NCBI GenBank assembly: GCA_964544265.1
Contig: CAZJBD010000004.1
Span: 1-48,602 of the forward strand
From: an uncultured Eubacteriales bacterium
GTDB taxonomy: Bacteria > Acidobacteriota > Aminicenantia > Aminicenantales > Saccharicenantaceae
Reading direction: 5' to 3'
Length of the DNA stretch: 48,602 nucleotides
A model generated the notes under the pieces. That model worked only from the letters and a program-made list of their open reading frames with translations. It had not been told where the DNA came from and did not search any database. Positions within the stretch are counted from its first letter, which is position 1, and each line of letters begins with the position of its first letter. A program made the translations under genes and the position numbers. Of the stretch, positions 1 through 48,602 are shown one piece after another.

Positions 1-161
1 ACGTCAAGGCGCTCCTGCGCATCGCCGTCGTTTGGAATATCCCGGTGGCCTGCGATAGGGCTACGGCCGATTTCATCATCTCCTCGCCTTTGATGGACAA
101 GGAATACCCGCGGCTTTTGCCGGATTACGAAGGGCATAAGCAGAGGTTCTCTTCCATTTAA
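1..161 (+). CDS. mgsA: Methylglyoxal synthase, C-terminal part (5' end outside window)
   Basis: Manual translation from position 3 gives [31 protein letters not shown]...FSSI, stop TAA at 159-161; matches the MgsA C-terminal motif. Confidence 0.9.
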
Positions 162-312
162 TTGAATGCAAATTCGGAGCCGCCCTCCGATTGTTTGGAC
201 TAGATGAATTGCGTCGACCGGGCAGCTCCAAGCCCGCATTAAGCGTAAGAGCAACGAAAATGATAATCCAGGAGAAACGGAGACGGCCAGGTGACGGCCC
301 GCTCGCCGCGTT

Positions 313-3021
313 CTAGAGGCAATTCCTGAGGAATTTGGCTGTGATGGATTTCCTGGATTTCGCGACTTGCTCGGGAGTCCCCTTGGCCACGATCCGGCCT
401 CCGGCGTCCCCTCCTTCCGGTCCCAGGTCGATGAGGTGATCGGCGGACTTGATGACATCGAGGTTGTGCTCGATGACGACTACGGTGTGCCCGGCGTCGA
501 CGAGTTTCTGGAAGCATCGGAGAAGGACCGACACGTCGTTCTGGTGGAGCCCGATCGTAGGCTCGTCGAACAGGTAGAGGGCCTTTTTCCCTTTTTCGTG
601 GACCAAGTGGTAAGCCAGCTTGATACGCTGGAGCTCGCCCCCGGAAAGGGTCGTCGTCGGCTGGCCGAGTTTGAGGTACCCGAGGCCGACTTCCAGGAGA
701 GGGTAGAGCTTCCGGGTGATGTCCGGCCTCCCGGCAAAGAATAGACAGGCCTCCGTGACGCTCATCCCCAGGACCTCATGGATGTTCTTGCTGTTGTAGC
801 GGACATCCAGGACCTCGCTTTTAAACCGCTTGCCCTTGCAGGCCTCGCAAGTCAGAACGACGTCCGAAAGAAACTGCATCTCCACGATCTGCCGGCCCGC
901 CCCCTGGCACTCCTCGCAGCGCCCGCCCGCGGTGTTGAAGGAAAAAGTCCCCGGCCCCATCCCCATGATCCTGGCCTCCCTCGTTTGGCTGAAGAGGTCG
1001 CGGATGCCGTCCATGGCTTTGGTGTAAGTTGCCGGGATCGAGCGCGGCGAAGTGCTCAAGGGCGACTGGTCCACCATGATGACCTTGTTGACTTCGCTCC
1101 GGCCCCGGATGTCCTTAAATCCGTTCCGGGCCTCACCCGTTAAGCCCTGGAAGAGGACGTCGTAGACGAGGGTGCTCTTCCCCGAGCCGGAGACGCCTGT
1201 GACGCAGGTGAAAACGCCCAGGGGGATCCGGACGTCGATGTGGGCGAGATTATGCTTGTGGGCATCGGTGATTTCCAGGAATCCCCGCGGCCTGCGCCGC
1301 ACTCCCGGCACGGCGATCGTTTTTTCGCCCCTTAGGTATTGGGCGGTCAGGGAGGCTTTGTTCTCGATGAAGGGCGTCATGGGGCCGTTGAAGATGATCT
1401 CTCCTCCGGCCTCGCCCGCCCGGGGGCCGAGGTCGATAATGTGCTCTCCGGCCCGGATGATCTCGGGGTCATGCTCGACCACGACGACCGTGTTTCCGAT
1501 TTCCTTGAGGGATTGGAGGATCTGTATGAGACGGTGGTTGTCCCGGGGGTGGAGGCCGATTGAGGGCTCGTCGAGGACGAAGAGCGTTCCGACAAGCGAA
1601 GCGCTCAAGGCTGCGGCCAGGTTGATCCTCTGGGCTTCGCCTCCGCTCAGGGTGAACGTCATCCGGTCCAGAGTGATGTAGTCGAGCCCGACCTGGAGAA
1701 GGAACCTCAGGCGGCCCCGGATTTCCGCGATGAGTTTATCGGCTACCGTTCTATCGAAGGGGCCAAGGTCGAGTCCGTCCAAGAAGCTCGAAGCCTCCCG
1801 GACCGTCATTCCGACGAAATCGGCGATGGAGATTCCACCGACCTTGATCCCCAGGGCCTGAGGGTTAAGGCGTGTTTTGCCGCAGGAGGGACAGGGGACG
1901 TATTTCCGGTAGCGGCTGAGGAGGACGCGAACCTGGACCTTGTATTTCTTCTTCTCGAGCCAATCGAAGAATCCTTTGACTCCGTAGTAGCCTGGCCCGC
2001 CGTCCAGGATGAAACGTTGAGCCCGCTCGTCCAGGTCCCTGAAAGGAACGTTGATTGGGATTCCTCTTTTACGGGCTTGGACGAGCATCTCACGCTGGAG
2101 ACCGCGTGACAGGGGCTTGGTCCAGGGCTCCACGGCGCCCCGCTCAAGCGACAGGGTCTTGTCCGGGATAATTTTGTCCTCATCGATCGTCGCCATGTCG
2201 CCGAAACCATGACACTCGGGGCAAGCACCCTGCGGGCTGTTGAAGGATAGGAGGTTGGGGAAGGGGTCTTCGTACGGGATTCCGCAGGCTTTGCACTCGA
2301 GCTTGTCCGAGAAGGGGAGCTCTCGGCCGGTATCCGTCCTAACCTTTGCCCGTCCCTCTCCTTTTTTGAGGGCCAGCTCCAGGGAGTCCGCCAGACGCTC
2401 CCGTTCTTCCGGGGCCAGGGCGAGCCTGTCCACGAGGACCTCGAGAGGGCCGCGTTTGGAGGGGACACCTCGTTCGAGGTTGACGATTTCGCCGTCTTCG
2501 ACGACCCGGAAAAAGCCTTCTTTCTTCAGAGCGGCGGTTCCCTTATCCGCCGGCCAGGAAAACGTGATCATGACCTTTGTCACGGGAGGCAGGGTATAGA
2601 GGGAATCGACAATCGAATCGATGGTATCGCGCGTGACCGGCCGTCCGCACTTCAGGCAATGGACCGTCCCGATCCGGGCATAGAGAACCCGCAGGAAGTC
2701 ATAGATCTCCGTCACCGTGGCCACAGTCGAGCGGGGATTCTTGGTCGAAGCCTTTTGCTGGATGGCGATCGCCGGGGGGATCCCCTCGATGCGCTCGGCG
2801 TCCGGCTTGTCCATTCTCTCCAGGAACTGGCGGGCATAGGCCGAAAGGGATTCGATGTAGCGGCGCTGTCCCTCGGCATACAGGGTATCGAAGGCCAGGG
2901 AGGATTTTCCGGAGCCGCTCACCCCGGTCACGACGACCAGCTTATTCAGGGGGATGTCGGCATCGACGTTCTTCAGGTTGTGGACCTTGACGCCGCGGAG
3001 GATGATTTTATCGTCGGTCAT
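313..3021 (-). CDS. uvrA: Excinuclease ABC subunit A
   Basis: Two ABC domains ([17 protein letters not shown]; [17 protein letters not shown]), HNLKN start motif, CxxC zinc fingers; 902 aa. Confidence 0.95.
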
Positions 3022-3054
3022 TCAGGGCTCATAGAAAACATCTATTATAACAAA

Positions 3055-3083
3055 AGTAGGGGTCAAACCTACAATCTTAACAG
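3055..3083 (+). repeat. Single variant arm of REP family A
   Basis: AGTAGGGGTCAAACCTACAATCTTAACAG; nearly identical to 9301-9329. Confidence 0.85.
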
Positions 3084-3101
3084 ACCTGTCGTAGGTATAA
3101 T

Positions 3102-3193
3102 TCGGGGACACAATACCAATTTCCGATTTTCCAAATTCTCCCCTGGAAAAATGATCGTTTTAGATAATTAGGAAATTGGTATTGTGTCCCCGA
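3102..3193. repeat. Inverted-repeat doublet, family B (GGGGACACAATACCAATTTCC)
   Basis: Perfect 23-bp inverted repeat, 3102-3124 and 3171-3193. Confidence 0.85.
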
Positions 3194-3224
3194 TTTTGAT
3201 ATTCTCCTTTTTCAGGAGAGACAC

Positions 3225-3995
3225 ATGTATTCGTTAGAGAATAAGATCGTTTTGATAACCGGAGCGAGCTCGGGGATCGGAAGGTCTTGTGCTCGAGCAT
3301 TCGCCGCCCAAGGAGCAAAGCTCATCCTGGCGGCCCGCCGGGCCGAGCGCCTGAAGGAGCTTGCCGCCGGCATAAAGAAAGAGCATGGCTCGGCCACCCA
3401 CATCCTGAAGCTCGACGTGCGGGACGCGAATGCCGTTGAGAAGGCCGTGAATGGTCTACCCCCGGAATGGCGGACGATCGAGGTCCTCGTCAACAACGCC
3501 GGGCTGAGCCGCGGGTTGGACAAGCTTCACGAGGGAAAGCTTGAGGATTGGGAGGAAATGATCGATACGAACCTCAAAGGCCTCCTTTATGCGAGCCGCG
3601 CCGTTATTCCCGGGATGGTCGCACGCGGCCGGGGCCACGTCATCAACATCGGCTCCATCGCCGGCCACGAGGTTTATCCGTCGGGAAACGTCTATAACGC
3701 CACCAAGTTCGGGGTGAGGGCCCTCACCAAGGGCCTGCGGTTGGACTTGAACGGGACGGGGCTCCGGGTGACGAGCGTCGATCCGGGGATGACCCAAACC
3801 GAGTTCAGCCTGGTCCGTTTCCGGGGCGACGGCGAGCGGGCCGCAAAGGTTTATCAAGGCTTCACGCCGCTTGCCCCCGATGATATCGCCGACGCCGTGG
3901 TCTATTGCGCCACCCGCCCGCCGCATGTGGACGTCGCCGAGATCGTCGTCATGCCCACCGATCAAGCTTCGACGACCCTCGTCCACCGGAAATAA
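3225..3995 (+). CDS. SDR oxidoreductase, YdfG-like NADP-dependent 3-hydroxy acid dehydrogenase
   Basis: TGASSGIG, ARR, NNAG and YNATK motifs; upstream AGGAG RBS. Confidence 0.85.
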   Translation: MYSLENKIVLITGASSGIGRSCARAFAAQGAKLILAARRAERLKELAAGIKKEHGSATHILKLDVRDANAVEKAVNGLPPEWRTIEVLVNNAGLSRGLDKLHEGKLEDWEEMIDTNLKGLLYASRAVIPGMVARGRGHVINIGSIAGHEVYPSGNVYNATKFGVRALTKGLRLDLNGTGLRVTSVDPGMTQTEFSLVRFRGDGERAAKVYQGFTPLAPDDIADAVVYCATRPPHVDVAEIVVMPTDQASTTLVHRK

Positions 3996-4019
3996 TCCTG
4001 CCGACACACAGCCGGCTTT

Positions 4020-4047
4020 TTGACATTTCCCGGCCATTATCTATAAT
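4020..4047 (+). promoter_or_regulatory. Sigma70-type promoter upstream of acpS cluster
   Basis: TTGACA (4020-4025), 16-bp spacer, TATAAT (4042-4047). Confidence 0.7.
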
Positions 4048-4149
4048 AATGTTCCGCCGCCGTGAGACTCGAAGGGAGATAACAGATCTAATCGAAAGGG
4101 ACGGCGGGTCATAGGTCTCGGCATCCGAGAAAGAAAGGCGCTTGAGGCA

Positions 4150-4530
4150 TTGATTTTCGGGATTGGAACGGATATTGTCGAAATCTGGAGGGTCGGGGAC
4201 AAGCTCGCCCGGACTAAAGGCCTGAAGGAAAAGGTCTTCACGCCGCGCGAGATCGAATACTGCGAAGCTCGAAAGATGAGCGCCCAGCATTTCGCGGCCC
4301 GGTTCTCGGCCAAAGAAGCGTTCCTCAAGGCCATGGGGACCGGCTGGAGCGGCGGGCGCAAGTTCGACGAGATCGAGGTCCTCAACAACGAGCTCGGGAA
4401 ACCGGAATTGTTCGTCCACGGAAAGGTCAAGGAATTCTGCGAGGCTCACGCGATCACGGGCATGGAAGTCTCCCTGTCGCATATAAAAGATCTGGCCCAA
4501 GCCGTCGTGGTTCTGGAAGCGAAATCCTAA
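4150..4530 (+). CDS. acpS: Holo-ACP synthase (phosphopantetheinyl transferase)
   Basis: GIGTDIV, AARFSAKEAFLKA and SLSH motifs; TTG start. Confidence 0.92.
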   Translation: MIFGIGTDIVEIWRVGDKLARTKGLKEKVFTPREIEYCEARKMSAQHFAARFSAKEAFLKAMGTGWSGGRKFDEIEVLNNELGKPELFVHGKVKEFCEAHAITGMEVSLSHIKDLAQAVVVLEAKS

Positions 4531-4549
4531 AAATATAATAAGAGGGGAC

Positions 4550-6253
4550 ATGTCTAACATCGGTTCCTATGAAGAACGTGCCAGGGGGTTCTCTTGGTCC
4601 ATCTCCGAGAAAGAGGTCGGCTACAAACGCGGCGAGGTCATCAACATCGGTTGGCATTGCTCGGATAAGATCTGCGAACAGGGAAAGGCCTCCAAGCTCG
4701 CCCTCATTTGGGAAGGCCACGCCGGCGGTGAAAAACGCTTTACCTATAACGACGTCCGGCTGGCTTCGAACACCATCGGCGCCTTCCTCCGCGGCCTGGG
4801 CATTCAAGCCGGGGAGCGGGTCTGCCTGTTCATGGACAAAGTCCCCGAGCTCTATCTGGGGTTCCTGGGGGTCCTGAAGATCGGGGCCATCGCCCAGCCC
4901 CTTTTTTCCGCTTTCGGCGATGAATCCCTGTTCGTCCGGCTCTCGGACGCCGAGACCTCGGCCGTGATCACCCAGAAAAAGCACGTCATCAAGGTCCGGA
5001 AGATTCTCGGCCGGCTGCCTCACATCAAGCATATCATCGTCGTGGACCACGACGGAGCTTCGCCGCTTAAAGATCGGGAAGTCGCCTTTTCCCTGGAAAA
5101 GGCCAAGCCCGTCGAGCACTTGGACATCTACCGGACAAGGGCCGAAACTCCGTCGGTCCTCCACTACACGTCCGGCACGACCGGGATGCCCAAGGGCGTC
5201 AAGCACGTCCATTATTCCCTGATCTCGCAATACCTCACGGCCAAGTGGGTTTTGGACCTCCGCGACGACGACATCTACTGGTGCACGGCCGATCCGGGCT
5301 GGGTCACGGGGACGTCCTACGGCATCATCGCCCCCTTCGCCTTGGGCGTCACCCAGTGCGTCATGGACGTTGGGTTCTCGGCCGAGACCTGGTATCGGTT
5401 CATCGAGAAGCACAGGATCACGATGTGGTATTCCGCCCCGACGGCCATCCGCTCGTTGATGATGGCCGGGGACGAAATCGTCAGAAAGTATGACCTTTCT
5501 TCGCTCCGTCATCTGGCAAGCGTCGGCGAGCCGCTGAACTCCGAGGCCGTTGTCTGGTCCCAAAGGGTCTTCGGCAAGCCCTTTTACGACACCTACTGGC
5601 AGACCGAAACGGGCTGCATCGTGATCAGCAACTACCCCGGAATGGAGATCCGGCCCGGGTCTATGGGCAAACCGTTCCCCGGGATCACGGGAACGATCCT
5701 CGACCCGAACCGGAATGAACCCTATCCCTCATACGGGAAGATCGGGCTCGTCGGCCTCCGGTTCGATTGGCCGTCGCGGATGCGGACGTATTGGAACAAC
5801 GAGGAGGCGTTCCGGAAAAAATTCCGGAACGCCTGGTATCTCACCGGCGACCGGGCCCGGATCGATAAAGACGGCTACTACTGGTTTGCGGGCCGTGACG
5901 ACGACATCATCAACACCGCGGGACACCTGGTCAGCCCCTTTGAGGTCGAGTCGGCTCTCCTCGAACACCCGGCCGTGGCCGAGTCGGCGGTCGTCAGCAA
6001 GCCCGATCCCCTCAATCTGGAGGTCGTCAAAGCCTTCGTCAACTTGAAGCCGGGCTTTGCGGCCTCGAAGGACCTGGACCTGGAGATCATGAATTTCGTC
6101 CGGAAGAGGCTCTCGCCCCTGGCCATGCCCCAGGAGATCGAGTTCGTCGACTCCCTGCCCAAAACCCGGAGCGGCAAGATCATGCGCCGCATCCTCCATG
6201 CCAAGGAATGGGGCGAGGAGATCGGCGACACCTCGACGATCGAAAACGATTGA
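4550..6253 (+). CDS. AMP-forming short-chain acyl ligase (acetyl-CoA synthetase-like)
   Basis: YTSGTTGMPKG, DTYWQTETG, TGD, GRDDD and LPKTRSGKIMRR motifs. Confidence 0.9.
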   Translation: MSNIGSYEERARGFSWSISEKEVGYKRGEVINIGWHCSDKICEQGKASKLALIWEGHAGGEKRFTYNDVRLASNTIGAFLRGLGIQAGERVCLFMDKVPELYLGFLGVLKIGAIAQPLFSAFGDESLFVRLSDAETSAVITQKKHVIKVRKILGRLPHIKHIIVVDHDGASPLKDREVAFSLEKAKPVEHLDIYRTRAETPSVLHYTSGTTGMPKGVKHVHYSLISQYLTAKWVLDLRDDDIYWCTADPGWVTGTSYGIIAPFALGVTQCVMDVGFSAETWYRFIEKHRITMWYSAPTAIRSLMMAGDEIVRKYDLSSLRHLASVGEPLNSEAVVWSQRVFGKPFYDTYWQTETGCIVISNYPGMEIRPGSMGKPFPGITGTILDPNRNEPYPSYGKIGLVGLRFDWPSRMRTYWNNEEAFRKKFRNAWYLTGDRARIDKDGYYWFAGRDDDIINTAGHLVSPFEVESALLEHPAVAESAVVSKPDPLNLEVVKAFVNLKPGFAASKDLDLEIMNFVRKRLSPLAMPQEIEFVDSLPKTRSGKIMRRILHAKEWGEEIGDTSTIEND

Positions 6254-6281
6254 CATAAAATGAATCTTTAGGAGAACCGAT

Positions 6282-6530
6282 ATGGATGAACTCAAGGACA
6301 TCGTTTTAAAGTACGTGACGGAGGAGTACCTGGAAGCCGACAGCGACCCCATTACTTACGATACGCCGCTTATCTCAGGCGGAATCGTTGATTCGTTCTC
6401 GATGATCTCGCTGAAACGCTTCCTGGAGAACAAGTACCACATCCAGATCCCCGACAACAAGGCGACGCCCGAGGCCTTCGATTCGGTCAACAAGATCGCG
6501 GTCCTGGTCCGGGAGTTTGTCAAGGCCTGA
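6282..6530 (+). CDS. Acyl carrier protein
   Basis: 82 aa with phosphopantetheine site GGIVDSFS; AGGAG RBS. Confidence 0.88.
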   Translation: MDELKDIVLKYVTEEYLEADSDPITYDTPLISGGIVDSFSMISLKRFLENKYHIQIPDNKATPEAFDSVNKIAVLVREFVKA

Positions 6531-6683
6531 GGTTTCGAACGGGGTCCGGGATTCGCGCTCCCGTTCGCGGGAAGGGGAAGACCCCCGGCAGGGGACCGAG
6601 AGGATAAAGGACGGTTGCGGACCGGCCGGGCGAGGGCCCGCGAAACGCGCCGCCCGGCTCGAAAATGAATAGGAGGAACGAAG

Positions 6684-7931
6684 ATGGCATTTAGCGAAAA
6701 AGTCCGGGACCTTTACCAAGACCAGCTCAAAGGAATCAGGGACGCGGGAATCTTCAAACAGGAACGGTATATTCACTCGCCCCAGGCGGCCGATATCGAC
6801 GTTGAGTTTCCCTCCGGCTCGTCCCTGAAGAGAGTCATCAACATGTGCGCCAACAACTACCTCGGCCTTTCCAGCCACCCCGAGGTCCTCAAGGCCGCCC
6901 ACGAAGGGCTGGACAAACGCGGCTACGGGATGTCGTCCGTGCGCTTCATCTGCGGCACCCAGGATATCCATCGTGAGTTGGAACGCCGGGTCACGGACTT
7001 CCTGGGGACAGAAGACACGCTTCTCTTTCCCTCCTGCATGGACGCCAACGCCGGCGTGTTTGAGGCCATCCTGACCAAGGACGACGTCATGATCTCGGAC
7101 CGGCTGGTCCACGCGTCCCTTATCGACGGCATCCGTCTGGCGAGCGCGATTCACGACACCTACAAGCACTCGGATATGGCCCACCTCGAGAGCAAGCTCC
7201 AGCTTCACGCCGATAAACGACTCAGGATCGTCATCACGGACGGCGTCTTTTCCATGGACGGCGACGCCGCCAAGCTCGACGAGATGGTCGCCCTCTGCGA
7301 AAAATATGACGCCATGCTTTTGGTCGACGATTCCCACGCCTCGGGTTTCATCGGCAAAACCGGGAGGGGGACCCATGAGCGGTGCGGGGTCGTCGGCAAG
7401 ATCGACATCATCACGACGACCTTTGGCAAGGCTCTCGGAGGGGCCTCCGGCGGCTGCGTTTCCGGGAGGCGCGAACTTGTCGAGATGTGCCGCCAGAGAG
7501 CCCGACCGTACCTGTTCTCGAACACGATCGCGCCCGTCGTCGTAGCCGGGGTCATTAAGGTCATGGAGATCCTCTCCGCGAGTACGGAGCGTCGCGACAA
7601 GCTCGAGAGGAACGCCGCCATGTGGAGAAAGGGGCTGACGGACGCCGGCTTCATCCTCAAGGAAGGCGACACCCCGATCGTTCCGGTCATGCTTTTCAAC
7701 GCCAAGCTGGCCCAGGATTTCTCGAAGGCCCTCTATGATGAGGGCGTCTACGCCATGGGCTTCTTCTTCCCGGTCGTCCCCCAGGGCCAAGCCCGCATCC
7801 GCACCCAACTCTCGGCCGGACACGAGACCCATCACCTCAACAAAGCCCTGGAGGCGTTCGTTAAAGTCGGCAAAGAATTCGGCATCCTGGGCAAGACGAA
7901 GGCGGAGATCATCGAAAGGTTTGGCCTATAA
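6684..7931 (+). CDS. kbl: Glycine C-acetyltransferase (2-amino-3-ketobutyrate ligase), alpha-oxoamine synthase family
   Basis: CANNYLGL, SSVRFICGT, TDGVFSMDG, DDSH, FGKALGGASGG and RARPYLFSN motifs. Confidence 0.88.
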   Translation: MAFSEKVRDLYQDQLKGIRDAGIFKQERYIHSPQAADIDVEFPSGSSLKRVINMCANNYLGLSSHPEVLKAAHEGLDKRGYGMSSVRFICGTQDIHRELERRVTDFLGTEDTLLFPSCMDANAGVFEAILTKDDVMISDRLVHASLIDGIRLASAIHDTYKHSDMAHLESKLQLHADKRLRIVITDGVFSMDGDAAKLDEMVALCEKYDAMLLVDDSHASGFIGKTGRGTHERCGVVGKIDIITTTFGKALGGASGGCVSGRRELVEMCRQRARPYLFSNTIAPVVVAGVIKVMEILSASTERRDKLERNAAMWRKGLTDAGFILKEGDTPIVPVMLFNAKLAQDFSKALYDEGVYAMGFFFPVVPQGQARIRTQLSAGHETHHLNKALEAFVKVGKEFGILGKTKAEIIERFGL

Positions 7932-8023
7932 ACGCGGATTTTCGGCGATCTGCCAAGCTCAGGCCGAAGCTCTTAATGAGGACAACGGTGGGCCGTCCTG
8001 CCCTTTGGGCAACAAAGCTGATA

Positions 8024-9250
8024 TTAAAAAGTAACTTGGAACCCTATCAAAGCGTGGGCCTGGGAGAGGTTGAATGTCGAGGATAACTCCGCAATCTCGG
8101 GGTTGAGGTAAAGGGCCCTCAAATTGAGGAGCAGAGAAAAGGTTCGGGAAAAGGAATATTCAAAACTGGCCTGGATACCCGCCCAAAGGCTGGAGATCGC
8201 TTTCTCAAGATAGGCGATCGAGCTCATCGTGACGTCGTCGTCCATAAACGGCGGCTGGTCGTTGAATTCGACGACGTCCAGGAAATCGAACTTTCCAAAA
8301 GCGTATCCGATCTCAGGTCCGACGAACATCGTCAACCGGCCGTTAGAGAAGGCCTGGAAGAGTCCGAAGATAGAAACGGAGGTGAAGTAGTTCCGGGAAT
8401 GGTCGGATAAGGTAAGCGTCCTCGGCGAGTCGGCCAGGAAGGGGTGGGGAACGGCGAACTCGAAATCGCCGTCTGATTTGAAATTCCAGTATTCGATCGC
8501 CAGGCCGAGCTTGACCGGGACGTCCAGGGCATAAAGGCATCCTCCGGCGCTCAGGTAGGAGGGAGTGTTCAGTTTCAGCTTGTAGGTTTCCGTCCTCTTC
8601 CCTTGTTCGTTGTAAAGAGGGAAGAACTTATTGAGCGTCGTAGTCGATTTCAGGAATGTCCCGATTCCACCCCCGATTTGAACAAAGAAGCCTCTCCTTT
8701 CCTTGCGGGGCTTGGAGACGGTCTTGGGTTCGGGCTTGGGCGCCGGCGGGGCCTCGGGCTTGACCTCGGGTTTGGCCTCGATCTTGGCTTTCGGGGGTTT
8801 GGGCGCGGGCGGGATCTCGGCCTTCTTTTCGGGGATCAGAGCCTCTGCGCCCTCCTTCCAGAAGGTGATCTTCAGTCCGGCGTCCGTCCTTTCGATTTTG
8901 TAATTAACGGAGGCCGTCTCCAGGTCGAAGACCAGCCGGGCGATCTCAGGATTGAACTTCCCCGTCCGGACCCTCAGGACCCCGCCCCAAAGGATTTCGA
9001 TTTGAGGGGCCGCCGAGAGCGCGCCGATGGGTGAGATGTCGAAGACCAGCCGCTCCGGTTCAGTCAGTCTAAAAACGTCGTTGCTGAATTCGCCGCGAAT
9101 GAGGACGCTGACCTCGACCGCGGTCTCCGTTTTCACGAAGGCGATCTCAAGGAGATCGGAGACCTGCGCCGGACGCGAAAAACCATAAGAACCCGCTCCG
9201 GCCGCGAGAACGCATAAAACGATCAGAAAGATGAGCCTTATCTTTTTCAT
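8024..9250 (-). CDS. Exported protein: AMIN-like domain, Pro/Lys-rich linker, outer-membrane beta-barrel
   Basis: Signal peptide; AMIN-like FRLTEPERLVFDI and VRTG...ARLVFDL; PKP linker; alternating strands ending IGFQVTF. Confidence 0.7.
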   Translation of the reverse strand: MKKIRLIFLIVLCVLAAGAGSYGFSRPAQVSDLLEIAFVKTETAVEVSVLIRGEFSNDVFRLTEPERLVFDISPIGALSAAPQIEILWGGVLRVRTGKFNPEIARLVFDLETASVNYKIERTDAGLKITFWKEGAEALIPEKKAEIPPAPKPPKAKIEAKPEVKPEAPPAPKPEPKTVSKPRKERRGFFVQIGGGIGTFLKSTTTLNKFFPLYNEQGKRTETYKLKLNTPSYLSAGGCLYALDVPVKLGLAIEYWNFKSDGDFEFAVPHPFLADSPRTLTLSDHSRNYFTSVSIFGLFQAFSNGRLTMFVGPEIGYAFGKFDFLDVVEFNDQPPFMDDDVTMSSIAYLEKAISSLWAGIQASFEYSFSRTFSLLLNLRALYLNPEIAELSSTFNLSQAHALIGFQVTF

Positions 9251-9300
9251 TCAAGCCTCCCGGACCGACTTTTGCGTGATTGAATTATATTGAAAGATTA

Positions 9301-9737
9301 AGTAGGGGTCAAACCTACAGTCTTAACAGCAAGCATCTTTTCGTATGAGAGGGAATTCAGGCTCGGGACGGGCCCTCCGTCGGAAGCGGCCTGGAGCCGC
9401 CCTTGGCCCCCGGCCCCCAGGGGAACCAGTCTCGTCGCACCTCTGCCGGCGACGCGGACGATTTCAGGGCCCCCCTTCGATTATTCGGAGGGGGTAGGGG
9501 GTGGCAAGAAATAAGAACGAAGTCTTGAACGTGTCGCCGTGATTCGGGTCCCCTCTCCGCTACGGGGGCTTACGGGCGGCATCCAGTGCCGCTCAGCAAG
9601 AATGAGGACCCGTGCCCGCTCCGACCTTCGACTGCCTCCTCCGGGCATCGCCCCTGCGCCATCGCCTGTATCGTACGAAAAGATGCTTCCTTGCTAACAA
9701 AAGAAACCATGTCAAAAGAGTAGGTTTGACCCCTACT
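9301..9737. repeat. REP family A arms (9301-9329 and 9710-9737) enclosing a long fold-back element
   Basis: Left arm AGTAGGGGTCAAACCTAC; right arm TGTCAAAAGAGTAGGTTTGACCCCTACT. Confidence 0.85.
9331..9688. repeat. Long imperfect palindromic (MITE-like or structured) element, copy 1
   Basis: Terminal IR 17/18 (9331-9348 and 9671-9688) plus seven further nested stems identified by eye. Confidence 0.75.
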
Positions 9738-11688
9738 CTAACTTGATGCCGGCATAAACGCACAAGCCGGGCGTCCCGTACCCGTAGATCATTTCGTAAT
9801 GCTGGTTAAGGAGGTTATCGAGCCGGAAGAAGAGCTTGATCCGCGGTGCGAGAGCGTAAGAAATGTTCGCATCGAGGAGTGTATAGGGGTGGAGAGTGAT
9901 TGGGGCTGACGGCCAAGCGTTGAAATCCAGGTCGCTCCGGCTGCCGATGCGGCTGAGCTTGAGGCCGAGGTCGAATTTCGGAAGCGGAGTCCAATCCAGG
10001 GTCGCGGAGAACTTATTCCTGGGACGGCGCAGGAGGGCAAGTCCGGTATCCTTGTCCGTCGCTTTGAGCCGGGTGTAAGAGGCCGTGATCGCGAGTTCCG
10101 CGCAGGGCGCGGCTTCGCCGGTTAATTCGACCCCTCTTGTTTCGGCCCGGCCGACATTGATGTATCCTCGAACGTTATCAAAACTGATCAGGTTACGGAA
10201 GGAGTTTTGGAAATAGGTCGCTCCCAGCTTGAAGCGGCCCCCGGTCAGGTCCTGTTCGAGGCCGGCGTCCCAGCCTGTGGATTCTTCAGGCTTTAGGTTC
10301 TCGTTTCCGATGGGGCCCCAGGCCGTCGGCGGGGCATAAAGCTGGTAAAGCGAAGGGGACTTGAATCCCGTCCCCAGGGTCGCCTTGAGTTTGGTTCCCG
10401 TGCGGGCGATGAACCAGGCCGGGGCGATCCGGTAGGTGAAGGCCGTCCCTGAGCGGCTGTGGCTGTCGATCCGGATTCCGGTCGTAGCGAAGAACCGTCC
10501 GCCGAGCTTGACCTGATCCTGGACGTAGATGCCGAGGTCGCCGGCCTTCTTGGCGGGGAATTCGCTCACGAAAGGCCCCCAGAGACTCTCGGATGTGTAT
10601 TGGGAGCTTCCCTGTTCCGCTTCGTATTCGGCTCCAAAAGTCAAGGTGTTGGAGGGATGGAGGAATATATTATTTTGCCAGTCGAACTTTAGGAGGCCGC
10701 TTGTAAACGAACCCTTTTCCGAGTCGAACGGATGCGCTTCGTCAACGGGATTGTCGTTGAGCCGCTTGGACCGGAAGACGGCCGCACCCAGCCTGGATTC
10801 CCAAAGGCCGTTCCCGGAAAGCCTGCGGAGCTGGGCCCTGGCGAAAAGGCAATTATAGCGCTGGAAGCTGTTGGGATCATCGCCGAAAGAACCTCCGAAA
10901 TTATCGATCTCCGACCTGGTCAGCAGGCCGCGGACGGTCAGGTCCAGGTCGAGGTTTTTCCGGAGCTTCAGACCGACCCGCCCGCTCAGGGAGAGATTCC
11001 GGTATCCGTCTTTTTCCCCGTTCCCGGCCAAAGCCTTGTCCGCCGCGGAGATCCCTCCGCTTCTCAGATAGGAGACTCCCAAGGAGTAGACGACCCTCCG
11101 GGCGGAGCCCGAGATCCCCAGCCTGTTGTCCGACGTCGATAGCGATCCGGCCGATCCGGAGAAATCGAGTTTGGGCCGGCCCTCTCCCGTCCGGGTTATG
11201 ATGTTGACGACCCCGCCGAGCGCGTCGGAGCCAAAAAGCGTGCTCTGGGGGCCGCGCAGAATCTCGATCCGCTCGACCTGGTCAAGGGTGATGTGGGCCA
11301 AGTCGCAGGAGCGGGATGGATTCATCGGATCATTGATCTCGACGCCGTCGAGGAGGACCAGGGTGTGCTCGGAGTTGCCGCCTCGGAGCATAATGGAGGC
11401 TGCGGCCCCAATTCCCCCGCTCCGGATTGCGGCCGTTCCTACGACGTCTTCCAGGATTTCGAGCACGGAGGACCGATTGGCCCGGGCCAGGTCAGTCCGG
11501 GAGATCACGGTGATCGAAGAGGCGACTTCCTTGCTTGGCGTTTCGATTCGCGTGGCCGTGACGACGACGTCATGCCGGAGCTTCTGAAGCTGAGGCTTAT
11601 CCGCCGTTTCTTCGGATAGGGCGGAAGGGGCGAGCGTTGCGGTTAATGATAGGGCTGCCGCGAGGGCCCAGATGGTTTGTTTAGCCAT
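9733..11688 (-). CDS. btuB: TonB-dependent receptor, BtuB-like cobalamin transporter
   Basis: Signal peptide from ATG at 11688 (AAGGAG RBS), DVVVTATR TonB-box region, IEILRGPQSTLFGSDALGGVVNIIT plug motif, upstream cobalamin riboswitch. Confidence 0.85.
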   Translation of the reverse strand: MAKQTIWALAAALSLTATLAPSALSEETADKPQLQKLRHDVVVTATRIETPSKEVASSITVISRTDLARANRSSVLEILEDVVGTAAIRSGGIGAAASIMLRGGNSEHTLVLLDGVEINDPMNPSRSCDLAHITLDQVERIEILRGPQSTLFGSDALGGVVNIITRTGEGRPKLDFSGSAGSLSTSDNRLGISGSARRVVYSLGVSYLRSGGISAADKALAGNGEKDGYRNLSLSGRVGLKLRKNLDLDLTVRGLLTRSEIDNFGGSFGDDPNSFQRYNCLFARAQLRRLSGNGLWESRLGAAVFRSKRLNDNPVDEAHPFDSEKGSFTSGLLKFDWQNNIFLHPSNTLTFGAEYEAEQGSSQYTSESLWGPFVSEFPAKKAGDLGIYVQDQVKLGGRFFATTGIRIDSHSRSGTAFTYRIAPAWFIARTGTKLKATLGTGFKSPSLYQLYAPPTAWGPIGNENLKPEESTGWDAGLEQDLTGGRFKLGATYFQNSFRNLISFDNVRGYINVGRAETRGVELTGEAAPCAELAITASYTRLKATDKDTGLALLRRPRNKFSATLDWTPLPKFDLGLKLSRIGSRSDLDFNAWPSAPITLHPYTLLDANISYALAPRIKLFFRLDNLLNQHYEMIYGYGTPGLCVYAGIKLE

Positions 11689-11747
11689 GGCCGACTCCTT
11701 TCCATTCGGCCCCCGCTTCAAACCGAGCCCGTCCGTCCGGGAAGAAG

Positions 11748-11782
11748 AAAAAAAATGACCCTGTCTTCCTCCCGAAGACGGG
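11748..11782 (-). terminator. Riboswitch-controlled intrinsic terminator
   Basis: Minus strand reads CCCGTCTTC-GGGAG-GAAGACAGGG followed closely by a T8 run. Confidence 0.7.
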
Positions 11783-11800
11783 TTTTTCCAGGGTTTAAAA

Positions 11801-11955
11801 AAGGTCTCCTGACTTCCGGATCGATCTCATCCCGGGCCTTCCAGGCCGGTCTTTCGGCCTGTGGCCTCTTCCGGGACTCGTCCCCGGTTACAGTAGCGGG
11901 GGCTGTGTCCGTGTCCCACGGACTTCCCTTACTTTAAACCCGAATACCTTCTGTC
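11801..11955 (-). ncRNA. Cobalamin riboswitch
   Basis: Minus strand contains AAGGGAAGTCCGTG, GCCCCCGCTACTGTAA, GCCAC...GGAAGGC and AGTCAGGAGACCT (B12 box), upstream of a BtuB-like gene. Confidence 0.93.
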
Positions 11956-11989
11956 GAAATCGTCTCTAGACGATCCAAACGACCCCTCA

Positions 11990-12018
11990 TTTATAGAGCA
12001 ACGCCCCTTCGATGTCAA
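11990..12018 (-). promoter_or_regulatory. Sigma70-type promoter for riboswitch/btuB
   Basis: Minus strand TTGACA, 17-bp spacer, TATAAA. Confidence 0.7.
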
Positions 12019-12033
12019 GCTGGGAAATGACGT

Positions 12034-12102
12034 GGAAACATCTGCCTCCTCCGGGCATCGCCCCTGCGCCATTGCCTATATCACACGAAAATAGATGCTT
12101 CC
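12034..12102. repeat. Short derivative of the 9331-9688 element
   Basis: 12042-12102 closely repeats 9632-9690; bounded by GGAAACATCT and AGATGCTTCC (9/10 IR). Confidence 0.8.
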
Positions 12103-12734
12103 AAATGCCGCTTGGAGATGATGTGGTTGGTTTTTAGACGAGGGCCGATCTTCTGTTGGGCCTGTCGAGAGTTTGCCTGATTTTTAGACAGGCCGCCCCG
12201 TCCTCTTTTAAGACGGGGCAGCCTCTTGAAGGGAATGGATTGAAAGATAAGTGTATCTTGAAACTCCTATAAAAAGGAGGACCAAAAAGGAGGTGCTTAT
12301 TCTTGGCTGTCCGCGTCTGTTCTCTCATTGCCGTCATCCAAACTAATATACGTGTATAACGGGGAAAAAGTTGCATAGAGGAAATCAACGGAAAACGCTT
12401 TTGGTTTCTTGGGTGGGGGGAGCGGCTTCCAGCGGCCGCTTTTAATGTCAATGATAATTATACCATCTTTTTTCTTTCGAAGCAACATTTTTTTAAATAT
12501 TTCTTTAAAATTGCCATTTCCAGAGGCATTCGACGTTTTTTCGGCCTGAAACGGGCTGATTTTGCGAATTCCCGAGTTAAGACGCGCGGAGACATGCAAC
12601 CGGGAGTCAGGCCCCCGGGTTTTCAGGCGCGGCGTGATAGAAGAAACGGCATGAATTGCCCTCGAGTTGCGCCCTTAGATCGTCTTTTTTGCGATATTTA
12701 CCGGGAAAATGTATAGTTATCCCGAGAGTGAAGC

Positions 12735-14141
12735 ATGAAAAAGGACGTTTTTAGAAAATTTGGCCATGAATTCGTGGATTGGCTGGCAGAATACCTGGAA
12801 TCGGTCGAAAAATATCCGGTTAACTCCCCTGTCAAGCCGGGAGAGATCAAGGCCAAGCTTCCCGCGAATCCTCCCTCTTCGGGGGAAGCGATGGATAAAA
12901 TTTTCAGGGATTTCCAGGACATCATCCTGCCCGGGATCACTCATTGGCAGCACCCGGGTTGGTTCGCCTATTTCCCGGCCAATAACAGTCCTGCCTCTGT
13001 CCTGGCCGAATTGCTGACGGCCGGGATGGGCGTGCAGGGCATGGTCTGGCAGACTTCGCCGGCGGCCACTGAGCTCGAAGAGGTCGTCCTGGGCTGGCTC
13101 CGCATAATGCTCGTCCTTCCCGAAGGCTGGTCGGGGGTCATCCAGGACACGGCTTCGACCGCGACCCTCTGCGCCCTCCTGACGGCCAGGGAAAAGGCCA
13201 CGGGCTATGAAGCGAATGTCCGGGGTCTCAAAGTTCCTCTGACTGTTTATGCTTCCACAGAAACCCATTCGAGCATAGAAAAAGGGGTCAAGATCGTCGG
13301 CTACGGGAAAGAGAATTTGAGAACCGTGCCCGTTGATGAAAAATATGCCATGATCCCCGAGGCCCTTGAAAAAGCCGTCCGCGATGACATCAGGGCCGGC
13401 CTCAGGCCGGCCTGCGCGGTGGCCACCATCGGGACGACCTCATCCGGGGCGATCGATCCGCTCGGCTCGATCGGCAAGATTTGCCGGGAGCACGGCCTTT
13501 GGCTCCATGTCGATGCGGCCTATGCCGGCACGGCGGCCATTCTCCCCGAAAAACGCTGGATCCTGGACGGAATCGAGGGCGCGGACTCTTTCGTTTTCAA
13601 TCCGCACAAATGGATGCTGACCAACTTTGACTGCTCGGCATATTTCGTGAAGGATGCGGCCGCCTTGATCAGGACCTTCGAAATCCATCCAGAGTACCTG
13701 AAGACGGGGGCGGACGCCGTGGTGAGGAACTACCGCGATTGGGGGATTCAACTCGGCCGGCGGTTCCGGGCCCTCAAACTTTGGTTCGTCATCCGCGACT
13801 ACGGCGTGGAAGGCATCCGGGCCATGGTCCGGGAGCACATCCGGCTGGCCAGGCTCTTTGAAGGCTGGCTCCGCGGCCATCCGAAGTTTGAGCTTCTCGC
13901 TCCCGTCGACTTGAGCCTTGTTTGTTTCCGGATAAACGACGGGCGGCCGGAGGAGGCGCTTAACGCCCTGAACAAGGAACTCTTAGCGCGCGTCAACGCC
14001 TCGGGCAAGATTTTTCTGTCCCACACATCTCTCAAGGGGAAATTCACCGTCCGGCTCGTTGTTGGGGGAAGAACGACGGCTGAGCGCCACGTCCGCAATG
14101 CTTGGGAGATCATCAAGTCGGAAGCGGAGCGCTTGCTGTAG
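12735..14141 (+). CDS. Group II PLP-dependent decarboxylase (aromatic L-amino acid decarboxylase-like)
   Basis: PGITHWQHP, SPAATELE, HVDAAY, NPHKW and GRRFRALKLW motifs. Confidence 0.92.
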   Translation: MKKDVFRKFGHEFVDWLAEYLESVEKYPVNSPVKPGEIKAKLPANPPSSGEAMDKIFRDFQDIILPGITHWQHPGWFAYFPANNSPASVLAELLTAGMGVQGMVWQTSPAATELEEVVLGWLRIMLVLPEGWSGVIQDTASTATLCALLTAREKATGYEANVRGLKVPLTVYASTETHSSIEKGVKIVGYGKENLRTVPVDEKYAMIPEALEKAVRDDIRAGLRPACAVATIGTTSSGAIDPLGSIGKICREHGLWLHVDAAYAGTAAILPEKRWILDGIEGADSFVFNPHKWMLTNFDCSAYFVKDAAALIRTFEIHPEYLKTGADAVVRNYRDWGIQLGRRFRALKLWFVIRDYGVEGIRAMVREHIRLARLFEGWLRGHPKFELLAPVDLSLVCFRINDGRPEEALNALNKELLARVNASGKIFLSHTSLKGKFTVRLVVGGRTTAERHVRNAWEIIKSEAERLL

Positions 14142-14175
14142 GGAATCATATTTAGAGATCCCCTCAGGGCTGGGG

Positions 14176-15270
14176 TCACTTGGCTTTATAAATCCCCGCT
14201 TTCTTTGCCCCAAGATAAATGGACCGGCGAAGGATTCTATCGGCCGGAACGAGCTCCCTGACCATCACAGGCGTGATCATCCGGATATGGCGGGCCGCAT
14301 TAAGGGCGTCGCCGATGTAGCCCAGGTCCTCGTCCGTATACACCCAGTTGCGCCGGTCGAACCGGGCGAGGTTAAAGGGTGGGGAGTAAGAGCGCAGCGA
14401 TTTCTGGTCCCGGGTGTTGAAGAAGATGTCGAAATAGGACATGACCAGCTCGCGGATCGTCCGGTAGACGGGTTCCCGGAACCGGAGCACCGAAAAATTC
14501 GACTTGGCGACCGCACCCCAGTGCCCGCGCCGTTTGAATACCGCGATGATGTGATCGTCGTCGTTCGCAGCCACTAAGTCCACGAGGAAAGGCCTATGGC
14601 CGATGGCCCGCAGGGCGGCAGCTGCGAAAAGGGCGCCCTCGAAACAATTGGCTTTATTTTCCCTGGCGATCCAGAGAGGGGAACGGGTCCCGGGGAGGCA
14701 GTCGTACTCGAGACGGTCGAGGTAATGCTGAATCTTGATGGGGGAGTCGAGCTTGTCAAAGAGGCGTCCGGCCGATCTGCCTTCGGCTGGTTTGCCTCCT
14801 CTCCTCTTTACGGTCTTTCTGGTCATGATCGCGCTTTTTCGGTCTCTTGTCGTATAGGGCTTGATGTCGAGGACGGGCGTCCCCTCGACCATGTCGACTC
14901 CCGAAATCCGGAGGGTATTTCCCCTCCTGCTCGCGAGCTTGACGATCGTCAAGCCCAGGGCGTTCGGACGGTGGGGTGATCGCGTTGAAAAAACCCCTCT
15001 CGGCCGTGTTTCCCCCGGCGGTTTCACCAGAAGCTTGGCCTTCGTCGACTTGTGGAAGGCGAAGGTGACGATGAGGTGGGAGAAAGCGGTTACATCCCGG
15101 AGGCCTTCGACGCATTGGGGGAAAATCTCCAGCTCGCCGCGGACCTTCGCAAAAGCTCCCGGGAGCCGGTTCATACCCCGCGGAATATCCTCAGGTTCCT
15201 TGAAAGGGGAATGGACGACACCGATCGGCTTGAAAACAAAATTTCGTCCTTTGCCGCCCTTTTTATTCAT
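14176..15270 (-). CDS. trmO: TrmO/TsaA tRNA methyltransferase domain fused to a putative transglutaminase-like domain
   Basis: N-half has PIGVVHSPF, GVFSTRSPHRPN and GTPVLDIKPY; C-half has ANCFEGALFAAA, DHIIA and HWGAVAKSNF. Confidence 0.75.
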   Translation of the reverse strand: MNKKGGKGRNFVFKPIGVVHSPFKEPEDIPRGMNRLPGAFAKVRGELEIFPQCVEGLRDVTAFSHLIVTFAFHKSTKAKLLVKPPGETRPRGVFSTRSPHRPNALGLTIVKLASRRGNTLRISGVDMVEGTPVLDIKPYTTRDRKSAIMTRKTVKRRGGKPAEGRSAGRLFDKLDSPIKIQHYLDRLEYDCLPGTRSPLWIARENKANCFEGALFAAAALRAIGHRPFLVDLVAANDDDHIIAVFKRRGHWGAVAKSNFSVLRFREPVYRTIRELVMSYFDIFFNTRDQKSLRSYSPPFNLARFDRRNWVYTDEDLGYIGDALNAARHIRMITPVMVRELVPADRILRRSIYLGAKKAGIYKAK

Positions 15271-15324
15271 TGTCGCCGGCAGAGGCGCGACGGGCGAATC
15301 CGAGAGGAATTGTTCCCCGGATGC

Positions 15325-16287
15325 CTAATAGACATATGTCAGCCACTTCTCGTATTTAGGGACCTTCCCGGAGACGATATCCTTGAAAGAGGCCTTGAGC
15401 TCGAGGAAGACTCTCCCGGGCTTGCCGTCGCCGATGGCGCGCTCGGTCTTCTTGTCTTTCCCGTTCGATCCGTCCGCCACCCGGACGAGGGACGTGATCT
15501 CCACGGCGGTCCCGGTAAAGAAGGCCTCATCGGCGCCGAAAAGCTCCTCTTTCGTGATGGGTCCGATCTCGGTTCGGTAGCCGCGGTCCGCCGCGAACTC
15601 CAGAACACTTGTCCTGGTGATGCCTTCGAGGATGGATTCTTGGATGCCGTTGGTCCTGAGGGTTCTGCCCTTGACAACGAAGATGTTCTCTCCCGGCCCT
15701 TCCGCGACTCGTCCCTCGAGATTCATAAAGATCGCCTCGTCGTACCCCTGGGCCCGAGCTTCCAGGCCGGAGATCGTGGATTGGACATAGAACCCGCCCA
15801 GTTTGGCCCTCATATCCAGCTGGCTGTGGTGAACCCTCCGTTCCGGAACGATGAGGGCCGATACCCCCTCGGCTGCCTTTTCTCCCAGGTATGCGCCCCA
15901 CTCCCATACGCCGATGAGCATCTCGACCGGGCAGGCCTTGGGGACCAGCCCGAGATTGCCGTATGAGTAGAACAGAAGGGGGCGGATGTAAGCGCTTTTA
16001 AGGCCGTTCTCCCTCATGACCAGCCGGATGAGTTCGATGATCTCCCCCTTGGAGTGAGGGGATTTCATCTTGATGACAGAGGCCGAATGCAGGAAGCGGT
16101 CGATGTGATCCGGCAGGCGGAAAACCGCCGGCCCCTTGGCCGTATCGTATGCACGGATGCCTTCGAACGTGCAGGTGCCGTAATGAAGGGCATGGGTCAT
16201 GGGATGAAGCGTGGCCTCGGACCAATCATAAAAGGTCCCCATGTGCCAGTACTTCTTGGCGCCGGGGAAGTGAGTGTTAGGAAACAT
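15325..16287 (-). CDS. ilvE: Branched-chain amino acid aminotransferase
   Basis: HALHYG..FEGIRAY, YIRP, EGPGENIF, ILEGITR and FTGTAVE motifs. Confidence 0.9.
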   Translation of the reverse strand: MFPNTHFPGAKKYWHMGTFYDWSEATLHPMTHALHYGTCTFEGIRAYDTAKGPAVFRLPDHIDRFLHSASVIKMKSPHSKGEIIELIRLVMRENGLKSAYIRPLLFYSYGNLGLVPKACPVEMLIGVWEWGAYLGEKAAEGVSALIVPERRVHHSQLDMRAKLGGFYVQSTISGLEARAQGYDEAIFMNLEGRVAEGPGENIFVVKGRTLRTNGIQESILEGITRTSVLEFAADRGYRTEIGPITKEELFGADEAFFTGTAVEITSLVRVADGSNGKDKKTERAIGDGKPGRVFLELKASFKDIVSGKVPKYEKWLTYVY

Positions 16288-16529
16288 GGCAGACTCCTTG
16301 GACTGAATGAATACAGGGATTTAGAACGGAAGTGACACCTTGTGCCAAAGGCCCAGCGTGAAAGAAGACACAACCTCCGTTGTTGAGGATTTATCCTAGC
16401 ACACAAACCAAGCCGGGGTCAATCAACATTTTTTGGGGAGCTTGAGGATGCTATTCAGGACCGTTCATAAAAGGGCCGTGGGATTGAGAGCGGCTAATAT
16501 TAATAAGAGCGCATTTGATAGCTGCCGGC

Positions 16530-17468
16530 TTATTTGCCGAAAAACGTTTTGCCTTTAAATCTGGCCCGGCTGATTTTTTTTGCCGAAACCAGGGAGACCA
16601 ATGCTTTACGGACCTCGTCATGATGGGCCCCCAAGGACGCGGCAATATCTTCCGCCGTCACGGGACGCCTCCGTACAATGGACAGAATACCGGCCTCCAG
16701 GCTATCGATGGCCGGCTTTTGGGGCTTCTTCGGGAAGTCCGCCACGACCTCACAGCCCTCGCCGATGGCTTGGCGAATCCTTTCCATGTCGGCGGTGGCT
16801 AGCGGCCGGCAATGCTTTACGGCCGGCGGCCGGACAACCGTATTCAGCTGGACCTTATCCGGCCGGATGGCGGAGATGGCTTGCTTGAGTTTCCTGACAT
16901 GAGAAGGGGAGTCGTTTATCCCCTTGACGAGCATGATCTCGAGCCAAATTGAGCCCTTGTAGCGCCGGCGAAACTCGATCAGCCCCTTGAGCGTCCGGCT
17001 CAGAGACAGGGAGCGATGAGGACGGTTGATCCTTTTAAACATGCCGGGGGTTGCTGCGTCCAAGGAAGGGACCACGACATCCGCTGCCCGCAGCGCCTCG
17101 CGGACGTCCGGCCGCGCGAGAAGCGTCGCATTGGTCAAGACGGCCACGGGGATAGCCGTCATCTTCTTAATGCCGCAGATGATCGTGCCGATCGCACGGT
17201 TGAGCGTCGGCTCCCCCGAACCTGAGAATGTGATGTGATCGATGTGCACTCCCGAGGCGATCGCCCTCCGGACCTGGGCGAGGATTTGCTTCGGATCGAA
17301 AAACGACCTTCTCCGGACCGCTTTTCGGGAGGAAGAGCCGAGTTGACAGTAGATGCAGTCCAGGGTGCAGGTCTTAAGAGGGAGGATGTCCACCCCGAGG
17401 GAGAAACCAAGCCTCCTTGACGGCACAGGACCATAGACGCAAGTCCGCTTCGGTGCCTTGGGCGCCAT
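16530..17468 (-). CDS. Radical SAM protein of unknown function
   Basis: YGPVPSRRLG, CTLDCIYC and SGSGEPTL motifs; probable C-terminal HTH. Confidence 0.88.
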   Translation of the reverse strand: MAPKAPKRTCVYGPVPSRRLGFSLGVDILPLKTCTLDCIYCQLGSSSRKAVRRRSFFDPKQILAQVRRAIASGVHIDHITFSGSGEPTLNRAIGTIICGIKKMTAIPVAVLTNATLLARPDVREALRAADVVVPSLDAATPGMFKRINRPHRSLSLSRTLKGLIEFRRRYKGSIWLEIMLVKGINDSPSHVRKLKQAISAIRPDKVQLNTVVRPPAVKHCRPLATADMERIRQAIGEGCEVVADFPKKPQKPAIDSLEAGILSIVRRRPVTAEDIAASLGAHHDEVRKALVSLVSAKKISRARFKGKTFFGK

Positions 17469-17473
17469 GACCG

Positions 17474-17677
17474 TCAGGACTTATCCTTGTAAAGCTGGGT
17501 GAAGGCCCGCAAGGAACGGTCGTAAGTCTTTTCTACGGCGTCGGGGAACAGGCAAGCCGGGAGTTCTTTGTGGCTCCAGTGGTACTGGAGGCATTCGCAG
17601 CAAAGACCTTTGCGATCGCAGGGCTCCCAGGAACAATTGCACCGTTTCGCGTTTTGCCGGACGTTGCACTCTCTCAT
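17474..17677 (-). CDS. Small Cys-rich protein (DUF6485-like), 67 aa
   Basis: MRECNVRQNAKRCNCSWEPCDRKGLCCECLQYH...ELPACLFP...YDRS; start moved to 17677 because the longer ORF runs through a repeat. Confidence 0.75.
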   Translation of the reverse strand: MRECNVRQNAKRCNCSWEPCDRKGLCCECLQYHWSHKELPACLFPDAVEKTYDRSLRAFTQLYKDKS

Positions 17678-17699
17678 AAACGTATTATCCGATTTAAAC

Positions 17700-17875
17700 A
17701 AGTCGTGGTCAAACCCGCAAGATGGCCGTTGGGATTCTTTCTTACCAAGCGATGACATCGACTTCTGGAGATCCGTGGAATTCCAGGGACACGATACCAA
17801 TTCCAGAGAATTCGTTCATGTCCCGGAATTCCAGCTCGCGTCCTATCGGCCATCTTGAGGGTTTGACCCCGACTT
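17700..17875. repeat. Divergent family A doublet with nested degenerate family B copy
   Basis: Arms AGTCGTGGTCAAACCCGCAAGATGGCCG and CGGCCATCTTGAGGGTTTGACCCCGACT; inner GGGACACGATACCAATTCC at 17786-17804. Confidence 0.75.
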
Positions 17876-17925
17876 TCCCCTAAGATATAATATTTTTTGC
17901 GAATTCGATCATTAAGAGGGAGAAC

Positions 17926-18336
17926 GTGAGCGCATATACGATAAAAGAAGCCAAAGCCGGGCTCGCAGCGAAACTCCCGGCGATAGATACCTTTCCTAAT
18001 CAATTCTCCGGCTACGAGATCAAAATCGAGGTCCCCGAGTTCACCTCAGTCTGTCCGAAGACCGGCCTGCCGGATTTCGGAATCCTGACCATTTATTACC
18101 AGCCAAAAGCACGCGTCTTGGAGCTCAAATCCCTGAAAAAATATTTTTTGGCTTACCGAAACCTGGGCATCTTCTATGAGAACGTCGTCAATCGCGTCCT
18201 TGAAGATATCGTCAAAGCCTGCCGCCCCATTCGGGCTTCCGTAACGGGCGTATTTAATCCCAGGGGCGGACTCAGATCCATAATCGAAGCCCATTACCCG
18301 CGTCCCGGGAAGAGGTCCCGGATGGCGAGGGGATAG
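17926..18336 (+). CDS. queF: NADPH-dependent preQ0 reductase (single-domain)
   Basis: EFTSVCPKTGLPDFG, ELKSLK and PRGG motifs. Confidence 0.93.
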   Translation: MSAYTIKEAKAGLAAKLPAIDTFPNQFSGYEIKIEVPEFTSVCPKTGLPDFGILTIYYQPKARVLELKSLKKYFLAYRNLGIFYENVVNRVLEDIVKACRPIRASVTGVFNPRGGLRSIIEAHYPRPGKRSRMARG

Positions 18337-18395
18337 GTCTTCGGTCCCTGCCCGCCGCGCGTTCCAACAAAAGCCTGCCAAGTGTGAGTTGAGCC

Positions 18396-19346
18396 ATGTC
18401 GAGGATCGAGAATAAGGCCGCGTTCGAGACAACCGATCTCTGGATGCTCCTGACGACCATGATCTGGGCCGTCAACCTGTCCTTGATCAAGTTTTCCCTG
18501 CGTGAGTTCACTCCGCACGGATTTAACGGGGTTCGGCTGGCCCTGTCCTCAGTGATTTTTCTCGTCGTCCTCGCTTTCCGGCCCGGCGGCTTTTCCCTCG
18601 GCAGGGGGGATTATCTGAAGGTCGCGGTGCTGGGACTCCTGGGAACGACAATCTACCAGCTTCTCTTCATCCAAGGCATCACCCGGACCCAGGCGACAAC
18701 GGCCTCCATGATCATGCCCATGACCCCGGTGTTCATCGCGGTCCTCAGCTCCGTTTTCAAGCTCGAGCGCATCCATTGGGCAGCTTGGCTGGGCATCGCC
18801 GTTTCTTTCCTGGGCGTCTATCTTCTCATTAGCGGTCAGAACGGTCATATCGGCCTCAGCTGGCAGTCCGTCAAAGGCGACATCTTCCTCCTTTTGGCCA
18901 ACCTGGCATGGGCTCTCTATACCATCTTCTCCAAGCCGCTCTTGGAAAGGGTCGCGCCGGTGAAGCTCGCCGGCATATCTCTCGTGATCGGCACGGCATT
19001 CTACCTGCCCTTCGCCGCCGCGGACGTGGTCCGGATTCCCTGGTCCTCCATCAGCCGGGGCGCCTGGGCATCGGTCCTCTATTCCGCCGTTCTGGCCATG
19101 GTTGTCAGTTTCATCGTCTACTGCAGTTCCGTCCGGACGGTCGGGAATACAAAGACGGGAATCTACAGCAACCTCAATCCCGTCTTCGCCGTGATCTTCG
19201 CCTGGTTTTTCCTCTCCGAAAGGATCTCCGCCGTCGAGGCCGGCGGAGGGCTCGTCATTTTTCTCGGCGTTTACTTGACGAGGTCAGGATATAAGTATTT
19301 TCTCAAAAAGCCGGAGGGGAAAAACTCTATGGACGGTGCCGGATGA
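18396..19346 (+). CDS. EamA/DMT family transporter
   Basis: About 10 hydrophobic segments in two repeats; NLNPVFAV...LSERI motif. Confidence 0.9.
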   Translation: MSRIENKAAFETTDLWMLLTTMIWAVNLSLIKFSLREFTPHGFNGVRLALSSVIFLVVLAFRPGGFSLGRGDYLKVAVLGLLGTTIYQLLFIQGITRTQATTASMIMPMTPVFIAVLSSVFKLERIHWAAWLGIAVSFLGVYLLISGQNGHIGLSWQSVKGDIFLLLANLAWALYTIFSKPLLERVAPVKLAGISLVIGTAFYLPFAAADVVRIPWSSISRGAWASVLYSAVLAMVVSFIVYCSSVRTVGNTKTGIYSNLNPVFAVIFAWFFLSERISAVEAGGGLVIFLGVYLTRSGYKYFLKKPEGKNSMDGAG

Positions 19347-19403
19347 TTTTGCTGCGTTGAAATTTTTTCTTAAAGAATATATAAAGGAGGGGGGAACGTT
19401 AAC

Positions 19404-20276
19404 GTGATCGTCGAAGTCTTCAAGTCGCTTAGGCCGCAGCAGTGGATCAAGAACCTCTTCATCTTTGCCCCCCTCATCTTTTCCAGAAGCCATCTCAATC
19501 CGGCGCTGGTCTTGGAGACCGCGCTGGGCTTCGCGGCGTTCTGCTTGATCGCGAGCGCCCAATACGTTTTTAATGACATTCACGATTTGGCTGAGGACAG
19601 GCTCCATCCCGTCAAGTCGAAGAGGCCGCTGGCCTCGGGAAGGCTTAAGATGGGCCCCGCTGTCCTGTCCTGCATTCTTCTTGCGGTCTGCGGACTGGCC
19701 GTGGCCGCGATCCTCGACCGCGAGTTCTTCATCATCTCCGCAGCTTACCTCGTCCTGCAGCTCCTTTACTCGCTCTGGCTCAAACATATCGTCATCCTGG
19801 ATGTCTTCGTGCTGGCGGCCGGATTCGTCATCCGGGTCGTGGCTGGGGGTCTGCTCATCGAAGTTAAGATCTCCTCCTGGCTTCTCGTCTGCACGATGCT
19901 CCTCTCCCTTTTCCTGGCTTTAGGCAAGAGACGCCACGAAATCGTCCTCCTGGAAAGCAATGCCCAGAACCACCGCCCCGTCCTCAAGGAATACAGCACC
20001 GAGCTCCTTGACCAGATGATCTCGGTCGTGACGGCCTCCACGCTCATCGCATATTGTTTGTATACGATCTCCGAGGAGACGGTGGCCAAATTCGGCACGC
20101 GGAATCTTATCTTTACGGTCCCCTTCGTTCTCTACGGCATCTTCCGCTATCTTTATATCATCCATCTGAAGGCTGAGGGCGGCTCCCCCGAGTCCCTGAT
20201 CATCAAGGACACGCCCCTTCTCCTCGACCTCTTTCTCTGGATTGCCGCCGTAATTCTGATTATTGGCCCGAGGTGA
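19404..20276 (+). CDS. UbiA-family polyprenyl-phosphate phosphoribosyltransferase-like protein
   Basis: RPQQWIKN, NDIHDLAEDRLHPVKSKRPLASG and LGKRRHE motifs. Confidence 0.87.
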   Translation: MIVEVFKSLRPQQWIKNLFIFAPLIFSRSHLNPALVLETALGFAAFCLIASAQYVFNDIHDLAEDRLHPVKSKRPLASGRLKMGPAVLSCILLAVCGLAVAAILDREFFIISAAYLVLQLLYSLWLKHIVILDVFVLAAGFVIRVVAGGLLIEVKISSWLLVCTMLLSLFLALGKRRHEIVLLESNAQNHRPVLKEYSTELLDQMISVVTASTLIAYCLYTISEETVAKFGTRNLIFTVPFVLYGIFRYLYIIHLKAEGGSPESLIIKDTPLLLDLFLWIAAVILIIGPR

Positions 20277-20280
20277 TCTC

Positions 20281-21357
20281 ATGAGCCGGGTCCGAGTCGC
20301 GGTCTTGAAGACTTCGCCGGAGACGATCCTCGACGATATCCGCGTCGTCATGTCCTTAGCCGATTATCAGCGCTTTCTTAATAAAGACCAGGATATCCTG
20401 ATCAAACTCAATCTCTCCTGGACCAAATACTTCCCCTCCTGCTCGAGCCAGCCCTGGCAGGTCGAGGGCGCCGTCCGGACGCTCCTTGAGGATGGTTACT
20501 CTCGGGAGAAACTTATTCCCGTAGAAAACAAGACGGTCGTTACCAATCCGATAAAGGGAGCAAGGAACAACAAATGGCTGTCTGTCCTCGATAAATACGG
20601 ACTGGAATTCATTCCGCTTCCAGAGGCCGAGTGGATGTTTTACTCCTTCCGAAGCCCGCTTCTCAAGCTCAATGAGATTTTCCCGGAAGGCATCCTCATC
20701 CCGAAAATCTACGTCGGAAAGAGCATCCTCCACCTCCCCACGGTCAAGACCCACGGCCATTCGACGACGACGGGCGCGGTGAAGAACGCCTTCGGCGGGC
20801 TGCTCAAAGAGGTCCGCCACTACGCCCATAAATACATCCACGAAGTCCTGGTCGACCTCCTTTACATGCAGAGGGAACTCCATCCGGGGCTTTTCGTCGT
20901 CATGGACGGGACCGTCTGCGGGAATGGCGCCGGGCCCCGAACCATGCTGCCGGAGATCAAGAACGTCATCCTGGCGAGCGGCGATTCTCTGGCCATCGAC
21001 GCTGTAGCGGCCAAAATCATGGGATTCGAGCCCATGGACATCCCCTACATCCGGATGGCCCACGAACGCGGGCTGGGTGTGGGCGACCTTCGCGAGGTCG
21101 AGATCGCCGGCGAGGACGTCTCTGAGATGAACTTTGGATTCAAGGCCCGGCGGAGCTTTGTCATCTGGGGCGACCAGATGATCCGGAAGGGATTTCTCCG
21201 GCCGTTCGAGCGGCTTCTTCTCCACTCGCCGCTGGTCTTCTGGGCGCCCTTCGCGTCCAACGTTTATCACGACCTGATGTGGTATCCGACGATCGGCAGA
21301 AAGCGCATCCGGCACTTCATGAAGACGGAGTGGGGAGCCCTCTGGAAAAAATATTGA
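20281..21357 (+). CDS. DUF362 domain protein
   Basis: IKLNLSW, LPTVKTH, TGAVKNAFG, MDGTVCGNGAGP and AIDAVAAKIMG motifs; ATG at 20281. Confidence 0.8.
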   Translation: MSRVRVAVLKTSPETILDDIRVVMSLADYQRFLNKDQDILIKLNLSWTKYFPSCSSQPWQVEGAVRTLLEDGYSREKLIPVENKTVVTNPIKGARNNKWLSVLDKYGLEFIPLPEAEWMFYSFRSPLLKLNEIFPEGILIPKIYVGKSILHLPTVKTHGHSTTTGAVKNAFGGLLKEVRHYAHKYIHEVLVDLLYMQRELHPGLFVVMDGTVCGNGAGPRTMLPEIKNVILASGDSLAIDAVAAKIMGFEPMDIPYIRMAHERGLGVGDLREVEIAGEDVSEMNFGFKARRSFVIWGDQMIRKGFLRPFERLLLHSPLVFWAPFASNVYHDLMWYPTIGRKRIRHFMKTEWGALWKKY

Positions 21358-21376
21358 CGGCGATCGCCAGAGTTGA

Positions 21377-22006
21377 TTATCGGATCCCCAGGATTTTGTG
21401 GAGCTGGACGGAAACCCGGATATTTTCCAGCCCTTCCTTAAGGCTCTGCCCGAGGATCTCCATGGCCTTGGTCGCGCTCCGGCGGCGGTTGGACTCGGGC
21501 TGGAGGAAGACGGGTGTCCCGGACGGGAACCTCTTTCGGGTTTCGCGGACGATTTCGAAGCTCAGTTCCCGGCTCACCACAAGCTTCACTTCTTTGGCCG
21601 TTTTTAGGAACCGGGGCTCGACGGCATATTCCGGAGGCTTGGGAGAAACCGTATACCAGTCCACGGGGAGCAGGCGGTCGACCGTCCCGTTGGTCTCGGC
21701 CTGGACCTTGAATCCTCCTTTTTTGAAGTCGCGGACAAGCCCGGAGATGTCCTGAAGGAGGGGCTCGCCGCCCGTCAAGCAGACCCAGACCGCGGGGAAA
21801 TCGTGTTGCAGTCGGAGGACTTCCGCTACGACCTCATCCCGCGTCCTTTCTTTTCCGCCCGTCCAAGCGTATTTCGTGTCGCAAAACGGGCAACGAAGGT
21901 TGCATCCCGAAAACCGCACGAAAATCGTCGGTTCGCCCTGGCGAAGACCCTCGCCCTGAACGGAGGCGAAAACCTCAGCGATCTTCAGAGTAGGTCGCGG
22001 CAGCAT
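21377..22006 (-). CDS. queE: 7-carboxy-7-deazaguanine synthase
   Basis: SVQGEG, FVRFSGCNLRCPFCDT, TGGEP, SPK and QLHK motifs. Confidence 0.93.
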   Translation of the reverse strand: MLPRPTLKIAEVFASVQGEGLRQGEPTIFVRFSGCNLRCPFCDTKYAWTGGKERTRDEVVAEVLRLQHDFPAVWVCLTGGEPLLQDISGLVRDFKKGGFKVQAETNGTVDRLLPVDWYTVSPKPPEYAVEPRFLKTAKEVKLVVSRELSFEIVRETRKRFPSGTPVFLQPESNRRRSATKAMEILGQSLKEGLENIRVSVQLHKILGIR

Positions 22007-22322
22007 CCTCGGATTCCCAAACGGTTACGGCCTTGACCGGATAGAGCTTCTTGAGCTCCCGGTAGAAATGGCGGGACAGATTCTCGGCGGACGGATTAAA
22101 AGGGTAGACGTCGTTGAGGAGCGTATGGTCAGGAAGGATCCCGGCCAGCCGCTTTTTGATGTCCATGAAATCGATGCCGATCCCCGCCTTATCGAGCTCG
22201 GCAACTTCGATTTCGACTTGAACCTGGAACGTGTGTCCGTGGACCTTCTCGCACTTACCTTTGTATTCTCGGAGAAAGTGGGCGGCTTGGAACTTGTCCT
22301 TGGCCTTCAATATCCAGCTCAT
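21975..22322 (-). CDS. queD: 6-carboxytetrahydropterin synthase
   Basis: Starts MSWILK; AAHFL, CEKVHGH, NPSAENL and VWES motifs. Confidence 0.92.
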   Translation of the reverse strand: MSWILKAKDKFQAAHFLREYKGKCEKVHGHTFQVQVEIEVAELDKAGIGIDFMDIKKRLAGILPDHTLLNDVYPFNPSAENLSRHFYRELKKLYPVKAVTVWESEDAAATYSEDR

Positions 22323-23014
22323 AGTTTTCCTTCCTTTCGTAACCGGGCAATGAGCGGGTCCTTCAAGCCGGCCTCTCGCCAAGCCTTTTTCCGCAGGAGG
22401 CAGGAGGAGCAGGCGCCGCAGGGCACTTCGCCGCCGGCGTAACAGGACACGGAGTACGAGTAATCGGCGCCGAGGGCGATTCCTTTCCGGATGATGGTGG
22501 ATTTCTTGAGCTTGACGAAGGGGGCGAGGACGCGCATCCGTGGGGTTCCGAAAGCGGCCTTCGTTCCGGCGTTGATGGCCTCTTCCATGGCCCGGACGAA
22601 CTCGCACCGGGTATCCGGATAATTCGGCGAGTCGATCATGTTGAATCCGCAGACGAGGTCCGTAACGCCCTTCGCTTCGGCCCAAGCCGCCGCCAGGGAC
22701 AGGAGGATGCCGTTCCGGAAAGGGACATAGGTCGGCGGAATCCCGGCCTTGAGAGTCTTGAGGTCCCGGTATTGGGGAACGGAGATCGCGGCGTCCGTCA
22801 AGGCGGAGCCTCCGACCTGGGTGAGGTCGATCTTGAGTACGATATGGGGGATGGCGAGTTTACGGGCCAGGCGCTTGGCCATCCGGACCTCGACCGCGTG
22901 CCTTTGACCATAGTCGATGGTGAGGGCGAAGACTTTGGCGGACCTCGCAAGCGCCCAATAGAGCGCCGTCGTGGAATCTATCCCCCCGGAGAATAAAACG
23001 ACGCAGGATTTCAT
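22319..23014 (-). CDS. queC: 7-cyano-7-deazaguanine synthase
   Basis: SGGIDS, YGQRH, TYVPFRN, YPD and SCY...CGACSSC motifs. Confidence 0.95.
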   Translation of the reverse strand: MKSCVVLFSGGIDSTTALYWALARSAKVFALTIDYGQRHAVEVRMAKRLARKLAIPHIVLKIDLTQVGGSALTDAAISVPQYRDLKTLKAGIPPTYVPFRNGILLSLAAAWAEAKGVTDLVCGFNMIDSPNYPDTRCEFVRAMEEAINAGTKAAFGTPRMRVLAPFVKLKKSTIIRKGIALGADYSYSVSCYAGGEVPCGACSSCLLRKKAWREAGLKDPLIARLRKEGKL

Positions 23015-23051
23015 GCCGATACCCACGCCGATGATAAAGCAGAATCAAGCC

Positions 23052-23121
23052 GGGGTCAAACCTACTCTTTTGACAAAAAATCGGCTGCCCTTGTGTTTGT
23101 CAAAAGAGTAGGTTTGACCCC
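23052..23121. repeat. REP family A doublet
   Basis: Perfect 26-bp IR, 23052-23077 and 23096-23121. Confidence 0.92.
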
Positions 23122-23176
23122 TCCTTCTTGACACCCCTATACCCCGATGATAATGTTTTTATTCCGGACGAGGCAG

Positions 23177-23974
23177 ATGTCTGAGGTATTTGCGCTCTTA
23201 GATGAGGTGAAAAAAGGAGGAGAGTTCGTCCTCCGGGACGACCAGTATGGATTCAACGATATCCTGGACGCGGTCAAGACCGCCCGCGGCCGGGGCACCC
23301 GCTTCGACCTCCTGGACACCGGGCGGTTCAACCTCCTCGAGCTGGAATTGCTCTGCGGGGCCGGCGCTCATTTCTACTCTTCCGATGATGCCCGCGCGGA
23401 CGTCTCCGAGTTGCTGGCCATCCGGAAGGCCTGTGCCAAGGGCGGCTCCTCTGCGGCATATCTGGCGCGCGGTCCTTTCGAACGCGACGATCAGCCGGAC
23501 CGATCGTCTTATTCCATTCTCTTGGCCTTGGCTGAGGAGGGATTCATTCTTCATGCCTCGAATCGAGAATATGCCCGGGACGTCCTCCGGTTGTCGGAAC
23601 TCGCCGAGAAAGCCAGGAAAGGGGGCGGCTTTCTGGTCTATTATTATCACGGGGGTGCGGACCCCGGGCTCATCGAGTTGGCCTCCCGAGGCGCGAAGAT
23701 TCACCTTTCGGACAAGCTGCTCCAGGAAGGCGACATCGAGCTCCTGACCGCCGTCCTCAAAGCCTCTCGCGGGCGAAAACCGAAGCTCGTCCTTTACATC
23801 GAGAAAGGCATGCCCTACTTATTCCTCAAAAAGATTTTTAGCGCAGGGGGGACCCTGCTTTTTAAGACGCCGCCGATCGATCGTGGCTCCCCCATGGGGG
23901 AACTCGAAAGGAAGGCTCTCAGGAGATCGCTCCGCCCCGGGACCTATTATCTTCAAGCGACTTTCCTCCTGTAA
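23177..23974 (+). CDS. Hypothetical protein with four internal beta-alpha-beta-alpha-like repeats
   Basis: Long ORF; ATG at 23177 preferred (GAGG RBS; upstream ATG overlaps a likely -10). Confidence 0.75.
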   Translation: MSEVFALLDEVKKGGEFVLRDDQYGFNDILDAVKTARGRGTRFDLLDTGRFNLLELELLCGAGAHFYSSDDARADVSELLAIRKACAKGGSSAAYLARGPFERDDQPDRSSYSILLALAEEGFILHASNREYARDVLRLSELAEKARKGGGFLVYYYHGGADPGLIELASRGAKIHLSDKLLQEGDIELLTAVLKASRGRKPKLVLYIEKGMPYLFLKKIFSAGGTLLFKTPPIDRGSPMGELERKALRRSLRPGTYYLQATFLL

Positions 23975-24092
23975 CCGCATAGCGCGCCCACGAACAAAGC
24001 AGAGCCTGAGCTTGATCAAAACGGCGCCTCCGTCAGTTTTCCGAAGAGAGTTCGTGGATAAACCGGGGTGAATTGGATATAATGAATCTTTT

Positions 24093-24470
24093 ATGGCCAG
24101 AGAAATGAGCGAAGATATTAAAGCCGTCGAAAGCGGGGCCGTCGGGGCCCTTCTGAAGATCAAGGAAGCCGAAGACCAGGCTGCCGCCCTCGTCCGGGAG
24201 GCCAGAGAGATCGAAGGCCCGCGGCTCATTCAGGCCGCCCAGGAAGAATCCCGGAAAGTCAGGGATGATCTCCTCGAAAAGGCCCGGAGGGAAGCGGAGT
24301 CGCTAACTCAGACCTTGATCGATAAGGCACGGCGTGACGCCGATGAGGTCCGAAAGCGGACCGACGAGGAGATCGCCAGAATGCGGGCTGAAGCCGGGCC
24401 GTTGATGGACCGGGCCGTGGCTGAGGCGGAGCGTCGGCTGGCGGCGGTTCTCGATGGAGGCTCTGTTTAA
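24093..24470 (+). CDS. V/A-type ATPase peripheral stalk subunit (H/G)
   Basis: Charged coiled coil IKEAEDQA...; first gene of the ATPase operon. Confidence 0.75.
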   Translation: MAREMSEDIKAVESGAVGALLKIKEAEDQAAALVREAREIEGPRLIQAAQEESRKVRDDLLEKARREAESLTQTLIDKARRDADEVRKRTDEEIARMRAEAGPLMDRAVAEAERRLAAVLDGGSV

Positions 24471-24473
24471 GCC

Positions 24474-26381
24474 GTGGCCGTTGCACCGATCGAAAAGGTT
24501 CATGTCTTCGTCCATCGGAGTCTGAAGACGGAACTCCTGTCCTCCCTTCAGGAGGAAGGGGTTGTCCACGTCGAAGAGGTGAAGCTTGAAGGCTTCGAGC
24601 TCCGGTCGTCCCCGGTCGATCTCTCGGATGCCGATCGCATCCTGTCTCGACTTGAGCATACCCTTGACGTCTTCGCCGATTGGGACGAAACAGGCGGGTT
24701 GAAGAGGCTCCTCCGTCCTAAGCCTGTCCTGTCCAGGAAATCGAGGCCAAGAGTTCTGGATTTTGATTACGGCCGCGTCCTTGACGAATTGGAGAGGCTT
24801 GAATCTCTGAAGAACGATCGGCAGAAGGAGACGCGGCTCTTGGGCAAAGAAACGGAATTTCTCGAGCCTCTCCGTGCCCTGCGCTTCCCCCTCGAGATCC
24901 TTAGGGGCGCGCCTACGACCGAGTTCAGGCTGGTGATCCTGCCCTCATCCGAAGTGGAGAAGCTCTCAGCGTTGGCCCAGGACCGGCCTCTCTGGTTCGA
25001 TATCGTCGCCCGCAACAGGAGGCTTGCCCATATCCTTATGGTCTTTCCACGGGATTCGGGGAACGAAATCGAACCTTTATTAAGGGAACTCCATGCCGCG
25101 CCCTTCTCCCTGGACGCCCAGGTCGAGAAGGCCCGTCCCGGAGACAGGGTTGGCGACATCCTGGAAAGGAACGACGAAGAGCGCGCCCGCATAAACGCCG
25201 ATATCGCCGCTCTTGATGACAGGATGAAGGCCCTGGCCGTTCACAAAACGGCCCTGATGTCCGTCCACGACGTTCTCCTAAACGAGCGGGAGAAAGCCTT
25301 TGCCGCGGGTCTCCTCGGCGAAACGGAGAAAGTCATTTGCCTCGAAGGCTGGGTCCGGGCCGCGGACAAAAAGCGACTTGCCTCGCGGATATCTTCGGTC
25401 GCCGAAGCCGCCCAAGTCTATTTCCGCAAGCCGCTTCCGGAAGAGGAACCGCCGGTTATCCTCGAGAACGCCGGGATCGCGAAGCCGTTCGAGATCATCA
25501 CCGGCCTTTATGGCCTGCCCCAGCGCGGCAACCTCGATCCCACGGCGCCCCTCGCGCCGTTCTTCTTTCTCTTCGTGGGGCTCTGCGTCAGCGAAGGCGG
25601 CTACGGCTTTCTCGTCGCTGCGCTCAGCCTCCTTTATCTGAAGTTCGGACGGCCGTCGAAAGGCGCCCGGCTGTTCGCCACTCTCGCCCTCTACCTCGGG
25701 CTGTCCAATATCGTCCTGGGCACGCTCTTCGGCGGCTGGTTCGGGTTCCCGATCCGCCCGCTCCTCCTCATTGATACCTTAAAGAATCCGATCGCCTTCC
25801 TTGGTCTATCGCTTCTCTTGGGCTTCATCCAAGTCTGGGTTGGAACGCTCCTCAGTATGGTCAACGCGATCAGAAATAAAGCTTTCGCCGAAGCCGTCGT
25901 CAAGGGCGGCTGGCTTCTTCTTCTGCCGACCCTTATTCTTTTTTTCGTCCTCCGGAGTTCGCTCGCAGGGATCCTGGCCATTGCCGGGGCCTCCGCCGTC
26001 GTGTTTTTTGCCAATCCCAGCAAGAATCCGCTGGCCCGTTTCTTCGGCGGCCTCTACAGCCTTTACGGCATCTCCGGTTACGTCTCCGATACATTGTCCT
26101 ATTCCCGCATCCTGGCCCTGGGCCTGGCCACCGGGGTCATCGGCATGGTCGTCAACAATCTGACCCAGACGGTGTTCAAGATCCCGGTCGCGGGCTGGGT
26201 TCTGGCTCCTGTTGTCTTCGTCGGCGGCCACCTGTTCAACCTGGGAATCGGATTCCTGGGAGGCTTCGTCCATTCCATGCGTCTTCAGTTCGTCGAGTTC
26301 TTCACCAAGTTCTACAGGGGAGGGGGAAAGCCCTTCAAAGCCTTTCGGCTTGAGAATAAATATATGGAGTTTGTCGAATAG
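24474..26381 (+). CDS. atpI: V/A-type ATPase subunit I
   Basis: EGWV, PFE...YGLP...DPT, DTLSYSRILALGLA and HSMRLQFVEFF motifs. Confidence 0.93.
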   Translation: MAVAPIEKVHVFVHRSLKTELLSSLQEEGVVHVEEVKLEGFELRSSPVDLSDADRILSRLEHTLDVFADWDETGGLKRLLRPKPVLSRKSRPRVLDFDYGRVLDELERLESLKNDRQKETRLLGKETEFLEPLRALRFPLEILRGAPTTEFRLVILPSSEVEKLSALAQDRPLWFDIVARNRRLAHILMVFPRDSGNEIEPLLRELHAAPFSLDAQVEKARPGDRVGDILERNDEERARINADIAALDDRMKALAVHKTALMSVHDVLLNEREKAFAAGLLGETEKVICLEGWVRAADKKRLASRISSVAEAAQVYFRKPLPEEEPPVILENAGIAKPFEIITGLYGLPQRGNLDPTAPLAPFFFLFVGLCVSEGGYGFLVAALSLLYLKFGRPSKGARLFATLALYLGLSNIVLGTLFGGWFGFPIRPLLLIDTLKNPIAFLGLSLLLGFIQVWVGTLLSMVNAIRNKAFAEAVVKGGWLLLLPTLILFFVLRSSLAGILAIAGASAVVFFANPSKNPLARFFGGLYSLYGISGYVSDTLSYSRILALGLATGVIGMVVNNLTQTVFKIPVAGWVLAPVVFVGGHLFNLGIGFLGGFVHSMRLQFVEFFTKFYRGGGKPFKAFRLENKYMEFVE

Positions 26382-26402
26382 ATGATTCCTAACGCGATAT
26401 AA

Positions 26403-26894
<492 letters not shown>

Positions 26895-26902
26895 ATCGAC
26901 CG

Positions 26903-27319
26903 ATGAGCCTGGAAAAGATCGTCGATAAAATCCTGGACGATGCCAGGGCCGAAGCGGAACGGACCAGGACCGAATGCCTCCAGAAGGCTACGGAAATTAA
27001 GGAGGAGGCAAAACGGCAGGCCGGCGAGCTGGCCGGCGCCCTGCTCCGGGAGGCCGAGCGCGAAGCGCGTCTCGAGGCCGGGCGGATCGTAACCCAGGCG
27101 CGCCTCGAAGGGCGAATTGAGCTCTTAGCCGCGAAAAAGAATCTGATCACAGAGGTTCTGGAAAAGGCCCTGACTGCATCAACGGTCCGGCGCCGTTCTC
27201 TCGTCCGGAAGGTCATCCTGAAGGACGGAGAAAGGGAGGAGCCCTTTGATCGGGCCAAGCTTCTGGACGAGGTCCGGCCGGGGCTGGAGAACCTCATCGC
27301 CGGAATTTTGAAGATATGA
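26903..27319 (+). CDS. atpE: V/A-type ATPase subunit E (short)
   Basis: MSLEKIVDKILDDA coiled coil; operon position between K and C. Confidence 0.8.
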   Translation: MSLEKIVDKILDDARAEAERTRTECLQKATEIKEEAKRQAGELAGALLREAEREARLEAGRIVTQARLEGRIELLAAKKNLITEVLEKALTASTVRRRSLVRKVILKDGEREEPFDRAKLLDEVRPGLENLIAGILKI

Positions 27320-28101
27320 AACGGCATTCCGCTCTCGATTACGCATACGCCATCGGCCGGGTCCGGGCCCTCGAGAACTTTCTCGTCGGCCGGACGGCGT
27401 TTGAGGAGGCCGCCGAGGCCGCGGACGTTTCTTCCGCCCTCCGGACCCTCGGCGAGGCCGGCCGCTTTTCCGAGGACTTCCCGGACATTCGGACGTCAGT
27501 CCAACTGGATCGGGTGATCGAGAGGGAAGAGGCCGATCTTTCTTCTTTCCTTTCGGAAGTTATCCTGGACAAGCCCGTCCTGGAGGTTTTCCGGCGGGAT
27601 TCGGATCCCCAGGAAGCTCTGGGCCTCGGGCGCGAACTCGGCTGCCCGTTCATTGCCGACTATCTCAGGCGCCGGATCGACCTCGGCAACATCAAGGTTT
27701 TCCTCCGGGCCAGGTACCTCGAGTTGCCGGAGGAGAGGTTTCGAGCCGTCGTGCTGCGAGGAGGATTCCTGGAGGAACGTCTGTTCCTCGATAACTACGG
27801 CCTGCCTTTCTCCGAATTCGGGGCACGACTTTCGTCCACACCGTATGCCGGCTTGTGGGAAAGCTCGGTCCGGGCGCTTGGCGAGAGGGAGACGTTCATC
27901 GACCTTGAGCGCGCGTCTGAAGATTTCTTGATGGCTCACTTGAGGCGGGCGAGATATACGGTTTTCGGCCCCGATCCGGTCTATGCTTACGGGCTGGCGA
28001 AGAAAAAAGAGCTTTTCTTGATCCGGATGGTCGTTTCGGGGAAGATCCATGGGATCCCGGCTTCAGTCCTTAAGGAAAGGATCAGCGAGACCTATGTCTG
28101 A
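27316..28101 (+). CDS. atpC: V/A-type ATPase subunit C
   Basis: YAYAIGRVRALE, IDLGNIK and FGPDPVYAY motifs. Confidence 0.85.
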   Translation: MKRHSALDYAYAIGRVRALENFLVGRTAFEEAAEAADVSSALRTLGEAGRFSEDFPDIRTSVQLDRVIEREEADLSSFLSEVILDKPVLEVFRRDSDPQEALGLGRELGCPFIADYLRRRIDLGNIKVFLRARYLELPEERFRAVVLRGGFLEERLFLDNYGLPFSEFGARLSSTPYAGLWESSVRALGERETFIDLERASEDFLMAHLRRARYTVFGPDPVYAYGLAKKKELFLIRMVVSGKIHGIPASVLKERISETYV

Positions 28102-28432
28102 GGGGATGAAGGTCGCGATCGTCGGCGAGGAGGGACTCACGTTCGGCTTCCGGGCCCTCGGCCTGAAGGTGTTTTCCCCGGAGACCGTCGATGAGGCCCG
28201 GGCCGTCATGGCCATCCTCGAAAAAGAGGACTACGCCCTCTGCTTCCTTCATGTCCGTTACTTCGAGCCGTTGAAGGAAGAACTCGAAGCCATCGGAAAG
28301 AAGTTCGGCCCGGTCGTCGTGGGCTTTTCGGATTACAGGAGGATATCGGACCAGCTTGAGGTTCGGCTGAAGGAAATGGCCGTTCGGGCCACGGGCTCGG
28401 ATTCTCTGGTGAAACGGAAGGGAAAGAGATGA
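28094..28432 (+). CDS. atpF: V/A-type ATPase subunit F
   Basis: KVAIVG...GFRALG...RATG motifs. Confidence 0.88.
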   Translation: MSEGMKVAIVGEEGLTFGFRALGLKVFSPETVDEARAVMAILEKEDYALCFLHVRYFEPLKEELEAIGKKFGPVVVGFSDYRRISDQLEVRLKEMAVRATGSDSLVKRKGKR

Positions 28433-30186
28433 GACAGGGTAAGATCATTCGCGTGGCCGGTCCGCTCGTAATTGCCTCGGATTGTCTTGGAGCGAAGATG
28501 TACGACATGGCGAAGATCGGGCAACTTGGCCTGATTGGCGAGGTCATTGAGCTCAAGGAGGACCGGGCATACGTCCAGGTCTACGAAGATACGACGGGCA
28601 TAGGACCGGGCGAGCCGGTTCTTCTCACGGGCAGACCCTTGAGCGTCGAGCTCGGGCCGGGGCTCCTCGGCTCCATCTACGACGGCATCCAGCGGCCGCT
28701 GGACATCATCCGGGCCAGGCAAGGGGATTTCGTCGGCCGCGGCATCGAGATGCCCCCCCTGAGCCGGGAGAGGACCTGGGACTTCAAGCCGCGGTGCCGG
28801 GCGGGCGAGATGGTCGAGGAAGGCGACATCCTGGGCGAGGTCCAGGAGACGCCGCTCATCGTTCACAGGATTCTGGTTCCGGCCGGTTGTTCGGGCTCTG
28901 TGATCGAGGTCCGATCGGGAAGTCTGGGCGTTTCGGAAATCGTGGCCCGGATCGGAACGGAGAACGGGACACGGGAAATCCCGATGTTCCAAACCTGGTC
29001 GATACGCCGGCAGAGGAAGGTGGCCGAACGGCTGATGCCCGATGAACCCCTGGTCACGGGACAGAGGGTTCTAGATATGCTCTTTCCGCTGGCCAAGGGC
29101 GGGACGGCTTGCGTTCCCGGGCCCTTCGGCAGCGGCAAGACCGTCGTCCAGCACCAGCTCGCCAAATGGTCGGACGCCCAGATCATCGTTTTTGTGGCCT
29201 GCGGCGAACGCGGCAACGAGGTCGCCGACTTGCTCCTGAGTTTCCCCGAGCTCAAGGACCCAACCACGGGACGGCCGCTTCTCGAGCGGACCGTCATCAT
29301 CGCCAACACGTCCAACATGCCCGTGGCGGCCCGGGAGGCCTCCATCTATACGGGCATGACGATCGCCGAGTATTTCCGTGACATGGGCTATTCCGTGGCC
29401 CTCATGGCCGACTCTTCAAGCCGCTGGGCCGAAGCCTTGCGCGAGATCTCCGGCCGCATGGAAGAGATGCCCGGCGAGGAGGGCTACCCAGCCTACCTCG
29501 CCAGCCGCATCGCCGAGTTCTACGAGCGGGCCGGCAAGGTCGTCTGCCTGGGTAAGGACAGAAGACCGGGTGCGCTGAGCGTCATCGGGGCCGTCAGCCC
29601 GCCGGGGGGCGACCTTTCGGACCCTGTCGTCCAGGCGACGCTCAAGGTTGTCAAGGTCTTCTGGGCCTTGGACGACAGGCTGGCCAATTCCCGCCACTTC
29701 CCGGCCATCCACTGGCTCCTCAGCTATTCGCTCTATAGAGAGAATGTTAAAAAATACCTTCAAGGCCGGGTCGCCGAGGACTTTGTCGACTTAAGCCAGG
29801 AGGCAATGCGACTTCTGGAGATCGAGTCGGAACTTCTTGAAATCTCGCGCCTGGTCGGCGTGGAGTCCCTCTCTGCCAAGGAGCGTTTGATCCTCGAATC
29901 CGCCCGCTCCATTCGGGAGGACTTCCTCCACCAGAACGCCTTCCATCCGCAGGATACGTACACGTCTCTCAAGAAACAGCACTTGATGCTCAAAGCCATC
30001 CTCCGGTTCCACCAGTCGGCGGAGAAGGCCATCGAAGAAGGAGCAGAGCTGGAGAGCGTCCTGGCCCTCGGCGTCCGGGAGGACATCACCAAGATGAAGT
30101 TTCTGCCCGAAGAGGAGGCCGGGCTCCTGAAGATATCGGCCGCGGTGGACGAAGCATTCGGGAGACTCTCCCGGAGCCGGAATTGA
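28429..30186 (+). CDS. atpA: V/A-type ATPase catalytic subunit A
   Basis: [26 protein letters not shown] and EEGYPAYL motifs; no intein. Confidence 0.96.
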
Positions 30187-30194
30187 GGGGTCCC

Positions 30195-31559
30195 ATGCAC
30201 AAGGAATACCAAACCATATCCAACATCGCCGGCCCGCTGGTCATCGTCGAGAAGGTCGCGGACGTCAAATTTGGCGAGCTCGTCGAAATCTCAACCGCCG
30301 GCGGTCGTCTGCGCCGCGGCCAGGTCCTCGACATCTCAACCGAGCAAGCCGTGGTCCAGGTTTTTGAAGGCACCGTGGGACTGGACGTTGAGGGTGCGCG
30401 GGTCCGGTTCCTGGGGCGGTCCCAGCGATTGGGGGTTTCCGAAGATATCGTCGGCCGTGTGTTCGACGGTTCGGGAAGGCCCAGGGACATGGGTCCGGAG
30501 ATCATCGCTCGGAAGACGATGGATATCAACGGAAGCCCGATCAATCCGGACGCCCGGGATTATCCCTCGGAATTCATCGAGACGGGGATCTCGTCTATCG
30601 ACGGGATGAATCCGCTTGTCCGCGGCCAGAAGCTGCCGCTGTTCTCCGGAAGCGGCCTGCCGCATTCGAGGATCGCGGCCCAGATCGCCCGCCAGGCCAA
30701 GGTCTTGGGAAAAGAGGAGAAGTTCGCCGTGGTCTTCGGTGCGATGGGCATAACCTTCGAAGAAGCGGCCTTCTTCATCGAGGACTTTCGGGCGACCGGC
30801 GCTCTGGAGAGGGCGGTTCTCTTTCTGAACCTGGCCAACGAGCCCCCCATCGAGCGACTCGCGACGCCGCGGCTGGCCCTGACTTGCGCCGAATACCTCT
30901 CTTTCGACCTGGATATGCATGTCTTGGTCATCCTCGTCGATATGACGTTCTACGCTGAAGCTTTGCGCGAGATCTCGGCCGCGCGCAAGGAGATTCCCGG
31001 CCGGCGCGGCTATCCCGGATATCTCTACACGGACCTGGCGTCCATGTACGAACGGGCCGGCCGCATCAAGGGGAGGAAGGGTTCCATCACGATGATCCCC
31101 ATCCTAACGATGCCGGAGGACGACAAGACCCATCCCATCGCCGACCTGACCGGCTACATCACGGAAGGGCAGATCATCCTGAGCCGGGAGATCCACAGGA
31201 AGGGGATCTATCCGCCGATCGATGTCCTGCCGAGTTTGTCGCGGCTCAAGGACAAGGGCATCGGCGCCGGCAAAACGAGGAAGGATCACGCCGACGTTCT
31301 CAACCAGCTCTTCGCCTGCTACGCCCGCGGAAAAGAGGCCCGGGAACTGGCCTTGATCCTAGGAGAGGCTGCGCTCACGGACCTCGACAAGCTCTACCTC
31401 AAGTTTGCCGACGAGTTCGAGGATGAATTCGTGCGGCAGGGCGAATTTTCTGCGAGAACGGTCATCGAAACGATCGACCTGGGCTGGAAGCTCCTGCGGG
31501 TTATCCCGAAGGCCGAGCTCAAAAGGGTCCGTCCGGAATATCTGGAACAATATTATTAA
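30195..31559 (+). CDS. atpB: V/A-type ATPase subunit B
   Basis: [23 protein letters not shown] and [11 protein letters not shown] motifs. Confidence 0.96.
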
Positions 31560-31560
31560 A

Positions 31561-32172
31561 ATGAAGATTAACGTCAATCCCAACCGGATGGAGCTCGTGA
31601 GACTTCGGCGGCGGCTCGCGCTGGCCGAGAGAGGCCACAAGCTTCTCAAAGACAAGCTCGAGGAGATTATGCGGCGGTTCTTGGAAACGATCCGTCGGCT
31701 CTCGGCCCTCCAAGAAGAAGTCAGCCCGGGGCTCGAAACAATCTCGCTCGCCTTCGCTCTCGCGGGGGGCCGCAGCTCGCGGGACGAGATCGAGAGGCTC
31801 ATGCCGGAGGGCGAGCTTCGGCTGGCCGTCGAAAAAAAGACGGTTGTCAACCTGGCTATCCCGGAATTTCGGATCGCATCCCTTCGCCTTCCGTCTTACG
31901 ACCTCCTGAACACGGAAGCCGAGTTGGATATCGGCTTGAAGAAGGCGGAGAAGCTCCTTCCTGTCCTCCTGGAGACGGCCCGGCTGTGGAAGTCTGTCGA
32001 AATTCTATCCCGCGAAATCGAAGTGACGCGCCGGCGAGTCAACGCGCTGGAGCACATCCTCATTCCCGGCATCCGGGAAGCCATCCGTTCCATCGGATCG
32101 CGGCTGGAGGAAATGGAGCGATCGACCGATGTCCAGCTCATGCGGGTGAAGGAAATCATTCGACACCACTAA
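31561..32172 (+). CDS. atpD: V/A-type ATPase subunit D
   Basis: NPNRMEL, RGHKLLKDK and TRRRVNALE motifs; ATG at 31561. Confidence 0.93.
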   Translation: MKINVNPNRMELVRLRRRLALAERGHKLLKDKLEEIMRRFLETIRRLSALQEEVSPGLETISLAFALAGGRSSRDEIERLMPEGELRLAVEKKTVVNLAIPEFRIASLRLPSYDLLNTEAELDIGLKKAEKLLPVLLETARLWKSVEILSREIEVTRRRVNALEHILIPGIREAIRSIGSRLEEMERSTDVQLMRVKEIIRHH

Positions 32173-32227
32173 TGGTGGGTTCTATACGGTCTTCTACAAA
32201 AAAAAGTGGTCATCATGAAAAAAAATA

Positions 32228-32255
32228 TTGACATTTGAAAAAAACCATATATATT
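32228..32255 (+). promoter_or_regulatory. Sigma70-type promoter for the ATP-grasp operon
   Basis: TTGACA, 16-bp spacer, TATATT, with A-rich upstream sequence. Confidence 0.65.
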
Positions 32256-32310
32256 TTTAATTGAATGAAAGGTTATTAGTGAAATTGAAAACAAGGAAAG
32301 AGGAATAAAG

Positions 32311-32361
32311 ATGATCACACTCATGGGCACTTTCGTGAACCTCAGTCGTCTGGAAGAGTAA
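32311..32361 (+). CDS. Candidate 16-aa peptide MITLMGTFVNLSRLEE
   Basis: Purine-rich RBS (AAGGAAAGAGGA) before ATG; stop 5 nt before the next start. Confidence 0.45.
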   Translation: MITLMGTFVNLSRLEE

Positions 32362-32366
32362 CGGCG

Positions 32367-33473
32367 ATGAAAATAGCGTTGCTCTACAGCTCAAAAGCCG
32401 GAATGGAAGCTTCGCTTGGCCGCGGACACAGCAACGATAAGAAAGAAGAGGAGGACGAACCTCCACTCGATCTGCTCGCTGAATGTGATTCCGACGAGAC
32501 GATCGCCGCCATTCAGCACAGCCTTCAGGAAAGACATCAAGTCTTCCTGATCGAATCCGACGAAAAAGCCTATGCTCGTCTCAAACGCCTGCGGCCGCAC
32601 CTCGTCTTCAACGTCGCTGAAAGGGTCGTCGGGCCAAACCGGGAGTCTCACATCCCCACGATCTGCGAGATCCTGGGCATCCCCTATACGGGCTCCGATC
32701 CGATGACCCTGGGGATCTGCCTCGACAAGTCGCGGGCCAAGGAGGTCCTTTCCTACTACAGGATTCCCAACCCTCCCTTCTGGATCGTCGAACCGGATGC
32801 GGAGATTCCCGGCACGATCAAGCTTCCGGCCATCATCAAGCCGCTCTACGAAGGATCGAGCAAGGGGATCAAGGATAACTCGGTCGTCCGGACGCCGCGC
32901 GAGCTCTGCCAACGCGTCCATGAAGTGACCTCTCTTTATCGGGAGCCGGTCATCGTGGAGCGTTTCATCGGCGGCCGCGAGTTTACCGTGGGTGTGCTTG
33001 GCGCCGCCCCCGACATCGAGATCCTGCCGATCGTCGAGATCGACCACTCTCAGCTCCCCAAAGGGGCGACACCGATCTATTCTTACGAAGCCAAGTGGAT
33101 TTGGGACAGGCCGGAGAATCCTCTCAAGATCTTCCACTGCCCCGCAGACCTCCCTATCGAGCTCAAGCTGCGCATCGAGCACGTGATCGCGCGGACGTGT
33201 TCCGTGCTGCGCGTCAAGGACTGGTGCCGCATCGATGTCCGCCTCGACGACGCGGGCACGCCCAACATCCTGGAGGTCAATCCCTTGCCGGGCGTCCTGC
33301 CGAATCCCGAGGACAATTCCTGTATGCCCAAGGCGGCCCGCACCGCCGGGTATACGTATTCCGGTCTTATCCATCGCGTCGTGGACGAAGCCTGCAAGCG
33401 CTATGGCTTGAAGCGGGCGCCCGTCCGACCGGCCGTCGGTGAGGCCTATCATCAGGTCGAATTGAAGCAATGA
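32367..33473 (+). CDS. D-Ala-D-Ala ligase-like ATP-grasp protein 1
   Basis: GIPYTGS, IIKPLYEGSSKGI, GREFTV, RIDVR and LEVNPLPG motifs; lacks the Ddl GGxSxEH motif. Confidence 0.88.
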   Translation: MKIALLYSSKAGMEASLGRGHSNDKKEEEDEPPLDLLAECDSDETIAAIQHSLQERHQVFLIESDEKAYARLKRLRPHLVFNVAERVVGPNRESHIPTICEILGIPYTGSDPMTLGICLDKSRAKEVLSYYRIPNPPFWIVEPDAEIPGTIKLPAIIKPLYEGSSKGIKDNSVVRTPRELCQRVHEVTSLYREPVIVERFIGGREFTVGVLGAAPDIEILPIVEIDHSQLPKGATPIYSYEAKWIWDRPENPLKIFHCPADLPIELKLRIEHVIARTCSVLRVKDWCRIDVRLDDAGTPNILEVNPLPGVLPNPEDNSCMPKAARTAGYTYSGLIHRVVDEACKRYGLKRAPVRPAVGEAYHQVELKQ

Positions 33474-34507
33474 CGGATCCCCTGCCTAACGTCGGCATCG
33501 CCTACAACGACTACGAGCCGGTCACCGGGCGTTCTGAAGAAAAGATCTCGGAGGATTCTCTCGCCGAGGTCGCCAGAGACGTCGCCGAAGCCGTCAAGAA
33601 GCTCGGCTACCCGGTGACCATCATCACCCTGCAGAAGAGCTTTTTCTATTTCCTCCGCCGGGTTAAGGATCTGAACATCGAGGTCCTGGTCAACCTGTGC
33701 GAGGGATTCTACGGCCGGCCGCAGTGGGAGTCGAACGTGGCGGCCACCCTTGAGCTGACTCACCTGTTCTTCACCGGGAACAAGTCCCGGACGCTGGCCG
33801 TCTGCCAGGACAAGTACATGGCCAAGGCCATCCTTGGCTCCTTCAACTTGCCGACCGCGCCGAGCCAGCTGCTGTCCTCGAAGGATCAGGCCCTCGAGGT
33901 CCGCTTCCCCGTCATCATCAAGCCCAATGCCGAAGACGCGAGCCTGGGGATCGGGCCCAATTCGGTCGTCTCAGACTCGGAGCACTTGGTGGCCCAGGTC
34001 AAGCGGATCCTGGACCTTTACAAGCAGCCGGCTTTGGTCGAGGAATACATCGAGGGGCGGGAGTTCAACGTCGCCGTCCTGGAGAACAGGACAATCCAAG
34101 CTCTGCCCGTGTCCGAGATCGATTTTTCGACGGTACCGGAGTCCATGCCCCATATTTGCAGCTACGAGGCCAAGTGGCTGAAGGACCACATCATGTATAA
34201 GACGACGGTGCCGATCTGCCCGGCTCCGATCGACGATGCGTTGAAAGAAAAGCTCCAACAGATGGCGGTGGACGCGTTCCGGGCCATGGGCTGCCGGGAT
34301 TATGCCCGGGTCGATTTCCGCATGGACAAGGCGGGGAACATCTTTATCCTGGAGGTCAATCCCAACCCCGACATCAGTCTAGACGCCGGATACGTCCGGG
34401 CCTTAAAAGCCGCCGGCATCGAATACCCGCGATTCTGGAAATACATGCTCGACAACGCCCTGCGCAGGAAAAAGTCTTATGGTTCGCCCGATGGCGCCGG
34501 CCGATAA
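33470..34507 (+). CDS. D-Ala-D-Ala ligase-like ATP-grasp protein 2
   Basis: IIKPNAEDASLGI, GREFNV, YARVDFR and LEVNPNPD motifs. Confidence 0.88.
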   Translation: MTDPLPNVGIAYNDYEPVTGRSEEKISEDSLAEVARDVAEAVKKLGYPVTIITLQKSFFYFLRRVKDLNIEVLVNLCEGFYGRPQWESNVAATLELTHLFFTGNKSRTLAVCQDKYMAKAILGSFNLPTAPSQLLSSKDQALEVRFPVIIKPNAEDASLGIGPNSVVSDSEHLVAQVKRILDLYKQPALVEEYIEGREFNVAVLENRTIQALPVSEIDFSTVPESMPHICSYEAKWLKDHIMYKTTVPICPAPIDDALKEKLQQMAVDAFRAMGCRDYARVDFRMDKAGNIFILEVNPNPDISLDAGYVRALKAAGIEYPRFWKYMLDNALRRKKSYGSPDGAGR

Positions 34508-34952
34508 GCCGGCCGTCATGGACCTCATCAAGGCTACGGGAATGTTCACTCCCGGCGAGATCGAGGTGGCGGAGGAACTCATCGACGCCTACCTCCTGAA
34601 GCCCGGCCAAAAGGACTACCACGTCGTCATCGTGGAAGCCAAGGACGGGGGAGTAGGGGGGTACATGACTTGGGGGCCGACGCCGCTCACCGAGGGCGCC
34701 TATGATCTCTACTGGATGGCCGTTTCGCCGAAGGAGCAGGGAAGGGGCCTGGGCAAAGAGCTCGTCCGCTGGCTTGAACAGACCGTGGCTCGTCTCAAGG
34801 GACGGCTCATTCTCATCGAAACGGCCGGCCAGCCCAAGTATCACCGCACCAGGGAATTTTATTTGGGGCTGGATTACAAAGAGGTCGCGCGGGTTCCCGA
34901 TTTCTACAGGCCCGGGGACGACCGCATTATCTACACGAAAAAAATAAAGTAG
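34479..34952 (+). CDS. GNAT family N-acetyltransferase
   Basis: LYWMAVSPKEQGRGLGKEL motif A; FY..LDY. Confidence 0.9.
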   Translation: MVRPMAPADKPAVMDLIKATGMFTPGEIEVAEELIDAYLLKPGQKDYHVVIVEAKDGGVGGYMTWGPTPLTEGAYDLYWMAVSPKEQGRGLGKELVRWLEQTVARLKGRLILIETAGQPKYHRTREFYLGLDYKEVARVPDFYRPGDDRIIYTKKIK

Positions 34953-35034
34953 GGGTCAAACCTACTCTTTTGACAAAAACCCCTGAAATAAACATTAACT
35001 TTTGTCATTCTGTCAAAAGAGTAGGTTTGACCCC
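34948..35034. repeat. REP family A doublet downstream of RAYT
   Basis: Perfect 24-bp IR, 34952-34975 and 35011-35034. Confidence 0.92.
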
Positions 35035-35044
35035 AATCTTCAAT

Positions 35045-35986
35045 CTAAAACAGATTTCTTTTCACACCTTCGATTGTCTGGCTAAGATCCCCATCCAATA
35101 AAAGCTTTTTTTCCATCCGATGACAGATCTTAGCGATTCCTGATTGGCTAAAGCCAAAAAAAGATCCGATTTCACTCAACTTATAATCTGTTTTCATATG
35201 GGCAATATAAATAGCTGCGTTTCTCGATAATTTGTCTGCAGTTCCGAGGGCTTCCACAACTTCAGATTGGATTCTTTCCAGGGGCGGCTTCTTTCTATAT
35301 TGCCTAAGCAACGGGAACTCTCGGTTGGGAGCTTTCCCCTGGAGATATTTCTCCTTGATGCGCTCGAGGAATCCCTTGCTTCCCAAGATGGCCGGAGTTC
35401 CTCCATTTTCATTCTTGAACGGGCTGGCAATATTTGAAATGAGAGCGGAAGAGATGAATCCAGCGTATCGGAGGCGCGCATCATCAGTATCATCTCCGAA
35501 TAAGCCCAGGACAAAGCTTGTATCAAGCCAACGAGGAGGCTCCCTTTGGCCGAGATACTCGCGAAGGCTCGACCAAGGATAGTCCTCTAGACGCTTAACA
35601 ATGCCGGCACGTAAAGGGTTTAAGTGGATATAACGGGAGAGTTCCTGGGCGTAAATTTCCGCTTCGATTAGGGCTGCCCTAAAGCGGCCTTGGAAGAGGT
35701 GTCCAACCCTTTTGTACCGTTTGTTGATATAGATCGTGAAAGATGTATTTATGAAATGCATAATCTTCGAGAGGTTTGCTTGACGGGTTTCGAGCATGAG
35801 GTGGTAATGGTTCTGCATCAGGCAGTACGAGTGCACAAGGGCATCAAATTTTTCGTGAGCCTCATTAAGGCAGTCTAGGAATCTAGCCCTGTCCCATGGC
35901 GAAAAGAACACTGGCTGTTTCTGATTCCCCCTGGAAGTGATATGATAGAATGCGTTCGAATATTGGATTCTTAGCTGCCTGGCCAT
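35045..35986 (-). mobile_element. REP-associated Y1 HUH tyrosine transposase (RAYT/TnpA-REP-like) with C-terminal HTH
   Basis: MARQLR..YHITSRGN, YCLMQNHYHL (HUH), GHLFQGRF, RYIHLNP, YPWSS; C-terminal LSEIGSFFGFSQSGI helix-turn-helix; visibly AT-richer than its neighbours. Confidence 0.9.
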
Positions 35987-36043
35987 AATTGTTCTTGATG
36001 GATAGTTCATGAACATAGACGAAGTGAAGGGTACGGGATTCTC

Positions 36044-36140
36044 AAGTAGGGGTCAAACCTACTCTTTTGACAATATGATAAACGCAAATGTTTATTTTGT
36101 GATCCGGCGTTTGTCAAAAGAGTAGGTTTGACCCCTACTT
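36044..36140. repeat. REP family A doublet upstream of RAYT
   Basis: Perfect 30-bp IR, 36044-36073 and 36111-36140. Confidence 0.93.
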
Positions 36141-38318
36141 TTTTTCGGACAGGTAAGCGCTGAGGCCTGTTTTCCCCAGGACCCTCAGGGCCTCGTCCGA
36201 GGTCAACCCGCGTTTTTGTTTCAGGGATTCCAGGATCCTGATGATCGACAAGCCGACCTCCGCTGTCTGGCCGGCCATTTCCCGCTTGCCCCTGAGATAG
36301 GCGATGGAGTCGAATAGAACGGCGTTGGCCTCGCCGTAGGAAATGGGCTTGCGGCGGCCCAGAGTGCGAACCCATTGCGGCCTGTTCAATGCGTCGTTGA
36401 CATGGGACTGGATGAGGAAAGTGGCCCGGCCGATGAGCTTGAGATTGCTCGGGCTGACATTGGTCATCGTATTGCCGATGACCTTGCCCAGCTTGGTCAT
36501 GGTCGCGGTTGAGTGGGCGTTGAGGAGCATTTTGGCCGCGATCTGAAGCTTCACGCCGAAGGGATCGTTTGAGGCGTCGATTCCGACGGGAACGACGAGA
36601 AGTCCGCCGGCGTTATCGGCCATGTTCTCCCGCAGGCCCTTCTCGATCCTCGCCGTATCCCTGTCCGGGAGGTTCGTGATCATGACCAGAACGACCCGCG
36701 CCCCGCTTTTCGCGGAGAGGTCGACAAACCTCCGGATAGGGGAATCGCCGCGCTCGAGATCCCTTTCCTCGGGGCTGAGACAGACGGCGACGCCGAGATC
36801 GCCCCCCCGGGGGCTCCGGTTTTTTAGGTTGAAACTCGAAAAGGAGAAATCATAGAGGCCTGTTTGGTCGTTCCCGGCCCGCTTTAAACTCTCCAGGGCA
36901 ACCGTCCTGAGATAAGGGTCCTCGATCTCCTCCTCGAAAGGCTTTCTGTAAAACTCCGGGTCGAGGCCGCGGAACGGGCGGCCCAGTAAGGCCAGCCAGG
37001 CGTCGTTAATGGTCAGCGCCCCCGTCCAAACCTGGATCCAGCAACGTCTCTTCGGTTCCCTGATCGTATCTAGGGGAAAGAGACGGAACGTCGGGCTCCG
37101 TTCGGTGCTGTCGATAAAAACCGTCATGAGGCCGCTCGTCCCGAAATAGGTTGAGAACCCTCCGGCTTCATAGACCTTAGTCTCGACATCCGTGAATGGG
37201 ACGATGGCCGGGATGGCGGCTTTCACCGATTCGGCGATCCGGGCGAAATCACGAAAGCTTCTGCCAAGGCTTGCTTCACCGTCGAATCCGATCTTGGCCA
37301 TCTCCTTGGACGAAAGCGCCTTGGTCAGCATCCTCCGCACGGCGGCCTGGAGGATGTTCCCCACGACGTAGGTTTCGATCGTCGTCGCTTGCATCCGGGT
37401 CGAGCCGGTGATCGCTTGGGGCCCCGTCGTCAGGTTGATTTTAGTGATCCCGGGCTCCTCGATCACCTTGCGGCTGCGGAGAAAAGGAAGGAGTTTGTCG
37501 TCGGGATTGTTGTAGACGAAATAAAGGTTCTTTCTGCTTACGGCGGGGTCATACCCAGGTTCGGCCTTCCATTGGTCAAGGGCGCCCAGAATGGTTCCGA
37601 TGACCGACGAGGTCTCGCCGCCCTCCGTAACGCAGATGATGACGTCGCCCTTCCGGACGCCCCTGTCCCGGAGTTGGAGACGGCCGATGAGCTGAAGGTC
37701 CTCGAAGCCCTCGAGCGACGAAATCAGGGCCCGGTCGGCCCCTGTCATCTCGCCGATGAGGCGTTCCTCGATATCTTCGGGAACGGCCCCTCCCAGTTTG
37801 ATCCGGATTTTGTCCTGGCCTCTGACTTTTTTCCAAAAGGGCCTCCAGAACGAACTCTCCATCTGCTTGGCCAGTCGGCCCGTCGCGCCGCAGCCATAAA
37901 TATAGATTTTATTTCCGGACCGGATGGCTTCTTCAATCGCTCCGACGGCTTCGTCGATCTCTTTTGTTTCGGAGGCCAGGGCATCGAGGCGCGCCGTGAT
38001 GTCCTCGTCAACGGAGAAAAGCATCCTCAGGCCGGCGGCCGTGTCCTTGGAGATCTGTTCGCTCAAGTTCCAGGTCTTAGGGTGGCGTTGTTCGGTGAGG
38101 AGGCTGTGAAGCTGGAACTGCGTCTTGTTCTGGACGTAGTCGATGGACTCGGGAGAAGCCTCTAGGCCGAGGAGCTTGAGGAGCCCGACTTCGCCCTCTT
38201 TGGGCCGGGGTCCGACGTCTTGGATAGCGGTGGGCGTCGATCGGCTCGCGGCGCCCGCTAGGGACAAGGCCAGGAGCGCGGCCAGAAAAACCCGAAAGGA
38301 GTTTTTGCCGCGATTCAT
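36135..38318 (-). CDS. SIS-domain protein, MurQ/glucokinase-regulator-like, with signal peptide
   Basis: TEQRH, GCGATGRL, EGFED, GPQAITGSTRMQA and KMLLNAHST...GKVIGNTM...SNLKLIGRA motifs. Confidence 0.75.
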   Translation of the reverse strand: MNRGKNSFRVFLAALLALSLAGAASRSTPTAIQDVGPRPKEGEVGLLKLLGLEASPESIDYVQNKTQFQLHSLLTEQRHPKTWNLSEQISKDTAAGLRMLFSVDEDITARLDALASETKEIDEAVGAIEEAIRSGNKIYIYGCGATGRLAKQMESSFWRPFWKKVRGQDKIRIKLGGAVPEDIEERLIGEMTGADRALISSLEGFEDLQLIGRLQLRDRGVRKGDVIICVTEGGETSSVIGTILGALDQWKAEPGYDPAVSRKNLYFVYNNPDDKLLPFLRSRKVIEEPGITKINLTTGPQAITGSTRMQATTIETYVVGNILQAAVRRMLTKALSSKEMAKIGFDGEASLGRSFRDFARIAESVKAAIPAIVPFTDVETKVYEAGGFSTYFGTSGLMTVFIDSTERSPTFRLFPLDTIREPKRRCWIQVWTGALTINDAWLALLGRPFRGLDPEFYRKPFEEEIEDPYLRTVALESLKRAGNDQTGLYDFSFSSFNLKNRSPRGGDLGVAVCLSPEERDLERGDSPIRRFVDLSAKSGARVVLVMITNLPDRDTARIEKGLRENMADNAGGLLVVPVGIDASNDPFGVKLQIAAKMLLNAHSTATMTKLGKVIGNTMTNVSPSNLKLIGRATFLIQSHVNDALNRPQWVRTLGRRKPISYGEANAVLFDSIAYLRGKREMAGQTAEVGLSIIRILESLKQKRGLTSDEALRVLGKTGLSAYLSEKK

Positions 38319-38319
38319 G

Positions 38320-38832
38320 TCATTTCCCGTATTGGTGCATGTCGTCGATGATATCCGACTCCTGCCAGTCTCTAGTCCAGCCCTCCACCGTGAAGATTTT
38401 CATCGTGCCGTCCTTTGCGGAACAGATGATGCGGTCCAAGCCGGCATTGATGATCATCTTCTTGCAGATGAAGCAGGGGAAGGCGTCGACGACGTTTCCC
38501 TGGCCCGGATTGCTGCCGAAGATGTACATGTCCCCCCCGAGGAGACTGACGCCGGCCCGGGCCGCGTTGATGATGGCGTTCTGCTCGGCATGGACGCTCC
38601 GGCAGAGTTCGTAGCGTTGGCCGTGCGGGATGCCGAGCTTGTCCCTGAGGCAGAATCCGTGGGTGAGACTGTCCCGGGTCTTGCGCGGAGCTCCGGCATA
38701 TCCCGTCGATATGATCTGTTCGTCGCGGACGATGATAGCCCCTATAGACCGCCGGAAGCAAGTGCTTCTACGGGCGACCTCGCGGGCAATCCCGAGATAG
38801 TAGGCGTCTTTGGATATGCGGGGGTTCGTCAT
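38320..38832 (-). CDS. dCMP deaminase family protein
   Basis: RSTC, HAEQNAI and PCFICKK zinc motifs. Confidence 0.9.
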   Translation of the reverse strand: MTNPRISKDAYYLGIAREVARRSTCFRRSIGAIIVRDEQIISTGYAGAPRKTRDSLTHGFCLRDKLGIPHGQRYELCRSVHAEQNAIINAARAGVSLLGGDMYIFGSNPGQGNVVDAFPCFICKKMIINAGLDRIICSAKDGTMKIFTVEGWTRDWQESDIIDDMHQYGK

Positions 38833-39377
38833 AGGAGTTCCTCCACTTTCCGGTGCAGTTCCTCGATCGTCCCGTCGTTGAAGATGGTCCGGTCGGCCAT
38901 GGCCATGCACAGGGCGATCTGCTGGCCCGTCTCGTTTCCGTTCATTTCCAGCTCTTCCTTCCTTTTGAACTCGTCGAAGGTTGCGGCCGACTCGTCACGG
39001 CCCCTGGCCCGGGTCCGTGCATAGCGGACTTCGATCGGGGCATCGATGGCCACAAGCACGAACCCTTTCTGTTTCCTAAAGAATTTGACCTCCCGCGGGT
39101 TGCGAATGCTGTCTATCGTCGACGGCCCCCGAACCTTCTCCATCGTCCGGCGGGCGAGGACATCGGGTCCGTGCGCCGCGCGCAACTCATTCCCGGTCCG
39201 GATGAGGTTGTCCCGGCTGGCTTCCAGCCCCCTGGCGGCCAATTCTTCCCGGAGGATGTCGGATAACGAGAGATAGGCATATCCGAATCCCTTGAGATAG
39301 GCGGCAACCTCTCCTTTGCCGGCGCCGTTTGTTCCGGTTAGCCCGATGAGGACGGGCCTTCGCGCGTTTGTCTTCAT
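38829..39377 (-). CDS. P-loop nucleotide kinase (dephospho-CoA kinase-like)
   Basis: IGLTGTNGAGKG, DSIRNPRE and RGR motifs. Confidence 0.8.
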   Translation of the reverse strand: MKTNARRPVLIGLTGTNGAGKGEVAAYLKGFGYAYLSLSDILREELAARGLEASRDNLIRTGNELRAAHGPDVLARRTMEKVRGPSTIDSIRNPREVKFFRKQKGFVLVAIDAPIEVRYARTRARGRDESAATFDEFKRKEELEMNGNETGQQIALCMAMADRTIFNDGTIEELHRKVEELL

Positions 39378-39378
39378 G

Positions 39379-40158
39379 TTAGCCCGCAGGGTTTGTGCCT
39401 GCCGTCCGTTTCCGCTTTTCCTTGTTTTTTCCGACGACGAGGGCAATCAAAATGCTGAGGCCGTAGAGGCCCATCATCGGGACGGCCACGATGCTCTGGG
39501 TGATCATGTCCGGAGTGGGCGTGATGACCGCGGCGATGATGAAAATAACGAGCACGGCGTACTTGAAGTTCTTGATCATCCAGCGGGCGGTGACCACGCC
39601 GATCTTGGCCAGGAAGTAAATGAGGGTCGGAAGCTCGAAGACGAGGCCGATCCCCAGCAAGACGCGCAGGGCAAAGGTGAAATACTGGTCCACCGCGATG
39701 ACGGGCTGGAAGTCCGAACCCAGCTGGAGGAAAAACCGGCAAGCCCAGGGGAAGACGATGAGGTATCCGAAGAGGATGCCCAAGAGAAAGAAGATCGTCG
39801 TAAAGAAAACGAAGGGAAAGACATACTTCTTTTCCTTTTGGTACAGGCCCGGGGCGACGAAATACCAGAGCTGAAGCAAAACGTAGGGCGAGGTGAAGAC
39901 GAGGGCCGATACGAAAGCGATCTTCATGTAGAGCATGAAGGGGGCGGTCAGATGGGTGAAGGCGAGCTTTGTGCCGGCGGGCAAATACTGAGTGACGGGT
40001 CTGGCGATGATCCGATAGATGGGCTTGGCGATGATCCAGCAGGGGATAACCGCGACGAAGACGGCGATGAAGGCGTTGAACAGCCTTTTTCTCAAGTCCT
40101 CGAGATGCTCAAGGAAGGTCATCTCGTCAGGAGACTTTTTTCCCTTCCTCAGCGTCAT
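39379..40158 (-). CDS. tatC: Twin-arginine translocase TatC
   Basis: EHLEDLRKRL, FVAPGLY, FELP and AAVITPTPD motifs. Confidence 0.95.
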   Translation of the reverse strand: MTLRKGKKSPDEMTFLEHLEDLRKRLFNAFIAVFVAVIPCWIIAKPIYRIIARPVTQYLPAGTKLAFTHLTAPFMLYMKIAFVSALVFTSPYVLLQLWYFVAPGLYQKEKKYVFPFVFFTTIFFLLGILFGYLIVFPWACRFFLQLGSDFQPVIAVDQYFTFALRVLLGIGLVFELPTLIYFLAKIGVVTARWMIKNFKYAVLVIFIIAAVITPTPDMITQSIVAVPMMGLYGLSILIALVVGKNKEKRKRTAGTNPAG

Positions 40159-40411
40159 GTTTTTCGAGTTCCTTGGTGATGTTGTCCTTGATCTCTCTGG
40201 CCTCGGTCTCCAGCGCCTTGGCGGCGTCCTTCACTTCCGAGGCCTCGATCTCTTCTTCGATGCGCCCCTTGATCTCGTCGGAAGTCTTCTTGAACTCGCG
40301 GATGGCCTTCCCCACCGACCTGCCGATCTCAGGGAGCTTCTTGGGGCCAAAGACCAGGAGGGCGACGATAAAAATGAGGATGAGCTCCGCCGGTCCTATG
40401 CTTCCGAACAT
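40127..40411 (-). CDS. tatA: Twin-arginine translocase TatA/B
   Basis: Transmembrane helix then FGPKKLPEIGRSVGKAIREFK. Confidence 0.92.
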   Translation of the reverse strand: MFGSIGPAELILIFIVALLVFGPKKLPEIGRSVGKAIREFKKTSDEIKGRIEEEIEASEVKDAAKALETEAREIKDNITKELEKHDAEEGKKVS

Positions 40412-40449
40412 GCATTCAATATAGATGCAAATACCGGATTAGTCAATCG

Positions 40450-40782
40450 CGGTAATCGATGGGAGGGCAGGAGAAGGGCCTTGCTCCCGGCTCCGATCAA
40501 GAATCGCCTGAGACTTATGTCCTTCTCGGCTCCTCAGGCCCAAGACTCCAGGCAAATCTAATAAGCTGAAGGAAACCCATCCTCCGACCTCTGCCGGAGA
40601 CGCGGACCTCTCATCCCCCCTTGATTGGCCAAGGGGGGTTGGGGGGATTAATGCCCTTCAATTAAATTCTTGTGCGTGTCTCCGTTCCTCGGAGGCCTGC
40701 GGCTGCCCTCATCGGACACTCGTCTCAGGCTGATCTCCGCATGGTCGCTGCAGCCCTTCTTCATGCCCTCCCATCACGACCG
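40450..40782. repeat. Long imperfect palindromic element, copy 2
   Basis: Outer stem 40458-40479 with 40753-40775, nested stems, and a core shared with 9439-9539. Confidence 0.75.
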
Positions 40783-40865
40783 TCGATAAACGCTCCAGGG
40801 CGGCTCATTCGGTATTTACATCGGGGGAGGGCTTTGATAAGATGGAACCTGATTTTCAAGCTGTA

Positions 40866-42431
40866 ATGGACATGAAGAAGAAGGTCCTATTCTTTTTTTT
40901 CTTCCTTGTGGCCTTCGTCCGGCTTTCCGGCCCGGAAGAAGACCTCTGGGCCATCTCCCTGGACAAGGTCAATTCCATCGTCTCGATCCTTGAGAACAGC
41001 TATTACAAGGACTTGGATTCGGAAAAGCTGGCTTACGCCTCCATCCACGGCCTCCTGGAAACTCTCGATCCCCATTCGTACTTCCTCGAGCCCGAGAATT
41101 TCTTGAGGATGCGCGAGGACTATGTCGGCAAATACTACGGGCTGGGGATCCAGATCCAGAAGCAGGAAGACCGCTTGGTGGTCATCGCGCCCATTGAAGG
41201 CACACCCGCTTGGCGTCTGGGCGTCCAGCCCGGCGACATTATCTCCCACATCAACGGCGAGACGACGAAGCCTATCTCGAGTCTCGACGCCCTGCAGAAA
41301 CTCCGCGGTGAAAAGGGGACGAAGGTCAACATCACCATTGTCCGGGAGGGATTCGAAAAGCCCATCGACCTGACCGTCATCCGCGAAGAGATACCGCTCT
41401 ACAGCGTGCCCTACGCCTTCATGCTGGACAACACCGTCGGATATATTTTCATCCGGACCTTTGCCGAGGACACGGACCGGGAGCTTCGGGAGAAGCTTAC
41501 CAGGCTCACCGGATTGGGGATGAAGAGCCTCATCCTGGACCTCCGGGGAAACACGGGCGGCCCTTTGATCTCCTCGATCGAAGTCTCGGACGAATTCCTG
41601 TCCAAGGGCGCCCTGGTCGTCTCCATCCGGGGAAGAAACCGCAACTACAACAAGGATTTTTGGGCCCTCAAGGACGAGCAGTATGAGAAGTTGCCCCTTG
41701 TCGTCCTCATTGATCAGGGGACGGCCAGCGCCTCGGAGATCGTAAGCGGCGCCGTCATGGACAACGACCGGGCGCTTGTCGTCGGGCATGATTCCTGGGG
41801 AAAAGGCCTCGTCCAGACGATCTTCCCCCTGTCTTCGACAACGGCCGTGGCCATCACGACGGCCAAGTACCTGACGCCGAGCGGCCGGGCCATCCAGAGG
41901 GATTACAGCCACATCGAGGATTATCTCATGGGCAAACAATCCCCGGCCGAGAGTCGTGAAGTCAAGTCCACCCTCAAAGGGAGGAAGGTTCTCGGGCAGG
42001 GCGGCATCACGCCCGACTACGAGGTTGCCTATTCCCTTAAGCCCTTGACCTTCGAGCTGATGGTTAAGGGGTCCTTCTTCGCTTACGCCAGGAAACTCGT
42101 TCAGCACCAGACGGGGCTTGCCGACCGCTTCGTGTTCCCTCAGGACCGGGGGACGAAAGCGGATGGCGCCGGGAAAATCGTCATCGGGGACATCTTCGTC
42201 GCCGGTCCGGAAGTCCTGGAAGATTTCCGAAGCTACCTCCGCACGGCCAATATCCCGTTTGAGGAGGCCAAGTTCGCGGGGTCCGCTAACGAAATCCGGA
42301 GGGAGCTCGAGCGGGAGATCGCCTCGGCTCTCTGGGGAGTCGAGGAAGGCATCCGGGCCTACCGGAGGTCGGACCCCGTGGTGGTTAAGGCCCTGGAGGT
42401 CATGCCGGAAGCCGCCAAATTCGTCGAATGA
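40866..42431 (+). CDS. S41 C-terminal processing protease (CtpA/Prc-like)
   Basis: LDPHS, PDZ GLGI, LDLRGNTGG, TASASEI and GKGLVQ motifs; ATG at 40842 overlaps a TTTACA-17-TAAGAT promoter, so start 40866 or 40872. Confidence 0.92.
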   Translation: MDMKKKVLFFFFFLVAFVRLSGPEEDLWAISLDKVNSIVSILENSYYKDLDSEKLAYASIHGLLETLDPHSYFLEPENFLRMREDYVGKYYGLGIQIQKQEDRLVVIAPIEGTPAWRLGVQPGDIISHINGETTKPISSLDALQKLRGEKGTKVNITIVREGFEKPIDLTVIREEIPLYSVPYAFMLDNTVGYIFIRTFAEDTDRELREKLTRLTGLGMKSLILDLRGNTGGPLISSIEVSDEFLSKGALVVSIRGRNRNYNKDFWALKDEQYEKLPLVVLIDQGTASASEIVSGAVMDNDRALVVGHDSWGKGLVQTIFPLSSTTAVAITTAKYLTPSGRAIQRDYSHIEDYLMGKQSPAESREVKSTLKGRKVLGQGGITPDYEVAYSLKPLTFELMVKGSFFAYARKLVQHQTGLADRFVFPQDRGTKADGAGKIVIGDIFVAGPEVLEDFRSYLRTANIPFEEAKFAGSANEIRRELEREIASALWGVEEGIRAYRRSDPVVVKALEVMPEAAKFVE

Positions 42432-42490
42432 CCGATAGGTCCGCTCGATGGTTTGCGTGAATAAGAGGAAACGAGGGGGAGGAGCATTAC

Positions 42491-42937
42491 ATGAAGATCG
42501 CCCTGGCCTCGGACCATGCTGGATTTGACCTGAAGAAAGCGGTCGCGGAATACCTCGGTGCAAAGGGGATCGAATACGTAGACTTCGGCTGCGGTCCAGG
42601 GGAAAAGGTGGACTACGTGGACTTCGGCGCCAAAGCCGCCCAAAGCATCGTTTCCGGTCAATGCGACCGCGGCATCCTCGTCTGCGGGACGGGTATCGGG
42701 ATGGGGATTGTGGCCAATAAGTTCAAGGGGATCCGGGCGGCGCCCTGTTGGAACGAGTATACGGCGGAGATGAGTCGGCTCCATAACGACTCCAACTGCT
42801 TGACGATGGGCGGCCGGGTCCTTGGCCCTGACGAGGCGCTTCGGATCGTCCGAATCTTCCTGGAGACGAATTTTGAGGGCGGCCGGCATGCCCGGCGTGT
42901 CGACAAGATCCGGAAGATCGAGGAGGAATGTCCATGA
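42491..42937 (+). CDS. rpiB: Ribose 5-phosphate isomerase B
   Basis: SDHAG, CGTGIG, HNDSN and FEGGRHARR motifs. Confidence 0.95.
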   Translation: MKIALASDHAGFDLKKAVAEYLGAKGIEYVDFGCGPGEKVDYVDFGAKAAQSIVSGQCDRGILVCGTGIGMGIVANKFKGIRAAPCWNEYTAEMSRLHNDSNCLTMGGRVLGPDEALRIVRIFLETNFEGGRHARRVDKIRKIEEECP

Positions 42938-44334
42938 TGTCTTCGTTCGTCGACAAGGTCCAGGCTCTGGCGGAGAGGGTCGAAAAGAACAATATCTGGC
43001 GCCAGAGGGAATGCTTCAACCTGATTCCCTCCGAGTCCACCCCGTCGCTTCTGGTCAAGATGTGCGAGATCTCGGATCCCTCCGGCCGCTACGCTGAGCA
43101 TCGGACCATGAAAGGCGAGGAGGTCTATTTTTACCAGGGGACCGATTTCATCAGGGACATCGAAATCGAGACCCAAAAGGAAATGGGGAAATATTTCAAT
43201 TGCGGCGAAGTTGAGCTTCGGCCGATCAGCGGCCAGATGGCCAATGAGGTCGTTTTCAAAGGCATGGTCAAATTCATCAACCGCAACCGGCCCCAGGGCC
43301 AGCCCTCCCGCCGGATGCGCCTGGTTATGAACAACGACCTCACGAAGGGCGGACACCTGAGTTCGCAGCCCATGGGCGCCCTGTTCAATTTCGTGGAGGA
43401 GGATCCGGCTACGGGGAAAGAGCGGGTCGTCAATTTCCCGGTTTTGGCGGACAATCCTTATAAGCCGGACCTTGAGAAACTCGGAGAATTGCTGGAAACA
43501 TACCGGCCCGAACTCATGGTCTTCGGCAAGAGCATGTTCATTTATCAAGAACCCATCAGGTTTGTCGCCGACATCGTCAAGGGCTGGCCGGAGAAGCCGG
43601 TCATCATGTTCGATATGGCCCATGTCCTCGGCCTCTACGGCGCTTTCCAGGAGCCGCTCGCCGATGGCGCCGACGTCGTCACGGGAAGCACGCACAAAAC
43701 GTTCTTCGGCCCCCAGCGCGGCCTCATCGCCGGCAACTTCCCCCAGGGGAGCCCGCTCCGGAATTTCTGGCTCGACATCAAGGCCCGCGCCTTTCCCGGC
43801 TCGACCTCGAACCACCACCTCGGGACCCTGCTCGCTCTGCTCATGGCGGCTTACGAAATGAACGAGTTCAAACAGCCTTTTCAGAAACAGGTCCGGGCCA
43901 ACGCCAAAGCCTTCGCCAGGGCGCTTAAAGACAAGGGCGTTCCGGTCGAGGGCGACGAGAAAGACGGATTTACGGAGACTCACCAGGTCATCATCCGGGT
44001 CAAGCCGTTCGGGTCGGGGATGGAGATCGCCCGCCGTCTCGAAGAAAACAACATTTTGACCAACTACCAGGCTCTGCCCGATGACGAGACCTTCCTCGTC
44101 TCGAGTGGCATCCGGATGGGCGTTCAGGAAATGACCCGGTTCGGAATGGAGGAAACGGATTTTGACATCCTGGCCGGCTATATCGCCGACGCCATCATCC
44201 GGAAAAAACCGGTGAAGGACGAGGTTAGAGAATTCCGTGAGGCCTTCCTTGAGATGCATTACTGCCTGTCGGCCAAAGATGCTTTGCCTGTGGCCGTCAA
44301 GGTCCTCGCCAGCGTCTTTGGAGAGTGGAAGTAG
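42928..44334 (+). CDS. glyA: Serine hydroxymethyltransferase (divergent)
   Basis: LIPSE, GGHLS, DMAHVLG, GSTHKTFFGPQRG and SGIRMG motifs. Confidence 0.85.
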   Translation: MSMMSSFVDKVQALAERVEKNNIWRQRECFNLIPSESTPSLLVKMCEISDPSGRYAEHRTMKGEEVYFYQGTDFIRDIEIETQKEMGKYFNCGEVELRPISGQMANEVVFKGMVKFINRNRPQGQPSRRMRLVMNNDLTKGGHLSSQPMGALFNFVEEDPATGKERVVNFPVLADNPYKPDLEKLGELLETYRPELMVFGKSMFIYQEPIRFVADIVKGWPEKPVIMFDMAHVLGLYGAFQEPLADGADVVTGSTHKTFFGPQRGLIAGNFPQGSPLRNFWLDIKARAFPGSTSNHHLGTLLALLMAAYEMNEFKQPFQKQVRANAKAFARALKDKGVPVEGDEKDGFTETHQVIIRVKPFGSGMEIARRLEENNILTNYQALPDDETFLVSSGIRMGVQEMTRFGMEETDFDILAGYIADAIIRKKPVKDEVREFREAFLEMHYCLSAKDALPVAVKVLASVFGEWK

Positions 44335-44383
44335 GGGTCAAACCTACTCTTTTGACACACGTCAAAAGAGTAGGTTTGACCCC
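44330..44383. repeat. REP family A doublet with 4-nt spacer
   Basis: Perfect 23-bp IR, 44334-44356 and 44361-44383. Confidence 0.93.
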
Positions 44384-44400
44384 GTCTTGGAGGTCGAGAG

Positions 44401-45681
44401 ATGAAGATACTCGTCATCGGTTCCGGCGGCAGGGAACACGCCCTGGCTTGGAAAATCAAGCAGAGTCCACGCTGTGGAAAGATCTTTTGCGCGCCGGGGA
44501 ATCCGGGGACCATGTCCCTGGGGGAGAACGTGGCCATCGAGGACTCCAACATCAAGGGTTTGGCTGAATTCGCCCAAAAAGAGGCGATCGATCTGACGGT
44601 CGTCGGCCCGGAAGTTCCCCTCACCCTGGGGATCGTGGACGAATTCGAGAAAAGGGGTCTGGGGATTTTTGGCCCGAGGAAGAAGGCGGCCGAGCTCGAG
44701 GGAAGTAAGATCTTCGCCAAGCAGTTCATGGAAAGGCACAAAATCCCGACCGGCCGCTTCCGGATTGCCGACACCTTCGACCAGGCCCAGAAGATCATCA
44801 AAGCGGGCGATCTCGGTTTCCCCGTGGTTGTCAAGGCCGACGGCCTGGCTGCCGGCAAGGGAGTCGCGATCTGCCACAATCCCAAAAAAGCGGAGGAGAC
44901 CGCCTCCGAGATGATGGTCCAAAAAAAGTTCGGCCCGGCGGGGAAGCGAATTCTCATCGAGGAATTCTTACGCGGTCGCGAGGTCTCGTTCATCGTGGTC
45001 TCTGACGGCGCCCGGGTCCGGCCCCTCGTCACGGTCATGGACCATAAGGCCGTTTACGACGGCGCCCGGGGTCCCAACACCGGGGGCATGGGCGCAATCT
45101 CCCCCTCGCCCTTCATGAACGAGAATCTCTATTCGAAGATCATGGAAACGATCGTCTTCCCGACGGTCACCCGCATGCTCGAGGAGGGACGGAAGTTCAA
45201 AGGCGTCCTGTACTGCGGCCTGATGCTGACCGAGGACGGACCTAAAGTCCTTGAGTACAACTGCCGGTTCGGAGACCCCGAGACCCAGCCCCAGGTGTTG
45301 AGGCTTCAGAGCGACCTCGTCGAGATCCTGCTCTCGGCCATTGAGGAGGACATCCTCCGCGCCGAGGTCAGCTGGAGTCTCAAACCATCGGCATGCGTCG
45401 TCCTGGCGTCGGGGGGGTACCCCCGCAAGTATGAAAAGGGAAAAGAAATCACCGGGCTCAATGAGGTCGAAGCCATGCCGGGGGTCGTCCTCTTTCACGC
45501 CGGAACGGCAAGGAAGGACGAAAAATATTTTACGAACGGCGGGCGCGTCCTCGGCGTCTGCGCCTCCGAAGCGACGCTCGAAGAGACCATGGTGAAAATC
45601 TACGCCGCCATAGAGAAGATCTATTTTGAGGCTATGCACTTCCGGCGCGACATCGGCGCGGAAAGAGAGGTTGGACAATGA
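44401..45681 (+). CDS. purD: Phosphoribosylamine-glycine ligase
   Basis: GSGGREHA, KADGLAAGKG, GPNTGGMG and RFGDPETQ motifs. Confidence 0.97.
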   Translation: MKILVIGSGGREHALAWKIKQSPRCGKIFCAPGNPGTMSLGENVAIEDSNIKGLAEFAQKEAIDLTVVGPEVPLTLGIVDEFEKRGLGIFGPRKKAAELEGSKIFAKQFMERHKIPTGRFRIADTFDQAQKIIKAGDLGFPVVVKADGLAAGKGVAICHNPKKAEETASEMMVQKKFGPAGKRILIEEFLRGREVSFIVVSDGARVRPLVTVMDHKAVYDGARGPNTGGMGAISPSPFMNENLYSKIMETIVFPTVTRMLEEGRKFKGVLYCGLMLTEDGPKVLEYNCRFGDPETQPQVLRLQSDLVEILLSAIEEDILRAEVSWSLKPSACVVLASGGYPRKYEKGKEITGLNEVEAMPGVVLFHAGTARKDEKYFTNGGRVLGVCASEATLEETMVKIYAAIEKIYFEAMHFRRDIGAEREVGQ

Positions 45682-46169
45682 ACGTTACGATCTTGCTGGG
45701 AAGCGGGTCCGATTTTGACGTTATCAAGGATGGCCTGGAAATCCTGAAGGAGTTCGGCGTGCCGTTTGACCTCGAGGTGACCTCCGCTCACCGCTCGCCG
45801 GAGAGGACTCTGAAGCTGGTCAAGAAGGCCGAGGAGAAGGGGACGGAGGTCTTTATCGCGGTGGCGGGCAAGGCCGCCCACCTGGCCGGCGTCATCGCCG
45901 CCCACACGACTCGGCCGGTCATCGGCGTACCGGTGGAAAGCCCGGCCCTGGCCGGAATGGACGCCTTATTGTCCACCGTCCAGATGCCCAAAGGCATTCC
46001 GGTGGCCACGGTTGCCTTGGGGAAGGCGGGAGGGGCTAACGCGGCCCTCTTGGCCGTGCAGATCCTGGCCCTGAACGACGTCGGGCTCCGCAAGAAGCTG
46101 GCCGCCCATCGAAAACAGATGGCCGAAGAGGTCGAGGCGAGCTCAAGGAAAGTCCAAGAAAAGGCATGA
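45678..46169 (+). CDS. purE: N5-CAIR mutase / AIR carboxylase
   Basis: GSGSD, SAHRSP, AAHLAG and STVQMPKGIPVAT motifs. Confidence 0.95.
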   Translation: MNVTILLGSGSDFDVIKDGLEILKEFGVPFDLEVTSAHRSPERTLKLVKKAEEKGTEVFIAVAGKAAHLAGVIAAHTTRPVIGVPVESPALAGMDALLSTVQMPKGIPVATVALGKAGGANAALLAVQILALNDVGLRKKLAAHRKQMAEEVEASSRKVQEKA

Positions 46170-47401
46170 CCTCTTTCTCCATTCGCAACTTCGGCTGCCG
46201 GGTCAACCAAGCCGAGGCATTCACCTGGGCCGAGGAATTCCAGAGGCGCGGGCTTGAGGTCGGGGATGCCTGGGAACAGAGCGACTATGTCCTGGTCAAT
46301 TCGTGCACCCTCACCGGACGGGCGGACCGGGACGTCAAGCGGTTTATCCACAAGGTCGCCCGTCGAAATCCGAAGGCCCGCCTGATTGTGACGGGTTGCC
46401 TGGCCGAACGGACCGGCCCAAAACTGGCCGAGATGCCGGGCGTCTGGATGGTCGTCGGGAATGCGGAGAAAACCGATCTGGCGAAAAAGCTCATCGAACG
46501 AACGGGAGCGCGTGAGGAGGCGACCACGGCCGCCCCTTATCGGGCCCGGGCCCAGGTCAAGGTTCAGGACGGTTGCGATTTCCACTGTTCCTACTGTGTC
46601 ATCCCGAGCGTGCGGGGGAAGAGCGTGAGCGTTCCTCCGGAAAACGTCCTGGCGCGGGTCGGCGACCTCGCGGCGCGGGGCTACCGGGAGATCATCCTGG
46701 CGGGGATTCATCTCTCCTCTTACGGTTTCGATCTCCAGCCTCGAAGCTCGCTCCTTGATCTCGTCCGCCGGATCGAAGCGATTGAGGGCCTCGGCCGGGT
46801 CCGTTTGAGCTCGCTTGATCCGCGTTTCTTGGACGGTGTTCTCGTCGAGCATATCACGGCGAGTCCCTGGATTTGCCCACATTTCCACCTGTCCTTGCAG
46901 AGCGGTTCGGACCAGGTCCTGGGAATGATGGGGAGGGGCCCAGGGCGGAGAAATTATGAAAAGATACTCGAAAATCTGCGGCGACGATCGCCCGCTGCGG
47001 CGCTGGGCGCCGATATCATTGCCGGATTCCCTGGGGAGACCGAGGAAGATTTCGACGAGACGCACGATTTTTTGCGCCGGGCCCCCTTGGATTATTTTCA
47101 CGTGTTTCCTTACTCGCCGAGGGAGGGAACCGGAGCCGCCCGCATGAAGCAGGTTTGCGAAAAGACGAAAATGGAAAGGGCCGTGGTCCTGCGGGAGCTT
47201 TCCGCGGAAAAAAACCTGGATTTTCGAAGACGATTCGTTGGGCGGGAGCTGGAAGGGATTGTGATCATGAAAAAAGGCCGGGAAGCCGAGGTCCTGACCG
47301 AAAACTATATCCGGGTTAGGATTTCGGACTGCCCCGTCTCGCGGCGGGAAGTCGTTAAAGTGCGGATAACGGCCGTCAGTCCTCAAGAAACGACCGGTTG
47401 A
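46166..47401 (+). CDS. mtaB: tRNA t6A37 methylthiotransferase
   Basis: GCRVNQAE, NSC, TGC, KVQDGCDFHCSYC, LQSGSD and YSPREGT motifs. Confidence 0.9.
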   Translation: MTSFSIRNFGCRVNQAEAFTWAEEFQRRGLEVGDAWEQSDYVLVNSCTLTGRADRDVKRFIHKVARRNPKARLIVTGCLAERTGPKLAEMPGVWMVVGNAEKTDLAKKLIERTGAREEATTAAPYRARAQVKVQDGCDFHCSYCVIPSVRGKSVSVPPENVLARVGDLAARGYREIILAGIHLSSYGFDLQPRSSLLDLVRRIEAIEGLGRVRLSSLDPRFLDGVLVEHITASPWICPHFHLSLQSGSDQVLGMMGRGPGRRNYEKILENLRRRSPAAALGADIIAGFPGETEEDFDETHDFLRRAPLDYFHVFPYSPREGTGAARMKQVCEKTKMERAVVLRELSAEKNLDFRRRFVGRELEGIVIMKKGREAEVLTENYIRVRISDCPVSRREVVKVRITAVSPQETTG

Positions 47402-47406
47402 GAACG

Positions 47407-48602
47407 ATGAAACGAATCCACGTCCTTCCGCCTGAGCTTGCCCGGAAAATCGCGGCCGGGGAGGTTATCGAACGGCCGGTCTCTGTCGTCAAGGAACTTG
47501 TGGAAAACTCCTTGGACGCGGAAGCAACGGAGATCAGGATCGATCTCCTCGACGGGGGGAAAAAGCTCATCAGGGTGCGGGATAACGGCTTGGGGATGTC
47601 CCCTGAGGACGCCGCATTCTGCTTCCGGCGCCACTCGACGAGCAAGATTGCCGGCGAAGAGGACCTCGAAAGGATCTCCACCCTCGGCTTCCGGGGAGAG
47701 GCGCTGGCCAGCATCTCGGCCGTGTCCCGTTTGACGCTCAAGACGTTCGACGGGAACGGGGACAGAGGAACAGAAATCGAACGAGAGGGGGATAAGCTCC
47801 TGCATATCACGGAAATCGCTTTCCCCAAAGGGACGTTGGTCGAGGTCCGGGAGCTTTTCTTCAACCTGCCGGCCCGGCGGAAGTTCCTCCGCTCCGACAG
47901 GTCCGAGCTGAGTCTCATCGCCAAATATCTGACCAACGCGGCCCTGGCCTACCCTAAAGTCCGTTTTATCCTATTCAACGGCCCCCGGGAGCTCCTGGAT
48001 TGCCCGGCGGTAGCCAGCCTTAAAGAACGGATTTTTCAGATCTACGGGAAGGCGGTCCTCGACGGCTTGATGGAGGTCGATTACAAGGAAGGGGAGTGCG
48101 GGGTCTACGGATTCGCGTCCAGACCGCTTCTGGGAAGGGCGGACCGGAACCACCAGTTTTTCTACGTCAACGCCCGGCCCATCAGGGACCGCACGCTCCA
48201 GGCCGCCTTAAACCAGGCTTATTCCGGAATGCTGGAAAAAGACCGTTCAGCCGAGGCCTTTCTCTTCCTTAGCTTGCCCTTCTCAGATGTGGATGTTAAC
48301 GTCCATCCGGCCAAAGCCGAAGTCCGGTTTAAAGATACTCAGGCGATTTTCCGCCTTGTTCTGAGGAGCGTCGAGCAGGCGGCCCTGAGGACAAGCGGGA
48401 TCAAGGACGTTTATGCATCGGAGACGGAGGCCCACGGGCCGGCGCCCAAGGTCGAAGAGAAGGGCCTGCCTCTTGATTTCGGTTCGTTTCGGGTGGAGAG
48501 GAAGACACGGCCCGGAGAACCGGCAATAGATCTTGCAGAGCCCAAGACTGAACCGGAGCGGTTGGGACCCGAAGTTCTGGGTCAATATCTGAACATGTAT
48601 AT
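47407..48602 (+). CDS. mutL: DNA mismatch repair protein MutL (3' end outside window)
   Basis: Manual translation MKRIHVLPPELARKIAAGEVIERPVSVVKELVENSLDA...DNGLG...TLGFRGEALASI...DVNVHPAK. Confidence 0.95.
   Translation, partial: MKRIHVLPPELARKIAAGEVIERPVSVVKELVENSLDAEATEIRIDLLDGGKKLIRVRDNGLGMSPEDAAFCFRRHSTSKIAGEEDLERISTLGFRGEALASISAVSRLTLKTFDGNGDRGTEIEREGDKLLHITEIAFPKGTLVEVRELFFNLPARRKFLRSDRSELSLIAKYLTNAALAYPKVRFILFNGPRELLDCPAVASLKERIFQIYGKAVLDGLMEVDYKEGECGVYGFASRPLLGRADRNHQFFYVNARPIRDRTLQAALNQAYSGMLEKDRSAEAFLFLSLPFSDVDVNVHPAKAEVRFKDTQAIFRLVLRSVEQAALRTSGIKDVYASETEAHGPAPKVEEKGLPLDFGSFRVERKTRPGEPAIDLAEPKTEPERLGPEVLGQYLNMY

Follow-up and report, generated by a model that had tools for sequence, protein, structure and literature searches.

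Does a mobile repeat whose outer ends read TTGACC supply the -35 box of neighbouring promoters? The question is raised by the 48,602-nucleotide stretch of DNA analysed here (the window), in which a preliminary description had placed five such ends exactly 17 bp (N17) from a -10-like hexamer in flanking DNA. All five pairs were read from the sequence at the positions listed below. According to our analysis, the hexamers of the repeat have probably been co-opted as -35 boxes and are held by selection.

In the 2.63-Mb assembly, the repeat is a GTAG-type REP found mostly in inverted pairs (REPINs). Its unit, AAGTAGGGGTCAAACCTACTCTTTTGACA, is a short, extragenic, palindromic, multi-copy sequence with a 5' GTAG tag, and its core is matched 71 times in the genome with at most two mismatches (46 exact). 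The outward-reading TTGACC belongs to the loop in the small hairpin of each arm and to the stem in the REPIN hairpin (folding energy of the pairs, -28 to -29 kcal/mol; z about -9); it is followed by seven conserved nucleotides, CCTACTT, which are part of the REP. The window holds 50 copies of TTGACC, against 22.7 +/- 5.0 in shuffles. The RAYT locus comprises the following features.

35045-36016, minus strand: RAYT gene, with an IS200-like Y1 transposase domain and a weak DnaA_C-like helix-turn-helix
34943-35042: REPIN downstream of the RAYT gene
36040-36143: REPIN upstream of the RAYT gene
36028-36056, minus strand: weak RAYT promoter candidate, TTGACC-N17-TACCCT (36051-36056 and 36028-36033)

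The 323-aa RAYT product matches PF01797 (Y1_Tnp) over residues 20 to 131 with an E value of 5.3e-14, while its helix-turn-helix (E value, 2.9e-4) falls below the Pfam cut-off, and it is 86% identical to a protein from a MAG whose title is Candidatus Aminicenantes. REPINs flank the gene on both sides, as they also do in G004 (L013, L014), which together with G003, both being sister species, forms a clade with the genome studied here (G000). The Y1 domain, the flanking copies and the 5' GTAG palindrome identify the repeat and its RAYT as a GTAG-type REP/REPIN system, which this RAYT would mobilise or maintain. With known GTAG-tagged REPs (Di Nocera et al. 2013, PMC3733652) and REPIN/RAYT systems (Park et al. 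2021, PMC8049555) it shares the tag ahead of a hairpin, the inverted pairing, the REPs on both flanks of the RAYT and the ends that abut ORFs, to which they give TAG stops.

The other arms, genes and candidate promoters of the window are as follows.

313-3021, minus strand: uvrA
3050-3086, plus strand: solo REP arm facing uvrA (TTGACC at 3061-3066, minus strand)
8024-9250, minus strand: AMIN-domain gene
9284-9312, minus strand: its candidate promoter, TTGACC-N17-TATAAT (GGTCAA 9307-9312, ATTATA 9284-9289), 11 of 12 consensus matches
9296-9741: REPIN broken up by other multi-copy repeats (arms 9296-9332 and 9707-9741)
17474-17677, minus strand: Cys-rich ORF of 67 aa
17684-17712, minus strand: its candidate promoter, TTGACC-N17-GATAAT (17707-17712 and 17684-17689)
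17700-17875: variant REP-ended element (arms 17700-17734 and 17841-17875) separating the Cys-rich gene from queF, which are divergent
17863-17891, plus strand: candidate queF promoter, TTGACC-N17-TATAAT (17863-17868 and 17886-17891)
17926-18336, plus strand: queF
22319-23014, minus strand: queC
23031-23059, minus strand: candidate queC promoter, TTGACC-N17-TATCAT (23054-23059 and 23031-23036)
23043-23129: REPIN filling the gap between the divergent promoters of queC and the gene at 23177-23974
23128-23156, plus strand: native promoter, TTGACA-N17-TAATGT with a TG extension, starting 2 nt after the REP end
44325-44391: tight REPIN (-28 kcal/mol) between a gene ending at 44334 and purD (44401-45681)

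The left arm of the REPIN at 9296-9741 is the source of the TTGACC before the AMIN gene, and the GTAG of its right arm provides the TAG stop of a TonB-dependent receptor gene (9733-11721, minus strand). The arms of the element at 17700-17875 differ from the core by two to three mismatches and its interior is a different multi-copy repeat. The TAnnnT pattern that the preliminary description proposed for a genome-wide count is departed from by GATAAT of the Cys-rich gene, whose ATG lies 6 nt past the -10, an arrangement compatible with a leaderless mRNA; in REP-free G005 and G006 a GGAGGA ribosome-binding site is found instead. The REPIN at 23043-23129 (-29 kcal/mol, z -9.3) adjoins a native promoter that is kept in REP-free congeners. 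A consensus scan of positions 9000 to 24000 ranked the four candidate promoters of that interval at the top of 10 matches, and in the REPINs read by eye no -10 lay 17 bp from the inward TTGACA of any arm. The RAYT gene's own promoter, the fifth pair of the preliminary description, was not supported, since TACCCT shares only three of six positions with TATAAT and is replaced by GACCTC at the orthologous locus of G004 (L013). Both exceptions noted earlier were recovered. The arm facing uvrA is 11 bp from an extended -10, TGTTATAAT (3044-3052, minus strand; TGT-TATAAT), with unchanged spacing in G004 (TGCTATAAT, L001), and the purD arm has no -10 because the ribosome-binding site follows it directly (ribosome-binding site and ATG start 13 to 19 nt beyond the arm).

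Genome wide, 62 arms could be sampled, a number kept low by an assembly that is 84.7% complete and in 244 contigs; a crude, purpose-made gene caller classified 60 of them as 29 start-facing and 31 end-facing. The distances formed the single peak at 17, restricted to gene-facing arms, that had been predicted from the window: a match of at least 5/6 to TATAAT stood at N17 in 9 of 29 start-facing arms versus 0 of 31 end-facing arms (Fisher p 0.0007), against 0 to 2 matches (mean 0.35) at the other spacings from 8 to 45 (Poisson p 1.6e-10). When the contig of the window was excluded, the counts were 5 of 21 versus 0 of 26 (Fisher p 0.013; Poisson p 1.5e-5). Among 57 strictly defined arms, TAnnnT and a match of at least 5/6 to TATAAT each occurred at six for N17, and at 0 to 4 for other spacings. 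Thus 9 of 62 arms (about 15%), or 31% of those facing starts, occupy a hybrid-promoter position. The end-facing arms lie 0 to 18 nt from a stop codon with no -35 nearby, and at 14 of the 31 the GTAG supplies the TAG stop. At every locus the 10 nt between the REP end and the -10 are unique, and therefore the -10 is not part of the REP.

The organism uses promoters of the TTGACN-N17 type natively: among 496 non-REP TTGACN upstream of predicted starts, good -10s numbered 12 at N16, 72 at N17, 43 at N18 and 11 at N19, with 0 to 9 at other spacings. It counts against co-option that native TTGACC rarely has a -10 at N17 (3 of 87 versus 46 of 206 for TTGACA). The REP cases are stricter in register, with all nine at N17 and neither N16 nor N18 represented, than native promoters, for which N17 accounts for 72 of the 127 at N16 to N18; by our own arithmetic, the chance of nine out of nine given that native spread is about 0.006, and selection alone does not account for it. 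Out-of-register arms appear to adjoin promoters that have no need of the REP hexamer: those at uvrA and C121 face extended -10 promoters, and four arms are followed, 2 to 6 nt past the REP end, by the start of a native TTGACA or TTGATT. At C59, the conserved extended -10 (TGATATGAT) may make a -35 dispensable.

We set these loci against those of five congeneric genomes that are free of the REP. There, the queC promoter reads TTGAAA, TTGAAT or TTGTAA, then N17-TATCAT, and the queF promoter TTGTCT-N17-TATCAT in all five. Without a REP, the AMIN gene has TTGCGT or TTGCAT, then N17 and TATACT or TATAAT (G006, TTGCGT-N17-TATACT; G004, TTGCAT-N17-TATAAT with a homologous 5' UTR). The gene at C107:4582 has TGGAAT-N17-TACAAT, and that at C1:59154 a TTGATT within about 2 bp of the position of the REP hexamer. 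At queC, queF, the AMIN gene and C107:4582, the -10 and 5' UTR are ancestral, with unchanged distance to the start codon, and the old -35 is co-located with the REP hexamer, so that the repeat's TTGACC has apparently replaced the original -35 box of each gene. These comparisons back the earlier proposal that the repeat replaces -35 boxes or is retained only in register. Since the old -35 is absent at these loci, only the REP hexamer can act in its place. After a plain insertion the native -35 should be found beyond the REPIN, and at queC, the AMIN gene and C59 none was seen there; ancestral DNA was therefore also lost, a point against co-option.

In the sister species, the hexamer is conserved in decayed copies. 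At the C107 locus of G003 and G004, the flank reads ATGTTCG in place of CCTACTT and the stem has disappeared; at the C1 locus of G004, the REP is reduced to GTTTGACCCCAACTT; at queC of G003, the REPIN has collapsed to GTAGGGGTTTGACCCCTAC; TTGACC-N17 is kept in all of them, and is likewise unchanged at queF in G004 (L017). At C13, an ancestral two-gene operon (21-nt gap in four congeners) was split by a REPIN, and the TTGACC-N17-TATAAG/TATAAA ahead of the second gene in G000 and G003 is new sequence. C142, with TATTAT as its -10, is doubtful and its comparison ambiguous, since G004 has TATAAT at N23 and TTGACC has been lost from G003.

Insertion sequences such as IS1, IS2, IS256 and those of the ISAba1 type make hybrid promoters through an outward -35 at their end. 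The same layout, an outward -35 and a flanking -10 within 16 to 18 bp, is found in our predicted promoters, where the -35 of a mobile-repeat end pairs with a host -10 at sigma-70 spacing. Here, however, the donor is the REP arm, of about 30 nt, of a RAYT-associated REPIN and not an IS end; the predicted cases are old and species-shared, with the ancestral -35 replaced in register and no silent gene activated. These candidates would thus be a new form of mobile-element hybrid promoter. Correia elements of Neisseria and other MITEs with sigma-70-like promoters, according to a review (PMC10969869), are likewise small, palindromic and non-autonomous; they frequently lie immediately upstream of genes, to which they contribute promoters. 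Correia subtypes, as that review describes them, carry promoters on the element, whereas here only the -35 belongs to the REP and the -10 to host DNA. A Correia-type MITE with internal promoters was rejected, as the -10 lies in unique DNA 10 nt beyond the REP end; the transposase family, a Y1 HUH RAYT, differs as well. In the accessible parts of two papers on REPs and REPINs (PMC3733652, PMC8049555), a promoter role is described only as speculation, whereas the spacing peak and empty-site comparisons are direct sequence evidence.

The alternative that survives best, although we consider it unlikely, is that RAYT/REPIN insertion into, or conversion of, TTGAC-like -35 boxes sets the register by mechanism and not by selection. 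Some IS200/IS605 relatives do insert beside TTGAT-like targets, and such targeting would fit the N17 of all nine cases, tighter than in native promoters, the REP hexamer sitting exactly on the old -35 at four of four loci with a clear ancestral promoter, the retained native -35s only 2 to 6 nt off the REP end and the ancestral DNA being absent rather than displaced. However, of the 60 arms classified, 31 are directed at gene ends without any -35, C13 had no ancestral promoter to serve as a target, and CCTACTT is repeat-derived, so that simple cut-and-paste beside a native TTGAC cannot preserve the register. In other genera with the same conserved core, a match of 5/6 or better stands at N17 in 0 of 50 start-like arms, and this absence of a peak does not favour the earlier suggestion that the element targets -35 boxes; it also counts against co-option, because a simple selection filter would be expected there too. 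We hold it quite improbable that the repeats form a host-serving system, with about 10 REP-hexamer promoters gated by RAYT or REPIN extrusion or, in a milder version, with RAYT placing or converting REPs at -35 boxes.

A dispersed regulon, in which RAYT binding or a REPIN cruciform would jointly switch about 10 hybrid promoters, queC and queF included, is very unlikely. TTGACC lies in the arm-hairpin loop and REPIN-hairpin stem, where structure formation would mask the -35, the RAYT has its weak helix-turn-helix, and Bertels and Rainey (2011), as reported in the available part of PMC8049555, speculated that REPINs are promoters and RAYT their transcription factor. However, the nine downstream genes, assigned by Pfam matches and by-eye reading of translations (by eye for the five proteins outside the window), share no function beyond queC and queF, as they further encode an AMIN protein, a Cys-rich peptide, a membrane signalling-like protein, two TIM-barrel isomerase-like proteins, an ACT-like protein and an ABC ATPase; and several hybrid promoters outlast palindrome decay in sister species and would therefore work without REPIN structure. 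Least probable is that the hexamers are chance AT-rich matches with true promoters elsewhere, as could be suspected of the doubtful TACCCT and TATTAT, given the Poisson probabilities above, the lack of matches at end-facing arms and the -10s conserved in REP-free congeners at the same start-codon distance.

Selection-filtered co-option, with no designed regulon, would then proceed as follows in the clade, where about a third of start-facing arms would have TTGACC as the -35 of a sigma-70-type promoter. The genome is compact, and REPINs would insert into its very short non-coding intervals; copies that disrupt a promoter would be lost, and those with TTGACC in register to an existing -10, or gaining a -10 later, would be kept and then come under purifying selection. 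Both transcription from these promoters and this order of events we infer.

The candidate promoters fit the common sigma-70 consensus, and the compact genome would reuse one REP as punctuation: one side gives a TAG stop, the opposite side a -35, and the middle a hairpin. Precise placement or conversion of REPs at -35 boxes by RAYT, if it occurs, would explain the strict N17. For REPINs, a -35 role is a concrete candidate host function that could explain their long-term retention; were the host-serving promoter system true, it would answer what benefit sustains REPIN populations for millions of years.

According to our analysis, the repeat dispersed in the window's genome (G000) is a REP (GTAG-type palindromic repeat) with the unit sequence AAGTAGGGGTCAAACCTACTCTTTTGACA, in which a GTAG tag is followed by short alternative hairpins. 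The assembly (2.63 Mb, 244 contigs, 56.8% G+C, 84.7% complete) is fragmented, with repeats frequently missing at contig ends; matches to the 14-nt core of the repeat number 71 genome-wide at no more than 2 mismatches, of which 46 are exact. Most copies are arranged as inverted pairs (REPINs) that fold into a long hairpin (-28 to -29 kcal/mol, z about -9), and every REP pair carries an outward TTGACC on either side. For the inward TTGACA of the arms, no -10 was seen at 17 bp in the REPINs examined by eye, without a systematic count. The RAYT gene encodes a 323-aa product with an IS200-like Y1 transposase domain (E 5.3e-14), whose closest named relative is a protein of a MAG titled Candidatus Aminicenantes (86% identity). 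It is flanked by two REPINs, and REPs on both flanks are the usual RAYT layout.

34943-35042, REPIN
35045-36016, minus strand, RAYT gene
36040-36143, REPIN

The element at 17700-17875 is a variant whose repeated interior differs. The interiors of the REP-ended elements at 9332-9700 and 17716-17858 consist of other multi-copy repeats, which are present on dozens of contigs of G000 and its REP-bearing sister species G003 and G004, as well as on some contigs of the REP-free congener G001; they form a second, unclassified repeat family nested within REPINs. An inverted repeat at 3099-3196 is related to them.

The preliminary description had proposed that the outward TTGACC serves as the -35 box of promoters lying exactly 17 bp away (N17), with a genome-wide peak at that spacing for gene-facing arms. 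The arm set comprised 62 arms. The inner-arm motif marks 58; to these were added the two variant arms of the 17.7-kb element and one other arm with no more than 1 mismatch to the core, a further arm with a single core mismatch and no inner-arm motif being already inside this count. By our own crude codon-usage gene caller, which also supplied the start codons, 29 arms face a gene start and 31 a gene end, and 2 are unclassed. The expected peak is present: a hexamer matching TATAAT in at least 5/6 positions lies at exactly 17 bp from 9/29 start-facing versus 0/31 end-facing arms (Fisher p 0.0007), while the other spacings from 8 to 45 give start-facing arms a mean of 0.35 matches and a maximum of 2 (Poisson p 1.6e-10). 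Since the hypothesis arose from the window's contig (C4), the result outside it is an independent test, with 5/21 start-facing versus 0/26 end-facing arms (Fisher p 0.013) and a mean of 0.30 matches at other spacings (Poisson p 1.5e-5). At all five out-of-window loci, the start codon lies about 10-35 nt past the -10.

C13:27012, -10 TATAAG
C59:10561, -10 TATGAT
C107:4531, -10 TAAAAT
C142:3855, -10 TATTAT
C1:59098, -10 TATAAG

As a positive control, 496 non-REP TTGACN hexamers 5' of predicted starts gave 12, 72, 43 and 11 good -10 matches at N16, N17, N18 and N19, respectively, a distribution indicating that this organism uses ordinary sigma-70 architecture. REP-derived promoters number 9 at N17 and 0 at N16 or N18; with 72/127 native N16-N18 promoters at N17, nine cases out of nine would, by our arithmetic, arise with a chance of about 0.006. 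A -10 forming part of a longer repeat was rejected, as the 10 nt before it vary by locus and end-facing arms lack it. In a consensus promoter scan of 9000-24000, four REP-derived promoters rank first among 10 hits (shuffles, 4.0 +/- 2.3 hits).

Within the window, all five TTGACC/-10 pairs of the preliminary description, and its two exceptions before uvrA and purD, lie where it had placed them. The pair before the Cys-rich gene is in position, but its GATAAT fails the TAnnnT test which the same description had set. The promoter assigned to the RAYT gene itself is not supported: its TACCCT is a 3/6 match and is not conserved in G004, where GACCTC stands instead.

The window contains several further features:

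9733-11721, TonB-dependent receptor gene, with a REPIN adjoining its stop codon
11782-11983, minus strand, cobalamin riboswitch upstream of that gene
16393-16422, minus strand, TTGACCCCGGCTTG
17474-17677, minus strand, Cys-rich ORF of 67 aa

The riboswitch (95.5 bits, E 1.2e-22) is the only one in the window at the Rfam gathering score, a search that found no preQ1 or other riboswitch before queC or queF; because of its position, the receptor is likely of the BtuB type for B12. The TTGACCCCGGCTTG stretch and the queC arm with its flank have 14 nt in common, the remainder of the REP being absent from the stretch, and a TAGGAT with a TG extension follows at N18, upstream of the gene at 15325-16287; the stretch may represent an old arm, decayed yet still acting as a -35. 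In the Cys-rich ORF, the ATG comes 6 nt past the -10 with no ribosome-binding site, so that the ORF looks leaderless in G000; its orthologues in G005 and G006, both REP-free congeners, carry a GGAGGA site. For several other genes of the window, the 5' UTR is shorter than 15 nt.

The loci were compared with their counterparts in five REP-free congeners (G001, G002, G005, G006 and G007; same genus, 17-nt core absent at no more than 1 mismatch), which are collinear with the window, and in G003 and G004, which are not independent replicates of G000, most REP loci being in common.

Promoter regions of REP loci and their orthologues.
queC: REP-free, TTGAAA, TTGAAT or TTGTAA, then N17, then TATCAT; G000, TTGACC-N17-TATCAT; G003, REPIN shrunk to GTAGGGGTTTGACCCCTAC, TTGACC-N17-TATGAT kept
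queF: five of five REP-free, TTGTCT-N17-TATCAT; G000 and G004, TTGACC-N17-TATAAT
AMIN gene (8024-9250, minus strand): G006, TTGCGT-N17-TATACT, 2 nt past the upstream stop codon; G004 (REP absent at the locus), TTGCAT-N17-TATAAT, 5' UTR homologous to that of G000; G000, TTGACC-N17-TATAAT
C107:4582: REP-free, TGGAAT-N17-TACAAT; G000, G003 and G004, TTGACC-N17-TAAAAT, arm decayed in G003 and G004
C1:59154: REP-free, TTGATT about 15-17 bp before GATAAA or TAAAGG; G000, G003 and G004, TTGACC-N17-TATAAG, REPIN complete in G003, half left in G000, nearly lost in G004
C59:10503: extended -10 TGATATGAT conserved in all six genomes compared; TTGACC at N17 added in G000 only
C13: four REP-free, two genes with a 21-nt gap and no promoter in it; G000 and G003, pair split by REPIN, TTGACC-N17-TATAAG/TATAAA before the second gene as new DNA
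C142: REP-free, no clear promoter; REP-bearing genomes ambiguous

Against these empty orthologous sites, a comparison the preliminary description had proposed, the -10 is ancestral and the REP hexamer lies exactly on the ancestral -35 position at four loci, and about 2 bp or less from it at a fifth, the orthology of the short motifs being judged by eye on aligned flanks. Intergenic DNA is too diverged between G000 and the REP-free congeners to place exact insertion points (coding identity about 70-78%), and the REPs may have arrived either by insertion plus deletion or by conversion. At queC, the AMIN gene and C59, no displaced native -35 was found past the distal end of the REPIN; the gain of REP DNA was therefore accompanied by a loss of ancestral DNA. 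In G003, REPINs are reduced to one short palindrome (GTAGGGGTTTGACCCCTAC, GTAGGTTTGACCCCTAC or AAGTCGGGGCGACTT) at L079 (queC), L088 (AMIN locus) and C372 (C142 locus); they look like between-arm deletions and may mark sites where a REPIN was lost.

Arms out of register fit the same logic. The extended -10 of uvrA, TGTTATAAT at 11 bp from the arm (TGCTATAAT in G004), has no need of a -35, and an arm on C121 is in a similar situation. Native TTGACA or TTGATT hexamers, each paired with an N17 -10, start 2-6 nt past the repeat end at C4:23119, C59:10608, C107:4464 and C142:3581. purD comes directly after its arm and is probably co-transcribed with the upstream gene. For nearly all end-facing arms, a stop codon is no more than 18 nt away, and 14/31 genome-wide supply, from GTAGG, the TAG that ends the adjoining ORF (in the window, the arms at 9733, 34952, 36135 and 44334), a donation known for GTAG REPs from passages of PMC3733652. 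At C13, the upstream ORF of G000 and G003 now ends within the repeat, its run into the REP giving a new C-terminus.

The core GTAGGTTTGACCCC was found in 9/41 genomes searched, G000 included. Across 83 arms of other genera, N17 holds TAnnnT in 3 cases and a match of at least 5/6 in none, nor does any of 50 start-like arms show such a match; the N17 peak is therefore specific to the clade of G000. Core copies in those genera have CCTTCT flanks instead of CCTACTT, and the native promoters there are 10-30 nt farther from the arms. Elsewhere in the family, REP arms of other genera repeatedly have a CTGTGCTATAAAT-like extended -10 downstream (L027, L031, L052 and L060, from G015, G009 and G018).

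It is established that IS ends can carry outward -35 boxes. Promoters on Correia and other MITEs are likewise established, according to passages of the review PMC10969869. Passages of PMC3733652 and PMC8049555 treat a promoter role of REPs as untested; among the titles and abstracts of the open-access papers searched, we found no report of REP arms as in-register -35 donors.

A mechanism placing or converting REPs at -35 boxes is given room by the nine of nine at N17 (chance about 0.006) and by the loss of ancestral DNA with no displaced -35 past the REPIN, but we consider it unlikely, targeting intrinsic to the element being disfavoured by the same core in other genera, with 0/50 start-like arms at N17. 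Bertels and Rainey (2011), as told in part of PMC8049555, speculated that REPINs are promoters and RAYT their transcription factor. Joint control of the hybrid promoters by RAYT binding or a REPIN cruciform, as the preliminary description had suggested, is highly improbable: although cruciform extrusion would bury TTGACC and RAYT has a sub-threshold helix-turn-helix match, the downstream genes are of mixed function and several hybrid promoters outlast decay of the palindrome.

The best-supported reading, which we consider probable, is that REP hexamers have been co-opted as -35 boxes under selection. Given almost no spare intergenic DNA, a REPIN would persist only at harmless sites, one of which would be where its TTGACC substitutes for the -35; after such a substitution, purifying selection would hold the hexamer and its spacing although the palindrome decays. 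A like economy is seen on the other side, where end-facing arms donate TAG stops.
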